NCBI GenBank assembly: GCA_963674705.1
Contig: OY771506.1
Location: 3,744,001 to 3,808,000 of the forward strand
Direction of reading: 5' to 3'
Source of the DNA: Phycisphaeraceae bacterium
Lineage (GTDB): Bacteria > Planctomycetota > Phycisphaerae > Phycisphaerales > Phycisphaeraceae
DNA length: 64,000 bases
The notes below the pieces were generated by a model. It made no database searches and was not told where the DNA came from. It saw only the letters and a list, made by a program, of their open reading frames with translations. Both the position numbers and the translations under genes were made by a program. Of this stretch, positions 1-64,000 are shown one piece after another; the first letter of the stretch is position 1, and every line of letters starts with the position of its first letter.

Positions 1-1
1 A

Positions 2-964
2 GTGTGTTTTGGATCGCTGTGTTTTAACCGTCTGGCAGGTTTCATGGCTGGATTCGGTTTGGCGATCTATCCCGGGCATGCCTACAACGCGATGCACTTT
101 CTCAGTGAGACGCCGTTCGGCTTCTGGATGCTGCTCGCTCTGGTATTGACAGCCTGTGCGATACGTAAGCAGCGGGGCGGATGGTGGATGAACAGCCTGG
201 CCGGGTTATGTTGGGCATTGGCGATTTACACGCGCCCGCAATTGCTATTAGCCGTGCCGATAGCGGGTGGGCTGGCGGTAATCGCCTTACTCTTCAAACA
301 CCCGATCCACTTCAAACGCTGGGCCATCCAAACCGCTGTCATCGTCCTCGCACTCAGCCCGTGGATCATCCGCAACGATGTCGTACTCGGCAAACCTACG
401 CTCTCCACCATCACGGGCTACGGGCTGTGGGGCTCGCATAACGAACTGACCTTCAATGATCCCGCTTACCGCGGCGACTGGATACGCGCCAGCATCCTTG
501 AAGATGCAGACCATCCCTTAACCGGCAACGAAGTGCAGCGTAACGATCAGGCAACGCAATACGGCATCGACGCCATCAAGGCGAACGCCGACAAAATGCC
601 TGCTTTATTAGCCGCAAAACTATGGCGGCTAGCAACACCGTTTGCACAAACAGACAACCGGATCGCCCGTCTCGCCTTTGCAGTCAGTTGGATCGTTGTG
701 GCTCCGATCTCCCTCGCAGGATTAATCATCGCATTCAAGCGATCACACACAACCGCCTGGATACTGCTGCTCCCGATCCTTGCCACGATCGCCAGCACGT
801 TGATCTACTACGGCAGCGTACGCTTCCGCGATTCGGTGTCGCCTGTATTTGTGATATTTGCAGGTGTGTGTGTCGCGCAGCTCATCAGCCTGCTGGCCAC
901 ACAGCGCAAATCAAAACCGCTTGGTAAGATTGAACCAACTCAAACGGCCGCTCGCGCCGCGTGA
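2..964 (+). CDS. Membrane glycosyltransferase, ArnT/PMT (GT-C)-like; 5' end lies outside the window
   Basis: Open from the window edge; many TM helices; LSET, TRP, PWIIRN and GSVRFR motifs typical of GT-C/PMT_2 proteins. Confidence 0.7.
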   Translation: MCFGSLCFNRLAGFMAGFGLAIYPGHAYNAMHFLSETPFGFWMLLALVLTACAIRKQRGGWWMNSLAGLCWALAIYTRPQLLLAVPIAGGLAVIALLFKHPIHFKRWAIQTAVIVLALSPWIIRNDVVLGKPTLSTITGYGLWGSHNELTFNDPAYRGDWIRASILEDADHPLTGNEVQRNDQATQYGIDAIKANADKMPALLAAKLWRLATPFAQTDNRIARLAFAVSWIVVAPISLAGLIIAFKRSHTTAWILLLPILATIASTLIYYGSVRFRDSVSPVFVIFAGVCVAQLISLLATQRKSKPLGKIEPTQTAARAA

Positions 965-2148
965 TGCTTGCAGACTTCAATCAAGCTGTCGCACATCACA
1001 TGGATATCCTCAGCCGTTGTGAACGGCCCGTAACTCATGCGCGTCGTCCCGCCCAGTTCGGTCGTGCCCATTGTCTGATGCGCTAGTGGTGCACAGTGAA
1101 TCCCCGACCGCGTCAGCAAGCCATACTCCTGCTCCAGCAGATTTGATAACGCCTGCGGGTCATCAAACCCGTCGACTCGCACACTGAACACGCCGATACG
1201 ATCTTCCACACCTTGCGGGCCAATGATGCGCAAACCTTGTACATCATCATTCTGCAATCGATCGATCGTGATGCGGATCAGCTCCTGCTGATGTTGCCAG
1301 AGTTTGTCGACGCCTTGATCGAGGATCCACTTCACGCCTTGCGACAGGCCGACGATCCCGGGCGCGTTGTGGCTGCCCGGTTCAAATCGGTCGGGCATGA
1401 AGTCGGGTTGCGTGTCCTGATCGCTGACCGATCCCGTGCCGCCTTCGCGGCTGGTCGCCATCTGTTTTTCCAAGCCCGGCCTAATATAAAGCGCACCTGT
1501 TCCCAACGGCCCGAGCAACCCCTTATGCCCGGGGAACGCCAGCAGGTCGATGCCGATCGCCTGCACATCGATCGGCACATGCCCGATCGTCTGCGCTGCA
1601 TCCACCAGGTAAGGAATCCCATGTGCCTTGGCGAGATGCCCGATCGCTTCAATCGGCTGCTTCGTCCCCGTCACGTTCGAACCATGCACGACCGCGATCA
1701 GTGCCGTGTTCGGTTGTATCGCCTGCTTGATATCGTCCGGATCGACCAATCCCGAAACAGGATCGCACTTGACGCGCGTCTGTTCCGCCTCGCCGCGTTT
1801 GATCAATTCATTGACCGGCCGAAGGATCGAGTTGTGCTCCATCCATGTCGTGATAATGTGCGGCTTCTTCCCGCTTGCCTTAACCCCATGCACGATCCCC
1901 CGGATCGCCATGTTCAGCGCGTCGCTGGCGTTGAGCGTGAAGATGACGTGGTTCGTGTCCTCGCCGTTGATCAGTTGGTTGATCCGCTGCCGGCACTCGT
2001 CAAACAGCCGACCCGTTTCTTTAACCTCGTAATACGCGCCACGCCCCGGGCTTGCGCCGAGCTGCGTCGCATACCGCGTCATCGCCTCCAGCACAGCAGG
2101 GGGCTTCGGGAAACTGGTCGCTGAATTGTCTAAATAGATACGTCGCAT
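940..2148 (-). CDS. Cysteine desulfurase family protein (class V PLP aminotransferase)
   Basis: IYLDNSATSFPKP, HGSNVTG, DAAQT, FPGHKGLLGP (PLP Lys), RSGIHCAP (catalytic Cys). Confidence 0.9.
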   Translation of the reverse strand: MRRIYLDNSATSFPKPPAVLEAMTRYATQLGASPGRGAYYEVKETGRLFDECRQRINQLINGEDTNHVIFTLNASDALNMAIRGIVHGVKASGKKPHIITTWMEHNSILRPVNELIKRGEAEQTRVKCDPVSGLVDPDDIKQAIQPNTALIAVVHGSNVTGTKQPIEAIGHLAKAHGIPYLVDAAQTIGHVPIDVQAIGIDLLAFPGHKGLLGPLGTGALYIRPGLEKQMATSREGGTGSVSDQDTQPDFMPDRFEPGSHNAPGIVGLSQGVKWILDQGVDKLWQHQQELIRITIDRLQNDDVQGLRIIGPQGVEDRIGVFSVRVDGFDDPQALSNLLEQEYGLLTRSGIHCAPLAHQTMGTTELGGTTRMSYGPFTTAEDIHVMCDSLIEVCKHHAARAAV

Positions 2149-2187
2149 TTCCCCGATTTTAGACCATCTACCCCCTCCAGACCAATC

Positions 2188-2207
2188 AGCCGCTTGCGGC
2201 TTAGCGC
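2188..2207 (-). repeat. REP-like palindrome, family B (GCTAAGCCGCAAGCGGC)
   Basis: agccgcttgcggcttagcgc is the reverse complement of the copies at 42575 and 43584. Confidence 0.75.
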
Positions 2208-2262
2208 TCCTGTCCCATCCTCATCAATTGACACTCTCCCCGCCCAGCCGTAGCGTGCTCAC

Positions 2263-3234
2263 ATGAAGCACCTTCTCCCCATCCTGCTGCTGCCGGCCAT
2301 GCTGCTGATCGGCTGTGAAATGCCTTCCACAACTGGCAACGCATCCGCATCCCAACCGCCTAAGACGCAACAAATTGCCCCCGCGAACTCCGCCCAGCGC
2401 CCCGTCGCCTACATCAACGGCCAGGCGCTGACACAGGCAGACCTGATCAATCCATTGATTGAAGCCGCCGGTGGTACCGTCCTCTCCGAGATCGTGCTCG
2501 ACCGGATGATCCACGAGAAACTCGCCGCCGCCGGCCTCACCCTCACGCCCGAACTCATCGAGCAGGAAAAGACACTCATACTCGCCACCTTGTCGGACGA
2601 CCCCAACGAAGCGGCACGCCTGCTGCAAACCATGCGCTCCGCGCGCGGCATGGGTGAGCAACGTTTCCAGGCCATGCTCTTTCGCAACGCTGGCCTGCGG
2701 CTGCTTGTAAAAGACGAGGTCGAACTCGTCCCGACCCTGCTCCGCCAGGCTTATCAACTCCAGCACGGCGAGCGCTACCGCGTTCGCATCATCGTCGCCG
2801 GCACTTTAGCGCAAGCCAACGCATTACTCGTGCGAGCCAAAGCGGGTGAATCCTTCAGCGACCTTGCCGCCATGAACTCCATCGATCCCAGCGCCGCGCA
2901 AGGCGGCCTGCTTTCTCCCATCAGCCCGCACGACCCGACCTACCCCAGCGCATTGCGTCAGGCTTTAGGCAAGCTTGAAACAGGGGGTATAAGTGACCTG
3001 ATCGCGACCGACGATCATTTCATAATAATGAAACTCGAAGAAAAACTGCCCGCCGATACGATCAGTTATGAAGCAGCGTTACCCGACCTCGCCCGCGCCC
3101 TCCGCCGGGAATTGGAAGGCCAGCGCATCCAGCAGGCCGCGCGTGCTTTGCTCGCAGAAGCTAAAGTAGTAGTGCTGGACCCCGCCCTGAACAACAGTTG
3201 GCAAGCCCAGCAACAGCGGACCCAAGGCGAGTAA
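2263..3234 (+). CDS. PrsA/PpiC (parvulin-type) peptidyl-prolyl isomerase, probable lipoprotein
   Basis: Lipobox LLIG-C; rotamase motif GESFSDLAAMNSIDPSAAQGGLL; SurA-like N domain. Confidence 0.85.
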   Translation: MKHLLPILLLPAMLLIGCEMPSTTGNASASQPPKTQQIAPANSAQRPVAYINGQALTQADLINPLIEAAGGTVLSEIVLDRMIHEKLAAAGLTLTPELIEQEKTLILATLSDDPNEAARLLQTMRSARGMGEQRFQAMLFRNAGLRLLVKDEVELVPTLLRQAYQLQHGERYRVRIIVAGTLAQANALLVRAKAGESFSDLAAMNSIDPSAAQGGLLSPISPHDPTYPSALRQALGKLETGGISDLIATDDHFIIMKLEEKLPADTISYEAALPDLARALRRELEGQRIQQAARALLAEAKVVVLDPALNNSWQAQQQRTQGE

Positions 3235-3273
3235 CGCTGCAACCGTAACTGATCCGTACCCACCCCGAAGAAG

Positions 3274-3449
3274 TAGCCGCAAATGAACGCCAATAAACGC
3301 GAATAGCATTAAGAATGTTTCACTCCCTCTCCCCCTGGGAGAGGGCCGGGGTGAGGGCCGTCTGAAACTTAAACCAACAACTACAATCAAACGCCCTTAC
3401 CTCCACCGAATCCAAACCATTCGCGTCCATCAGCGTTTATTAGCGGCTA
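3274..3449. repeat. Nested element: 31-bp imperfect inverted repeats (3274-3304 / 3419-3449) enclosing a family A REP (3323-3360)
   Basis: tagccgcaaatgaacgccaataaacgcgaat vs reverse complement tagccgctaataaacgctgatggacgcgaat; internal ccctctccc..gggagaggg hairpin. Confidence 0.75.
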
Positions 3450-3464
3450 ACCAAGAGCATCAAA

Positions 3465-4667
3465 ATGGATATCCAACCCGCCACCCGTATCGAACGCCTC
3501 CCACCTTACGTCCTCGGCAAGCTCAAGCAGATGATCTACGAACGCCGCAAGGCCGGCGCCGATGTCATCGACATGAACATGGGTAACCCCTCCGACCCCG
3601 CGCCCGATCCGGTGGTCGATAAGATCCGTGAGGCCGTGCTCGATCCGCGCAACAGCCGATACTCCGTCTCCGCCGGCGTCTACAACCTGCGCCGCGATAT
3701 GGCGCTGAAGTACAAACGCAAGTGGGGCGTCGACCTCGATCCGGATAAGGAAGTCATCGCCACCATCGGTTCCAAGGAAGGCTTCAGCCACATGTGCCTC
3801 GGCCTGCTGGGCCCCGGTGACATCGCCGTCGTCGCCGACCCCGCGTTCCAGATCCACACCTACGCCGTCGTCCTCGCCGGTGCGAGTACCGTCTCCGTCC
3901 CGCTTGGTAACGATGATGCATTTCTTAAACGCATCAGCGATGTACTCACGCACCTGACACCCAAACCCAAAGTCGTCATCCTCAACTACCCGCACAACCC
4001 CACGACCATGACCGTCGAGCCCGCTTTCTTCGATCGCGTTGTCGAGATGGCTGCTGAACACCAGGTCATGATCATGCACGACTTCGCCTACGGCGAAACC
4101 TGCTTCGACAACTACAAAGCCCCAAGCTATTTGCAGGCCAACGGCGCGAAAGAGTACGGCGTTGAATTTTCAACCTTAAGTAAACCCTACAACATGGCCG
4201 GCTGGCGCATCGGCTTCTGCTGCGGCCACAGCCAGATGATCGACGCGCTCAAGACGGTCAAAGGCTACTACGACTACGGCATCTTCCAGGCCGTCCAGAT
4301 CGCCGCCATCATCGCCATGCGCGAAGGTGACGCACACGTCCAGAAACAAGCCGAAATCTACCAGGCCCGCCGCGACCTGCTCGTCAAGGGATTACAAAAA
4401 TTCGGCTGGCAAGTAGACTCCCCGCGCGCCACCATGTTCGTCTGGGCCAAAGTCAACCCCGAAGTCTTAGCCAGATACAACAACTCCACCAACGACTTCT
4501 GCCTCGCCATGGTCGATCAAGCAGAGGTCGCCATGACCCCCGGCGCAGCGTTCGGCGACCTGGGTGAAGGCTACGTAAGAATGGCACTTGTCGAAAACGA
4601 ACACCGGATTAGGCAAGCCCTAAGACAACTCGGCCGCGTGCTCGGGCCAGCGCCAGCGACAGCCTGA
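3465..4667 (+). CDS. alaC: Class I/II PLP aminotransferase, AlaC (glutamate-pyruvate aminotransferase)-like
   Basis: RIERLPPYV, MGNP, GSKEG, NYPHNPT, HDFAY, SKPYNMAGWRIGF, YYDYG motifs. Confidence 0.75.
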   Translation: MDIQPATRIERLPPYVLGKLKQMIYERRKAGADVIDMNMGNPSDPAPDPVVDKIREAVLDPRNSRYSVSAGVYNLRRDMALKYKRKWGVDLDPDKEVIATIGSKEGFSHMCLGLLGPGDIAVVADPAFQIHTYAVVLAGASTVSVPLGNDDAFLKRISDVLTHLTPKPKVVILNYPHNPTTMTVEPAFFDRVVEMAAEHQVMIMHDFAYGETCFDNYKAPSYLQANGAKEYGVEFSTLSKPYNMAGWRIGFCCGHSQMIDALKTVKGYYDYGIFQAVQIAAIIAMREGDAHVQKQAEIYQARRDLLVKGLQKFGWQVDSPRATMFVWAKVNPEVLARYNNSTNDFCLAMVDQAEVAMTPGAAFGDLGEGYVRMALVENEHRIRQALRQLGRVLGPAPATA

Positions 4668-4693
4668 ACGTAACATGATGTAACTTGGATTCG

Positions 4694-4740
4694 CTCCCAT
4701 TCCCCGCGGGAGACTTCCGGGGGGCCGGGGTGAGGGCCGG
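4694..4740. repeat. Family A REP copy interrupted by an 8-bp insertion (CTTCCGGG)
   Basis: Aligns to the other CCCTCTCCC/GGGAGAGGG-GGGGTGAGGGCCG copies except for the insert at about 4714-4721. Confidence 0.7.
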
Positions 4741-4954
4741 ATTCCTTAATCCTCTCGCAGCAGTGGAAAGCTGTTAGCTTGGGCATGACGAAGCATTAAT
4801 TCCCATATATGTGCTTCAAAATTGCATGTGCCCCGGTTATCATGTGCCTGACGCCCCTCCCATCCGGGGGCCCGGGGTCCGGTATCAGCATGATCATGTT
4901 GCAGACATACACATCCAGTGCGACTTAGCGTGAGTCTTCCCAAGAGGAGGCAGT

Positions 4955-7900
4955 ATGAATCCGGCGATGACTGATCCCAACGAGCAGCGCATGATGAGCC
5001 TGTCTTTTCTGAAACCGCTCGGCATGCTGTTGATTGCCCCGGCGTTGTTGTCCTATTGCGCCAGCCAGGTCGAGGCTGCTATCACGCCCACGGGTGATGT
5101 CACTCCGGTCTATACCGGCGCCGATCCTTGGGAAGTTGGTGGCTCGCTCGTTGTCGGCTACAACGCTGACGGAACATTTTATATGGACGAAGCCAGTGTT
5201 GTGGATACCGGCAGTGGTGCTGCAGTTCTCGGTTTAGTGTCGAATGTTACGGGGACCGCCACCGTCAGTGGTCAAGCCACGTTCCTGGATGCTTACGTCT
5301 TGAGGGTTGGCGAAAGCGGCACAGGCATACTTAACATCGAACATGCCGGCGAAGTCAACAGTTCATTTGCCTATATCGGCATGTCATCCGGATCAAACGG
5401 GACGGTCAACATCACGGGTCCAGATTCCTATTGGTGGAACCGTTACACCGTCGAGGTCGGCGTCTGGGGCACGGGTACGTTGAATATCGAAAACGGTGGT
5501 CGGCAATCGCAAACCAACATACGCTTTGGTCTACGCGCCGGGTCACAAGGTAGTGCCACAATCACAGGCACCGATTCGTTTGGTGGTTTTTACAACCTCA
5601 TCGTAGGAGATCACGGTGAGGGCTCGATCAATATCCTTGACGGCGGTCAGGTAAACAGCACATCCGTCCACCTCGGTTTTTATGACGATTCGTCCGGTGT
5701 TGTCACCGTATCCGGACTCGCATCAACATGGAATGTAAGTGGGAATCTCAGGATCGGCGAATATGGCCTGGGTGAGATGACGATCGCAGACGGCGGGGTG
5801 GTGACTAGCGCACAGAATTATATCGGTGCTCTTACAGGATCACACGGAGAGGTCACCATCACAGGCGCCGGATCAACGTGGAACACGACCTCATGGTTGT
5901 ATGTAGGCTTCTACGGTGAGGGATCGCTAACCGTTGAGGACGGGGGTGTGGTTAATACCTACACCAGCTCTATTGTACGCAATTCGGGTATCGTAACGAT
6001 CGATGGTGTCGGTTCAGTCTGGAAAATCGATAATGCACTGGCGATCGGCTCAAGCGGAACAGGAACACTGAATATCAGCAATGGCGGGTTGGTCAATGTC
6101 TCGGGGCAGGCAGATATCGGTCCCGGCGGGGTCATCAACTTCGATAACGGCACGCTCAATACGGGCCGGTTGATGGTCCCGGATAGTGTGCTGCTTGGGA
6201 CCGGCACCGTCAACACAAAAAGCCTGATTGCCGACTTCGATCTGGTCTTCGACGCTTCTACCGGCCATCAGGCTCAGACCGTCATAAGCAACTTTCCGGA
6301 CCAGCACATCACGTTAAACATAGACGCCTCGAACGCAGAGGATACCGGCCCGATGGGTGCCGGCCGTATCGGCACGGGCTCGTTGACCATTGCGGACGGT
6401 TTGTCGTTAACTTACAGCGAAGGATTTCTTGGGCATGATGCTGCATCGGTAGGTTCGGCTTTGGTTACCGGTTCAGGATCGGCATGGAACAGCATAAATG
6501 AGTTATATGTTGGCCACTCTGGGTCGGGTACGCTGCGCGTCGATAATGGTGGATTGGTCACCAATGCAACCGGCTATATAGGCTACGATTCCGGCTCGGT
6601 CGGTGCAGCCATAGTTGATGGGGCCGGTTCTGCATGGCTGAATAACGGTGACCTGACTATCGGGCAAAGCGGCTTGGGAACGCTCAGGATTCAAAATGGC
6701 GCGGTGGTGACTAACAACAATGGCTATCTCGGAACTGATACCGAAGCCAACGGCTCTGTTGTCGTGTCGGGTGCCGGTTCGACTTGGAACAACTCAGGTC
6801 AAATCCATATTGAGAATACAAGTACCCTGCAAATCGAAAGCGGCGGATCGGTTATCAGTAGCGGTGGATCAATTAGCAACAACCTTGGTTCTGATTCGAC
6901 GGCCAGCGTTGGAGGGATTGACTCGCACTGGGATGTTGCGGGAACGCTTGTGGTTGGCGGACAAGGTACAGGCACTTTAACGGTCCATAGTGGTGGGAGT
7001 GCGAGCAGCACGAATGCGTATCTTGGTAAGGAAGCCGGTAGCTCGGGGCTTGCAACTATCAGCGGTGCCTACTCAACTTGGAACAATAGCAATAACCTAT
7101 TCGTCGGCTTTGAAGGATCAGGTTCGCTTGAGATCTACAACGAGGGCCACGTCTCCGTAGCAGGGCGCACCGTTGTTGGTGCCGGTAGTACCATCACTTT
7201 TAATGACGGTACACTGGACACGGGGGCATTGGAAGCGACGAACGATGCCTTGTTAGGTCAAGGGACTATTAACACAAAGGCCATGATTGCCGATGCCGAC
7301 CTGGTATTCAACCAAGCAACAGGATTGCAGACGCAGTTCGTGATTAACAACATACCCGGCCAAAATATCACGGTCCATCTTGATGCTGTGGCTCCGGTGA
7401 GTAATAGCAAAATCGGCGTAGGCAATACCGGTACGGGCACGCTATCGGTCAGTGATGGATTGACCTTATCTTATTACGAGGGGTTCCTGGGATACGAGCC
7501 CGGCTCATCAGGTTCTGCAACTGTCACCGGTACGGGCACAACCTGGAACAATAGCGGCGATCTGCGCGTGGGATATTACGGGCAAGGCAGCCTGACCATT
7601 GAAGATGGTGGGACAGTTAATAATGCCACTGGTTCTATTGGTTATTACCCCGGTTCGAGTGGCACGGTTATCGTCTCAGGCGCGGGCTCCAGTTGGTACA
7701 ACAGCGGCCGTTTGATTGTCGGGAATTATGGCGATGGCATGTTACGTATCGAAGAGGGGGGAAGTGTTGAGGTCATCTATAATCTTACGATGGGCTACCC
7801 TCACCCCCTGGCCGGCAGTGGTACAGTAGATCTGATGGGTGGCACGCTCGACCTGCACGGCAGTGACATCATCCAAAGGTCAGATGCCTCTGTGTTTAAC

Positions 7901-8590
7901 TTTACCGGTGGAACTTTAAGAGGTGTTAGACGGCTGTCTTTAAATCATGCGTTTACCCAAAGCGGTGGTGTCCTCGCTCCGGGTGATTCAATCGGCACGA
8001 CCATTATTTACCAAGACTACATACTATCGGCTGGATCCATTGAACTGGAATGGGGCGGCATCGGTTATACCTATGATCAAGTAATCGCCACCGGCAACAT
8101 CCACATCGCCTTAGCGGGGACAACGCTCGATCTGTTGCCATTTGGACCTATGGCTGCCGGTACCTACACGGTGTTGGTATCGACAGAAGGCTCGCTTACC
8201 GGCACCTTCGAACACATCACCGGCATCGTTGAATACGCGGGTCTCGTCGATGTAACCTACACCGCTAACGCTGTACAGATCACACTCAACCGCGACTTCG
8301 TCCCCGGCGACCTAAACGCTGACGGCTTCGTCGGCCTCGACGACCTCGATATCGTCATCACTCACTGGAACCAGACCGTCCCCGTCGCCGACCTCACACA
8401 AGGCGACTACTCCCGCGACGGCTACGTCGGCCTCGACGATCTTGATGCGGTCTTGCAAAACTGGAACCAAGGCGCGCCCCCAAGTGGCATTACACAAAAC
8501 ATCCCCGAGCCGAGTATGTTTGTTTTGCTTGCTTTCGGCGCGATAGGTGGTACATATAGATTATCCAGTCGATGTGCTGCTCGTGGTTGA
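4955..8590 (+). CDS. Large secreted beta-helix repeat protein (T5SS/PEP-CTERM-associated repeats) with dockerin-like domain and PEP-CTERM tail
   Basis: Signal peptide; repeated G..S.W....L.VG..G.G.L.I..GG.V units; GDLNADGFVGLDDLD x2; IPEP followed by TM and basic tail. Confidence 0.9.
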   Translation: MNPAMTDPNEQRMMSLSFLKPLGMLLIAPALLSYCASQVEAAITPTGDVTPVYTGADPWEVGGSLVVGYNADGTFYMDEASVVDTGSGAAVLGLVSNVTGTATVSGQATFLDAYVLRVGESGTGILNIEHAGEVNSSFAYIGMSSGSNGTVNITGPDSYWWNRYTVEVGVWGTGTLNIENGGRQSQTNIRFGLRAGSQGSATITGTDSFGGFYNLIVGDHGEGSINILDGGQVNSTSVHLGFYDDSSGVVTVSGLASTWNVSGNLRIGEYGLGEMTIADGGVVTSAQNYIGALTGSHGEVTITGAGSTWNTTSWLYVGFYGEGSLTVEDGGVVNTYTSSIVRNSGIVTIDGVGSVWKIDNALAIGSSGTGTLNISNGGLVNVSGQADIGPGGVINFDNGTLNTGRLMVPDSVLLGTGTVNTKSLIADFDLVFDASTGHQAQTVISNFPDQHITLNIDASNAEDTGPMGAGRIGTGSLTIADGLSLTYSEGFLGHDAASVGSALVTGSGSAWNSINELYVGHSGSGTLRVDNGGLVTNATGYIGYDSGSVGAAIVDGAGSAWLNNGDLTIGQSGLGTLRIQNGAVVTNNNGYLGTDTEANGSVVVSGAGSTWNNSGQIHIENTSTLQIESGGSVISSGGSISNNLGSDSTASVGGIDSHWDVAGTLVVGGQGTGTLTVHSGGSASSTNAYLGKEAGSSGLATISGAYSTWNNSNNLFVGFEGSGSLEIYNEGHVSVAGRTVVGAGSTITFNDGTLDTGALEATNDALLGQGTINTKAMIADADLVFNQATGLQTQFVINNIPGQNITVHLDAVAPVSNSKIGVGNTGTGTLSVSDGLTLSYYEGFLGYEPGSSGSATVTGTGTTWNNSGDLRVGYYGQGSLTIEDGGTVNNATGSIGYYPGSSGTVIVSGAGSSWYNSGRLIVGNYGDGMLRIEEGGSVEVIYNLTMGYPHPLAGSGTVDLMGGTLDLHGSDIIQRSDASVFNFTGGTLRGVRRLSLNHAFTQSGGVLAPGDSIGTTIIYQDYILSAGSIELEWGGIGYTYDQVIATGNIHIALAGTTLDLLPFGPMAAGTYTVLVSTEGSLTGTFEHITGIVEYAGLVDVTYTANAVQITLNRDFVPGDLNADGFVGLDDLDIVITHWNQTVPVADLTQGDYSRDGYVGLDDLDAVLQNWNQGAPPSGITQNIPEPSMFVLLAFGAIGGTYRLSSRCAARG

Positions 8591-8595
8591 ATTGT

Positions 8596-10356
8596 ATGTG
8601 CAATAAGAAGTCTATTATCCCCGTGCTTGTGTTGGCAACGCTTGCGACAGGTATCAATACCACGCTGGCCGCCATCACAGCCACGGGTGATATCACCCCT
8701 GCCTATGATGAAACTGATCCGTGGGAACTAGGCGAAGGCGATCTGTACATCGGCGACACCGCCGCGGGCATGCTCCAGATTGATTCAGCAAGCATCGTGA
8801 ATAATGCCCTTGCAAGCATCGGGCACAACACCGGCTCGAGCGGGACCGTCATCGTGACCGATCCCGGTTCTGAATGGAACAACGCCGGCGATCTGAACGT
8901 CGGCCAGCAAGGCACCGCAACACTTACAATCCAAAACGGCGCTACCGTCCGCAACGCGATAGCAAACCTCGGCATCACGAACAATACAACCGCCACCGCG
9001 ACGATCACCGATCACGGCTCTACCTGGTATTGCTCCGGCCGAATGAACGTCGGCCTGTCCGGCACATGCATCGTTACACTCAACATTGAAAACGGCGCAA
9101 GAGTCGAAAGCCCATCAGGGCTCGTGGGCGCAAGTTCCATTTCAACTGGCATCGCCAACATCACCGGGCCGGGCTCAGCATGGATCAACAACACCGTCAT
9201 GACGATCGGCCTCTCCGGCACCGGCACGTTGAATATCACCAACGGCGGCTACGTGCATAACACCAATGCTGTTTTTGCTAACAGCGTCTCCGCGACTGGC
9301 TCTGCCACCGTCGCCGGCAGCGGATCGCTCTGGGAAAACACCGGCAGCATGTCCGTCGGCCAGTTCGGTCAAGGCACACTCAATATCGAAGATGCCGGCA
9401 AAGTCACGACCGATATCGCCTACATCGGCTATTACAATTCAACCGGCACCGTCACCGTCACCGGTGCCGACTCGCTTTGGGACAACGCCGATACTTTGCA
9501 TGTCGGCTATGGCGCTGTCGGCACGCTGAATCTCTACACCGGCGCAACCGTTAGCGCAGGCAACGATCTAAGCATCGGCACGTATTCCTTCGGCACAGGC
9601 ATCCTCAACCTCGCCGGTGGAACGCTTGATATGAAAGGCTCAAACCTCACCGCAGGCGACGGCGCAGCCACCTTCAACTTCACCGCCGGCACACTCAAAA
9701 ACGCCGCAACAATCGATCTCAAACAACCCTTCATCCAAAACGGCGGCACCCTCGCCCCCGGCGGCTCCATCGGCCAATCAAACATTCTAGGCGACTACCA
9801 ACTCAACGCCGGCACACTCGAAATCGAACTCGGCGGCATCGGCAATCCCCACGACCTGCTCACCGTCACAGGCAACATCGACATTACTCAACTCGATACC
9901 ACGCTCAGCCTGTCGATCGTGGGTTCGGTCATACCCGGCACGTACACCATCATCGAATCAACCGCCGGGACACTCACCGGCCAGTTTGAAAACATCATCG
10001 GCCTGGATAGCTACCCCGGCACGTTCGATGTGCAGTACACCGCCAACGCAGTGAACCTCATCCTCAACGCACTCTCAGGCGACCTCAACGCCGATGGCTT
10101 CATCGGACTCGACGACCTGGACATCGTATTACTTCACTGGAACCAAACCGTCACCCCCTGGGACCTATCCTCCGGCGACACCACCGGCGACGGCTACGTC
10201 GGCCTCGACGACCTCGACCTCATCCTGTCCCACTGGAACCAAGGCACACCGCCAAGTAATACAAGCACAATCATCCCCGAACCCGGATCGTCTGCGGTGC
10301 TATTGCTGACATTGATCGGTTGCTCAGGCAGGGCGTTCCGGTGCAGGATGGTATGA
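8596..10356 (+). CDS. Second beta-helix repeat/dockerin/PEP-CTERM paralogue
   Basis: Same architecture; ATG at 8596 gives a signal peptide just after the upstream stop. Confidence 0.9.
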   Translation: MCNKKSIIPVLVLATLATGINTTLAAITATGDITPAYDETDPWELGEGDLYIGDTAAGMLQIDSASIVNNALASIGHNTGSSGTVIVTDPGSEWNNAGDLNVGQQGTATLTIQNGATVRNAIANLGITNNTTATATITDHGSTWYCSGRMNVGLSGTCIVTLNIENGARVESPSGLVGASSISTGIANITGPGSAWINNTVMTIGLSGTGTLNITNGGYVHNTNAVFANSVSATGSATVAGSGSLWENTGSMSVGQFGQGTLNIEDAGKVTTDIAYIGYYNSTGTVTVTGADSLWDNADTLHVGYGAVGTLNLYTGATVSAGNDLSIGTYSFGTGILNLAGGTLDMKGSNLTAGDGAATFNFTAGTLKNAATIDLKQPFIQNGGTLAPGGSIGQSNILGDYQLNAGTLEIELGGIGNPHDLLTVTGNIDITQLDTTLSLSIVGSVIPGTYTIIESTAGTLTGQFENIIGLDSYPGTFDVQYTANAVNLILNALSGDLNADGFIGLDDLDIVLLHWNQTVTPWDLSSGDTTGDGYVGLDDLDLILSHWNQGTPPSNTSTIIPEPGSSAVLLLTLIGCSGRAFRCRMV

Positions 10357-10558
10357 GCGATCCGGCGGTCCCCGACGGCTGTCTCATTCCGAGCGGCCGG
10401 TCTGCTAATCCCTGAAATAGTCTCCAATTACAGCAACATAACCGCAACAAATAATTGCTCTGACAGGGGATTAGGTTATACTTTGATACTGCGTATCGAA
10501 GATTCCGCTGGGGGCCTACCCCTGCAGTGCTTTTGTTAATTTGAAGGGGAAGGCAAGC

Positions 10559-13500
10559 ATGCTTCTGTACCGATCTGTCGGCCGTCGTCCGGGTAACTTG
10601 GGTAAATCCTGTGTCACAACCAGCGGTTGGTTGTCCGCCACAGCGCTGGCTTGCCTCGGCGTTGTTTGCATCTCTAGTTACACAACGCCCGCTTACGCGG
10701 AGATTGTCTTCAACGGCCAACTGAGCAATCCTCAGTATACGGGCGACGATCCCTGGTTCATTAATGGAGATCTGGAAGTTCGCCAGCACTCGATATTCGG
10801 TGATTATCCCGATGCGCTGGTGATCAACGATGGCAGCAGTATCTACAACAACGATGGATACATAGGCGGGTTCTTCTCGTTCCAGGAAGTTCGAGTCACC
10901 GTAACAGGCAACGACTCGCTCTGGCGCAACAGCGGCAGCCTGTACATCGGTAATAGGTATGACCCCGGCGTGCTTAACATCGAAGACCAGGCACTGGTCC
11001 GTGTTGACGGCGACACATGGGTAGGATCGCCTGCTTACGATAGTGGTACTATCCACTTCGACAACGGCACACTCGAAACCTCCGGCCTCTACGCCGCCGC
11101 GACGGACCTGCTCGGCACGGGCACGATCAATACAAACACTATCGTCGGTGACATCGACCTGGTTTTCAATCAGGCAAGCGGGTTACAGCTTCAACACATT
11201 CTGAATACTGAACCCGACCAGAACGTCACCATTAATATTGACGCTTCTGATCCAGCCGCCAACCGGGCCATGGGCGCGGGGTACGACGGCGTCGGCTCGT
11301 TAACAATCTCAGATGGCATTTCGCTTACCTCAAACGAAGGCTTCCTGGGATACCTCTATCAATCGCAAGGCACAGCCAACGTCAACGGCGCGAACTCACA
11401 CTGGCAGATCAACGAGTCGCTATATGTAGGCCGCATCGGCACAGGCACACTCAATATCGAAGATGGCGGCGTCGTCACCGTCGGACTGGATACCTTTGTC
11501 GGCTTCGACGAAAATGCTTCGGGTACCATCCACCTGGATAACGGCACGCTCAACACGTCAGGCCTATGCGCCGCCACCGATGATCTGACCGGCACCGGTA
11601 CAATCAATACCCACGGCCTCGTCAGCGACATCGATCTCATCATCAGCAATCCGTCCAATCTGCAAGTGCAGAAAATCCTCAATAGCAGTCCCGACCAGAG
11701 CATCACACTCAACCTCGACGTCTCAGACCCCGCGCAAAACCGTGCGTTGGGCGCGGGCTTCAAAGGCAACGGTTCACTGACGATCGCGGAAGGCGTTTCT
11801 GTTTCTTCAACAGAGGCGATGCTCGGCTACCACGAAGGCTCTAACGGAACAGTTACTATCGCCGGTGCAAACACCGAATGGCTCATCGCCGGTCCGCTTC
11901 AGGTAGGCTACGAAGGCAACGGAACCTTGAGCATCGGACTTGGCGCTTACGTTCAGACGGCGGATGCATGGATCGCAAACAGGTCCGATTCTGTCGGCAC
12001 ATTGGCCGTCAGAGGGGTTGATTCACAATTAATCACCAGCGAAAACCTCTACGTCGGCGAACGCGGCAACGCAACGATGTCGGTCGAGGCTGGCGGATTC
12101 GTTCATAACGACAATGCCTACGTCGGTAACAGCGCCAGCGGCACAGGCACCGTCACGGTCAGCGATGCCGATTCGCTCTGGCAGGTCGACTATCAGTTTT
12201 CCATCGGCCACGAAGGCGCCGGCGAACTCACGATTCATAACGGCGGCCAAGTCTTAATCAATGAATACCATCCCCGCAACAATACCGCCGACATCGGTTT
12301 CGCCGAAGGCGCGAGTGGTAGCGTCCTTGTCACCGGCATCGGCTCGACGCTCCAGACGGACTGCCAGCTTAACATCGGTAGCGCCGGCACGGGCGTCCTC
12401 GACATTCAAGACGGCGCAACCTTAACCACGACGTCCGTACGCCTCGGTAGCGAAACCACCGGCGCCGGCACGGTCAACGTCACTGGCACGCAGTCCACAT
12501 GGACAATCGAAGATGAAATCGTCGTCGGTAAACTCGGCTTAGGCGAACTTAACATCACCAACGGCGGATCGGTAACCGGCGGGGTCTATTACCATGCGAT
12601 CTTCGCAACGATCGGCGGTGAACCCGACGCAACAGGTACAGTCCTGGTTGATGGCGCTGGCTCGCACTGGGACATGCTCGGCACACTTTCCGTTGGCATG
12701 CAAGGGACGGGCACTCTTTCGATCGCGAACGATGCCGTCGTCAATGTCAGCCGGACTACCACCGTTGCCGAAGAATCATCCGCAACAGGTACCATTAACT
12801 TCGTTAATGGAACGCTCAACACCGCCGGACTGCTCGCTTCCACCGACGACCTACTCGGCACCGGTACGATCGAGACCAAAGGCATCGTCAGTGACATCAG
12901 CCTGCAATTCGATCAAACCACCGGCCCCTACCAGCAACTGACGCTCAACACCCAGCCGAACCAGTATATTTCCATCAACATCGATGCGACCGACAGTACC
13001 GCCTATGGCACGCTCGGCGCCGGTTACCGCGGGTTCGGCAGCCTCACGGTTTCGCAAGGCGTCACGGTCAATTCCAGTTTCGGCATACTCGGCGATAAGC
13101 ACGGCTCATACGGAACCGCAGCTATTCAAGGCCAGGATTCTCGCTGGTATTCGGGCTACGAACTGACCGTCGGTAATCGCGGCATCGGGGCTATGGGCAT
13201 TACAGACGGCGCTTCGGCAGGCGGCGACTCACTCTACGTCGGTAGAGAGGCTGGAAGTTACGGCAGCATAGACGTCTCGGATAGCGGTTCAACCTTATAT
13301 GCCAACGAAGCATACATCGGTTACAACGGCACCGCTTCCCTCGATATACGTAACGGCGCGCTGCTCTCGACCGAGGATTTGTATGTCGGCTATTACGCAG
13401 ATTCGCATGGAACCCTACACCTTGCTGGCTCAGCAACCTCATGGAATACCGATAGCTTCTCCATCGGCTCCGGTGGTTCCGGCATACTTACAATCCAGGA

Positions 13501-14773
13501 TGGGGCGCAGCTTGAATTCGATGAAGACTCGTATGTTGGACAATTCCCCGGCGGGCACGGCGAGCTTACAGTGACCGGCGCCGGCTCATCTATAGGCGCA
13601 ACATCATACAACGACCTGAACGTCGGCTACCGCGGCACCGGAATACTCAATATCGAAAACGAAGCCTATGTACGAACCAGTCAGACAATGATCGGCGGCT
13701 GCGATGACGCGGTCGGCATCGCCAATGTCTCCGGCCCAGGCACCGTCTGGGATATCAACCACAGAACCATCGTCGCCTGCGAAAACACCGGCGTCCTGAA
13801 TATCAGCGATGGCGCTGTCGTTAATAACAACAGAACCAACGGCAGTGCCTACATAGGCTATGAAGCAGAATCTGCCGGCACGGTCACGGTCTCCGACACA
13901 GGATCGCAGTGGAACATCGCCGCCAATCTATATGTCGGCTACTACGGCAACGGCATGCTTAATATCGAACAAGACGCCTCCGTCAGCTTAGGAGCGAAAC
14001 TATATGTCTCCACGTACGAGTCCAGCACCGGCACCGTCAATCTCAACGGCGGCACTCTCGACCTTAACGGCAACGAGATATATGCAACCGGCCAAGGCGC
14101 TTTCAACTTCACCGACGGCACACTCAAACATGCCGCGACAATCGATCTCAAACAACCCTTCATCCAAAACGGCGGCACACTCGCCCCCGGCGGATCAATA
14201 GGTCAAACAAACATCATCGGCGACTACCAACTCACCGCCGGCAATATCGAAATCCAACTCGACGGCATCACCCATGACTACCTCTCCGCCACCGGCGACA
14301 TCGACATCGCATCACTCGACACCACGCTCAACCTCTCGATCGTCGGTTCGGTAGTGCCCGGCACGTACACACTCATCGAATCAACCGCCGGCACACTTAC
14401 CGGCCAGTTCGAGAACATCATCGGCCTGGATAGCTATCCCGGCACGTTCGATGTGCAGTACACAACAACGTCAGTCATTCTCTCACTCAACGCACTCTTA
14501 GGCGACCTCAACGCCGATGGCTTCATCGGCCTCGACGATCTCGACATCGTCCTCTTGAACTGGAACCAATCCGTCACCCCCTGGGACCTGTCCTCAGGCG
14601 ACACCACCGGCGACGGCTACGTCGGCCTCGACGACCTCGACCTCATCCTGTCCCACTGGAACCAAGGCACACCACCCAGTGACTCAACCACAATCATCCC
14701 CGAACCGAATACATTGTCACTGCTTTTTGCAGTAATGATTAGCGCAAGTACAAAACGTCGAAGAATCCTGTAA
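10559..14773 (+). CDS. Third beta-helix repeat/dockerin/PEP-CTERM paralogue
   Basis: Same architecture; IPEPNTLSLLFAVMISASTKRRR tail; start approximate. Confidence 0.9.
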   Translation: MLLYRSVGRRPGNLGKSCVTTSGWLSATALACLGVVCISSYTTPAYAEIVFNGQLSNPQYTGDDPWFINGDLEVRQHSIFGDYPDALVINDGSSIYNNDGYIGGFFSFQEVRVTVTGNDSLWRNSGSLYIGNRYDPGVLNIEDQALVRVDGDTWVGSPAYDSGTIHFDNGTLETSGLYAAATDLLGTGTINTNTIVGDIDLVFNQASGLQLQHILNTEPDQNVTINIDASDPAANRAMGAGYDGVGSLTISDGISLTSNEGFLGYLYQSQGTANVNGANSHWQINESLYVGRIGTGTLNIEDGGVVTVGLDTFVGFDENASGTIHLDNGTLNTSGLCAATDDLTGTGTINTHGLVSDIDLIISNPSNLQVQKILNSSPDQSITLNLDVSDPAQNRALGAGFKGNGSLTIAEGVSVSSTEAMLGYHEGSNGTVTIAGANTEWLIAGPLQVGYEGNGTLSIGLGAYVQTADAWIANRSDSVGTLAVRGVDSQLITSENLYVGERGNATMSVEAGGFVHNDNAYVGNSASGTGTVTVSDADSLWQVDYQFSIGHEGAGELTIHNGGQVLINEYHPRNNTADIGFAEGASGSVLVTGIGSTLQTDCQLNIGSAGTGVLDIQDGATLTTTSVRLGSETTGAGTVNVTGTQSTWTIEDEIVVGKLGLGELNITNGGSVTGGVYYHAIFATIGGEPDATGTVLVDGAGSHWDMLGTLSVGMQGTGTLSIANDAVVNVSRTTTVAEESSATGTINFVNGTLNTAGLLASTDDLLGTGTIETKGIVSDISLQFDQTTGPYQQLTLNTQPNQYISINIDATDSTAYGTLGAGYRGFGSLTVSQGVTVNSSFGILGDKHGSYGTAAIQGQDSRWYSGYELTVGNRGIGAMGITDGASAGGDSLYVGREAGSYGSIDVSDSGSTLYANEAYIGYNGTASLDIRNGALLSTEDLYVGYYADSHGTLHLAGSATSWNTDSFSIGSGGSGILTIQDGAQLEFDEDSYVGQFPGGHGELTVTGAGSSIGATSYNDLNVGYRGTGILNIENEAYVRTSQTMIGGCDDAVGIANVSGPGTVWDINHRTIVACENTGVLNISDGAVVNNNRTNGSAYIGYEAESAGTVTVSDTGSQWNIAANLYVGYYGNGMLNIEQDASVSLGAKLYVSTYESSTGTVNLNGGTLDLNGNEIYATGQGAFNFTDGTLKHAATIDLKQPFIQNGGTLAPGGSIGQTNIIGDYQLTAGNIEIQLDGITHDYLSATGDIDIASLDTTLNLSIVGSVVPGTYTLIESTAGTLTGQFENIIGLDSYPGTFDVQYTTTSVILSLNALLGDLNADGFIGLDDLDIVLLNWNQSVTPWDLSSGDTTGDGYVGLDDLDLILSHWNQGTPPSDSTTIIPEPNTLSLLFAVMISASTKRRRIL

Positions 14774-14869
14774 CACTCAACAAGAACGATTCATTCACGA
14801 AATGCAAAAACCACCATCAAAATGAGATGGCGATTTATCATTGAGTTTGTTTGCTCGTGTAGATAATAC

Positions 14870-15694
14870 CTACGCCGCGTCCGCGCGGTTCTGATCTTCC
14901 TCAGCCGAATCGTCTTCATCCAGTTTGGCTTGCGTTTCTTCGATCGCATGGTTGTGCGACTCGGCGCCCGGGTTCTCATCGATCAGACGCTGCAACAGTT
15001 TCGAGTAAATCTTCTCTTCACCAGCCGACATCGGCGGCGTCTCGATCACCGTATCCGTATCGAACTCGATCGGGATATCTGCGTTCTTCTTCGGCGGAGC
15101 AGGAGGAATCGGCGGCAACGGCTTGGATGTGTTCGGCTTCTCCTGCGCAACTTCGCTGCTTGTTTCCTGCTTAGCGTTTGTTTTCGTTGCCGATGCGTGT
15201 GGATACTTCAAGCTGTTTTGTTCGATCAGTGTTCGACTCTGATCCAGCATCGCTTCAGCGCGCTCGAGCATCTGCTGTATGCGTGCTTCACTGCTTTCAA
15301 GGTTTGATTGCACCGCATCGATCTTCTCTTCCAACTTGCGGATCGCAGTCGTGAAGCTTTCATCAATCTGGCCGATCCATTGATCGTACTGATGCAACGT
15401 CTGCGCAACATCCTGATTGACTTCATCCTTGAGTTGCTTCTGCAGAGACTTGATCTGTTGAAGCACATCCGTCTGACTCGACAACCGAGCTTCCGCCGCC
15501 TTGAACAGTTGCATCCCTAGCTTGACACGCTGTTCCGCTTGAGCCTGTACGCGCTTCAGTGCTTGCATCTGTTGCTCGGGGGTCAACGGCTGACGGTTGA
15601 AGCTCGATAGGCTGGATAGCCCTGTCAGTCCGGAGTCGCTGGTTGTAGTTGATGCGCGGCTCATCTCTTTTCCTGTTACGGGTTTACGAATCAT
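14870..15694 (-). CDS. Hypothetical coiled-coil protein
   Basis: Long Q/E/K/L-rich heptad region, Pro-rich linker, acidic tail; fills the gap between convergent and divergent neighbours. Confidence 0.7.
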   Translation of the reverse strand: MIRKPVTGKEMSRASTTTSDSGLTGLSSLSSFNRQPLTPEQQMQALKRVQAQAEQRVKLGMQLFKAAEARLSSQTDVLQQIKSLQKQLKDEVNQDVAQTLHQYDQWIGQIDESFTTAIRKLEEKIDAVQSNLESSEARIQQMLERAEAMLDQSRTLIEQNSLKYPHASATKTNAKQETSSEVAQEKPNTSKPLPPIPPAPPKKNADIPIEFDTDTVIETPPMSAGEEKIYSKLLQRLIDENPGAESHNHAIEETQAKLDEDDSAEEDQNRADAA

Positions 15695-15746
15695 TCTTTT
15701 TATCGGTTAAATGCCTGTCTGACTGCACAATACGAGCGACTGCGTT

Positions 15747-16865
15747 ATGCTCATAGCCATGAAACTAAGCCGAATCATCGAAGCATTGGAGTCGTTAGCG
15801 CCGCAACACTTAGCGGAGTCGTGGGACCAGGTGGGTTTGCATGTGGGTAATCCCGAGCAACGGGTTAGCCGTGCGATGTTGTGCATCGACCTGACTGAAT
15901 CGGTCCTGGATGAAGCGATCACGCAGCAGATACAACTGATCGTGGCCTACCATCCGCCGATCTTCAAGCCACTTGCGCGACTGACGACGACGGATCTCAA
16001 GCAACGGATCATCCACACCGCCGCCCGCAAAGGCATCGCCATCTACAGCCCGCACACCGCGTTAGATGCAGCTAAAGGCGGTGTTAACGACTGGTTAGCC
16101 TATGGTTTAGGAGCCGGCAGCGTCCGTGTCATCAAACCGTGCGACTGCACTGCCAAGCGGTTCAAGCTCGTGACATTCGTGCCGTTCGAAGCGCTGGATG
16201 CTGTCCGGACAGCGATCTGCAATGCCGGTGCAGGGCGGATCGGCGAGTATGAACTGTGTTCGTACGCCTCCGACGGTACGGGAACCTTCAAGGGTGGGAA
16301 CGCAACCTCACCCACGATCGGCCAAGCAGGGCGGTTTGAGCGGGTCGAAGAGGCCCGATTGGAGGTGCCCGTCCCAGCAAACCGGCTGGCGGACGTCCTT
16401 TCAGCCCTGCGGACTGCGCATCCATACGAGGAACCAGCCTTCGATGTCTACCCGCTCGAGTCGGTATCCGACACTCAAACCGGACAGGGGCGGGTCGTCA
16501 CGCTGGACAAACCGGTTTCTCTAACTAGCCTCACCAAAAGGATTAAGGATCATCTAGGCGTCAAGCATCTGGAGGTGACCGCGGGCATGGGCCAGTCGAG
16601 CATCCAGCGGATCGGCCTGTGTGCGGGGGCTGGGGGTTCGCTGATGTCGGATGCGGGGCCGATCGATGCCTTCTTCACCGGCGAGATGCGGCATCACGAT
16701 GCTCTGGAAGCCGCCGGCCGAGGCGTCGCGGTGATTCTGGCAGGGCATACGCAGACAGAACGTCCGTACCTGCCGACCTTCCGCGGCAATCTAAAGAAGC
16801 TGACAGGTAGTGCGGTCACCTGGCAGATCAGCCGACAAGACAAGCCCCCGACAGAAGTTAAGTAA
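15747..16865 (+). CDS. Nif3-like (YbgI/YqfO) dinuclear metal-centre protein with PII-like insert
   Basis: AESWDQVGL, AYHPPIF, SPHTALD, GGVNDWLA, HPYEEPAFD, TGEMRHH, GHTQTE. Confidence 0.92.
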   Translation: MLIAMKLSRIIEALESLAPQHLAESWDQVGLHVGNPEQRVSRAMLCIDLTESVLDEAITQQIQLIVAYHPPIFKPLARLTTTDLKQRIIHTAARKGIAIYSPHTALDAAKGGVNDWLAYGLGAGSVRVIKPCDCTAKRFKLVTFVPFEALDAVRTAICNAGAGRIGEYELCSYASDGTGTFKGGNATSPTIGQAGRFERVEEARLEVPVPANRLADVLSALRTAHPYEEPAFDVYPLESVSDTQTGQGRVVTLDKPVSLTSLTKRIKDHLGVKHLEVTAGMGQSSIQRIGLCAGAGGSLMSDAGPIDAFFTGEMRHHDALEAAGRGVAVILAGHTQTERPYLPTFRGNLKKLTGSAVTWQISRQDKPPTEVK

Positions 16866-16946
16866 CCCCCGGAAGTGCCCCCGGAAGTGCCCTCGGAAGT
16901 GCCCTCGGAAGTACCGCGGAACTGCCCTGGAACTGCCCGCACAAGT
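16866..16946 (+). repeat. Tandem array of about 7 x 11-12 bp units (GC+CCCCGGAAGT), degenerating left to right
   Basis: cccccggaagt gcccccggaagt gccctcggaagt gccctcggaagt accgcggaact gccctggaact gcccgcacaagt. Confidence 0.9.
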
Positions 16947-17100
16947 GTTTTGATGCATCGCCCAAAGCCCACCACTTGTCAGGCCACCCCGCAACCCAGC
17001 CGTTTGGCACGCGCCATGGAGCCTGTTACAATGCTGTGCTAACTATTAACCGTCGCCCCGGACCGGCCGGGGCTGCCAAACCGAGACGGAGATTACTCTC

Positions 17101-17340
17101 ATGGCTGAATTCCAATCGTTCGGCGCAACCCGCGTCAAAGTCGTCGTTAAGAGCAGCAACGGCACCGATTACGTCGACTACAAGCGTTCCGACGACCTGC
17201 GTCGCCTGCTGACCCCCAACGGCAAGATCCAGGGCCGAAAGCGCACCGGCCTCAGCGCCCGCGAACAGCGCCTCGCCGCCCAGGCCATCAAGCGCGGCCG
17301 CTACATGGGCCTGCTCCCCTACACCAGCGCGACCCTCTAA
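17101..17340 (+). CDS. rpsR: 30S ribosomal protein S18 (no Cys zinc ligands)
   Basis: VDYK..L..L..NGKI..RKRTG..A..QR..A.AIKR.R..GLLPY signature. Confidence 0.95.
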   Translation: MAEFQSFGATRVKVVVKSSNGTDYVDYKRSDDLRRLLTPNGKIQGRKRTGLSAREQRLAAQAIKRGRYMGLLPYTSATL

Positions 17341-17379
17341 GCGACTCCCCGCTTAGCTGACAACAACCAAAAACATGCG

Positions 17380-17417
17380 CACATCCGGCCGAACATCAGC
17401 GGCTGGATGTGTTTTTT
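17380..17417 (+). terminator. Rho-independent terminator of rpsR
   Basis: cacatccggccg / cggctggatgtg stem followed by T6. Confidence 0.8.
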
Positions 17418-17709
17418 CATTTCGCTCCGGCATCAACGATCGACCCGGCTTCGGCCTATCACCTCCACCCGCCTTAAGCAAATTCGTCACACACGACCCC
17501 CCACTTATCCACCACCCAATGCGCGCACGGTCCTGTCGTGATTGACCCGCGCGCGCATATCTGTGAATGGCGGTGAAGCCCGGATTTGTGCTGCCCGTCA
17601 ATACGCGAACAAGAGTCTTGAAGTTGTGCGATGGTTATGGTAACGATGGAAAAAAGGCAAGAGCGTTCACGTTCTTAGCCATGTCGGGCGTCGAAGTGCA
17701 ATTGTTCGA

Positions 17710-17928
17710 TGTAGGGTGGTGATAAGCGAAGCGCAACCCACCATGATGTAGTTTGAGGTGCAAATGCAAAAGACGCCGTCATACAATGGGATGTGTACTG
17801 CGGTATTTGATATGTTGCCACCAAACAGCATGTGGATTGGTGATGATGTGTGCGGCTACCGATGAATAGTATTATGTTGAGTTAATGTGTAACCGTGGTG
17901 GGTATCGCTTCGCTCCACCCACCCTACA
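17710..17928. repeat. Inverted pair of GTAG-class REPs (REPIN-like) around an AT-rich spacer of about 150 bp
   Basis: GTAGGGTGG..AGCGAAGCG..ACCCACCA at 17711-17743 and its reverse complement TGGTGGGT..CGCTTCGCT..CCACCCTAC at 17896-17927. Confidence 0.8.
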
Positions 17929-17981
17929 GTAAGAACCCGTGCTACTTGCTGGGGCGTGAGGACATCGTAGGGATTAATAAG

Positions 17982-18725
17982 ATGTGGCAAGATACATTAA
18001 GCTTTCAAGGCATCGATAACATCCAGTGTTTGTTGGATGCGCCTCGCATTACATCCATACGCATCGTCAGAAAGAAACGGAAAAAAAAGAAGTGGGACGA
18101 GTGGGACGTACTTGAAAAGATGCTTGACCTGCAAGAAGCGGTAGAAGAAGGTAAGCTTGAAGTCAGCAAACAGTCGTTCATGATATATCTTTCCGGTTAC
18201 TTTGCTGGGCTTAATGAAGAGCTGTATATGTCTGTCTGCGAGAAGAATCTCGGTGATTATCTTGGAGGCGTAGTGCAGGCGTTTGTGTGCAATGGCTACG
18301 AGGTCAATAAGCCGCCTACGAACATTGGCGATGATAATCTGTTGGACTGCCGGATCTTTGCCGACTCGGTAGAGTCAGTATCAGGCGATCAATCGAAGGC
18401 GGTGGACTTCATCGTGGGGCATGATGAGGTGATATGTGCGGTGCTGCTAAAAGCCTTATTCGAATCGTTTCGTGACTTTATGAAAAACGGCAAGCCCATG
18501 AAGGGATTCAAAGAAAAGCCTACCACGGTCGAAGCGATGCGGACGCTGTGTACCTGTGAAGGGGTTTGCGTGAGTGACGAAAGTTACCAGGGCATGGCTT
18601 ATACGGAATTCTCTTTTTCGGTCGTGTGGCTGGGCCCGGATCAGTGGTTGATGGCGGTCATGCATGGCGACCGCCTGGTCCACATGGGCGGTTCCGGCGA
18701 TAACTGGGAGGATCCGGAGGCGTAG
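17982..18725 (+). CDS. Hypothetical protein; C-terminus reminiscent of DUF2004/DUF6985-type proteins
   Basis: Lower-GC ORF; the upstream GTG start lies inside the REP, so ATG 17982 is preferred; C-terminal W....L.AVMHGDRLVHMG. Confidence 0.55.
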   Translation: MWQDTLSFQGIDNIQCLLDAPRITSIRIVRKKRKKKKWDEWDVLEKMLDLQEAVEEGKLEVSKQSFMIYLSGYFAGLNEELYMSVCEKNLGDYLGGVVQAFVCNGYEVNKPPTNIGDDNLLDCRIFADSVESVSGDQSKAVDFIVGHDEVICAVLLKALFESFRDFMKNGKPMKGFKEKPTTVEAMRTLCTCEGVCVSDESYQGMAYTEFSFSVVWLGPDQWLMAVMHGDRLVHMGGSGDNWEDPEA

Positions 18726-18834
18726 TAAATAGGCTCGATAAACGGTACGTTTTATCACTGCGTGATCAAAGTTTGGCGCCCCGGCGTGATCGCATGTTCG
18801 ATGTGATATCAATAGAATATGCATTGAGGTTTTA

Positions 18835-19305
18835 TTGAAGAATAATCATCGAGGCAAGCATATACTTCTTGTGGTGAACACCATGATGTCGGGGCTGTAT
18901 GCCGGCTTTGTAACATCTTCTTTTCTATTTCAGCGTTTTGAGTTGTCAGACACTGAAAATCGTGGTGTTTCTTGTGCCGTCATCATCTCGGTTTTGCTGG
19001 CCGTCTTGTTTGGGATTATGGCGTATGTTTCGCCGCAGAGTCCGCCTGAAAAGTCGCTCAAATACTACCTCGCTCGCGAATTGATGATATTTCTACTCAT
19101 CTTAATCGCCATCGCAGTGGTTGGAATATGCTCTGCGGTTGCAATGCTGCCTGAAAACAAAGACATGGAATTTGTCAGAGTACTTATTCTGATCGTTGCG
19201 ATTGCATACTTACTATATAGCTATCTGGTAATGCTAGCTGCGATAATCGGTGTATCTGTTGAAGTAATAAGGCGGGGCGGAAACGTAGCAGCAGATAGCA
19301 AGTAG
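18835..19305 (+). CDS. Hypothetical 4-TM membrane protein
   Basis: gaggt RBS before TTG; four hydrophobic segments; AT-rich. Confidence 0.6.
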   Translation: MKNNHRGKHILLVVNTMMSGLYAGFVTSSFLFQRFELSDTENRGVSCAVIISVLLAVLFGIMAYVSPQSPPEKSLKYYLARELMIFLLILIAIAVVGICSAVAMLPENKDMEFVRVLILIVAIAYLLYSYLVMLAAIIGVSVEVIRRGGNVAADSK

Positions 19306-19404
19306 CATGGGATCAACATCACCATGTAAGACGGCAATCCATACTTATTACCGCGTGATTAAAGTGAGATTGCCAGTAGTAATGGCTGTGTATTCAATCC
19401 GCAA

Positions 19405-19441
19405 CGGCCCTCACCCCGGCCCTCTCCCGGGGGGAGAGGGG
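19405..19441. repeat. Family A REP (CGGCCCTCACCCCGGCCCTCTCCC-N-GGGAGAGGG)
   Basis: Near-identical to the copies at 3323 and 30444. Confidence 0.85.
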
Positions 19442-19510
19442 GAGGATGTGGCGTCAGCAATCAGATGCCATAGTTCAACTGAATCTATTTCTGCTTTGCT
19501 GAATCTTGAT

Positions 19511-20593
19511 TCAACTTGTTTGGTGTTTGCGTGAGAAGCAGCAGAGGCAGCCCATGATGCATAGCGATACGAGGCTCATCGGTTCGGGTATCTGTGTGGC
19601 GTAGATGCTCAGCAGGTCGGTGCCTTCTTCGTGGGCGGACCAGACGATGTAGCCGTCGTCGATCACCGGGCTGCGTTCGTCGGCGAGGGTGGTGCTGACG
19701 GGGAAGATGCTGCCGGTGATGATGTCCATGCCGTAGATATCGTAGTCGCCACGTCTGGTCTGTTCGGCCCAGACCATGAATCGGCCATCGATGTCGGGCA
19801 TGGTTCGTCTGATACCGATGGCGGGCAGGTTGGTGAGGTATTCGAGTGTGTTGACGTTTCTGCCGTAGATGCTGTAATCGCCATTGCCGCCGTTGATATC
19901 GTCGTACCAGACGACGGTTTGGCCATCGAATCTTGCCCATGTACTGATGATGCCCCCGATTTCGACAACTTGACCTGTGTTGATGTCTTTGACGCTTATG
20001 CCGTAGCCGTCGGTGTACATCACTTTGCCCTCGGCCGTTTCGCCGTGATATTCATAGCCTGTCGTTTGGACGACCGGAACGGAAACGCCGGTGGTCAGGT
20101 CCATGGCGTAGATGTCGGACCGCAATTGGTTGCTGTTATTACGGCCATCCTCATACACCAGTAGGTTGCCATCAAGATCGGGTCGGATCTCGGGCCAGTC
20201 TGTATTCGTGACATTGGTAAGTGAGTCAGATTGGATGTCGTATAAGAAGAGATCTTGAGCAGGGGACATGTCTGTGTAGACGCTGAAGACGATGCGTGAT
20301 TCTTCAATGACCGGCGGGTAAACCCTGTGTGGGGTGGATGTGGCGAGGCCTTGATTACCAGATGCCAGGTCACGCCACATTACTTCGTTGTTGTTCCCGT
20401 TTCTCTGAACCCATGTGACAATGCCCCCATCCAAACCCCATCTTTCATCGGGGCTGGCCAGGTCCGGAACGGACTGATGCGCGATCGTGATGATGTCGGA
20501 TGCGGAAGCGGGCTGCTGGCAGAGCCCGAAACCAAGAGCGCAGGATATGAAGCAAGCGCAAATAAAACGCGCCGGTGTAGCAAAATATTGCAT
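19511..20593 (-). CDS. Secreted beta-propeller repeat protein with PEP-CTERM tail
   Basis: RBS gggagg; signal peptide; repeated P.IDG..VW.D.R....DIY..D..TG units; IPEP, TM and RK tail. Confidence 0.85.
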   Translation of the reverse strand: MQYFATPARFICACFISCALGFGLCQQPASASDIITIAHQSVPDLASPDERWGLDGGIVTWVQRNGNNNEVMWRDLASGNQGLATSTPHRVYPPVIEESRIVFSVYTDMSPAQDLFLYDIQSDSLTNVTNTDWPEIRPDLDGNLLVYEDGRNNSNQLRSDIYAMDLTTGVSVPVVQTTGYEYHGETAEGKVMYTDGYGISVKDINTGQVVEIGGIISTWARFDGQTVVWYDDINGGNGDYSIYGRNVNTLEYLTNLPAIGIRRTMPDIDGRFMVWAEQTRRGDYDIYGMDIITGSIFPVSTTLADERSPVIDDGYIVWSAHEEGTDLLSIYATQIPEPMSLVSLCIMGCLCCFSRKHQTS

Positions 20594-20860
20594 GGTCTTT
20601 CTCTCCTCCCAGATTGTTGTTACTACAAGACGATCAAGTATATAAATCTGTGGAGGATAGGGCAACAGAAAAAATGAAGATGGATCGGGAGGTGTCAGAT
20701 ATGAATCGGCCAGGTCGGGCGGCAAGAAGTGTGGATGCGTGATACGAAGTTTCTGCGTGCTGAAAGGTCCGCACCCACTACTGGCCTACGGCGGATGCTC
20801 GGTGTATTTTGATGAACATATCTGACGCATTGAGTTGGGATATCATCATAGGGGGCAATC

Positions 20861-22354
20861 ATGATGGGGAACCTGTATTCGGCCGTACGTCATTGGCGGG
20901 TGAAGTGTATTGCACCCGGGCGGTTGTGTTGGTTTGTTGTATTCATTGCGCTGGCGGTGTTGTGTTCGTCTGCGGCCGGGCAGGATGGGCGGGCTGGGAA
21001 TAAAGCGGCGATCGAGTCAAGCGGAGATGGTGTTGTTGCGGTTGAAGCGAATCCTGCCAAGGGATTTAACTTTCCTTACTACTTGTTTGTGCCCGAGCAG
21101 GTAGATCGCAGCGGGGAAGTTTATTTATATGTTGAGCCGAACAATACCGGCAAGGCTTCGGATGAGCTTGAGGTTCATCGTGAGAAGGCTTTGAAGCTGG
21201 CTACCTCTTCGTATCCGAATCGGATCGCACGAGAACTGAAGACGCCATTGCTGGTGCCTGTCTTTCCTCGGCCGGGTTCGGATTTGCGGGCATATACCCA
21301 TGCGCTTGATATCGACACGCTCAAGATCACCGAGGGGGAGCTTAAGCGGATCGATCTGCAGTTGCTGGCGATGATCGATGATGCGATAGAGATGCTGCGC
21401 GAGGATGGATACGATGTGCAGGACCGTGTATTTATGCATGGCTTTTCTGCATCGGCGAAGTTTTGCAACCGCTTTGCCTACTTGCATCCGGAACGCGTGA
21501 AGGCTGTCGCGGCGGGGGGCGTGAACGGGTTGCCCACGCTACCGATTCGTGAACGCGACGGTCACACGTTGCCTTTCCCGATCGGGATCGCGGGTATCGA
21601 AGCGTTCACGGATGGCCAATTTGACGCCGCAGCTCATTTACAGGTACCGCAATACATTTATATGGGATACATGGACCGCAACGATACGCTGCCTTCGCGC
21701 GATGCCTGGAACGAAGATGAGGCGGCGGTAATTCGGGATGCGATTGCGGAGAACATGATGCCGGAACGTTGGGAGATCAGCCAGGCGATTTATCGCGAAC
21801 ATCTGCCGTGTGCGCAGTGTGTGACATATAACGGTGTGACGCATACGATCAAACCGGAGATGCTGGAAGATATTGTGACGTTCTTCAAGGCGAATTCAGG
21901 CAAAAAGTATGTTGCGATTGAGCCGCATCAGTATCCATTCGTGGAATACAAGCAGATCCGTGAGGCTCATGTAAATGCGTTGTATTGGCCGGGCGATCCG
22001 AGGTTGCCGGCGTTTGTAAACAAGGGGTCGCGACATGACAAGTTCATGATCGGGATCGAGGAGTGGATGCCGGGGCAGAGCCATCGGCAGTTGGGTGAGT
22101 TTGTAAAAAATGCAGGGTACCGTTTTCGTTTAAAGTCGGAAGGGCGGCCGGACATTCTGATCACGAAGGATAACTTTGGCGGCACGGCCAGCGTAGGCGA
22201 CGGCAGTTTTCAGGTGTTTTATGTGAACCTGGATAAAGAACAGCAAAAAGCGATCGTATCAGATGAGCCTTACACGTTGCATCCGGAGGGTGGGAATGAT
22301 GAATATGTGTGGATCGTTAAAGATGGCGTAGAGCTTATCGTAAGCAAACGATGA
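20861..22354 (+). CDS. Secreted alpha/beta-hydrolase-fold protein with extra C-terminal domain
   Basis: Signal peptide; MHGFSASAKF nucleophile elbow, HPERVKAVAAG, downstream Asp and His. Confidence 0.7.
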   Translation: MMGNLYSAVRHWRVKCIAPGRLCWFVVFIALAVLCSSAAGQDGRAGNKAAIESSGDGVVAVEANPAKGFNFPYYLFVPEQVDRSGEVYLYVEPNNTGKASDELEVHREKALKLATSSYPNRIARELKTPLLVPVFPRPGSDLRAYTHALDIDTLKITEGELKRIDLQLLAMIDDAIEMLREDGYDVQDRVFMHGFSASAKFCNRFAYLHPERVKAVAAGGVNGLPTLPIRERDGHTLPFPIGIAGIEAFTDGQFDAAAHLQVPQYIYMGYMDRNDTLPSRDAWNEDEAAVIRDAIAENMMPERWEISQAIYREHLPCAQCVTYNGVTHTIKPEMLEDIVTFFKANSGKKYVAIEPHQYPFVEYKQIREAHVNALYWPGDPRLPAFVNKGSRHDKFMIGIEEWMPGQSHRQLGEFVKNAGYRFRLKSEGRPDILITKDNFGGTASVGDGSFQVFYVNLDKEQQKAIVSDEPYTLHPEGGNDEYVWIVKDGVELIVSKR

Positions 22355-22497
22355 TTTGAGTGCTGTTGATAGCATGGGTGCAACTCATTTTGCACGACTG
22401 CAGTCCATGCTAATTGCTGTGGTGCATTGTTGTGGGTGTGGAGGATGGCGGTCGTTAAGAGTGCTGATGGTGCTCGCTAATTAGTTACCGCAATTAG

Positions 22498-22923
22498 TTA
22501 CCGCAGTGTAAGGACGATGATGCCGGCGATGGTGAGTAGTGCGCCGATGATCGTGCGTGGCGTGAGTGGTTCGCTGCCGGCGAGTGTGGCGGCGAGGATG
22601 CCGAACATGGGGGAGGTGAAGGCGATGGGCATGATGGTGCCGATATCGCCACCTTTGAGCGCGGCGTAGAAACAGAGCATACCGAGCGAGCCTGCGACGA
22701 TACCGCCGCCGATGATCATGTGCAGTAGTGCGGGGGTGCCTGCGTGAGTGATGGTTTTGATTTGCGGCGCGGCGATGATGCTGAGGATGATCAGCGCGAC
22801 GGCGGTACGGATGGTGATGCCGAGTTGCGGGGAGAGGTTGCCCATGTGCAGGCCCTTCTTTTCGAAGTATCCGCCGATCCCCCATGCGGCGGCGGTGAGC
22901 AGGGCGAAGAGTTGTGGTTTCAT
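22498..22923 (-). CDS. EamA/DMT family transporter (single domain)
   Basis: 141 aa, 5 TM, FYAALK.G....MPI...SP motif. Confidence 0.85.
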   Translation of the reverse strand: MKPQLFALLTAAAWGIGGYFEKKGLHMGNLSPQLGITIRTAVALIILSIIAAPQIKTITHAGTPALLHMIIGGGIVAGSLGMLCFYAALKGGDIGTIMPIAFTSPMFGILAATLAGSEPLTPRTIIGALLTIAGIIVLTLR

Positions 22924-23045
22924 GTTTGGGCTCCGGTTTGGTAATGCGGGGTAGTTTAGTGGGTTGGGGGTGTTTGGTATATGGAGGGTAGGCCCGACTG
23001 CTGAAGCAGTCTCGCCGCACGGTAAGAGGATCGCTTGGTGTATCT

Positions 23046-23081
23046 AAAAGAAAGACCCACGCACGTGAAGTGCGTGGGTCT
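23046..23081 (-). terminator. Terminator of the glutamine synthetase gene
   Basis: 12-bp perfect stem agacccacgcac/gtgcgtgggtct, then a T-rich tract on the minus strand. Confidence 0.8.
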
Positions 23082-23110
23082 GTGGATTATGAATGAGGGG
23101 GACTGGTGAA

Positions 23111-25294
23111 TTACTTGATGAACAGCATTTCCTGGTAGGTCGGCAGCGGCCAGAGGTCGTCGGGAACCATCAGTTCGAGCTTGTCGGCTGCTACACGTAC
23201 GGCAAGCATGGCCGGGATGACCGTGTCACACATGTAGCGTGCCTCTGCCTTGACGCCCTTGGCTTCATGCTCGCGTGCTTTTTCAAGGCCTTCGATCGCG
23301 TCCTGCAGTTCCTTGACCAGGGCGGTCATCTTATCGAGCGTGTTGGTGTCGAACTCGTAGCCGTTGGCCTTGAGGTTCGCACAGGTCTGCGCCAACTCGT
23401 TCTGATAGCGGATGGCTGCCGGGAAGATACGCGTCTTGGCGATGCGTTCGGTGAGGATCGCTTCGACTCTGACGGTACCGACATACTGCTCGAAGTAGAT
23501 TTCCTCGCGGGAGGCCATTTCACGCTTGGAAAGGACCTTGTACTTGGCGAAGATCTTGGTGACTTCGGCGTCGGTGATAGCCGGCAGGGCGTCCGGTGTG
23601 GTCTTGTTGTTAGGCAGGCCGCGCTTTTCGGCTTCCTTATGCCAGGCCTCGGAGTAGCCGTCGCCGTTGAAGATGATGCGGCCGTGTTCCTTGATGATGC
23701 CTTGAACGAGTTTCTGGACAGCAGCATTGAGCTTCTTGGGATCGCCCTTGGTGGCGGCTTCCAGCTCGGTGGCTGCGTAGTCAAGGCTTTCTGCGATGAT
23801 CGTGTTGAGCGCGACCAGCGGGCCGGCGATCGACTGGGCACTGCCCAGAGCACGGAACTCAAACTTGTTGCCGGTGAAGGCGAACGGGCTGGTACGGTTA
23901 CGGTCGCCCGCGTCCTTGGGCAACGGCGGCAGCGTATCGACGCCGACGGTCATGACGCCGGCCTTCTTGCTGCTCTTGGCGGCGCCGGTCTTGCCGATCT
24001 TCTCGAAGATATCAGCGAGCTGTTCGCCGAGGAAGATCGAGATGATGGCCGGCGGGGCTTCGTTCGCGCCGAGGCGGTGGTCGTTACCGGCATGGGCGAC
24101 GACGGCACGCAGCAGCGGGGCGAACTTATCAACCGCACGGATGACAGCGGAGCAGAACACGAGGAACTGAGCGTTGTCGTGTGGGGTTTCGCCGGGCTCG
24201 AGCAGGTTGCCGACAGTGGCGTTGCCGAGCGACCAGTTCAGGTGCTTGCCTGAGCCGTTGACACCGGCGAATGGTTTTTCGTGCAGCAGACATTCCATGC
24301 CGTACTTCTGGGCGACGCGACGCAGCGTGATCATGATCAACTGCTGGTGGTCGGTGGCGACGTTGGCGTCTTCGTAGACCGGGGCGATTTCATACTGGCC
24401 CGGGGCCACTTCGTTGTGACGCGTCTTGACCGGAACCCCGAGCTTATAGAGTTCGCGTTCGGTATCCATCATGAAAGCGAGGACGCGTTCGGGGATAGCA
24501 CCGAAGTAGTGGTCATCAAACTCCTGTCCCTTCGGGGGAGCTGCGCCGAAGAGTGAGCGGCCGGCGTTGAGCAGGTCCGGACGGGAGAAGAAGAAGTTAC
24601 GGTCGATCAGGAAGTATTCCTGTTCGGGGCCGCCACTGGCCTTGATGAAGCCGGGGTCGCTGTGGCCGAACAGGGCGAGGATGCGCTGTGCCTGTGAGTT
24701 CAAGGCCTGCATCGAGCGGAGAACGGGGGTTTTCTTGTCCAGCGCTTCACCGGTCCATGAGACGAACGCGGTGGGGATGCAGAGGGTTGTGCCGTTCGGA
24801 TTTTCGAGGATGTACGCGGGGCTGGTGACGTCCCACGCGGTGTAGCCACGAGCTTCGAAGGTGGCGCGGATGCCGCCGGAGGGGAAGCTGGAGGCGTCGG
24901 GTTCGCCTTGGATAAGCTGCTTACCGGAGAACTCGGAGATGGTTGCGCCGACTCCATCGGGTGAGAGGAACGAGTCGTGCTTCTCAGCGGTCAAGCCAGT
25001 GAGGGGGTAGAAGACGTGTGCGTAGTGGGTGGCGCCTTTTTGGATGGCCCAGTCACGCATCGCGGCGGCGACAACGTCTGCGACGGTTTCATCGAGCTTT
25101 TCGCCATTCTCGATGGTCTTCATGAGTTTCTTGTAGACATCCTTGGGCAGCCGATCGCGCATCACCGCGGGGCCGAACACGTTGACGCCGTAGATTTCAC
25201 TAGCAGGCGTGTCCGCGAAGTTCAGTGGCGGGGAGATGGGCTTGTAGTTGGTAACTGCCGAAATCGCTTCTCGTCGTGAATTACTGCCGCTCAT
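23111..25294 (-). CDS. glnA: Glutamine synthetase type III
   Basis: [69 protein letters not shown]. Confidence 0.97.
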
Positions 25295-25481
25295 GGGCCA
25301 TGCGCTCCTCTAAAAGTGCATTTGTGAAGGTTCAGGATGTACGACCATTGCCTTACGAATGAGATGCCGCTGTTTCACTGCGAATAACCGTCAATAAACG
25401 GCCTAGGCGGGGATTAAGTGACACTCATTCAGGCCGATACTCTAGCGAATGTCTAGTTGTGATGCAACCCCTATCATATTA

Positions 25482-25498
25482 TGCACAATAATAAGGCA
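25482..25498. promoter_or_regulatory. Possible NtrC-type binding site upstream of GSIII
   Basis: TGCAC-N7-AGGCA vs consensus TGCAC-N7-GTGCA with an AT-rich core; weak -24/-12-like GG-N10-GT at about 25354-25370 on the minus strand. Confidence 0.3.
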
Positions 25499-25618
25499 GT
25501 CTTTGGATTGTCGCGTACAGATGCTGCAATAATTGTAGGTAAATACGTTAAAACATTGATATATATCTACTTAAGTGTAGATTAATTGTGGGGACGTGAT
25601 TGTTTTAAGTGTTTCCGA

Positions 25619-26740
25619 CTATTTTCGTTTGGATCTACTCAAACCGAGACCCAAGGCGATTGCGGTGAAAAAAATGCTTGAGGTGGGTTCGGGGATGGTG
25701 TCGTAGCTGACTACGGGGGGGATGCCTGTGTTCCAATGACTTAAAACGATATCCAGGTCAGCCAAGCCAACAAAACCATCAAGTGTCGGGTCAGCCGCTG
25801 AATTAGCGGGCGGAACGGTCCGGTTCCAGTTGGCGAGGATGATGTCAAGATCGTCCAGACCGACGAAGCCGTCAGCATTGAGATCGCCACGTAGGCCGTA
25901 GGTGAATACAGCGCCTGCGATGTCATCGGGATGTAGTTCGCGGTTGATCGTCTGGCAGCAGTAGGGCGCTTCGGGGTTGTCCCATTGGCCGACGTACATC
26001 ACGCGCTGGTCGGGATTTTCGCCGTCCCAATCCGGATGCCCCAGGCCGATCGCTGCGTGGCCAAGTTCATGAAGGATGAGTCCTTGCAGGTCGTTGGTGT
26101 ATGCGGGTATGGGCGTGATATCCTCGATACCCACGACGATGTCGAAGGTTGCGTTCAGGTTGAAGATGATGTCGCCGGCAAGTGGATCGTTGCCCGCAGG
26201 TCCGGGTGGTCCGAAGCCTACCGCGCCGACGTTGTTGAATGAATGACCCGCTTCGGGAAAGAAAGCGCCGATGCGTATGTCAGGTGAAGTTGCGCCGGCG
26301 GATGCAAACGGTTGGCCAAGATCGGTCATGGGACCGATGAACGTGATGTTTGCGACGGATGCCCATGTATCGAAAGCGGCTTGAATCGCGGTATCAAATG
26401 CGCCGCTGCCATGTAGGTTGTCGATGGCGTTGCGTAGTTGCGTGATGTTGCTGCCGCCGGTGACGCCTGTGGTGCCGGGGAAGGACCAAGGGTCCATTTC
26501 AAAGGTCGGGTCAGCGGTGGTGCCGTCGAGCATGTAGCCCCAGGTAACGACAGCGCCGGTGCCGAAGTTCGGATCGGGCCCCCATTTTGAGCCGTAGCCG
26601 TTGCCGAAGCTGTAGAACGCGGATGCGGTCTGTGATAACACGAGTACGCTGATTGCCGCAAGTATCAATTGACCAATCGCGGATTGGGTGACCTGCCGAT
26701 GTAGTCGTGAATTACCTGTACAAGAAAATGGCATCATCAA
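25619..26740 (-). CDS. Matrixin-like (metzincin) zinc metalloprotease with dockerin-like domain and PEP-CTERM tail
   Basis: AFDTWASVANITF, DIRIG, HELGHAAIGLGH, Met-turn VMY, GDLNADGFVGLDDLD, IPEP. Confidence 0.88.
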   Translation of the reverse strand: MMMPFSCTGNSRLHRQVTQSAIGQLILAAISVLVLSQTASAFYSFGNGYGSKWGPDPNFGTGAVVTWGYMLDGTTADPTFEMDPWSFPGTTGVTGGSNITQLRNAIDNLHGSGAFDTAIQAAFDTWASVANITFIGPMTDLGQPFASAGATSPDIRIGAFFPEAGHSFNNVGAVGFGPPGPAGNDPLAGDIIFNLNATFDIVVGIEDITPIPAYTNDLQGLILHELGHAAIGLGHPDWDGENPDQRVMYVGQWDNPEAPYCCQTINRELHPDDIAGAVFTYGLRGDLNADGFVGLDDLDIILANWNRTVPPANSAADPTLDGFVGLADLDIVLSHWNTGIPPVVSYDTIPEPTSSIFFTAIALGLGLSRSKRK

Positions 26741-26864
26741 ACCTCCCGCCAGGGTTTGTTACGAACGCAACAGAATGTAATCATTTTAATTGCTGTGTGG
26801 TCATGGGATCAATCCTATTTTGGGGTATATGCTGGTAAGATTCCGTTAAAAACACGAGGATGTC

Positions 26865-27431
26865 ATGAGTTGTATCGAGATATTCAAATCGGCCGAAACA
26901 CCGCTGGAACTGGCGACAAAGATGGTGGCGTTGAGTCAGCGTATCTGGCCTCGGGATGCGTCGCCGGAAGAGGAGGCGCGTGCGGAAGCGGAGAAAGCGC
27001 GCAGTTTCGATGGGCCGGCGGACCAGGCGCCGATGTGTTACGCCATTGTTGAAAACGATGAGCCGATCGCGATCGCTTACACGTTTGCACGCCAGATCGA
27101 AACCTCGGGCGGGCTCATGACGATCATGGCGCTGGCGGGGGTGGCGGTTGATGAACCATATCGCGGCAAGGGGTTGGGCAAGCAGATAGTCAAGGCGGCG
27201 TTTGGGCGTGTGGACAAAGGCCTGTTCCCCTTCACCATCTTTCAAACCGGGCCGCAGAACAAGAGCTTTTATGAAAGACTTGGATGCGCGTCAGTAGACA
27301 ACAAGGTCGTTAATTCGCTTTCTGAGATGGATAAGGACGCTTCGCCCTTCTGGGAAGATGTCATCTTGCGTTATCCGGCAACGGGTGATTGGCCCGGCGG
27401 GATGATCGACCTGCTGGGGCCGGGGTATTGA
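26865..27431 (+). CDS. GNAT N-acetyltransferase
   Basis: [13 protein letters not shown] acetyl-CoA motif A; FYERLG. Confidence 0.85.
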
Positions 27432-27492
27432 CCGATACGAAGCAAGATCAATTCGTGTTAGAATGCGTGGCTCAAAACAAGGAAGCGAAAAT

Positions 27493-30300
<2,808 letters not shown>

Positions 30301-30443
30301 TATTCGGTTCTTGAAGCGACTGCCCGCACTGCGTCGCAGTGCGGTTAATAAAGAGTTGGTGTGATTCTGCGCGGCTTCTTTATTAGCTGCGATGCGACGC
30401 TTCGTAGGCAGATGGCCATTCATATGAAAGATGGAAGTTAAGA

Positions 30444-30481
30444 CGGCCCTCACCCCGGCCCTCTCCCGAGGGGAGAGGGAG
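30444..30481. repeat. Family A REP
   Basis: cggccctcaccccggccctctcccgaggggagaggg. Confidence 0.85.
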
Positions 30482-30506
30482 GGGGGCAACAAGACATCGC
30501 TACAAT

Positions 30507-30538
30507 AAAAAAAACAACCCCGAGATGAATCGGGGTTG
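30507..30538 (-). terminator. Terminator of the minus-strand membrane-protein pair
   Basis: caaccccga/tcggggttg stem with A8 on the plus strand. Confidence 0.75.
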
Positions 30539-30567
30539 CAGGGTGGTTTTGATTGATCGTACTTTTG

Positions 30568-31299
30568 CTATGACTTCGAGGCTTGCGCCGGATTCGGATC
30601 GGGCCAGGTTTCCTGGAGGATCAAACCGATCACGGCGGGGACGAAGACCAGCAGGGGGACGACGAGCTGGCTGGCGGTGATGCCTGACTTGATGGAGTCG
30701 GACCAGGGATCGAAGCTTAATAGTAGTGCAAGTCCGCCTAGGACGGCGATGGTTGCGCCGCTGACGGAGGTGAAGAGGACGATTGAGAGTTTGAATAGGA
30801 TGAAGGCGAGCATGCCGCAGAGCATGAGGCCGACCAGTGCGCCGATCCAGTAGGCGTCGACGGGGATCTGCGTGTCGGCGGCTTTGTTGACGGCGGCGGC
30901 GATACCGGCCCAGAGGTTTGCACCGATGAATGCGCCGGTGATCCCGCCGAAGATGGCGATGGCGAACTTCATGAGCGGGAACGCGACGGCCGCGAGCAGC
31001 AGGCCCATGCAGCCGGCGACGATGAACGGCGCCTGGATCTGCTCACCGATCCAATAGCCTGCGAACATGCCGATGAGCAGGGCGATCAGGACAGTGGAAG
31101 TCTTGTAGAAGCGGTAGCCGTTGAGCATGCAAAGCAGGCCGACGATCAGGAAGACGACCGCCCAGATCGCGCTGAGCGCCTGGAGGTTCTCGACCAGCGC
31201 TTCGGGTTGAGCGAGCGCGTCAGGTCGGGAGAACATCGCGGTGACGGTGTCGAAAAGATTTTGCAGCGGGCCTTGGGCTGATTTTGCGAGGATAAGCAT
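30568..31299 (-). CDS. Multi-pass membrane protein, DUF4203/TMEM198-like
   Basis: About 7 Gly-rich TM helices; G.R.YK and TS..GA motifs. Confidence 0.7.
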   Translation of the reverse strand: MLILAKSAQGPLQNLFDTVTAMFSRPDALAQPEALVENLQALSAIWAVVFLIVGLLCMLNGYRFYKTSTVLIALLIGMFAGYWIGEQIQAPFIVAGCMGLLLAAVAFPLMKFAIAIFGGITGAFIGANLWAGIAAAVNKAADTQIPVDAYWIGALVGLMLCGMLAFILFKLSIVLFTSVSGATIAVLGGLALLLSFDPWSDSIKSGITASQLVVPLLVFVPAVIGLILQETWPDPNPAQASKS

Positions 31300-31374
31300 C
31301 GAACGACTCCTTTGCACGTCCGTACGTCTTGCGCAGCGGTAATCAGGCGCACCGGTTACCAGGCTGGCTTCGAC

Positions 31375-32295
31375 CTATTTATCGGTTTTACGCTTGAAGA
31401 TCGTCCACTGGACGGCGAGCCCGGCCACGGTTATCAGACCCAGGCAGATCAAAACCCCGCGTGGCGTGGCAGGAAGCCATGTGAGATGTTCGGGCATGAG
31501 TTGAGCGAGAAGTGAGAACAAGCTGAAGAGGATGAGCACCGCACCCGCGACGGTGGACTGGATGGAGGCGGCTTTGTAGGGCGCGATTAACCCAAGCAGC
31601 AGGCCGATGACTGCGGAGATTAACCCGATGAGCATCATGCCGCCACGAGCGCCCGCACCGGCTTCAGACCACCATTGGGCGAATTGTCCACGATAGTAAG
31701 CGGCGAGGCTGCGCAGTGCTTCCAGGATAACGGAGCCGACTTTGCGCGCGGTTTCATTATCCAGTGTGAGTTCAGCGATGGTTTTGCCGTCCTCGTCGGT
31801 TTCGATGGCGGTGTTCATCCCTTCGCGGAATTGATCGGTGATGTCGCCCAGCGGGATATCGATGCTGATGCTGTCGTCTTGGTCGGCTGAATCGGTGAGT
31901 TGATGGGATTCGGTTGCGGCGTCGGGGGATTCGGATTCGGCAGACTCCGGGGGCGCGCCTTGCAGGAGCATGACGACGCCGGCGGCGGCGAGGCCGAAGA
32001 TGAGGGCCCCGCTTATCGCCATCCAGACACGGAACAGCAGTGCGGAGAGCAGCGCCCCGGCGATGGCGGAGCCGATGACCAGCGCGAGGATGATGCCACC
32101 CTGTTCGACGAGGGCTTCGCCGAGCAGCAGTCCGCCGATCCCGCCGAGGATGAGTCCACTGAAGAAGCACATGGACTTGGCGAGTTTGCTGCCGAGTATC
32201 AAAAGCAAGACCCCGACAAGCAGACAGACGGCCGGCATGATGACGCCGACAGAGCCGAGTTTCTCGAGTACTTCCTGAAGCTGCTGCTGACCCAT
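31375..32295 (-). CDS. Multi-pass membrane protein, DUF4203-like, with an acidic central loop
   Basis: Similar TM pattern to the adjacent gene plus a hydrophilic insert of about 100 aa. Confidence 0.65.
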   Translation of the reverse strand: MGQQQLQEVLEKLGSVGVIMPAVCLLVGVLLLILGSKLAKSMCFFSGLILGGIGGLLLGEALVEQGGIILALVIGSAIAGALLSALLFRVWMAISGALIFGLAAAGVVMLLQGAPPESAESESPDAATESHQLTDSADQDDSISIDIPLGDITDQFREGMNTAIETDEDGKTIAELTLDNETARKVGSVILEALRSLAAYYRGQFAQWWSEAGAGARGGMMLIGLISAVIGLLLGLIAPYKAASIQSTVAGAVLILFSLFSLLAQLMPEHLTWLPATPRGVLICLGLITVAGLAVQWTIFKRKTDK

Positions 32296-32421
32296 GAATC
32301 CGATCCTGGGGAGCCCGGCCCGGCGTGGGGTTGGCCGATTCTGATGCGGCTTGCCGGGGCGTGCGAATCTGACACCATCATATCGCCATAAGGCCCGCGT
32401 CGCCGGTACAATGCCGGGGCT

Positions 32422-33513
32422 ATGAATTCCAACAATCCCGACGAACTACTGGCGCCTTTACGCAAACGCATCGACGAACTGGATCAGCAGATCATTGAGC
32501 TGCTGAACGAAAGGGCGAAGGTGGTCGTTGAGGTGGGGCATGTCAAGAAGACCGGTGACAATCCGATCTATGTGCCTGAGCGTGAGCGGGTGGTGCTGGA
32601 CCAGGTGCGCAAATATAACATGGGGCCGCTACCCGATGCGTGTCTTGAGGCGATCTGGCGTGAGTTGATGTCGGGCAGTTTCGCACTCGAGAGGCCGCTG
32701 CGTGTGGGTTACCTGGGCCCGCCCGGATCGTTCAGCCACCTGGCGGCGCGGCGGAAGTTCGGTGCTTCTATTGAATATGACGACCTTGACAACATCGGCT
32801 CGGTCTTTGAAGCGATCCACCGCGAGCACATCGACCTGGGGCTGGTCCCGATCGAGAACTCAGCGATCGGCGGTATCGGCGAGACGCTGGATGGATTTCT
32901 CGAATCGGACGTCAAGGTTTGTGCGGAGGTGTTGATTAATATCCACCACAACCTGCTGGCGAACGATCCGCCGGAGAAGATCACGAAGATCTACTCGAAG
33001 CCTGAGGCATTGGGCCAATGCCGAAAGTGGCTGAGCGTGCAGATGCTTCATACGGACAAGGTGCCGGCGGCGTCGACCTCGCGTGCAGCGGAGCAGGCGT
33101 CGCAGGAGCCGGGCGCTGCGGCGATCGGATCAACGCTTGCGGCTGAAGTGTACGGCCTGAAAGTGCAGTTCCAGAACATCGAGGACAACCCGCGCAACAC
33201 GACACGGTTCTTCGTCATCGGCAAACACGCGCCGAAACCCAGCGGCGACGACAAGACCAGCATCATGTTCACGACCGAACACAAGGCCGGCTCGCTGACA
33301 GATGTGCTGGATATCTTCCGCGATTACGGCTTAAACCTGACGCACATCGACAAACGCCCCAGCCAGCGGACGAACTGGGAGTACATCTTCTTCGTCGACC
33401 TGATCGGCCACATCAACGAGTCGAACGTGCAGGAAGCGATCGCCAAGGCGAAGAGCCATTGCCTGCAGATGACGGTGCTGGGTTCATATCCCCGCGCGGC
33501 GGAGGTGTTGTAG
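32422..33513 (+). CDS. pheA: Chorismate mutase/prephenate dehydratase (P-protein)
   Basis: LRKRIDELD AroQ domain; YLGPPGSFS, VPIENS, NTTRF, C-terminal ACT domain. Confidence 0.96.
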   Translation: MNSNNPDELLAPLRKRIDELDQQIIELLNERAKVVVEVGHVKKTGDNPIYVPERERVVLDQVRKYNMGPLPDACLEAIWRELMSGSFALERPLRVGYLGPPGSFSHLAARRKFGASIEYDDLDNIGSVFEAIHREHIDLGLVPIENSAIGGIGETLDGFLESDVKVCAEVLINIHHNLLANDPPEKITKIYSKPEALGQCRKWLSVQMLHTDKVPAASTSRAAEQASQEPGAAAIGSTLAAEVYGLKVQFQNIEDNPRNTTRFFVIGKHAPKPSGDDKTSIMFTTEHKAGSLTDVLDIFRDYGLNLTHIDKRPSQRTNWEYIFFVDLIGHINESNVQEAIAKAKSHCLQMTVLGSYPRAAEVL

Positions 33514-33547
33514 CAGGACATTGTGTGCTGGTCTTTTTTCGGGGTGT

Positions 33548-33632
33548 TGGGTGCCACAACTTGATCGCGAAGCGACAAGGTGTGCTGGTCGTAAGCACAC
33601 TTTGCTGCTGCGCAGTCAAAGTGTGGCACCCA
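33548..33632. repeat. Inverted REP doublet (GGGTGCCAC..GTGGCACCC family)
   Basis: tgggtgccacaacttg..caaggtgtgc and gcacactttg..caaagtgtggcaccca. Confidence 0.7.
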
Positions 33633-33758
33633 TCCCTCTACGTTCAAGGCTCATATGCTATGTTTATTGCGGAATTCCGCGTGTTTATTCCCATATCTGA
33701 AAATGCCGATAAGATAGAATTGAAGCAGAGATACGACTACTCAACGGGAGGTTCTGTC

Positions 33759-34133
33759 ATGGTCAATACCACCATCTTCGGATACGGCGGCAACGGTATT
33801 GGTTCTAGCGTTTCAGCGTCCGAATCGGCACGGGCCGCGGCTGCGGCGGGTAATGCCCAGCGTGAAGTGACATACCTGGAAGACCGGCTCGAGCGGTTGA
33901 GCCTGGTGTGCATGGCCATGTGGTCACTGATCCAGGACAAGACCAACCTTTCGGAAGAAGACCTGATGGAGCGGGTCAAGATGATTGACTTGATGGACGG
34001 CGTAGAAGATGGCAAAGCGTCGAAGGGGGTCCAGAAGTGTCATGCGTGTAATCGCACGATGTCACCTAAGCATCAGAAGTGTTTGTACTGCGGCGCGGAG
34101 AAGCTGGCGCAGAGCGCGTTTGATCGGATTTAA
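33759..34133 (+). CDS. Hypothetical protein with coiled coil and C-terminal zinc ribbon
   Basis: RBS gggagg; DLMDG..DGK motif; CxxC..CxxC. Confidence 0.75.
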   Translation: MVNTTIFGYGGNGIGSSVSASESARAAAAAGNAQREVTYLEDRLERLSLVCMAMWSLIQDKTNLSEEDLMERVKMIDLMDGVEDGKASKGVQKCHACNRTMSPKHQKCLYCGAEKLAQSAFDRI

Positions 34134-34142
34134 GGGCTAGCC

Positions 34143-34691
34143 ATGTTGAAGATCCGACAAACTGTTACATCGGATGAACAGGCTATTCACCAAGTGCATG
34201 AAGCTGCGTTTGGTGGAGAGGCCGGGCATGTAATTGCGGGCCTGACGCTTGAGTTGCTTCATGACCCGACAGCGGAGCCGTTGCTTTCGTTGTTGGCGTG
34301 GGATGGGGCGGATGCGGTTGGGCATGTGATATTCACGAGTGTGCGTATTGAAGGCGCGGCGTCCTCGCCGGTTGCTCATATTCTTGCGCCGCTTGCGGTG
34401 TTGCCGGGCAGGCAGCGGGAGGGTATTGGTACCCAAATCGTGCAAAGCGGATTGGACATGCTTAAGGATATGGGATCGGAGCTTGTTTTTGTTTTGGGGC
34501 ATCCCGAGTATTACCCGCGTTTTGGATTCAGGCCGGCGGGTGTGCTTGGGCTTTCGGCACCGTACCCGATTCATGAGAAGAACGCGGATGCGTGGATGGT
34601 GCTTGTGCTGCGCGAGGGGGTGATCGGGAACGTCAGGGGGACAGTGCGGTGTGCGCAGTCGCTGGATAAAGAAGAATACTGGGTTGAATGA
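34143..34691 (+). CDS. GNAT N-acetyltransferase (YhbS-like)
   Basis: LAPLAVLP..QREGIG; VLGHPEYYPRFGF. Confidence 0.9.
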   Translation: MLKIRQTVTSDEQAIHQVHEAAFGGEAGHVIAGLTLELLHDPTAEPLLSLLAWDGADAVGHVIFTSVRIEGAASSPVAHILAPLAVLPGRQREGIGTQIVQSGLDMLKDMGSELVFVLGHPEYYPRFGFRPAGVLGLSAPYPIHEKNADAWMVLVLREGVIGNVRGTVRCAQSLDKEEYWVE

Positions 34692-34721
34692 GTGTGGATT
34701 GAACGGCTCCTATTCACACAC

Positions 34722-34751
34722 AAAAAGCCCACGTTCGGCGAACGTGGGCTT
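34722..34751 (-). terminator. Hairpin/terminator between convergent genes; belongs to a repeat family with 63834-63860
   Basis: aagcccacgttc-ggc-gaacgtgggctt perfect 12-bp stem. Confidence 0.75.
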
Positions 34752-34792
34752 CGGGTGGTGTTGATTGTGTGTTAGTGTTTGTGGTGGGCGGT

Positions 34793-35722
34793 TTACTCGC
34801 TCTTGTCGAGGTGGACGTCCATCTGCGGGAAGGGGATGCCGATGCCAGCTTCGTCGAGGTGCATCTTTACGGCGCGGGTGGTTTTTTCCTTGATCCCCCA
34901 GTAATCGGCGGCGGGGCACCAGACACGGACGGTCCAGTTCACGGATGAATCGCCGAGGTCACCGAGCACGATCGCGTGCGCCGGATCGCTGAGGATGCCT
35001 TCAACACTCTGGGCAGCCTTGTCGAGCACTTCGCGTGTCTTGTCGATGTCAGCCGAGTATTCAACACCCACATTGACGTCGACGCGTCGGGTACCATGGT
35101 GGGTGATGTTCTCGATGGTAGCGCCGTAGATTGAGCCGTTGGGGACGATGATGCGGCGGTTGTCCGGGGTGTCCAGCGCTGTGGTGAACAGTTCGATCTC
35201 GTAGACCTTGCCGATGACGCCCGCGGCGTTGATAACATCACCGACCTTGAACGGGCGGAAGACCAGGAGCATGACGCCGGAGGCGAAGTGGCCGAGTGTG
35301 CCGGACAGGGCCATACCGATAGCGAAGCCGGCGGCGGCGATGATGGCGGCAAACGCGGTGACTTCCACACCCAACCGGCCCAGTGCGATGATCACGCCCA
35401 GTGTCAGGACCGAATACTTTGCCATCTTGCCGAAGAAACGGGCGAGGGTTTCATCGATCTTGGCCTTGGTCAGCGAGCCGCGCACGCTGCGGTTGGCGAT
35501 GCCGGCGATGAAGTAGGCCACGATCAGGATAATCAGGGCCCAGATCAATGGCAGGCCGTAATTCTGGAACAGCTCGGACATTTTTTCAGGTGTGAAGTAG
35601 GTGCCGACGTCCTGCATGGTCATATTTTCGATACCGCTTTTGGCACCTTCCGCGGTTTGTGCCACTTCTTCGGTTGTTTCGGCAGCAGTATCTGCAGCCT
35701 GTGCGAGAATGGTCATCAACAT
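34793..35722 (-). CDS. mscS: Small-conductance mechanosensitive channel
   Basis: AIGMALSGTL..FASG, RPFKVGD, IIVPNG, GIGIPFPQMDVHL. Confidence 0.93.
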   Translation of the reverse strand: MLMTILAQAADTAAETTEEVAQTAEGAKSGIENMTMQDVGTYFTPEKMSELFQNYGLPLIWALIILIVAYFIAGIANRSVRGSLTKAKIDETLARFFGKMAKYSVLTLGVIIALGRLGVEVTAFAAIIAAAGFAIGMALSGTLGHFASGVMLLVFRPFKVGDVINAAGVIGKVYEIELFTTALDTPDNRRIIVPNGSIYGATIENITHHGTRRVDVNVGVEYSADIDKTREVLDKAAQSVEGILSDPAHAIVLGDLGDSSVNWTVRVWCPAADYWGIKEKTTRAVKMHLDEAGIGIPFPQMDVHLDKSE

Positions 35723-35822
35723 GTATAGGTCTCCGTGGTAAAGTACGGTGTACGTATAGAGTGAGAGAATTTAAACCGCCTGGGGAATATACTTACCCCG
35801 GGGCACATTGTAATCAGGTGTT

Positions 35823-36893
35823 ATGTTCACTGTAAAGCGGATCAATTTGTGCCGGTTGACGATCGTGATGAGTTTCACGATTGCTTTGTATGCAGGCATG
35901 ACATCTGCACAGCAGCCGAAAGTTGCTGAGGCAAGATTTACGGCGAAAGATACAGTCCGTCAGTGGGCCGATAAGAAGCCTGAAACCGACACATTTCTAA
36001 AGAATATCCAATGGGAACCGGGAGCGTTTGAGGTGCGTTGCACCGCGACGCCGGGGTTGAGGTATGACGCGCTGGTGCGGTTTGAATCGCCGGTGAAGAC
36101 CGGGGATCGCTGGCTCGATGAAGTCGTGCTTGTCTGGTATGCGGCACGTGGCGAGGATGGCAAGGCCATCGAAGCGCCGGCCGTGCTGATGGTGCATTCG
36201 CTTCATCCCCGGATGATCGTGGCGGACCAACTGGCTCAGCAGTTCGCCAAGCAGGGGTTGCATACGTTTGTCATCCAGATGCCGGGATACGGTTTTCGTT
36301 GGGACAAACTGCGGCGTTACCCGGGGACGACAACACTGATCAACGGCCGACAAACCATTGCGGATTGCCTGCGGGCAAAGGATGCGATTTCCGTGTTGCC
36401 GAACATCAAGCAAGGCCCGATCGCATTACAGGGAACGAGCCTGGGTGGATTCGTCGCGGCGACGGTCGGCGGGGTCGACCCGTCATTCAAACCGGTCGTG
36501 CTGCTGATCAGCGGTGCGGATGGTTACAGCACGCTGACGAACGGTCAGCATGACGCGATGTATCTGCGTAATGCGTTATCGCAGCTTGGATATCAGGGGG
36601 AATCCTTGCGTGATCTGCTCGATCCGGTTGAACCGTTGCATGTCGCTCAACGGCTTGACCCGGCTCAGACGTGGATGATTAACGCCAGGGATGATCAGAC
36701 GATCCCGCGAGCGAACAGCGACGCGCTGGCTGAGGCTATCGGGCTGGATGATGAACACCGATTGTGGGTCAACGCGAACCATTACACTGCGGCGTTATTG
36801 TTGAAGCCGGTGACGGAGAAGATGGTTCAGATCATCAAGGGCGAGGAAGTGGAGGCGGAGATTACTGTACCGGTATTTGGAGGTTCGCAGTAA
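35823..36893 (+). CDS. Secreted alpha/beta hydrolase
   Basis: Signal peptide; GTSLGG; DQTIP; NHYT. Confidence 0.85.
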   Translation: MFTVKRINLCRLTIVMSFTIALYAGMTSAQQPKVAEARFTAKDTVRQWADKKPETDTFLKNIQWEPGAFEVRCTATPGLRYDALVRFESPVKTGDRWLDEVVLVWYAARGEDGKAIEAPAVLMVHSLHPRMIVADQLAQQFAKQGLHTFVIQMPGYGFRWDKLRRYPGTTTLINGRQTIADCLRAKDAISVLPNIKQGPIALQGTSLGGFVAATVGGVDPSFKPVVLLISGADGYSTLTNGQHDAMYLRNALSQLGYQGESLRDLLDPVEPLHVAQRLDPAQTWMINARDDQTIPRANSDALAEAIGLDDEHRLWVNANHYTAALLLKPVTEKMVQIIKGEEVEAEITVPVFGGSQ

Positions 36894-37404
36894 ATTCTTC
36901 GACCGTCATGCTGCTGGCGGAAGCATCGAGTAGCGCGACGTTGATCGAATCCGATGCGTGCCAACCGGCGACGGCATCGAACACCAGCACGAGGCTGACG
37001 GGCCGGGCGGAGATCAGGTCTTTACCAGACAGCGCACATTCCGGGTGATCGAATGCGACGGCGAAGAGGTCTCGCCATTCATAGCTTGTGCCGAAGTCCT
37101 CGTCGTAACCGTCCACGTCGTCCGGGCACAGGTAGACCTTGTCGATTTTCAGGTAGGGCCAGATGAGTGCATCCCAGGTTTCGTCGGCGTAATCATCTGG
37201 ACCGAAACCATCATTGTCCTGAGCGTAGACGGTAAACGCGGTGGATATCTGATGGAGGTTGGAGAGGCAGGTCGCTTTTCTTTGCGATGCTTTGGCGGCG
37301 GCAAGAGCGGGTAAAAGCAGGCCGACCAAAATCGCGATCACGACGATCACGATGATCAACTCGACCATCGTATAGCCTCGATGACCATACCGATTCGTTT
37401 TCAT
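36862..37404 (-). CDS. Prepilin-type N-terminal methylation protein (DUF1559-like)
   Basis: RGYTMVELIIVIVVIAILVGLLLPAL; CLSNLHQI; CPDD; H-x-N..LD. Confidence 0.88.
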   Translation of the reverse strand: MKTNRYGHRGYTMVELIIVIVVIAILVGLLLPALAAAKASQRKATCLSNLHQISTAFTVYAQDNDGFGPDDYADETWDALIWPYLKIDKVYLCPDDVDGYDEDFGTSYEWRDLFAVAFDHPECALSGKDLISARPVSLVLVFDAVAGWHASDSINVALLDASASSMTVEEFTANLQIPVQ

Positions 37405-37417
37405 ATTTTGTTTGGTC

Positions 37418-37879
37418 TTACTGGGATTTGGCGACCAGTTTACCGCTGAGTTGACCACCTTTGTAAGGGCCTCTTGTGACGGTGGCGGTATAGTTGGTTG
37501 TTAACTTCCAGACCCCGGCGCGTGTTTTTTGAATACGGACACGCGCGGTGAGTTTACCTTTGCTGTTGCCGTCGTCGTCTTTAATCAGCAAGGTTCCGGT
37601 CGCGTTCATGGTCTGCGTGCTCTGACGGGTGACGCGCTCGCTGAGCACGAGTTTGAAGATGGCTTCGCCATCACTGCTGACACCGGTGATTTTATTGCCG
37701 GATAACGTCAGCGAACCTGCATCTCGCGCCGCTTCGGTGATGCCTTGGTAGGTTTCCGAGCCGGTCAGACGGTATGAATATGCGCCTTGGGCCCGGGCCC
37801 GTTTGGCAGCGGCGTCGACAGGCAGGCACAGCATCGCAATAGCAAGAATGCTAAATAACAGGGGCAGTTTGTGTTTCAT
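37418..37879 (-). CDS. Hypothetical secreted basic beta-strand protein
   Basis: RBS ggagg; signal peptide. Confidence 0.7.
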   Translation of the reverse strand: MKHKLPLLFSILAIAMLCLPVDAAAKRARAQGAYSYRLTGSETYQGITEAARDAGSLTLSGNKITGVSSDGEAIFKLVLSERVTRQSTQTMNATGTLLIKDDDGNSKGKLTARVRIQKTRAGVWKLTTNYTATVTRGPYKGGQLSGKLVAKSQ

Positions 37880-37967
37880 GTCGGGCCTCCAAAAGGTATA
37901 TAAATCTTATTATCTACCGAGGGGCCGATAAGTCAATAAAAACCGGTGGTTTTCACCGAGAACTTAC

Positions 37968-39245
37968 TTAACTGCTTGGCTCGACAGCCGTAGCGCTTTG
38001 CATGCGGGTGCGCAGGTGGTCCAGCACGTTCATGTAGTTGATGTAGCTGTCGTAGGGCGATTCGTATGGGTTGAAGTACTTATGGACCGCGCCGTCGGCG
38101 AAGTACTTGGTGCACATGTAGTAGAAGTGGTCGCTGGTGGTGAGGGTGCGCCAGTCGGAGAGCAGTTTGGGATCGCCCTTTTTCTTGATCTGTTCTTCGA
38201 GGCGGTACAGCTCATGCAGGGCGCTGGACTGCATGGCATTGCCCAGCCAGGCGCTGAGGTCGCGTTCGGTGTCGGCCCAGGAGGTCATCTGCTTGACATC
38301 GTAGACGCCGATGGGCTCGTAGTTTTCGATGGTTTCGCTGGGGGTGTGGATGTGGATGCCGCGTTCGAGTATGTGGCCGGGCAGTGCGGACATGAACTCG
38401 AAGATGCCGGTCTCCTGCCACTGGTGTTCGCCGAGGGTTTCGTAGTCGATGAAGAGGTTGATGGTTTCGCCATCTTCTTTGTGAAGCGCCGTGGCGAGCC
38501 AGTCGGCGTACTTTTCGGCGGTCAGCGGCCATTCGCTCCACTCGTGGTTGCTGAAGCGGAACGCGATGTCATCAGACAAACGGTAGTTCTTCAACAGGAT
38601 CGGAAGCTGCGGGCAGTCCGGCGGGGTGAAGAGGTGGTTCGGCGATCGACCTTCAAGGGATTGCTCCACGCCTTCAGCGAGTACGCCCGTGAACCGGCCC
38701 ATCCACGCTATGTGGGCGGCCAGTTCGTTGTTGTAGATCAACTCGGTATTACGGAAGACGGACGGCGTCTGGCCGAACTGGTCCTCGATCAGGCGGGTGT
38801 GCAGGTCAACCTGCTGGTTAAATTCATCCTTGCTGTAAAGGAAGGCGAGGCTGTGGTGGTAGGTTTCAGCGAGGAACTCGCAGCAGCCGGTATCGACCAG
38901 CTCGCGGAATTGCTCAAGCACCTCGGGGGCGTACATTTTCAGTTGCTCGATCACGCTGCCGGTCAGTGAGAATCCGACGCGGAAGTTGCCCTCGTGGCGT
39001 TGAACGAGGCTGAGCATCAGCTTGGTGGCGGGCAGGTAGCACTTGTTGGCGACCTTGCGGATGATGTGGCTGTTGCGTGGGGCGTCGAAGTACTGGGCAT
39101 CGGCATCAAAGACGCTGTAACGGCGCAGGCGACGTGGCTGGTGCAATTGGAAGTAAAAACATACAGACGCCATACCGGTGTGCTCCGGTGCTGTTACGGG
39201 TGCTACGGGTTCAACCGGCTTTAAACCGGTACTGCCCGACGCCAT
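37968..39245 (-). CDS. Glycoside hydrolase family 57 (alpha-amylase-type)
   Basis: HQPRRL, ETYHHSL, FRNTELIY, DYETLGEHQ, SWADTERD, SDHFYYM. Confidence 0.93.
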   Translation of the reverse strand: MASGSTGLKPVEPVAPVTAPEHTGMASVCFYFQLHQPRRLRRYSVFDADAQYFDAPRNSHIIRKVANKCYLPATKLMLSLVQRHEGNFRVGFSLTGSVIEQLKMYAPEVLEQFRELVDTGCCEFLAETYHHSLAFLYSKDEFNQQVDLHTRLIEDQFGQTPSVFRNTELIYNNELAAHIAWMGRFTGVLAEGVEQSLEGRSPNHLFTPPDCPQLPILLKNYRLSDDIAFRFSNHEWSEWPLTAEKYADWLATALHKEDGETINLFIDYETLGEHQWQETGIFEFMSALPGHILERGIHIHTPSETIENYEPIGVYDVKQMTSWADTERDLSAWLGNAMQSSALHELYRLEEQIKKKGDPKLLSDWRTLTTSDHFYYMCTKYFADGAVHKYFNPYESPYDSYINYMNVLDHLRTRMQSATAVEPSS

Positions 39246-39553
39246 TGTCTACACAAGTGGAGGTAATGCAACTATTGAATTTTTTCAAACGTTTTTGGGC
39301 CGGGTAATTATGGATTACCAGTGTTGCTGAAGATCATCGAGCTGAGGCGGGCGTAGGTCAGGTAGCTGTAGCCTTAGCCGTGCAGGTCCATCAGCTTGTA
39401 TCGGGAGCAGATACGCAAAAAACAGGTGGATTGACAGTCAGGCGATCCAGCGCAGGCCCTGCCTTGGTCTGCCAGTGAGGCATCGGCTATACTCCCAAAC
39501 CCGTTTCAGGACGCCACCTATTGAACCTGAGAGGGTAAACGGAACGTTTAACC

Positions 39554-42500
39554 ATGCTTACAGCCAGTGAAATCCGACAGCAGTACCTGGACTACTTCGC
39601 CGACAAGTGCGGCCACACCGTCGTGCCCTCGAGCCCGGTCGTGCCCCACGACGATCCGACGCTATTGTTCGCCAACGCCGGGATGAACCAGTTCAAGCCG
39701 TACTTCCTGGGTACGGAACAGCCGCCGTACCACCGGGCCGTGGATACGCAGAAGTGCATCAGGGCCGGCGGCAAGCACAATGACCTGGAAGATGTGGGTA
39801 AGGACACATACCACCACACGTTCTTCGAGATGCTCGGTAACTGGTCGTTCGGGGACTACTTCAAGAAGGAAGCCATCGACTGGGCGTGGGATTTGCTGAC
39901 CAAGGTCTGGAAGATCGACCCCGAGAGGTTGCACGCGACCTACTTCGAGGGTGATAAGTCCGAGGGGCTGGAGCCGGACATCGAGGCCCGCGACCTCTGG
40001 CTGCGCTACCTCCCGACCGAGCGCGTGCACCCGGGCAACAAGAAAGACAACTTCTGGGAAATGGGCGACACCGGCCCGTGCGGCCCGTGTTCGGAAATCC
40101 ACTACGACCGAACCCCCGACAAGAGCGGCGCGAAACTCGTCAACGCCGATGGACAGGACAGCGTGGTCGAGATCTGGAACCTGGTGTTCATCCAGTTCAA
40201 TCGTGGCACGGATGGCAAACTCACACCGCTGCCGGCCAAGCACGTCGACACGGGCATGGGCTTTGAGCGCATCGTGCGCGTGTTGCAAGGCAAAGACTCG
40301 AACTACGACACGGATGTGTTTACGCCGTTGTTCGAGGCGATCCGGAAGGTGACGGGTGCGAAGCCGTACAGCGGATCGATGGAAGACCACACGGATATCG
40401 CGTATCGCATCCTGGCGGACCATATCCGTTGTTTGACGATCGCCCTGACGGACGGGGCGGTGCCGAGCAATGAAGGGCGCGGGTATGTGTTGCGTCGCAT
40501 CCTCCGCCGCGCAGTGCGCCACGGCCGACAGACATTCGGGATGAACGAGCCGTTCTTTTACAAACTCGTGGACGCCGTCGTCGACCTGATGGGCGATGCG
40601 TTCCCCGAACTAAAGAAGAACCCCAAAGATGTGGCGGAGCTGATCAAGGAAGAAGAGGTCAGCTTTGGGAAGACGATTGATCGGGGGATCGCGCTGTTTG
40701 AACAGGCTGCATATATGGGTATTTCACAGGCCCTTGATACAGGCATGATGCAATATGATCTAAAAGAGCACCATATCTATGTCCCAGAAGAAGATATGCT
40801 CTCAAAACTCGAACCGAAAGAAAAATATCGCTATCGAGTTAAATTAACACTGAAAAATGACAGTGTGATTGAATTTGAAATACCAATGGGTGATGTTGCC
40901 GCGCAGCGTGAGGTACTACTTGCTCATCCTGAATTCCCATGGCAAATATCTGCTGAAGACGCCTTCATGCTCTACGACACCTACGGCTTCCCGCTGGACC
41001 TGACGCAGGTGATGGCGGAGGAGCGGGGGATGAGTGTGGATGTGGCGGGGTTTGAGAAGCTGATGGACGAGGCTCGCGAGAAGTCACGTGCCGGCGGCGG
41101 TGGCGGTGATGCGCGACAGTCGCTGGTGGAGATCGTGCAGAAGGGCGGTTTGCCGACGACGGAATTTGTCGGGTATGAGAAGACGGAGTTGCCCGCGTTC
41201 CAGACGGCGCTGCATGTGTATCGCGTGGGCACGAACTGCGGGATGTACAAGCAGGCGGAGCAGGTCGAGGCGGGTAAGCCATGTGCGGTGGTGGTCGAGA
41301 AGACGCCGTTCTATGCTGAGGCCGGCGGTCAGGTCGGCGATGTCGGCGTGATGCAAGTGGACGGCGGCGCACGTGTGAAGATCACGGACACGATCAAGGT
41401 TGGGGATGTGACGTTCCATCTTGGCGAAGTTGTAGCTGGCACGTTGAAGCCGGCTTCCACAGCGAAGGTTGCGCTGGCGGTCGACAAGGTTCGGCGGATG
41501 AAGATCATGGCCAACCACACGACGACGCACGTGATGAACCGCGCGTTGCGTAACCATGTCAATAAGGAGGCCGATCAGAAGGGGTCACTCGTTGACGATC
41601 AGAAGCTGCGTTTCGACTTCTCGCACAAGGCGGCGCTGACCGAGGAAGAGCTTGCGAAGGTTGAGCAGCAGGTCAACGACGATATCGCGAAGGATTTGCC
41701 CGTTTATACCGATCACGTGCCGCAGAAGAAGGCGTTGAAGATCAACGGCTTGCGTGCGGTGTTCGGCGAGAAGTATCCCGACATCGTGCGCGTGGTGAGT
41801 ATAGGCGTGCCGGTGGATGATCTTGTGAATAAGCCGGGCAACAAGGAGTGGGCGGATTACAGCATCGAGTTCTGCGGCGGGACGCACCTGCCGAAGACGG
41901 GAGATGCGGAAGGTTTCTGCATCGTCAGCCAGGAAGCGGTCAGCAAGGGCGTGCGTCGTGTGACAGCGCTCACCGGTTCAGAAGCACACAAGGCGACGGC
42001 TGAGGCGGACATGCTGGTGCATCGAGCCGAATCGTTATTGTCAGCATCTCCGGAGTCGCTTGCTGAGCAGATCGAGGCGATCACCAAGACGGCGGATGGT
42101 TCGACCTTGCCGGTGGTATCGCGAAATCGATTGCGTGCGTTGATGACGGAGCTATCGCAGAAGCTCAAGCAGTTCCAGAAAGAACAAGGCAGCCAGGCGG
42201 AGGAGGCTGTGGTTGATTCCGCGCGCAAGATCGCGGATGAGTCGGCCGGCCCGGTCATCGTGGCGCAGGTTCCCAATGCGGATGGCAAGACGCTGCGTAA
42301 CGCGATGGATGTCATTCGCAAGAAACATCCCGAAGCGGCGATCTTCCTGGCAGCCGACAGCGAAGGCAAAGTCGCGTTGATGGCGACGGTTGCGAAGGAT
42401 CTGATCGGCAAGGGCCTGAAGGCGGGAGACTGGATCAAGCAGGTCGCGCCGGTTGTAGGCGGCGGCGGCGGTGGTCGGCCGGACAGCGCGCAGGCCGGCG

Positions 42501-42571
42501 GGAAACTGCCCGAGAAGTTGCCTGAGGCGATGGAGGCGGCGAAGGCGTTTGCGGCGGAGGCGCTGAAGTAG
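39554..42571 (+). CDS. alaS: Alanine--tRNA ligase
   Basis: DPTLLFANAGMNQFK, HHTFFEMLGNWSFGDYFK, LYDTYGFP, NHTTTH and EFCGGTH editing site, GGGGGRP DHHA1. Confidence 0.98.
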   Translation: MLTASEIRQQYLDYFADKCGHTVVPSSPVVPHDDPTLLFANAGMNQFKPYFLGTEQPPYHRAVDTQKCIRAGGKHNDLEDVGKDTYHHTFFEMLGNWSFGDYFKKEAIDWAWDLLTKVWKIDPERLHATYFEGDKSEGLEPDIEARDLWLRYLPTERVHPGNKKDNFWEMGDTGPCGPCSEIHYDRTPDKSGAKLVNADGQDSVVEIWNLVFIQFNRGTDGKLTPLPAKHVDTGMGFERIVRVLQGKDSNYDTDVFTPLFEAIRKVTGAKPYSGSMEDHTDIAYRILADHIRCLTIALTDGAVPSNEGRGYVLRRILRRAVRHGRQTFGMNEPFFYKLVDAVVDLMGDAFPELKKNPKDVAELIKEEEVSFGKTIDRGIALFEQAAYMGISQALDTGMMQYDLKEHHIYVPEEDMLSKLEPKEKYRYRVKLTLKNDSVIEFEIPMGDVAAQREVLLAHPEFPWQISAEDAFMLYDTYGFPLDLTQVMAEERGMSVDVAGFEKLMDEAREKSRAGGGGGDARQSLVEIVQKGGLPTTEFVGYEKTELPAFQTALHVYRVGTNCGMYKQAEQVEAGKPCAVVVEKTPFYAEAGGQVGDVGVMQVDGGARVKITDTIKVGDVTFHLGEVVAGTLKPASTAKVALAVDKVRRMKIMANHTTTHVMNRALRNHVNKEADQKGSLVDDQKLRFDFSHKAALTEEELAKVEQQVNDDIAKDLPVYTDHVPQKKALKINGLRAVFGEKYPDIVRVVSIGVPVDDLVNKPGNKEWADYSIEFCGGTHLPKTGDAEGFCIVSQEAVSKGVRRVTALTGSEAHKATAEADMLVHRAESLLSASPESLAEQIEAITKTADGSTLPVVSRNRLRALMTELSQKLKQFQKEQGSQAEEAVVDSARKIADESAGPVIVAQVPNADGKTLRNAMDVIRKKHPEAAIFLAADSEGKVALMATVAKDLIGKGLKAGDWIKQVAPVVGGGGGGRPDSAQAGGKLPEKLPEAMEAAKAFAAEALK

Positions 42572-42574
42572 GAT

Positions 42575-42604
42575 CGCTTAGCCGCAAGCGGCTTAGAAGA
42601 GTTA
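42575..42604 (+). repeat. Family B REP; left copy of a 30-bp direct repeat
   Basis: cgcttagccgcaagcggcttagaagagtta. Confidence 0.85.
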
Positions 42605-42770
42605 TATTAAACATCTGACATCATCGGATTGGTTGGTTGCTTGATGCATACAGATGCAGTTTTTTGCTGCGCGCACCTGTGGCTTCATCTGGCTTTCATG
42701 TTCGGCGTGTCATACTGACGCCGGTTTGATTGGTTGTATGCCTCTAAACCGATGACCGCAGGAACACGCC

Positions 42771-43580
42771 ATGAATGAACTGAATAAAGTCGCTCAGATT
42801 ACGTTGTCCTTCTGGATCATGAAGGTGCTTGCCACCACATTGGGGGAAACAGCTGGGGATATGCTTTCGATGACGCTTGATCTGGGCTACATCGTTGGGC
42901 TGATGATTACCGGCGGTTTTTTGCTTCTGATGCTTGTGATTCAATTACGTGTCAGGCGATTCCACCCGTTGATTTACTGGACAGTCATTATCGGCACGAC
43001 CACGGCCGGGACGGAAGTGTCCGACATGATGGACCGTACTTTCGGACTTGGTTATACAGCCGGGTCGATACTGCTCGTTTGCGGATTATTTGCCACTTTA
43101 GGGGTCTGGCACCTGATCGAGGGCAGGATTGAGGTGTACCCGATTCAGACCACACGCACCGAGTTGCTTTACTGGATCGCGATCCTCTTCTCGAACAGTT
43201 TAGGCACGGCTTTTGGCGACTATCTCAGCGACGATCTTGGACTGAGTTATATCAATGGCGCGTTTGTAACGGCCGGTGTCATCGCGATTGTTCTGGCCGT
43301 GCATTACTTGCCGCGTGTTAACCAGGTCGCGCTGTTCTGGATCGCTTTCATCTTTACCCGCCCGTTTGGTGCTACGTTCGGAGACTTCCTGACGAAACCG
43401 CTTGATAAAGGCGGGATGGACCTGGGCACGATCCCCGCATCGGCGGTGACATTAGTGTTGTTGGGGGTGCTGATGGTTTACAGCCAGATGCGTATGACTC
43501 AGTCATTGGTGCCTGTCGTCGGTGTTGATGTTGCAGATGCGGGGACAAACGAACTGGTTGCCCGGGATTCGTTGGAGTAA
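42771..43580 (+). CDS. COG4705/DUF347-type membrane protein
   Basis: NKVAQITLSFWIMKVLATTLGETAGD; LGTAFGD; TRPFGATFGDFLTKP internal repeats. Confidence 0.85.
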   Translation: MNELNKVAQITLSFWIMKVLATTLGETAGDMLSMTLDLGYIVGLMITGGFLLLMLVIQLRVRRFHPLIYWTVIIGTTTAGTEVSDMMDRTFGLGYTAGSILLVCGLFATLGVWHLIEGRIEVYPIQTTRTELLYWIAILFSNSLGTAFGDYLSDDLGLSYINGAFVTAGVIAIVLAVHYLPRVNQVALFWIAFIFTRPFGATFGDFLTKPLDKGGMDLGTIPASAVTLVLLGVLMVYSQMRMTQSLVPVVGVDVADAGTNELVARDSLE

Positions 43581-43583
43581 TTG

Positions 43584-43613
43584 CGCTAAGCCGCAAGCGG
43601 CTTAGAAAAGTTA
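43584..43613 (+). repeat. Family B REP; right copy of the 30-bp direct repeat, including the SDR stop codon
   Basis: cgctaagccgcaagcggcttagaaaagtta. Confidence 0.85.
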
Positions 43614-44312
43614 CGGGCTGGGCAGGACGATGGTTTGGCCGTTGGTGAATTCTTGTTCACCGGTGATGCAGTCGCAGATGACTTCGGCGACGGATTCGGG
43701 GGTGAGTGTCTTGTCTTTGGGGATCATTGATTCATCGAACATCGATCGGAGCATCGGCGTTTCAACGGCGCCGGGGGCGACGGCTAGGGCTTTGACGTTG
43801 ATCGGCTCGCCTTCGCGTGCGGTGCATTGGGTGAACATGTTCAGGCCGATCTTGGAGGCGGCGTACGTCGCGAAGCCGGGGAACGGATCGATGCTGGCCA
43901 TGGACGAGATGTTGACGATCATGCCGGCGTTCTGTTCTTTAAACGTCGGCCAGACGGCGTTAGTCAGCATGACGGCGGCGCTGAGATTGATATCGATCGT
44001 CTTACGCCAGTGCTCGAGTGTAACCTCCTCGATCGGCAACACCTCGGCATAGCCTGCGGCATGCACCAGCACGTCGATTCTACCGAAGCTGGCGATCACA
44101 TCTTCGATCAACATCGTTACCGCATCGGGATCGGCGACGTCGGCGGGGTAGACGAAGGTATCACCTTCGACGGACTCGGCGGTCTGCTCCAGCATCTCGC
44201 GACGGCGTGAAACGAGTACGACACAGTAACCATCGAAACCGAGTCGCTGCGCGACCGCACGCCCGATGCCGCTGCCTGCCCCGGTCACGATTGCGATCTT
44301 GTTTTCAGACAT
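43611..44312 (-). CDS. SDR family oxidoreductase
   Basis: TGAGSGIG; NISS; YAASK; PGAVETPM. Confidence 0.93.
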   Translation of the reverse strand: MSENKIAIVTGAGSGIGRAVAQRLGFDGYCVVLVSRRREMLEQTAESVEGDTFVYPADVADPDAVTMLIEDVIASFGRIDVLVHAAGYAEVLPIEEVTLEHWRKTIDINLSAAVMLTNAVWPTFKEQNAGMIVNISSMASIDPFPGFATYAASKIGLNMFTQCTAREGEPINVKALAVAPGAVETPMLRSMFDESMIPKDKTLTPESVAEVICDCITGEQEFTNGQTIVLPSP

Positions 44313-44475
44313 GGTGAGTCGCCTGTTCTTTTCATCTGATTAACCGGTCACGATAAGGCACAAAATACACAATGGGGCCTTGTCTTGCGATTATCGTATG
44401 CATAGAGCGGGCTGCATTCACTTCTTTTGGGCTGAAAAATGAGAAACCTGCAATCTTGCTGCCTACGATCCGAGC

Positions 44476-45168
44476 ATGATTCAACAAGGCCCAGGCTCGT
44501 TTCCGTTGTTTAAACTGCGTGGCATCCAGGTCAGTGTGCATTGGACCTGGTTCATTGCGGCACTGGTTCTGTACAGAATGTCCGGGCAGGTCAATCCCGC
44601 GTGGTTCATGTTGAGTTATCTCACGCTGTTCGGGATCGTGTTGATGCACGAATTCGGCCATGCGTTTGCGTGCCGATCGGTGGGAGGCAAGGCCGGTGAC
44701 ATCGTGCTCTGGCCGCTGGGAGGTGTGGCATTCGTGCAGCCGCCACCACGTCCCGGGGCGCTGCTGTGGTCGATCGCGGCGGGACCGCTGGTCAACGTCG
44801 TGCTTGTGCCGATCACGATCGGATTGTTTGTTGGGTTCATGTATCTTGTCCCGGATGGTCAGTACCAAGGCCTGGAGATGTACCTCTACATCGTTGCCTG
44901 GACGAACATTGTTTTGCTGGTTTTTAACATCATGCCAGTCTACCCGCTTGACGGCGGGCAGATGCTTCAGGCGATCCTGTGGTACTTCATGGGCCGATCC
45001 AGGAGCCTGCGCGTGGCGGCAACGGTGGGCATCATTATGGCCGTTGTTGTCGGCGGGCTGGCGCTGATGATACAAGATTACTGGATGGTGCTGATCGCGA
45101 TCTTCGTAGGCATGCAGGCGTGGCGAGGCTTAACGATCGCACGCATGCTGGCGATGCATGGACAGTGA
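44476..45168 (+). CDS. Site-2 protease (M50 family)
   Basis: HEFGH; AGPLVN; FNIMPVYPLDGG. Confidence 0.92.
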   Translation: MIQQGPGSFPLFKLRGIQVSVHWTWFIAALVLYRMSGQVNPAWFMLSYLTLFGIVLMHEFGHAFACRSVGGKAGDIVLWPLGGVAFVQPPPRPGALLWSIAAGPLVNVVLVPITIGLFVGFMYLVPDGQYQGLEMYLYIVAWTNIVLLVFNIMPVYPLDGGQMLQAILWYFMGRSRSLRVAATVGIIMAVVVGGLALMIQDYWMVLIAIFVGMQAWRGLTIARMLAMHGQ

Positions 45169-45171
45169 GAA

Positions 45172-45255
45172 AAAGCAGGAAAGCAGGAAATTGGGAAAGC
45201 ATGAAATAAAATCCGGCTAATGGCTAATGGCTAATGGCTAATGGCTAATGGCTAA
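45172..45255. repeat. Octamer array (AAAGCAGG x about 4) followed by heptamer array (GGCTAAT x about 6)
   Basis: Directly visible; the heptamers supply the last codons and stop of mqnE. Confidence 0.9.
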
Positions 45256-46398
45256 ATCTTCCGCCACATGCCAATCCGCGCCGTTGCGTTCGATGGGGCG
45301 GTACAACGTGTCACGCTCAACAGGTTCGTAGCCGGCTTCAATGATGGCACGGCGGAGGTCGTTGACGCTGACTTCCTGATGTGTGCCGCCGGATTCGTTG
45401 TCTGACCCGCTTAGTTTGGTGATGTCGTACCAGACGACGGTGCCGTCGATGTCGTTGACGCCGAAGTCGAGCGAGACTTGGGCCATGGGCAGCGTCTGCA
45501 TGATCCAGAAGGCTTTGATGTGGTCGAAGTTGTCGAGCATGAGCCTGCTGACGGCGAGCATGCGCAGATTATCCAGGCCGCTTGGCCCGGGCAGGTGTTC
45601 GAGTTCGGAGCCGTCGGGGAAGAACGGCAGGGGGATCAGCGTTTGGAACCTGCCTGCATGATTGTGTTGTAGCGCTTCATCCTGGGCTTCGCGGAGCATG
45701 CAGAAGTGGTGGGCGCGGTCCTCGATGGATTCGATGTGGCCGTAGAGCATGGTGGCGTTGGTCATCAGACCGAGCTTGTGGGCTTCGCGATGCACATCGA
45801 GCCATTTGTCGCTGCGGATCTTGCCCTTGAACGCTTCATCATGGACGCGATCGTCGAATACTTCAGCGCCGCCGCCGGGCAGCGAACCAAGGCCGGCTTC
45901 CTTGAGGTCAGTCAACACGCCGGCCAAATCCCGGGGGCGTTTACTGATCTTGGCGAGGTGGACGATCTCCACAGCAGTGAATGCCTTGATATGGATCTTC
46001 GGTGCCGCTTCGCGGATCGCGCGCAGCATGTCCGTGTAGTACTCGAACGGTAAGTAGGGGTGCAGCCCGCCGACGATATGCAGTTCGGTCGCACCGGCGG
46101 CAGAGGCTTCGACCGCTTGTTTGGCAACATCCTCGACCGACATTTCATACGCGCCGTCTTCGCCCTTCTTGCGGTAGAACTCGCAGAACTTGCAGGAAAG
46201 CGCGCAGATGTTGGAGTAGTTGATGTGGCGGTTGACGTTGTAGTAGGTGGTTTTGCCGTGCTTCTGGTGGCGGACGCGGTTCGCAAGCTCGCCGATCGTC
46301 CAGATATCTCGCGAACGCAGCATGGTCAGCGCGTCTTCATAGCTGAGACGCTCACCAGCGTTCACCTTCGCGGCAATGGGTTTTAGTAGCTGATCCAT
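45238..46398 (-). CDS. mqnE: Radical SAM aminofutalosine synthase MqnE (CofH/MqnC family)
   Basis: NRHINYSNICALSCKFC; ELHIVGGLHP; HIKAFTAVEI; PGGGAEVF; TMLYGHIE; HIKAFWIM; DIDGTV. Confidence 0.85.
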   Translation of the reverse strand: MDQLLKPIAAKVNAGERLSYEDALTMLRSRDIWTIGELANRVRHQKHGKTTYYNVNRHINYSNICALSCKFCEFYRKKGEDGAYEMSVEDVAKQAVEASAAGATELHIVGGLHPYLPFEYYTDMLRAIREAAPKIHIKAFTAVEIVHLAKISKRPRDLAGVLTDLKEAGLGSLPGGGAEVFDDRVHDEAFKGKIRSDKWLDVHREAHKLGLMTNATMLYGHIESIEDRAHHFCMLREAQDEALQHNHAGRFQTLIPLPFFPDGSELEHLPGPSGLDNLRMLAVSRLMLDNFDHIKAFWIMQTLPMAQVSLDFGVNDIDGTVVWYDITKLSGSDNESGGTHQEVSVNDLRRAIIEAGYEPVERDTLYRPIERNGADWHVAEDLAISH

Positions 46399-46442
46399 AG
46401 GCAGGATCATAGACCTGAGATCGATGGCGGGCAATCCCCACA

Positions 46443-47549
46443 CTATGGGCTCTTCTGTTGCTTGGATTCTCTGATCGCCTGCTGGATTTCTTCGGACAAC
46501 GGAGCGAGGTCGGTGACGATATCGGTTTCGTCAAGGACTTTGAGTAAGGTTTGGCTGGTGAGGATGGCTTTGAGGATGTCGGCGGTCTCGCCGTTTTCGA
46601 GTGTGTCGCAGAGTGCTTCGTCTTCACGGAGCATTTTCAGCGCTTCCTGCACGGAGGGACGGTCTTCGACACGTTTCATGGCAGGATGCTTGAGGAATTT
46701 ATCGCGCGTCACCGGATCGTTCACGACGGTCATGCTGTCGGAAAGCATCGCCAGGAATTCGGTTTGGCTAAGCGGATTGGTCGAGTCGACCAGGTCGCCG
46801 ATCGCGCTGTCGTGGGTTTTCTGGGCGGACGAGACGATCCATGTGGAGACGGGATTGGCCTTTGCTTCGCCGGTTTGCGCTAAACTTATCGCGGCCAGCG
46901 GCTCGAGTGCCAGCAGCGCCCAGACTGCCAGGCAGACGAGGAATACGCCTTCGACAAGGCCAAGCCCCGCTCCAACCAGGCGGTCATAGGATTTCCATCG
47001 CTCAGCCTTCTTGAATTTGCGCTTGATCAGGACCTGCAGGGCGGTGGTGACAAGAAGGAAAACGAGAAGCGAACAGATGCCGATGCTGATCGCGCGGTTG
47101 AGCAAGCCGCCGCTGCCCAACAGGTCGGCAAAGATGCCTTCCATCGCTTTGCCCGCGGGGATGCCGACGAGTGTGCCTGCGATCAGGCCGCCGAGCAGAG
47201 CACCGATTTTCGCTGCGCCGATGAGGTAGCCGTTGATGATGCCCAGCGCGATGAAGAGGGCGAAGATGAACAGGATGCCGTCACCGAACAGGTATGACCC
47301 GATCAGTGCGAGGCCGAGGACGAAGAGCCCAATGCGAGGGGATAGCAGGAAACCGAGTGGCAGTCGGCGTTTTGTCTTTTCTGTTGTGGCAGGTTCTACC
47401 GGCGCTGGAGCATGTGCGGTCTGCTGCTTCTGTCGCTGCTGTTCGTAGCAGGCCATGCAGTAATAGCGACCCCGCGCGTCCTTGGTTCGTGGACGATTAG
47501 AGCAATCCTCGCCGCAGATGACACAGATTTTTGGCATACGGTTGTTCAC
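46443..47549 (-). CDS. CvpA-family membrane protein with N-terminal zinc finger
   Basis: CVIC..CMAC; G...G TM motif; DRLVGAGLGLVEG CvpA signature. Confidence 0.75.
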   Translation of the reverse strand: MNNRMPKICVICGEDCSNRPRTKDARGRYYCMACYEQQRQKQQTAHAPAPVEPATTEKTKRRLPLGFLLSPRIGLFVLGLALIGSYLFGDGILFIFALFIALGIINGYLIGAAKIGALLGGLIAGTLVGIPAGKAMEGIFADLLGSGGLLNRAISIGICSLLVFLLVTTALQVLIKRKFKKAERWKSYDRLVGAGLGLVEGVFLVCLAVWALLALEPLAAISLAQTGEAKANPVSTWIVSSAQKTHDSAIGDLVDSTNPLSQTEFLAMLSDSMTVVNDPVTRDKFLKHPAMKRVEDRPSVQEALKMLREDEALCDTLENGETADILKAILTSQTLLKVLDETDIVTDLAPLSEEIQQAIRESKQQKSP

Positions 47550-47562
47550 TAATATTACGTCT

Positions 47563-48708
47563 TCATGGTACGTGCATAATCTGCGGAAAGGTTAATTCGT
47601 ATGTTTCGTGATTGATCGGTCTGCCGATTGCGACAACGGGGCTGCGGCCTTTGGCAACCAGAGCGATCTGGTCCTTCTCGACGTTATAGATACAAATCTG
47701 ATCATCTCCCAGTTGGAAAATGATTGTGTTACGGTTGATCTGCGTTGCACAGCGAACAGGCCATGATACGACAGGTGTCTCAAGGCTACGATGGATTCTT
47801 TCATCTGTGTCTGTATTTTTCGCGGAAAACCCCTCGATCGGCCAGAAACCAACATAGAAAGACCAGGGACTATCCTTTGCGGCCTTCATTTGCGCGACTG
47901 GTCCAAAACTGAACCATGTGCCTTGGATATACTCTGCGCCACGATTGTCATCCCATTGTGAATTGATCGCGGCGTCGAGTGCGAAGTCTTTCTTGACCGT
48001 TATCCATGTAAAATCACGTGTATTGGCACCCATCAATTGTGCCATCAGGTCAACGCCATCTGGATTGGCTTTGGAGGGAAGAACAGTCAGGTAATCGCCG
48101 TAGATGTTGTTGACCGAATTCAGGTCATAGACGAGTGTGTCGCTGCTTACATTCAATAGTCTTGTATAGACATCACCGTCATTGGCATCGATATAGTAAA
48201 GATGCATATCTTCAGGCAGACCAAATTCTTCCAGTGCAACCACGGTGGGTCCCGTGTACAGGGAAGTGCCACTGGCTGAATAGAAACAGGAGAACATGCA
48301 GATATACGACACCGTTTGTGTCAGCAGTGTGCCCTTGATTGCTTTGCTGAACCACTTCGGAGCACCTGCAAATGTGAGCATGATGAAAGGTAGTTCCGCC
48401 AGAAGCGTGATGCCGAAGGTTGTCAGTATGGCAATTGTGAACAGCTTTTGGATATCGTTGATGTCTGGCGAGGGGACCAGCGCTACCAGGCCGTGTTTCA
48501 GAAACTGCATTCCAAGCCAGGCAGACAAGTAGTTGGCCAGGATCAGCAGGATGATTGATCTGCCCGGTTTTGCTTTGAAAAGCCAGAACAGGATTACGCC
48601 TTCGAGCAGGCCGATGATCGCGTTACCGAAGGCCATGTACAACATGCCGGCCCACATCAGCGGTGTGCCGGCGTTGGCGAGGGTCGGCGTCAGAAAGTGG
48701 TCGATCAC
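47563..48708 (-). CDS. Hypothetical protein: N-terminal TM bundle plus a periplasmic beta domain
   Basis: ANAGTPLMW..GNAIIGLLEG; start uncertain. Confidence 0.65.
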   Translation of the reverse strand: MIDHFLTPTLANAGTPLMWAGMLYMAFGNAIIGLLEGVILFWLFKAKPGRSIILLILANYLSAWLGMQFLKHGLVALVPSPDINDIQKLFTIAILTTFGITLLAELPFIMLTFAGAPKWFSKAIKGTLLTQTVSYICMFSCFYSASGTSLYTGPTVVALEEFGLPEDMHLYYIDANDGDVYTRLLNVSSDTLVYDLNSVNNIYGDYLTVLPSKANPDGVDLMAQLMGANTRDFTWITVKKDFALDAAINSQWDDNRGAEYIQGTWFSFGPVAQMKAAKDSPWSFYVGFWPIEGFSAKNTDTDERIHRSLETPVVSWPVRCATQINRNTIIFQLGDDQICIYNVEKDQIALVAKGRSPVVAIGRPINHETYELTFPQIMHVP

Positions 48709-48810
48709 GAGGGTGTCCCCAAGAATCAAAGAATGTAATGGGTATTCTACCCGATCGAAGTGGCTGAATGCTGCTAGACCCCGAACCCTGGACCCCATAC
48801 CCTATTCCCT

Positions 48811-49194
48811 ATGCAGATCATCGGACACGGCATCGATATCGTGGAATCGGCCCGGGTGGCGAAGATGGTGGAGGACCATCAGGACCGCTTCCTCAAGCGC
48901 TGCTTCACGCAGGGGGAGCTGGATTACGTTGCAGCCAACCCGATGCGGCAGGCGGAGCACCTGGCGGGGCGGTTCGCGGCCAAGGAGGCGATCCTCAAGG
49001 TGCTGGGCACTGGTTGGAGCAACGGGATCGCCTGGACCGATGCTGAAGTAGTGCGGGAACCATCCGGCAAGCCGGGCGTCCTATTGCACGGCCGATGTAC
49101 CGAGATAGCGGCTGAACTGGGGATCACCCAGTGGCACCTGAGCATCAGCCACTCCGGCGGGTACGCGACAGCCAGTGCGATCGGCGTTGGTTAA
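48811..49194 (+). CDS. acpS: Holo-[acyl-carrier-protein] synthase
   Basis: GHGIDIVE; AGRFAAKEA; GKP; LSISHS. Confidence 0.95.
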   Translation: MQIIGHGIDIVESARVAKMVEDHQDRFLKRCFTQGELDYVAANPMRQAEHLAGRFAAKEAILKVLGTGWSNGIAWTDAEVVREPSGKPGVLLHGRCTEIAAELGITQWHLSISHSGGYATASAIGVG

Positions 49195-49252
49195 TTTACA
49201 TCACCGTTTGCTGTAACCTGACCCTAGACCCCAGACCCCATATAATCCCCAC

Positions 49253-49969
49253 ATGAGCAGACGCCGGGACAACACGCCGCCATTTGAGATCATGGGCAGC
49301 CGGAGCAAGCCCAGCCAGGCTTCTGGCGGTGGCTCGCGGCCGACATCAGCCTTCGGGGCGGGGATTGGCGGGGTGATCAAGTCGATCACGGATGCCTGGC
49401 ACAGGTCTGCCAGCGAGCCGTTGACGCTGCGGGTGCCGCGTGGGATGGCCTTGGCGCTGATCGGGGGGCTGCTGGGGCTGCTGATCCTGTCCTACTGGGT
49501 GGGCTACGGCCGGGGGCATTCGGCGATGAAGAAGGAATTCGAGCAGATTTACCCGTCTGATTATGCTGAAGGCGGATATGCACCGCCGGATCGGGGCTCG
49601 GAAGGGGGCGTGGGGACTCAGAATCAGGGATCGGGGGACCAGAGCATCAATTCCAAGCTCCAGGATCCCAGGCGGTTGGATTTTAATTACCTGTGCGTGG
49701 CCCGGTATCCGCAGAGGGAGGCAGAGCGGCTCAAACGCTTCCTGGAGGGGCGTGGAGTTGAAGTATTTGTCACTCCTAGTAATAATGAGGGGCTCTGCCA
49801 GGTGATTGTCCTGAAAGGCTTCAAAGCCGATGAGGCGGACGCCAGGGAGCGATTCCGGGCAGAGTGCTTGGCCCTTGGCCGAGAATGGAAGGCGTTCAAC
49901 AACGGCCGGGGGGATGACCTGAGCACGATGTACTTCGATAAATTCGAAGAAGATGATGTCCCGCATTGA
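49253..49969 (+). CDS. Bitopic membrane protein with SPOR-like C-terminal domain
   Basis: Single TM, low-complexity linker, beta-alpha-beta-beta-alpha pattern; TATAAT at 49241. Confidence 0.6.
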   Translation: MSRRRDNTPPFEIMGSRSKPSQASGGGSRPTSAFGAGIGGVIKSITDAWHRSASEPLTLRVPRGMALALIGGLLGLLILSYWVGYGRGHSAMKKEFEQIYPSDYAEGGYAPPDRGSEGGVGTQNQGSGDQSINSKLQDPRRLDFNYLCVARYPQREAERLKRFLEGRGVEVFVTPSNNEGLCQVIVLKGFKADEADARERFRAECLALGREWKAFNNGRGDDLSTMYFDKFEEDDVPH

Positions 49970-50011
49970 ATAGCAAACTGAACAGAAGATACCCCAGCCC
50001 CTGAGACTACC

Positions 50012-50218
50012 ATGAGCATCGACCGCAGCCTCAAGACAGCCGGCAACCTGAACCGCCACCGTAACGTCCTGACCCGTGACGAGCGTATCGCCAAGCTCGC
50101 GGCCAAGGGACAGTTCGATAAGGATCAAAGCGATCCCCTGGGCCTGCCCAAGGTCGGCAACCGCAAGGTTGTTGCCGGTGGTAAGAGCAAGAAGAAGAAG
50201 ACCGACGAAGCGGAATAA
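50012..50218 (+). CDS. PVC-superphylum signature small basic protein
   Basis: MSIDRSL..RHRNVLTR.ERI..L..PLGLPKV, Lys-rich tail. Confidence 0.9.
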   Translation: MSIDRSLKTAGNLNRHRNVLTRDERIAKLAAKGQFDKDQSDPLGLPKVGNRKVVAGGKSKKKKTDEAE

Positions 50219-50337
50219 CAAGTAATCTCTTCGGCCGGTGAGGTCGGTGGATTGCTGTAGATATCGCGCGGTCCTGTCGGTGTATTTTTGTTTAATGACT
50301 TTGTTCATTCACGCCTCACAAAGGGCGTTCATCTACC

Positions 50338-51495
50338 ATGTTTGACCCCAGCCGCTTTGTCGCCGACCGCACCCGCGCGGTGGACGCTTCGGGTATCCGC
50401 AAAGTCTTTGACCTTGCCGCGACGCTCGAAGACCCGATCGATCTGTCCATCGGCCAGCCCGACTTCGATGTCCCTGACCAGATCAAGAAAGCTGCGATCA
50501 ACGCGATCGAACAGGGTTTCAACAAGTACACCCAGACGCAAGGCATCGCGCCGCTGGTCGCTCAGATCAAGGACAAGCTGGCGCATCGCTATCCCAATCT
50601 CGGTGACGACTACGGCCTGCTGGTGACCTCGGGTGTGTCCGGGGCGCTGGCGCTGCTGATGGCGTCGTGCGTCCAGCCGGGCGATGAGGTGCTGATCCCC
50701 GATCCGTACTTCATGATGTACAAACACCTCGTGAAGCTGGCCGGCGGCAAGCCGGTGTTCGTCGATACATATCCCGACTTCCAACTGCGCCCCGAGCGGA
50801 TCGAGCCGTTGATTAACGAACGGACGAAGATGCTGTTCTTCAATTCGCCGTCGAACCCGACCGGCGTGGTGGCGACACCCGAAGTATGTAAACAAGTCGC
50901 AGACATTGCGGACAAGCACGGCATCCTGCTGATAACGGACGAGATCTACGACGAGTTCTGTTACGAGAAGGTGGACGACCCGAACCATCCGGGTGAAAAG
51001 ATTGTGCCTTCGCCTTTGGATTACAATCGCAATGCGCTGTTGATGAAGGGTTATTCCAAGAGCTACGCGATGACGGGCTGGCGGCTGGGGTATGTCGCCG
51101 GGCCGAAAGAAGTCGTAGCAGCGATGGCGAAGCTGCAGCAGTATTCGTTCGTCTGCGCGCCGTCGGTGACGCAGGCGGCGGGGGCGATCGCGTTCGGCGT
51201 GGATGTGTCCGACCTGGTCGAGCAGTACCGTAAGAAGCGTGATTACGTCGTCGAACGGCTAAGCGGCCATTATGAACTGACCACGCCGGGCGGCGCGTTC
51301 TACGCCTTCCCGAAGGTGCCGGATAAACTCGGCCTCAGCGGCACCGACTTCGTCAAACGAGCGATCGAAAAGAGCCTGCTGGTCATCCCCGGCGGCGTCT
51401 TCAGCGAACGCGACACCCACTTCCGACTCAGCTACGCCTGCGATGACAAACGGCTCGAGCGCGGGTTGGATGTGTTGGTGGAACTGGCGAAGTAA
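50338..51495 (+). CDS. Class I/II PLP aminotransferase (aspartate aminotransferase-like)
   Basis: IGQPDF; NSPSNPTG; DEIY; SKSYAMTGWRLGY. Confidence 0.92.
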   Translation: MFDPSRFVADRTRAVDASGIRKVFDLAATLEDPIDLSIGQPDFDVPDQIKKAAINAIEQGFNKYTQTQGIAPLVAQIKDKLAHRYPNLGDDYGLLVTSGVSGALALLMASCVQPGDEVLIPDPYFMMYKHLVKLAGGKPVFVDTYPDFQLRPERIEPLINERTKMLFFNSPSNPTGVVATPEVCKQVADIADKHGILLITDEIYDEFCYEKVDDPNHPGEKIVPSPLDYNRNALLMKGYSKSYAMTGWRLGYVAGPKEVVAAMAKLQQYSFVCAPSVTQAAGAIAFGVDVSDLVEQYRKKRDYVVERLSGHYELTTPGGAFYAFPKVPDKLGLSGTDFVKRAIEKSLLVIPGGVFSERDTHFRLSYACDDKRLERGLDVLVELAK

Positions 51496-51520
51496 CAAGT
51501 CCTAATCAGTGCCTGTATTC

Positions 51521-51639
51521 CTCCCTCTCCCCGCGGGAGAGGGCCGTGGTGAGGGCCAGATTGCTTATGTTTTCTTGTTAAGTTTGATAGCACAATCAAT
51601 CCGGCCCTCATCCTAATCTTCTCCCAGGGGGAGAAGGGA
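51521..51639. repeat. Inverted pair of family A REPs (REPIN-like)
   Basis: Copies at 51521-51557 and 51601-51639 in opposite orientation with an AT-rich spacer of about 43 bp. Confidence 0.8.
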
Positions 51640-51683
51640 CCGGAACAGTCTTGCATTGTTTACGCACTTGCTGACTGTTCATA

Positions 51684-52706
51684 TCAAAGCAGCACTGTCG
51701 TCGTAGCCGCAGGTAGATGAACCATCGCGCCGCTTGTCGTGCGTAGGATGAGGCCGAGGTTGGGATCGAGGTCGGCGACTTCACCGGTGTATTCGCGGCC
51801 GTCGGAGAGCAGACGCAGGTGCTGGCCGATGAGGGTGCTGCGCTGTCGCCATTGATCGAGCAATGTATCGGGGGGTACCGCGTCGAGGGCGTAATCCATC
51901 TCTTTCATCAATCGGCCGAGTACTGCGAGGCGGTCGGCGTGGATGTTCTGAATCGCGAGGCTGGTGATACGTGAGGGCAGTGCGGGATCGTTCGGGTCGT
52001 CGGGCAGATGTTTAGCGAGCAGGTTGATGTTCAGGCCGACGCCGATGATGGCAAAATGCTCCCGGAGGTTTCCTAGACCATTGCTCTGGACAACTTCGAC
52101 GAGTATACCCGCGATCTTCTTGCCATCGACCTGGATATCGTTGGGCCACTTGATCTGCGAGCGTAAGCCACGAGTTGAAAGCCAGTGATCGATCGTTTGT
52201 GCGATGGCGATGCTGGTCGCGAAGGTCAGGCGGTTGATGGCCTGTTCATCGTTGGGCGAGGTGGTTTTGGCGATCCGGCTGAAGGTCAGGCACGTGCCGG
52301 CGGGGGCGTGCCAGCGTCTACCGAGTCGGCCTCGACCTGCGGTCTGCTTATCCGCGATGATCAGGGCTTTGTCGGCTGAAGTCGGGTGATGCGAGATCAA
52401 ACGCCGGGCGGCGTCCTGCGTGCTGGCGGTCTGTTGGTAGACCTCGATGGTTCGTGTTTGCCGGGAGCAGGATTGCAGGTAGTCCGCCCAGCATCCGAGC
52501 CCTGCTTGAATAAGGCGTATGCCGTGCTGGGGATTGATGTCCAGCTTGCAGCCGGCTTGTCTTAGGCGCTGCAATTCAGCGGGCAAGTTCGCGGTATCAC
52601 TAAGGCCTGCAGTATCGGCCAGTGTATGCGCGGACAGATGCGTTTCGGCTGCGAGTAACGCATGAAGCAGATCGGTATTGATGATGGGGGCGGATGGGCC
52701 TGGCAT
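51684..52706 (-). CDS. birA: Biotin--[acetyl-CoA carboxylase] ligase with N-terminal HTH-like domain
   Basis: STQD; QTAGRGRLGRRW; KWPND; KIAGILVE; GVGLN. Confidence 0.92.
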   Translation of the reverse strand: MPGPSAPIINTDLLHALLAAETHLSAHTLADTAGLSDTANLPAELQRLRQAGCKLDINPQHGIRLIQAGLGCWADYLQSCSRQTRTIEVYQQTASTQDAARRLISHHPTSADKALIIADKQTAGRGRLGRRWHAPAGTCLTFSRIAKTTSPNDEQAINRLTFATSIAIAQTIDHWLSTRGLRSQIKWPNDIQVDGKKIAGILVEVVQSNGLGNLREHFAIIGVGLNINLLAKHLPDDPNDPALPSRITSLAIQNIHADRLAVLGRLMKEMDYALDAVPPDTLLDQWRQRSTLIGQHLRLLSDGREYTGEVADLDPNLGLILRTTSGAMVHLPAATTTVLL

Positions 52707-52716
52707 GGTATTGGGT

Positions 52717-53616
52717 TTAGTTGATGTCCAGTCCCAGGTCCAGTGCGGGGGCGGAGTGGGTGAGTGCGCCGACGGAGATGCGGTCCACGCCGGTCTGCGC
52801 GATACCGCGAATGGTTTGCAGGTTGATACCGCCGCTGGCTTCGAGTTCGACTTTGGGAGCAAGCCGATCACGCATCGCGACAGCCTCGGTCAATTGCTCG
52901 TTTGTCATGTTATCCAGCAGGACCAGGTCGACGCCGGTTGGCAGGACCTGTTCGAGTTGAACAAGTGTGTCGACTTCGATCATGATGAACTTCAGGTCGG
53001 GGTATTTATCCCGGCAACGCTTGCACGCTTCGGTAACCTTTGGGCCCAAGCCATCAGCGTCGATGTGTGCCAGGTGATTGTCTTTAAGTAGCACCGCGTC
53101 GTAGAGACCCATACGGTGTGTCGTGCCGCCGCCACAAGCTACAGCGTATTTTTGCAGGCCGCGCAGGCCGGGCAGGGTTTTGCGGGTGTCGTAGACTTTG
53201 GCGCGCGTACCTTTGACCTGTTCGACGTATTGCCAGGTCAGTGAGGCGATGCCGGACAGGTGGGTGATCAGGTTTAGCGCGACACGCTCGACGGTCAGGA
53301 TGCTTTGCAATGGGCCGGAAAGCGTGGCGACAGCTTGGCCGGGCTGGATCGGTTGTCCATCCTGGGTGTGGACTTTTACTTTGACCGTGTCGCCATAGAT
53401 TTGCACGACGGCCGGCAGCAGGACGACGCCGGCGAGTCGGCCGGGCTTACGTGTGACGATCCGGGCCTTACCCATCTGGTCCGCGGGGACGAACATTGTG
53501 CTGGTGACATCGATGTGCTGCGGGCCGAGGTCTTCTTCACGGGCGCGGCGGATCAGGTCGGCCACATCGTCTGCCGTGACGAAGTCATTCAGGTTGGGTG
53601 GTTTCGTTTTGGGCAA
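52717..53616 (-). CDS. nadC: Quinolinate phosphoribosyltransferase
   Basis: DTRKTLPG; HRMGLYD; KDNH; EVD; LLDNM; EASGG; ISVGALTHS. Confidence 0.96.
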   Translation of the reverse strand: MPKTKPPNLNDFVTADDVADLIRRAREEDLGPQHIDVTSTMFVPADQMGKARIVTRKPGRLAGVVLLPAVVQIYGDTVKVKVHTQDGQPIQPGQAVATLSGPLQSILTVERVALNLITHLSGIASLTWQYVEQVKGTRAKVYDTRKTLPGLRGLQKYAVACGGGTTHRMGLYDAVLLKDNHLAHIDADGLGPKVTEACKRCRDKYPDLKFIMIEVDTLVQLEQVLPTGVDLVLLDNMTNEQLTEAVAMRDRLAPKVELEASGGINLQTIRGIAQTGVDRISVGALTHSAPALDLGLDIN

Positions 53617-53634
53617 GGTTTTGGCTGGGGTTTA

Positions 53635-54306
53635 TCACGTGGTTGGTTTGTGGAACGAGACACGATATCGGCTTGAGCCTAATGCGACAATCCTTACGAC
53701 GTCGCCGACCTGCATGTCGTTTGCCTGATAGTAGGCGCCCCAGCCGCGCCAACGCAACATGGGCTTGCCCTTCGCGAAGTCGGTTTTGACTTCTTGGCCG
53801 TCCGGCATCAGCAGCGTCAGTGATTTGTTACGTATTTTCTCGGAAGCAGCGGGCAGGCTCAGGTAACGATTGCGGATCGCCCCGGCTGTCAGCGTCACTT
53901 CCATCAATGGGCTCAGCCAATCCTCCAGCACATGCCATGCTCGCAGAGACTTGGGGTACACCGGCCCGACATCAATCGGTTCGACATCCTTCAGGTGAAC
54001 AAAGGTGGTGTATCGGCAATCCAGTTTCTGCTGTAAGTATTCACTGTTACCACAGATCGCATGATTGAGACGCGCGTAAATCTGTTTGATTTTGTCAGGC
54101 GTCAGGTCCGCGTGTTGTTCGACCTTGCCGGCTAATGCGGTGGCGACGAACGGGCCTGAAGAGATCTTGATGAACAGGCGTTCACCCGTTTGGATGGCGT
54201 TGTATGGAGGCTGCGGCGTCTTCGTCAGTCGACTCTCCACGGTCTTGCGCCCGGAAAGAATCAACTTGGCGTAATGCTTCTTAAGAATCGCGACATGGAT
54301 CGCCAT
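53635..54306 (-). CDS. ASCH-domain protein with additional C-terminal domain
   Basis: ILSGRKTVESR (GxKxxExR ASCH motif). Confidence 0.8.
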   Translation of the reverse strand: MAIHVAILKKHYAKLILSGRKTVESRLTKTPQPPYNAIQTGERLFIKISSGPFVATALAGKVEQHADLTPDKIKQIYARLNHAICGNSEYLQQKLDCRYTTFVHLKDVEPIDVGPVYPKSLRAWHVLEDWLSPLMEVTLTAGAIRNRYLSLPAASEKIRNKSLTLLMPDGQEVKTDFAKGKPMLRWRGWGAYYQANDMQVGDVVRIVALGSSRYRVSFHKPTT

Positions 54307-54344
54307 GGGGTCATCGTATCAGGGAACGTGGGGCAATTCGAATG

Positions 54345-54505
54345 AACCACAGAGACACAGAGGCACAGAGACAAGGCATTTGTAACAGGGATAAACACAG
54401 ATGAACACAGATTAGGAAATTAATTCAAACAAATTCTTCCCATCTGTGTTCATCTGTGTCCATCCCTGTTTCTATTCCTCTCTGTAACTCTGTGTCTCTG
54501 TGGTT
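54345..54505. repeat. Doubly nested inverted repeats built from short tandem units
   Basis: Outer 54345-54371/54479-54505 (aaccacagagacacagag..); inner 54384-54412/54442-54470 (aacagggataaacacagatgaacacagat). Confidence 0.9.
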
Positions 54506-54514
54506 TAAAAATGA

Positions 54515-55339
54515 TCAGACAAAAGCCTTGTACAGCATTCTCGCGCCTGCGACAGCGGCACCGAGGTACATGATGAGGGTGAAGGGTTTTTCCGCCAGTC
54601 GTTTGTGCATCCATAGGCCGGCCATGATGCCGACGGGGACGAAGGTGGCGAACAAGGCGGATTCGACAAGTGTCCTGCTGTTGATCAGGCCCAGGCCGAT
54701 GTAGGTCGGGAGCTTTGAGCAATTGACGACGAGGAAGAAGAGTACCATCGTTGCGACGAGGCGCGTCTTTTCCATGCGTTGTTCGAGCAGGTAGATCGTG
54801 ATGACGGGGCCGGCGGAGTGAGCGACGGTCGAGACGATGCCGGCAAAGCCGCCGCTGGCGATGCCGCCACCGGGGCCGGGTGGTATGCGGGGCACGTAAC
54901 CACCGAGCAGGCGATACAGTTGCAGTGCGACGAACACCAGGCAGATCGAGCCGACGCAGAGGTTAAGCGCAAAGGTGAGTTTGCCGGTTTCCTGGAAGGT
55001 CCAGAGCACCCAAGTGCCGAGCAGGATGCCGCAGATCGCCCCGGTCAATAGTGAACGCAGGTGAAGCCAGGAGACGCCTTTTCGATGGCTCCAGACGCTG
55101 AACACGTCAGCCAGGATCAGGATCGGAAGCATCACACCGATGGCCCGCTCGGCCGGTAAGGCGTTGGCGACCAGTGGCACGGCGATCACGCCGACCCCGC
55201 CGCCGAAACCTGCCTTAGCGATACCAATAGTCAGCACGCCCAGACCGAGCGCCGTGATGTACCACCAGAGCGGGGTGCTGGCAGGCAACTCCGGTAGCAG
55301 GTCGGATAGCGTGGCGAGTGTGTAGATCAAGCTAGGCAT
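54515..55339 (-). CDS. TauE/SafE family (TSUP) transporter
   Basis: GIAKAGFGGG; AHSAGP; KLPTY; about 8 TM. Confidence 0.88.
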   Translation of the reverse strand: MPSLIYTLATLSDLLPELPASTPLWWYITALGLGVLTIGIAKAGFGGGVGVIAVPLVANALPAERAIGVMLPILILADVFSVWSHRKGVSWLHLRSLLTGAICGILLGTWVLWTFQETGKLTFALNLCVGSICLVFVALQLYRLLGGYVPRIPPGPGGGIASGGFAGIVSTVAHSAGPVITIYLLEQRMEKTRLVATMVLFFLVVNCSKLPTYIGLGLINSRTLVESALFATFVPVGIMAGLWMHKRLAEKPFTLIMYLGAAVAGARMLYKAFV

Positions 55340-55416
55340 GCAGGTAGGGGGAAGTACGAAGTATCAAGGCTGATCAGGCCATCGTTACCAGGATCGCTTG
55401 ACTTCATACTTTATCA

Positions 55417-57381
55417 TCACGTCAGGTAGGTATATCCGCTGAGGCCTTGCTCGAAGAATCGGCGGAGTTGTGTTGCTTCTTCGACGGTCAGGCGATCCGA
55501 GCGTACCGCGGCTTCGATGGATTTGCGGAAGTTGCGTTTCAGGTGTTCTGTATCGTATTGCACGTACTGGAGCACCTCGGAAACCGAATCACCTTCAACG
55601 ACCTCGTCGATCGACATGCGGCCTTGCTCATCGAGACTCACATGCACGGCGTTGGCGTCACCCAGCAGGTTGTGCAGGTCGCCGAGCACCTCCTGATAAG
55701 CGCCGACCATGAAAGCCCCGATGTAGTATTCCTCGCCTGTATACGGATGTAATGGCAGGACATTACCTGTCTGTAGTTTATTGATGAAGCAATCGATCTT
55801 GCCATCGGAATCGCAGGTGATGTCCGCCAGGATGCCGCGGTTGACGGGTTTCTCCTTAAGCCGATGGATCGGCATGATCGGGAAGACCTGGTCGATCGCC
55901 CAACTGTCGGGCATGGACTGGAAGATCGAGAAGTTGCAGAAGTACGTCCGGCAAAGCTGCGACTCAAGCCGCTGCAAATCCTGCGGAGGTTCGGGCATCT
56001 CACGGACATACTGAAGTGTCTTGAAACAGATCGCAAAGTACAAACGCTCAACCAGTGCACGCAACTCAAGCGAGCAGTAACCTAGATTGAACAGGTGCAT
56101 CGCTTCTACACGAGCAACCTGGGCGTCGTGATAGGACTGTGAAAAAGTTTTCTCATCCAGTTCGATGTACGCATCATACAACGAGCGGATCGGGTGTGGC
56201 AGTTCATCAACCTCGCTGCGGGGCATCACGGTCGGCGGCACGAAACCATCAAACCCGGTGGAGCCCAGCACGTTGAAGATCAGCAGACTGTGATAGGCGA
56301 CCATCGCCCGGCCGGATTCGCTGATGATCGTCGGGTGGGGGACTTCAGCCTCGTCGCAGATCTCCAGGACGTGGTAGATCACGTCGCTGGCGTATTCCTG
56401 TAAGGAGTAGTTGATGCTGGAGCCGGTGTCGGTCTTGCTGCCGTCATAATCGACGCCCAGACCGCCGCCTACGTCGATGTACTTCAGGCCCGCGCCGGCT
56501 TTGTAAAGCTCGGCGTAGATCCGGACCATCTCGATAATCGCCCGCTTGATCGGTGCGATTGTCGTGATCTGGCTGCCGAGGTGAAAGTGCAGCAGGTTGA
56601 GGCAATCGAGCATGTCCTCTTTGCGCAGGTACGCCATCGCTTCGAGGACCTCGCCGATGAACAAACCGAACTTCGAATGCACGCCGCCGGATTGCTCCCA
56701 CCGGCCCGAACCCTTGGTTGATAACTTGATGCGCATCCCGATCTGCGGACGCACGCCATGCGTCTTGGCGTGCGTAACAATCAGCTTGAGTTCTGAGAAC
56801 TTCTCTACAACCGGGATGATGTTCTTGCCGAGTTTGGTCGCGAGGATGACTGACTCGATGAATTGGTCGTCCTTGAAGCCGTTGCAGATGATGGGTGTCG
56901 TCTCGTCCTCGACCATAGCCAGCACGGCCAGCAATTCGGGTTTGCTGCCGGCCTCGAGCCCGAAGCCGTGCTCCTGCCCGAACGCCAGGATTTCTTCGAC
57001 GACGTGCCGCTGCTGGTTGACCTTGATCGGGTAGACGCAGCGATAACCCCCGCGGAACTCCATCTCCTCGATGGCGTTTTCAAAGGCCTTGGCCAGTTCG
57101 GACAGCCTGTGGCGGAGGATATCGGTCAGGCGGATCAGCAGGGGGGGTTGCAGGTCGCGCTGCTTGAGTTGATTTGTCAGTTCCATGAGGTCGATACCGA
57201 CACTCGGATCGTGCGTGGGATGGGCGACGACGTGCCCGGCTTCATTGATTGAGAAGTAGCCTCGCCCCCAGCGGTCGACGCCGTAGAGCTTCATGGCGTC
57301 ATCAATGGTCCAAGGGGCCTCGGGGGCTGGCTTGGACTCTGCGTATGGCTTACTCGGGCTGGTGGCTTGGGTTGGATTCAT
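55417..57381 (-). CDS. speA: Biosynthetic arginine decarboxylase
   Basis: YPIKVNQ; EAGSKPEL; HFHLGSQI; DVGGGLGVDYDGS; ESGRA; DITCDSDGKI. Confidence 0.97.
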   Translation of the reverse strand: MNPTQATSPSKPYAESKPAPEAPWTIDDAMKLYGVDRWGRGYFSINEAGHVVAHPTHDPSVGIDLMELTNQLKQRDLQPPLLIRLTDILRHRLSELAKAFENAIEEMEFRGGYRCVYPIKVNQQRHVVEEILAFGQEHGFGLEAGSKPELLAVLAMVEDETTPIICNGFKDDQFIESVILATKLGKNIIPVVEKFSELKLIVTHAKTHGVRPQIGMRIKLSTKGSGRWEQSGGVHSKFGLFIGEVLEAMAYLRKEDMLDCLNLLHFHLGSQITTIAPIKRAIIEMVRIYAELYKAGAGLKYIDVGGGLGVDYDGSKTDTGSSINYSLQEYASDVIYHVLEICDEAEVPHPTIISESGRAMVAYHSLLIFNVLGSTGFDGFVPPTVMPRSEVDELPHPIRSLYDAYIELDEKTFSQSYHDAQVARVEAMHLFNLGYCSLELRALVERLYFAICFKTLQYVREMPEPPQDLQRLESQLCRTYFCNFSIFQSMPDSWAIDQVFPIMPIHRLKEKPVNRGILADITCDSDGKIDCFINKLQTGNVLPLHPYTGEEYYIGAFMVGAYQEVLGDLHNLLGDANAVHVSLDEQGRMSIDEVVEGDSVSEVLQYVQYDTEHLKRNFRKSIEAAVRSDRLTVEEATQLRRFFEQGLSGYTYLT

Positions 57382-57459
57382 AGTTGAAGACCAGGCAGCG
57401 AGGGATTGTCCGGGGGATCAGTTCAGAGTGCAGATGATATAGAGCAAGTCCCGTGACGT

Positions 57460-57488
57460 AAAAGAAAACCCCGCCTGTGGAGGCGGGG
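57460..57488 (-). terminator. Terminator of the PEP-CTERM gene
   Basis: ccccgcct/aggcgggg stem, T-tract on the minus strand. Confidence 0.75.
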
Positions 57489-57518
57489 CGGTTGGTTATG
57501 ATGTTAACGATATACGTT

Positions 57519-58196
57519 TTACGGACGGCGGGTGATCGTCAGCAGGCCCAGGCCCAGCAGGGCGAGTGTGGCCGGCTCGGGGATGCGGGTGAAGTCGACA
57601 TCGATGGTCATGGCCTTCTTATCGATGACGGCTGCATCGTTGGGAGCATTGGAGGAGGCGATCAGGATATTGTCCAGATCGATCCGGATCATGGTGGCTT
57701 GGTAGTTCGACAGATCGAGTTCTGCCATACCAGACCACACCCCGGAGCCTGTCCCCGTCAGCGGCATGGCCGGATCAATAACGATCGGGTCGCTGACAAA
57801 GCCCCCCGTCAGGGGGTCAAGAATCGTCGCCACTAAAGTCCCTCCCGCGGTGACCTCAGCGGTACTGCCCAGCATTAGGTAGTCGCCGATTTCGTCGAGG
57901 CTGATCGATTCTATGAACAGGCCCGGGTCGGCCTGGATGATGAACGAAAGCTGCCCCGCGGTGATGTCCGATCCGGTCCCCGCCTGAGCGGCGGCAAACG
58001 GCCCGGTTGAGAAACTCAAGGAATCATCCACAACGATCGGTGTCCCGAACAGGGGCAACGGATCGGTTGCTGATGACTCGATTAGGTCTGTGACGGTGCC
58101 ACCGTCCAGATAATAAATGGCCCCGGCATCCGCGGTTTGGCTTGAAAGAATTAAGGCCCCGATCGCTACGCTGAGAAGTTCCTTACGTATCCGCAT
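57519..58196 (-). CDS. Small acidic secreted PEP-CTERM protein
   Basis: RBS aggag; signal peptide; IPEPATLALLGLGLL..RR. Confidence 0.9.
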   Translation of the reverse strand: MRIRKELLSVAIGALILSSQTADAGAIYYLDGGTVTDLIESSATDPLPLFGTPIVVDDSLSFSTGPFAAAQAGTGSDITAGQLSFIIQADPGLFIESISLDEIGDYLMLGSTAEVTAGGTLVATILDPLTGGFVSDPIVIDPAMPLTGTGSGVWSGMAELDLSNYQATMIRIDLDNILIASSNAPNDAAVIDKKAMTIDVDFTRIPEPATLALLGLGLLTITRRP

Positions 58197-58219
58197 CCTT
58201 GTCTCTCCTAAATAAGAAA

Positions 58220-58352
58220 AGCTGCTTTCTAGCAACGGAGCGCATCAAAAAAAGAGGGCGGACCTAAGTCCACTCTCTCCTCTCCGATGCGTGCTATTCA
58301 GCGGTGGCTGAAATAAGAGCAGCTACCTATGTTCTATCGACAGAATATAGGA
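58220..58352 (-). promoter_or_regulatory. Structured 5' leader containing a terminator-like hairpin (candidate attenuator/riboswitch)
   Basis: Several complementary stems and a hairpin followed by a T-run just upstream of the RBS. Confidence 0.4.
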
Positions 58353-58711
58353 TAGCCTATCATCGCTGGAATGCAATGGTTTTAGACAAGTTTAACGCGG
58401 TTTTTATAAGTCTTTCTCGCTCTCCTTTCTCCCAAATTGCCAGATTTGGCAATAACTCCTTTATCCGCCGGGGTATCAGGACGCGAATCGGCCTGGCGGA
58501 TACTCCGGTCTGGCCAGAACAGCCATCCCGAATATGCGTAACCTACGGTGCCTGGATTTATATGTCAAGATTTAAATTTATCTTTTTATAGTCGGGAAAA
58601 ATTGCCTAGGTTAACAGGTGGTCCAAGAACCGCCGGGGATTTGCCTGACTCCGGTGATGATTAACTGGTTGGAAGCGGGTATCCGATCAGAAGTCCCCTA
58701 AGCCATCCACT

Positions 58712-60769
58712 TTATAAAAGATCGATATTTGCCAGAAATGGGCTATTGACATGGTGAACACGAATGGGATTGACAATGCTGGTTAACAGCACCCTCATCA
58801 GCCAGAACAGGCCCATATCGACCCGGTGTTCTGAGCCTGATTCGGGTAATGGTGATCCTGTCGCCAGGTTGCTGGGTTGACCATCAATGATTCTGAGTTT
58901 GACCTGACCATCGCAGAGTATCCAAGTACCCGTCCCCTCCACAACGGCGCATTCCAACCTCAGTTCCTGCCCTTGTATCCGAGCCAGTATCAAATACCAC
59001 TCTTGATCTGCCTTGTAGTCCACATAGAACCCGTCATGCGGGGCGCCATCTTCAAATGACTTTCGGCTGCCGAAGAAGCTGGGCTTCTTGATGTAAGGGC
59101 CGCCGTACTCGGGGCAGAACGTATCGCAGTTGCCGCACTGGTTGCAGTAGTCCGCGAAGTTGGCGATCTGCTCGGTCTTCTCGACCTTGAAAGTTTTTTC
59201 TTCGCCGACTTCCATAACCTTTCCAGTTGAAGAGACGGATATGTCTCGGTAAGTGAAATTGATCTCAGGTGTCTCGTACAGGAAGTTCGCATCGTTCGGG
59301 CAGACGGGGATGCACTTGTTGCAGGTGATGCAATCGAAGACCACCAGGTGCGAGTTGATCCGCTTGGGAACCAATTGGTTGTTTTTCTGGTGGTAGCGTT
59401 CATCCGCCTGCGTCTGCTTGACGATGTCGGCCATATTCAGGAAGCCTGCGAGGACCGGGTCGCCGTTGGCTTCATCGGCGTGGCTATAGGCTTTGAGGAT
59501 GTAGTCGTGGATCGTGGCGGCGTTGGTCTTGGTCATGGTCGCGACAAGATCGCCGAGATATCCAGGCAGTCGACCGTAGCCGCCTGGCTTGAGCAGGTCG
59601 GTGCAGGTGGTGATGGGTTTGAACCCGCAGGCGACCATGTTCGGGAAGTTCTTGCGATCAACACCGGCCGAGAACGTGATCGGCATCTCGTGTCCCATCG
59701 CCATCCTGAACTCATGCGCCAGCGTCAGCGTGATCACATGCAGCGGCGGGCCCGACAGGTACATCACCTTGTTGTCGGGTGTGAAAAAGTCTCGGTGATT
59801 TACGACTTCCAGCGTATTCGAGAACTTCGCCCCGAATGATCGGCCTTGTTGCTTGGCAAGACTTTCCAAGCGTTTACAGATCTGGATTGATTCATCAAAG
59901 AGCAGGCCGCTGGTATACGCCCCCGAATTGACCTGCACCTCGTGATACCCCATCACATCGTGCAGCAGGTATTCCAGTTTCTCTTTGCCCAGCATCGGCG
60001 GATTCATCTTGACGATGACATCGACGCCAATTTCGGTCAACAGGAACTCGCAGATGCGTTCGATTTCGTCGGCCGGGCAGCCGTGGAACGTCGAGAGCGT
60101 GATGCTGCTGCTGAGCTTGGTCGGATAGTCAAGGTCGCGCAGGTGTTTGAGCCGGTCAGGCAGTTGATCGAGCAGGCGTGCGATGTGTTCGCTTGCATCG
60201 AGCATCCCGTTCATGAATCGGCGGATCGGCTCGGACTGGATGCCCTTCAGGTCGTATCCGACGGACATATCAAAGATCGTGTCGCCCAGCGGTCCGGCCA
60301 TCGTCAGATCGCCGAAGGGATTGCCGAACGTCTCGGGGCTGCTGCGGAGCATGTGGATGAGCATCGCACCCTGGACATACTGATCCAATGAATCCTCCAG
60401 GCACAGCTCCTGCGACCATTCCACGTTGTAGCCGACGTTGGCCGCGTCGATGCACGGCCGGGGTATCTCCAGCCGGTCGTTGATCTGCACGGTCTTCAGC
60501 TCGAAGATCCGCGACCCCGCCAGCCAGGCGAGGATCAGGTTCTGAGCCATCTGCGTCTGGGGCCCGGCCGCGGGTCCGACTGGATTGGCAGCCCGTCGGC
60601 CGTGAAAGGTGACCGACAGGTCCGGGCCATCAGCACTTCCGGGGAAACTTCCGGGGGCGGGGCGGTACCACTTTTTATCCGGCAGATCGAACATACTCGA
60701 CCGGGTCTTGTGTTCAAGACGCATCCGGTCAATCAGGTCCACAAACGGTGTGCAATACAGGTCTACCAT
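58712..60769 (-). CDS. ygfK: YgfK-like oxidoreductase: DHOD-like barrel plus 2x[4Fe-4S], lacking the GltD-like module
   Basis: VGPAAGPQTQMAQN, ELKTVQ, NVEWSQE, STFHGCP..EIE, TDLLKPGGYGRL; CxxCxxCxxxCP x2. Confidence 0.85.
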   Translation of the reverse strand: MVDLYCTPFVDLIDRMRLEHKTRSSMFDLPDKKWYRPAPGSFPGSADGPDLSVTFHGRRAANPVGPAAGPQTQMAQNLILAWLAGSRIFELKTVQINDRLEIPRPCIDAANVGYNVEWSQELCLEDSLDQYVQGAMLIHMLRSSPETFGNPFGDLTMAGPLGDTIFDMSVGYDLKGIQSEPIRRFMNGMLDASEHIARLLDQLPDRLKHLRDLDYPTKLSSSITLSTFHGCPADEIERICEFLLTEIGVDVIVKMNPPMLGKEKLEYLLHDVMGYHEVQVNSGAYTSGLLFDESIQICKRLESLAKQQGRSFGAKFSNTLEVVNHRDFFTPDNKVMYLSGPPLHVITLTLAHEFRMAMGHEMPITFSAGVDRKNFPNMVACGFKPITTCTDLLKPGGYGRLPGYLGDLVATMTKTNAATIHDYILKAYSHADEANGDPVLAGFLNMADIVKQTQADERYHQKNNQLVPKRINSHLVVFDCITCNKCIPVCPNDANFLYETPEINFTYRDISVSSTGKVMEVGEEKTFKVEKTEQIANFADYCNQCGNCDTFCPEYGGPYIKKPSFFGSRKSFEDGAPHDGFYVDYKADQEWYLILARIQGQELRLECAVVEGTGTWILCDGQVKLRIIDGQPSNLATGSPLPESGSEHRVDMGLFWLMRVLLTSIVNPIRVHHVNSPFLANIDLL

Positions 60770-60786
60770 ATTCTTGCCTATTCATA

Positions 60787-60960
60787 CCCCCTCTCCCCTC
60801 GGGAGAGGGCTGGGGTGAGGGCCGAAGTTCGTTGACGGTCCGTCAAATTCAGATTGTTGCCAAGTCGAAGTACGCCAATAGTTACGTCATATGTCATCGT
60901 GTAGTCGATTACATAAAACCACCGGCCCTCACCCTAACCCTCTCCCGGGGGCAGAGGGGA
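60787..60960. repeat. Inverted pair of family A REPs (REPIN-like)
   Basis: Copies at 60787-60824 and 60922-60960 around an AT-rich spacer of about 97 bp. Confidence 0.85.
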
Positions 60961-61097
60961 CCGAGCAGCGAGCCAATGTTACAAGCCCCTTAGCCTAATC
61001 GAGACTTCGGCAATCACCAACCTCTTTTTTTATGAAAGGTTAAGCTAGGTGTATAAAGGCTTGTAAGGTACAATCTTCCTTTTGGGATTTATTGAGC

Positions 61098-62363
61098 ATG
61101 AGCAGCACAATTACAGGGTTAACATGCGTGTCCTGCGGCCGAAACTTCGGGCCGGAGGGGCCTTGGATGGCATGCCCTGATTGCGGGCCGGATGAGGGCA
61201 TCGTCGACATTCAATTCGATCTGGACAAGGTTCGCCACGCCTGGAACGAGAAGCCGTTGGCGGATCGGCCTTTGAATCACTGGCGGTACCGGGAACTGCT
61301 GCCGCTGGATGAGTCCGCCATCCGCAACGACTGGTCTGTCGGCTGGACACCGGTGATCGACAGCAAACGGCTGGCTGGCGAACTCGGTCTCAAACAACTT
61401 TTATTCAAAGACGAGGGTCGGAACCCGACCGCTTCATTCAAGGACCGGGCCAGCTCGGTCGGCGTCGCCCATGCCTTGCAGCACAAGGCCAAGACAATCG
61501 CCTGTGCTTCGACGGGCAACGCCGCGACGAGCCTGGCCGGGCATGCAGCGCAGGCGGGATTGCCTTGCGTCATTTTCGTGCCACACACCGCGCCCGAGCC
61601 GAAGCTGGCACAGCTGCTGGTATACGGTGCTCATGTCGTGGCCGTCCAAGGCAGCTATGACGAGGCTTACCGCCTCTGCTCCGATGCCTGCATGAAGTTC
61701 GGCTGGTACAACCGTAACTGCGCGATCAATCCCGTTTTGGTTGAAGGTAAGAAGACCGGCGGGCTTGAAGTGGCAGAGCAATCCCATAGCTTCGGCGGTG
61801 TACCGGACTGGGTCGCGGTCAGCATCGGCGACGGCTGCACAGTCGCGGGCATCTGGAAGGGGCTCAAGCAGATGCACGAACTGGGCCAGATCGATCGACT
61901 GCCCCGGCTGCTTGGCGTGCAGGCGTATGGCGTCGCGCCGATCGCGTATGTCTTAGAAAACGGCAAGCTGCCTGAGATTCCAGAGAATGACGGGACGATC
62001 GCGGACAGCATCAACGTCCCGGTGCCGCGCAACTGGCGCAAGGCAGTCAATGCATTGAAAGATTCTGATGGGATCGTGGTCTGCGTGGATGATGCGGACA
62101 TCCTCGATGCGATGAAACTCGGTGGGCAACACGGCATCTATGCTGAACCCGCAGCCGCAGCCGCATTGGCGGGGATCGTTGCCGCGCGTGAAGCCGATGT
62201 GTTTGACGACAATAGCCGTGTCCTGAGCATGGTCACCGGTAGCGGTTTGAAAGACACCAAGGCCGCGATTCGTGCCGGGGGCGAACCGATCAGGATCAAA
62301 CCAGATATCGAAAAGCTCGCTTCGGTCCTCAGCGACCGGGGTGTTTTAAGTGGAGATGATTAA
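61098..62363 (+). CDS. Threonine synthase-like PLP enzyme (fold type II)
   Basis: N-terminal CxxC..CxxC; NPTASFKDR; ASTGNAA; EGKKT; EPAAAA; TGSGLKD. Confidence 0.88.
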   Translation: MSSTITGLTCVSCGRNFGPEGPWMACPDCGPDEGIVDIQFDLDKVRHAWNEKPLADRPLNHWRYRELLPLDESAIRNDWSVGWTPVIDSKRLAGELGLKQLLFKDEGRNPTASFKDRASSVGVAHALQHKAKTIACASTGNAATSLAGHAAQAGLPCVIFVPHTAPEPKLAQLLVYGAHVVAVQGSYDEAYRLCSDACMKFGWYNRNCAINPVLVEGKKTGGLEVAEQSHSFGGVPDWVAVSIGDGCTVAGIWKGLKQMHELGQIDRLPRLLGVQAYGVAPIAYVLENGKLPEIPENDGTIADSINVPVPRNWRKAVNALKDSDGIVVCVDDADILDAMKLGGQHGIYAEPAAAAALAGIVAAREADVFDDNSRVLSMVTGSGLKDTKAAIRAGGEPIRIKPDIEKLASVLSDRGVLSGDD

Positions 62364-63814
62364 TGCAGGTGAATCAGCAAGTCCTTGACCGAACTATTCA
62401 ACGTTGCCGGGAACGTAAAGTCCTTTTGCCGACGTTTGCGCAGATGAAGGACCCGTCCCTGGTACCGGAGAAGGTGAAGGACCGGTTGAAGCAGGTCGGG
62501 CTTTGGGATATCGACCCGATCAATCTGTTCCGCATTACCTGGAAGAACGAGCCGAAGGAAACCGGTGGGCTGTTTGGCAACGGCAACATCATCGAATTCC
62601 CCCCGGAATTTACCGGTGTTGAAGCGACCATCATCGGGATCGTCGGCAAGTACTTCCCAACCGGGGCGCATAAAGTCGGCGCCGCTTACGGCTGTCTTGC
62701 ACCGCGTTTGGTCACGGGTGAGTTCGATCCGACCGAAAACAAAGCCGTTTGGCCCAGCACGGGTAACTATTGCCGTGGCGGCGCGTTCGATTCGGCGCTG
62801 CTTGGTTGTGATGCAGTCGCCATCCTGCCCGAGGAGATGAGCCAGGAGCGTTTCGATTGGCTTAGCGGGATATGCTCGGAAGTCATCGCGACGCCCGGCT
62901 GCGAATCCAACGTCAAGGAAATCTACGATAAGTGCTGGGAGATCCGCAAGACACGGCCCGAGTGTGTGATCTTCAACCAGTTCGAAGAATTCGGTAATCC
63001 GATCTGGCACTACCACGTGACCGGCGGTTTCATCGAGGAAGTGTTTGAATCACTCGGTGCGGGTAAACGCCTCGCCGGTTACGTTTCCGCGACAGGTAGC
63101 GCGGGTACGATCGCGGCGGGGGACTACCTGCGCACCGTGCACCCACACCTGCGCGTCATCGCGTCCGAAGCCCTGCAGTGTCCAACGCTGTACCAGTTCG
63201 GCTTCGGCGGCCACCGCATCGAAGGCATCGGCGACAAGCACGTTCCTTGGGTCCACAATGTCCGCAACACCGACATGATCACCGCAATCGACGATGAGCA
63301 ATGCATGTCGTTGTTCCGCTTGTTTAACGAGCAAGCGGGTAAAGATTACCTGGGTGAAAAGCTTCCGGGGACGTTTGTCGAGCAGTTACCGCTGCTGGGT
63401 ATTTCTTCGATCTGCAACCTAATCAGCGCGATCAAGGCGGCCCGGTATTACGACATGAACAGCAAGGATGTGATCTTTACCTGCCTAACCGATTCATCTG
63501 ATCTTTACTCAAGCCGGATCACTGAACTGCAAGAAGGGCGCGGGACGTACACACGCGATAACGCCATCGCCGACAAAGCACGTTACGTGGATGGCATCGT
63601 TACGGACAATCTGCGCGAATTGAATTACCACGACCAGAAAGCCTTGCACAACTTCAAGTACTTCACGTGGATCGAGCAGCAGGGCCGCACGATTGATGAA
63701 CTGAACGAACTGTGGGACCCGGACTTCTGGGTGAAGACGTTCGATCAGGTGGGTGAATGGGACAAGCAGATTGAAGCGTTTAATGAGAAAACTGGTGTAT
63801 TGGATTTACTCTAA
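62363..63814 (+). CDS. PLP-dependent fold-type II enzyme (cysteine synthase/ammonia-lyase-like)
   Basis: PTGAHKVGA; STGNY; GSAGT; HRIEGIGD; translationally coupled (TAATG). Confidence 0.85.
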   Translation: MQVNQQVLDRTIQRCRERKVLLPTFAQMKDPSLVPEKVKDRLKQVGLWDIDPINLFRITWKNEPKETGGLFGNGNIIEFPPEFTGVEATIIGIVGKYFPTGAHKVGAAYGCLAPRLVTGEFDPTENKAVWPSTGNYCRGGAFDSALLGCDAVAILPEEMSQERFDWLSGICSEVIATPGCESNVKEIYDKCWEIRKTRPECVIFNQFEEFGNPIWHYHVTGGFIEEVFESLGAGKRLAGYVSATGSAGTIAAGDYLRTVHPHLRVIASEALQCPTLYQFGFGGHRIEGIGDKHVPWVHNVRNTDMITAIDDEQCMSLFRLFNEQAGKDYLGEKLPGTFVEQLPLLGISSICNLISAIKAARYYDMNSKDVIFTCLTDSSDLYSSRITELQEGRGTYTRDNAIADKARYVDGIVTDNLRELNYHDQKALHNFKYFTWIEQQGRTIDELNELWDPDFWVKTFDQVGEWDKQIEAFNEKTGVLDLL

Positions 63815-63873
63815 GTGAATGTATGTACCCAGGAAGCCCATGTTCGTCGAACATGGGCTTTGAGATACATGTA

Positions 63874-64000
63874 ATGCCCACAACATTTACCAACGCGATC
63901 CTCGTTCAACTCGACCCGCCCATGGTCGAACGAGGTGATTTGCGTGTTGCAGATGGCAAAATCACGGGCGTTGGTACTGATGTATCACAAGAACCCAGTG
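63874..64000 (+). CDS. 5' end of an amidohydrolase (SsnA-like), truncated by the window edge
   Basis: MPTTFTNAILVQLDPPMVERGDLRVADGKITGVG is a typical amidohydrolase N-terminal beta-sandwich; ygfK context. Confidence 0.6.
   Translation, partial: MPTTFTNAILVQLDPPMVERGDLRVADGKITGVGTDVSQEPS

What the first reader, a model, noticed from the sequence alone, without database searches (positions are those of the whole stretch)
4713..60658. A fixed 10-mer (ACTTCCGGGG / CCCCGGAAGT) appears to be inserted at unrelated loci
Seen: five exact copies at three unrelated sites. One sits at 4713-4722 inside a family A REP whose sibling copies read gggaga-gggc with no insert, so 8 bp (CTTCCGGG) have been added. 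Two sit at 16867-16888, heading a 12-bp-period tandem array. Two sit at 60635-60656, again with 12-bp period, in-frame in ygfK (PGSF-PGSA). A 9/10 match lies at 63361-63370. An exact 10-mer is expected less than once by chance in this much sequence. Inference: a mechanism writes or selects a constant short motif, often as frame-preserving 12-bp units. Candidates include a templated or polymerase-driven insertion, an excision footprint, or an uptake/recombination/segregation signal analogous to DUS, HIP1, Chi or KOPS. I know of no named element with this sequence.
Basis: partly seen in the sequence, partly recalled or inferred. Interest (0 to 1): 0.8.

Follow-up and report, generated by a model that had tools for sequence, protein, structure and literature searches.

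The report
Family-wide DNA tag written into genomes
One family of planctomycete bacteria, and some phage records, carry a fixed 10-11-letter DNA tag that turns up as new insertions and overwrites at unrelated places, likely written by an unidentified enzyme that copies one short template onto broken DNA ends, much as telomerase does.

Summary
The unit is CCCCCGGAAG(T/C): the 11-mer occurs 58 times against 2.7 expected. Across 140 family genomes the 10-mer occurs 2-1,182 times (control median 7). Of 301 phylum genomes, those checked outside this order were near background.
Against a 93%-identical relative, 19 of 71 aligned sites are block insertions or replacements; the clean ones show no target duplication. 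All 16 gains in coding DNA are in frame. Divergence is one-sided. Truncated units share the C-run start, older copies decay on the 3' side, and the bases after the tag are not copied from nearby.
Best reading (0.55): templated, telomerase-like addition at breaks or nicks, then joining. Against it, no writer or template was found. Reverse transcriptase is missing from the five motif-rich genomes tested, and LigD occurs only in motif-poor ones. Rivals are an uptake-type signal under drive (0.2) and capture of a fixed primer (0.15).
Ten paper searches and three look-ups of this scan's notes returned no description of it.

The parts
4713..4724 (+). Tag ACTTCCGGGG(GG) made by an 8-bp insertion (4714-4721) into the GGGAGA^GGG stem of a REP arm
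   Evidence: 6 of 230 arms filled in this genome; filled here and in G004 (#18); at two other orthologous REPs G004 is filled (8 and 9 bp) and G000 empty (#56, #57)
16866..16947 (+). Polar array of seven 11-12-bp units (CCCCCGGAAGTG x2, then progressively decayed), starting at the first base after a stop codon
   Evidence: G004 has a different single-copy allele at this site; two other runs' contigs have about 101 and 65 bases where the window has about 160 (table 8)
15747..16865 (+). Nif3-like dinuclear metal protein gene whose TAA abuts the array (context)
   Evidence: TIGR00486 above cut-off
60635..60663 (+). Two in-frame tag copies (12-bp period) plus a truncated CCCCG unit on the C-run side, in a variable N-terminal loop of the YgfK-like protein
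   Evidence: absent in 6 of 6 other species of the genus, three copies in G004
58712..60769 (-). YgfK-like ORF (N-terminal part of the selenate-reductase YgfK family), host gene of the insert
60795..60830 (+). Empty sibling REP (GGGAGA-GGGC), the comparison for the 4713 site
63361..63370 (+). GCTTCCGGGG, a 9/10 match encoding K-L-P-G-T in frame; probably chance
   Evidence: orthologous G004 bases were not located

Best explanation
A fixed unit, CCCCCGGAAG(T/C), appears as block insertions and overwrites at unrelated sites across this bacterial family, and it is likely written by an unidentified polymerase that copies one short template onto free 3' ends at breaks or nicks. SHOWN: filled and empty orthologous sites; no target duplication at the clean ones; one intact flank (the C-run side) and one replaced flank; nested truncated units sharing the C-run start; a variable base after the last template position; polar arrays; in-frame survival in genes. 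INFERRED: the 3' end, often ending in C or CC, is extended 5'-CCCCCGGAAGT-3' from a fixed template start. Cycles often abort after CCCCCG, CCCCCGG or CCCCCGGAA and restart. A few untemplated or error-prone bases follow, and the end is joined to the far side with loss or replacement of about 0-30 bases. Existing copies are re-used as primers, so arrays grow at their 5' end and creep up to the nearest constrained base, such as a stop codon or tRNA end. Ordinary slippage then changes unit number, and purifying selection keeps in-frame events in loops. Enzyme and template are unknown, and the enzyme is not a Pfam-detectable reverse transcriptase.
For: (1) G004 vs G000, 93% identical over 679 kb aligned: of 71 motif clusters with a spanning alignment, 40 are shared, 12 differ by 1-2 bases and 19 are block changes. 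Clean cases include +8, +9, +18 and +24 bp. (2) In one continuous 217-kb alignment that includes the window's orthologue, 6 of 33 length-changing blocks carry the 8-base core against 0.27 expected; 0 of 2000 simulations reach 6. (3) Motif-gain blocks are multiples of 3 in 16 of 16 coding cases and 2 of 8 elsewhere. (4) Differing columns 11-40 bases from the motif: 0.193 on the side 3' of the C strand against 0.073 on the other, 42 vs 16 sites, Wilcoxon p=1e-5; this holds at shared sites too, 0.146 vs 0.042. (5) Consensus fades stepwise at the 3' end (G019: G 99/130, T 57/99, G 32/57, then none). Single internal mismatches stay near background while end variants are common. (6) Truncated prefix units sit directly 5' of 109 of 787 cores against 101 of 17,628 control C-runs. 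(7) Decayed copies lie on the 3' side: 47 vs 18 in 82 clusters from 72 tandem loci; 13 vs 1 in phage records. (8) 6 of 45 intergenic clusters start 0-1 base after a sense stop codon (null 0.4%, p=5e-8), and none of 53 copies does so in mirror orientation. (9) Near pairs: 124 direct, 17 converging, 3 diverging. (10) The bases after the tag in 14 fresh events match neither other tag sites (at most 9 bases) nor the surrounding 6 kb (8-11 bases).
Against: No writer was found. PF00078 RT is in 12 of 41 relatives and absent from motif-rich G009, G016 and G022 and from 5 of 5 very rich genomes. An RT profile finds only one retron-like gene in G000. LigD is in 4 of 41, all motif-poor. PolX is in 36 of 41, rich and poor alike, with canonical motifs. 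No template was found: not in 6S RNA; the rRNA spacer copy is not conserved; G000's 16S, RNase P RNA and tmRNA regions give at most 7-8 bases. Some events have the changed tract on the other side (#4; 16 of 58 untied sites). In conserved proteins 25 of 50 sites are gapless with changed residues and only 15 of 50 are insertions (control 2 of 82), which a selected signal would also give. Prefix units could also arise by slippage anchored on the C-run. The 17 converging pairs may be hairpin elements. No event was seen happening; direction is polarised by outgroups only for ygfK and weakly for one more site, and at one site (#20, L330) the outgroup suggests loss in G000.
Confidence: 0.55

Rival explanations
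1. The tag is a recognition signal (DNA-uptake-type, or a self-mark for a nuclease or nucleoid protein) that is driven or selected. New copies come from rare mutation, short ectopic conversion from existing copies and slippage, and are then fixed.
For: Densities reach 1 per 3 kb (G387). Internal mismatches are scarce. Many coding copies are gapless residue changes in permissive spots. New neisserial DUS also often differ too much from homologous sites to be point mutations and lie in permissive regions (PMC2397512, passages). ComEC is in 39 of 41 genomes.
Against: Spacing is random (CV 1.03), whereas uptake sequences are more even than random (PMC2817400, passage). Two motif-selected phage records are far denser than the host (46 and 251 vs 1.6 per 100 kb), whereas DUS are absent from recently acquired genes (PMC2397512). 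Pairs are mostly direct. It does not predict one-sided replacement, nested truncations or polar decay. Donor flanks were not found. Counts vary about 100-fold inside one genus, and ComEC does not track them.
Confidence: 0.2
2. The G strand is the product. A fixed, purine-initiated 11-12-base primer or oligonucleotide (5'-RCTTCCGGGGG-3', from a site-specific primase or an RNA fragment) pairs by its G-run with C-rich target DNA, is extended along the host template, and its unpaired 5' part is kept after sloppy joining.
For: The G strand starts with A or G in G000 (58 and 26 of 89). The flank beyond the G-run is the intact one. Prim-Pol genes are in 4 of 5 rich genomes tested.
Against: There is no lagging-strand bias (37 of 58 G strands on the leading strand, the same as plain G5 runs at 62%). 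The first base is often C or T in G019. The Prim-Pol genes differ in length, one is broken, none was found in the richest genome, and they have no conserved tag beside them. 6S RNA lacks the sequence, so it is not a 6S product RNA.
Confidence: 0.15
3. The tag is the footprint or abortive end of a mobile element (IS, MITE, intron, prophage end).
For: It occurs inside REP-like hairpins and inside IS coding sequences and is dense in two phage records.
Against: There is no shared sequence beyond 11-12 bases on either side, no target duplication at clean sites, and no longer element ending in the tag among the G000 and G004 sites. The IS matches are ordinary internal codons.
Confidence: 0.06
4. It is a sequencing or assembly artefact, or chance slippage in low-complexity DNA.
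For: It contains a G-run. Tandem matches in unrelated taxa exist.
Against: It is present in 80 of 140 assemblies at 50 or more copies and near control level in others. Coding gains are in frame, 16 of 16. Copies decay like real sequence. A run's own contigs match the window without difference at 4713 and 16866 (possibly the source sample, so weak). Tandem hits in other taxa are mostly a coding T-P-E-V repeat with spacer CA (27 of 51).
Confidence: 0.02

Closest known systems
Telomerase and short interstitial telomeric sequences (short ITS); review PMC9693754, passages read
   Same: A fixed repeat placed at internal sites in unrelated flanking DNA, proposed to be added during break repair and later changed by slippage. 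Irregular truncated units resemble abortive telomerase cycles (recalled).
   Different: Here the host is a bacterium; no RT or template RNA was found; there is no sign of terminal arrays; most events are one or two units; many overwrite an equal length of DNA.
DRT10 (UG17) tandem-repeat reverse transcriptase; PMC12632851 passages, bioRxiv 10.64898/2026.04.29.721553 abstract
   Same: Bacterial, iterative copying of a short template into head-to-tail units.
   Different: DRT10 is protein-primed, needs an RT, ncRNA and SLATT effector, and its template is poorly conserved between homologues; the passages read do not describe genomic insertion. Here one sequence is constant across a family and no RT is found in the richest genomes tested.
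DNA uptake sequences (Neisseria DUS, Pasteurellaceae USS); PMC2397512 and PMC2817400, passages read
   Same: A non-palindromic 9-11-mer, lineage-specific, on both strands equally, under-represented in coding DNA, in permissive protein positions; new copies are often far from the homologous sequence.
   Different: Random spacing, direct tandem arrays, nested truncations, one-sided replacement, length-changing insertions, high density in phage records, and a 100-fold spread within a genus.
Chi and KOPS (recalled)
   Same: Short G-rich non-palindromic motif with a one-sided effect on neighbouring DNA.
   Different: No replichore polarity beyond that of G-runs; the affected tract is only 10-40 bases; copies arise as blocks.
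HIP1 of cyanobacteria (abstract listing PMC13756078; mechanism recalled)
   Same: Lineage-wide over-represented oligomer, also inside genes.
   Different: HIP1 is a methylated palindrome; this tag is asymmetric (only its CCGG centre is palindromic) and arrives by block change.
Ku/LigD end joining and microhomology-mediated joining (recalled)
   Same: Junctions with small deletions, added bases and short microhomology.
   Different: Those add variable or locally templated bases, not a constant 11-mer; LigD was found only in motif-poor genomes.

Membership tests
Telomerase/DRT10-type repeat addition | A reverse transcriptase that co-occurs with the repeat | tested here: not met
   RT in 12 of 41 relatives, 0 of 5 very rich genomes; these are MAGs 85-98% complete and very divergent RTs could be missed
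Telomerase/DRT10-type repeat addition | A conserved ncRNA carrying the template | tested here: inconclusive
   not in 6S RNA, a conserved rRNA spacer site or G000's 16S, RNase P RNA and tmRNA regions; unknown RNAs were not surveyed; the SRP RNA was not located
Telomerase/DRT10-type repeat addition | Units share a fixed start, end raggedly and concatenate head to tail | tested here: met
Telomerase/DRT10-type repeat addition | Enzymatic addition to a 3' end | not testable with these tools
   needs biochemistry
DUS/USS uptake signal | Strong over-representation without strand bias | tested here: met
DUS/USS uptake signal | Spacing more even than random | tested here: not met
   CV 1.03 over 79 clusters in G000; richer genomes not tested
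DUS/USS uptake signal | Scarce in recently acquired or foreign DNA | tested here: not met
   46 and 251 per 100 kb in two phage records (chosen by motif) vs 1.6 in G000
DUS/USS uptake signal | Sequence-biased DNA uptake | not testable with these tools
   ComEC in 39 of 41 genomes; no uptake assay; ComP not searched
Chi/KOPS | Strong orientation along replichores | tested here: not met
   37 of 58 on the leading strand vs 62% for all G5 runs
HIP1-type | Palindromic methylase target | tested here: not met
   the sequence is not its own reverse complement; methylases were not searched
Ku/LigD NHEJ scar | LigD polymerase present where scars are | tested here: not met
   4 of 41 genomes, all with 15 or fewer copies; Ku not searched
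IS/MITE footprint | Target-site duplication or a longer element with this terminus | tested here: not met
   one site (#5) could be read as a 3-bp duplication

The most novel reading that the evidence does not exclude
Phycisphaeraceae have a telomerase-like repair activity that uses no recognisable reverse transcriptase. An enzyme with a built-in 11-12-base template caps broken or nicked DNA with CCCCCGGAAGT. It leaves hundreds to more than a thousand dated scars per genome, marks phage DNA even more heavily, and grows Gly/Ser/Pro loops in core proteins. This would be a bacterial counterpart of interstitial telomeric insertion and a new class of template-carrying polymerase.
Probability: 0.35. 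Interest if true: 0.95.

Novelty: categorically new. Interest (0 to 1): 0.82.

Why it matters
Whatever writes it, a constant sequence entering a bacterial chromosome as new blocks at unrelated sites does not match the known over-represented motifs compared here. If an enzyme adds it, this is a natural sequence-writing activity at DNA ends with no recognisable RT, which bears on the origin of telomerase-like chemistry and on DNA-writing tools. The scars would also map where these chromosomes break (hairpins, gene ends, phage DNA) and show a mutational source of protein loop growth. The 100-fold spread within one genus makes the responsible gene findable by plain gene-content comparison.

Tried and rejected
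Template candidates. The 23S-5S spacer hairpin holds the tag in G000 and G004, partly in G009, and not in the other spacers read. 6S RNA was found below cut-off in 14 of 20 genomes with no match to the tag within 2 mismatches. A copy just 5' of an RNase P RNA-type motif in G019 is absent from G000. RT loci carry no conserved tag.

Writer candidates. RT, LigD (45), PolX (70, 75), Prim-Pol (109, 112) and an ETS-like domain (79; none over cut-off; tried because CCGGAAGT is the recalled ETS consensus) did not fit. A second Y-family polymerase looked promising. In 140 genomes it is in 62 of 84 rich and 23 of 56 poor ones (Fisher p=2e-4, kin not independent; 5 split or partial genes counted as present), but it is missing from G387, G442, G404 and G383, so it is not required. 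Phage record G041 shows DnaE, primase, helicase and a Rad52-like gene but no RT; most of its proteins are unannotated (134 of 201 called ORFs scanned).

Other checks. An apparent strand skew in G009 was a listing effect. An outgroup search for one coding site found nothing. No RNA holder was listed. Read-level detail of the 16866 array is missing. For one search, the 124 tandem loci were split by title and pattern: 72 as Planctomycetota, and 51 as other, including 6 Planctomycetota-titled loci (L077, L103, L118, L124, L147, L185); L128 was left out as the window's orthologue.

Literature. Searches were (listings only unless named in the report); none listed a paper on this motif. The library lacks most subscription papers, and no supplements were opened.

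Full report
1. Observation. All five copies are at the stated places; shuffles give 0.21. The REP insert, the 12-bp array and the in-frame PGSF-PGSA are as described. The 63361 near-match encodes K-L-P-G-T and is probably chance.

2. The unit. The window's genome (5.54 Mb, one contig) has 73 copies of the 10-mer against 9-15 expected under Markov orders 1-6. The sharp unit is longer: ACTTCCGGGGG 58 against 2.7 and GCTTCCGGGGG 26 against 3.3, with other single-base variants near expectation. Read on the C strand it is CCCCCGGAAG(T/C). It is about 4.5 times denser outside called genes, randomly spaced, and no more biased to the leading strand than plain G-runs.

3. Distribution. The family is taken as Phycisphaeraceae from record titles: a locus so titled carries the same ygfK-like N-terminus (L128), and such titles are the commonest among the tandem hits. 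In 140 family genomes CCCCCGGAAG occurs 2 to 1,182 times; 80 have 50 or more and 29 have 15 or fewer; the reversed control has median 7. One genus spans 4 to 773. One sister family of the order is also enriched (G038 50, G033 21). Among 301 phylum genomes the 11-mer is otherwise near control, apart from two genomes with 27 and 17 copies. Two motif-selected phage records are very dense: 90 copies in 194 kb and 17 in 6.8 kb. Tandem hits in unrelated taxa are mostly a coding T-P-E-V repeat, a different thing.

4. It enters as blocks. Six of six other species of the genus lack the PGS units in the YgfK-like protein, and G004 has three. I fetched all 105 exact G004 sites and 857 kb of that genome. 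Of 71 clusters with a spanning syntenic alignment, 40 are shared, 12 differ by one or two bases and 19 are block changes. The remaining clusters had no spanning syntenic alignment and were not counted. The cleanest cases are +8 and +9 bp in two orthologous REPs that keep their locus-specific flanks, +18 bp, and +24 bp in frame. In a continuous 217-kb alignment that includes the window's orthologue, 6 of 33 length-changing blocks hold the core against 0.27 expected. Gains are multiples of three in 16 of 16 coding cases and 2 of 8 others. In conserved proteins of richer genomes, 15 of 50 sites align as insertions (control 2 of 82), 25 as gapless changes and 10 as conserved residues. Overwriting or selection without length change is therefore common too.

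5. Anatomy of an event. The flank before the C-run is intact and the flank after GGAAGT is altered: 0.073 against 0.193 differing columns at 11-40 bases, 42 against 16 sites. This also holds where both genomes keep the tag; control motifs, with few sites, show no such tilt. Consensus fades base by base after CCCCCGGAA and is gone by position 13. Truncated prefixes stand directly before 109 of 787 cores against 101 of 17,628 control C-runs. Spacers between full units vary (28 kinds in 72 loci) and decayed copies lie 3'. Six of 45 intergenic clusters begin 0-1 base after a sense stop codon, against 0.4% by chance, and none does so in mirror orientation. Several copies abut tRNA ends. Near pairs are 124 direct, 17 converging and 3 diverging. 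The bases after the tag in 14 fresh events have no donor at other tag sites or within 3 kb.

6. Mechanism. Taken together, these features read most simply as repeated copying of one short template from a fixed start onto a 3' end, with early exits, a few untemplated or error-prone bases, and joining. Re-priming at old copies would explain one-sided turnover at shared sites, polar arrays and the pile-up at gene ends. All of this is inference from sequence. The search for the enzyme failed. RT does not track the tag and is missing in five very rich genomes. LigD is only in poor genomes. PolX and ComEC are almost universal. A Y-family paralogue is associated (62 of 84 against 23 of 56) but missing from several of the richest genomes. 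Prim-Pol genes look like assorted mobile-element genes. No template was found among the RNAs checked. I therefore give the writing model 0.55, a driven recognition signal 0.2, a captured fixed primer 0.15, a mobile-element footprint 0.06 and artefact 0.02.

7. Comparison. It works like short interstitial telomeric insertion (PMC9693754, passages) and like DRT10 repeat addition (PMC12632851, passages; bioRxiv 10.64898/2026.04.29.721553, abstract), but it fails the RT test for membership. It shares abundance, permissive placement and divergent new sites with DUS/USS (PMC2397512 and PMC2817400, passages), but differs in spacing, tandem anatomy, one-sidedness and phage density. Chi, KOPS, the HIP1 mechanism, ETS and yeast-type abortive telomerase cycles are recalled, not read. 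PMC12926913 (one passage) says over 90% of Planctomycetes have PolX. Ten searches of the paper library listed no paper on this motif; most subscription papers are not held. This scan's notes showed nothing on it (one search dropped the motif words). One note, e1-2844426, describes an analogous stop-flanking, in-frame repeat family in an archaeon, which I did not test.

8. Verdict. The feature is real, family-wide, polymorphic between close relatives, and not described in what I could search. The phenomenon is well supported; the enzyme is not identified. Interest 0.82.

Noticed in passing
L478, L471, L472, L475, L470, L497 (PolX, loop between SxRT and QVDLR): In six species of the window's genus this PolX loop has grown by about 10-15 Gly/Ser-rich residues built largely from full and decayed tag copies (G009: ASGGTSGGGASGG); G000, G004, G005 and G010 have the short loop.
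   Followed up: partly
G000:C1:622400-634800 and G041:82500-93100: The genome holds an array of about 30 tRNA genes in nearly the same order as the array of a 194-kb phage record, sharing an HNH gene and a small ORF, without the other phage genes.
   Followed up: partly
G000:C1:3994500-3994750 (-), L404-L416: A conserved 6S-like RNA in 13 family genomes scoring below the Rfam cut-off, with a TATAAT upstream in most and a terminator.
   Followed up: partly
L241 (G000:C1:1951400-1955026): Retron-like RT (YADD, VTG motif, about 430 aa) next to an unannotated gene, shared with G004.
   Followed up: no
G000:C1:2735608-2736819: A second Y-family polymerase with intact catalytic motifs, distinct from DinB, in 85 of 140 family genomes; within genus g251 present in 12 of 13 motif-rich and 0 of 3 motif-poor genomes.
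   Followed up: yes
L072, L082, L096, L125 and others: Unrelated taxa carry in-frame (ACCCCGGAAGTC)n arrays encoding T-P-E-V repeats at what looks like the same place in related genes.
   Followed up: partly
genome-wide, G000: Other, more abundant short repeat families exist (e.g. GCTAATGGCT, CCCTACACCC, ATACCCGATA, AATCATAAAT), several as 7-bp-period arrays that change length against G004.
   Followed up: no
window 29814-29823 and 62600-62610: Two further relaxed copies, CCCCCGGAAC and CCCCCCGGAAT, that may be truncated tags.
   Followed up: no
G000:C1:2632084 and 4317077: The 16S and 23S-5S rRNA genes are unlinked, and a tag copy forms a GAAA-capped hairpin in the 23S-5S spacer.
   Followed up: partly
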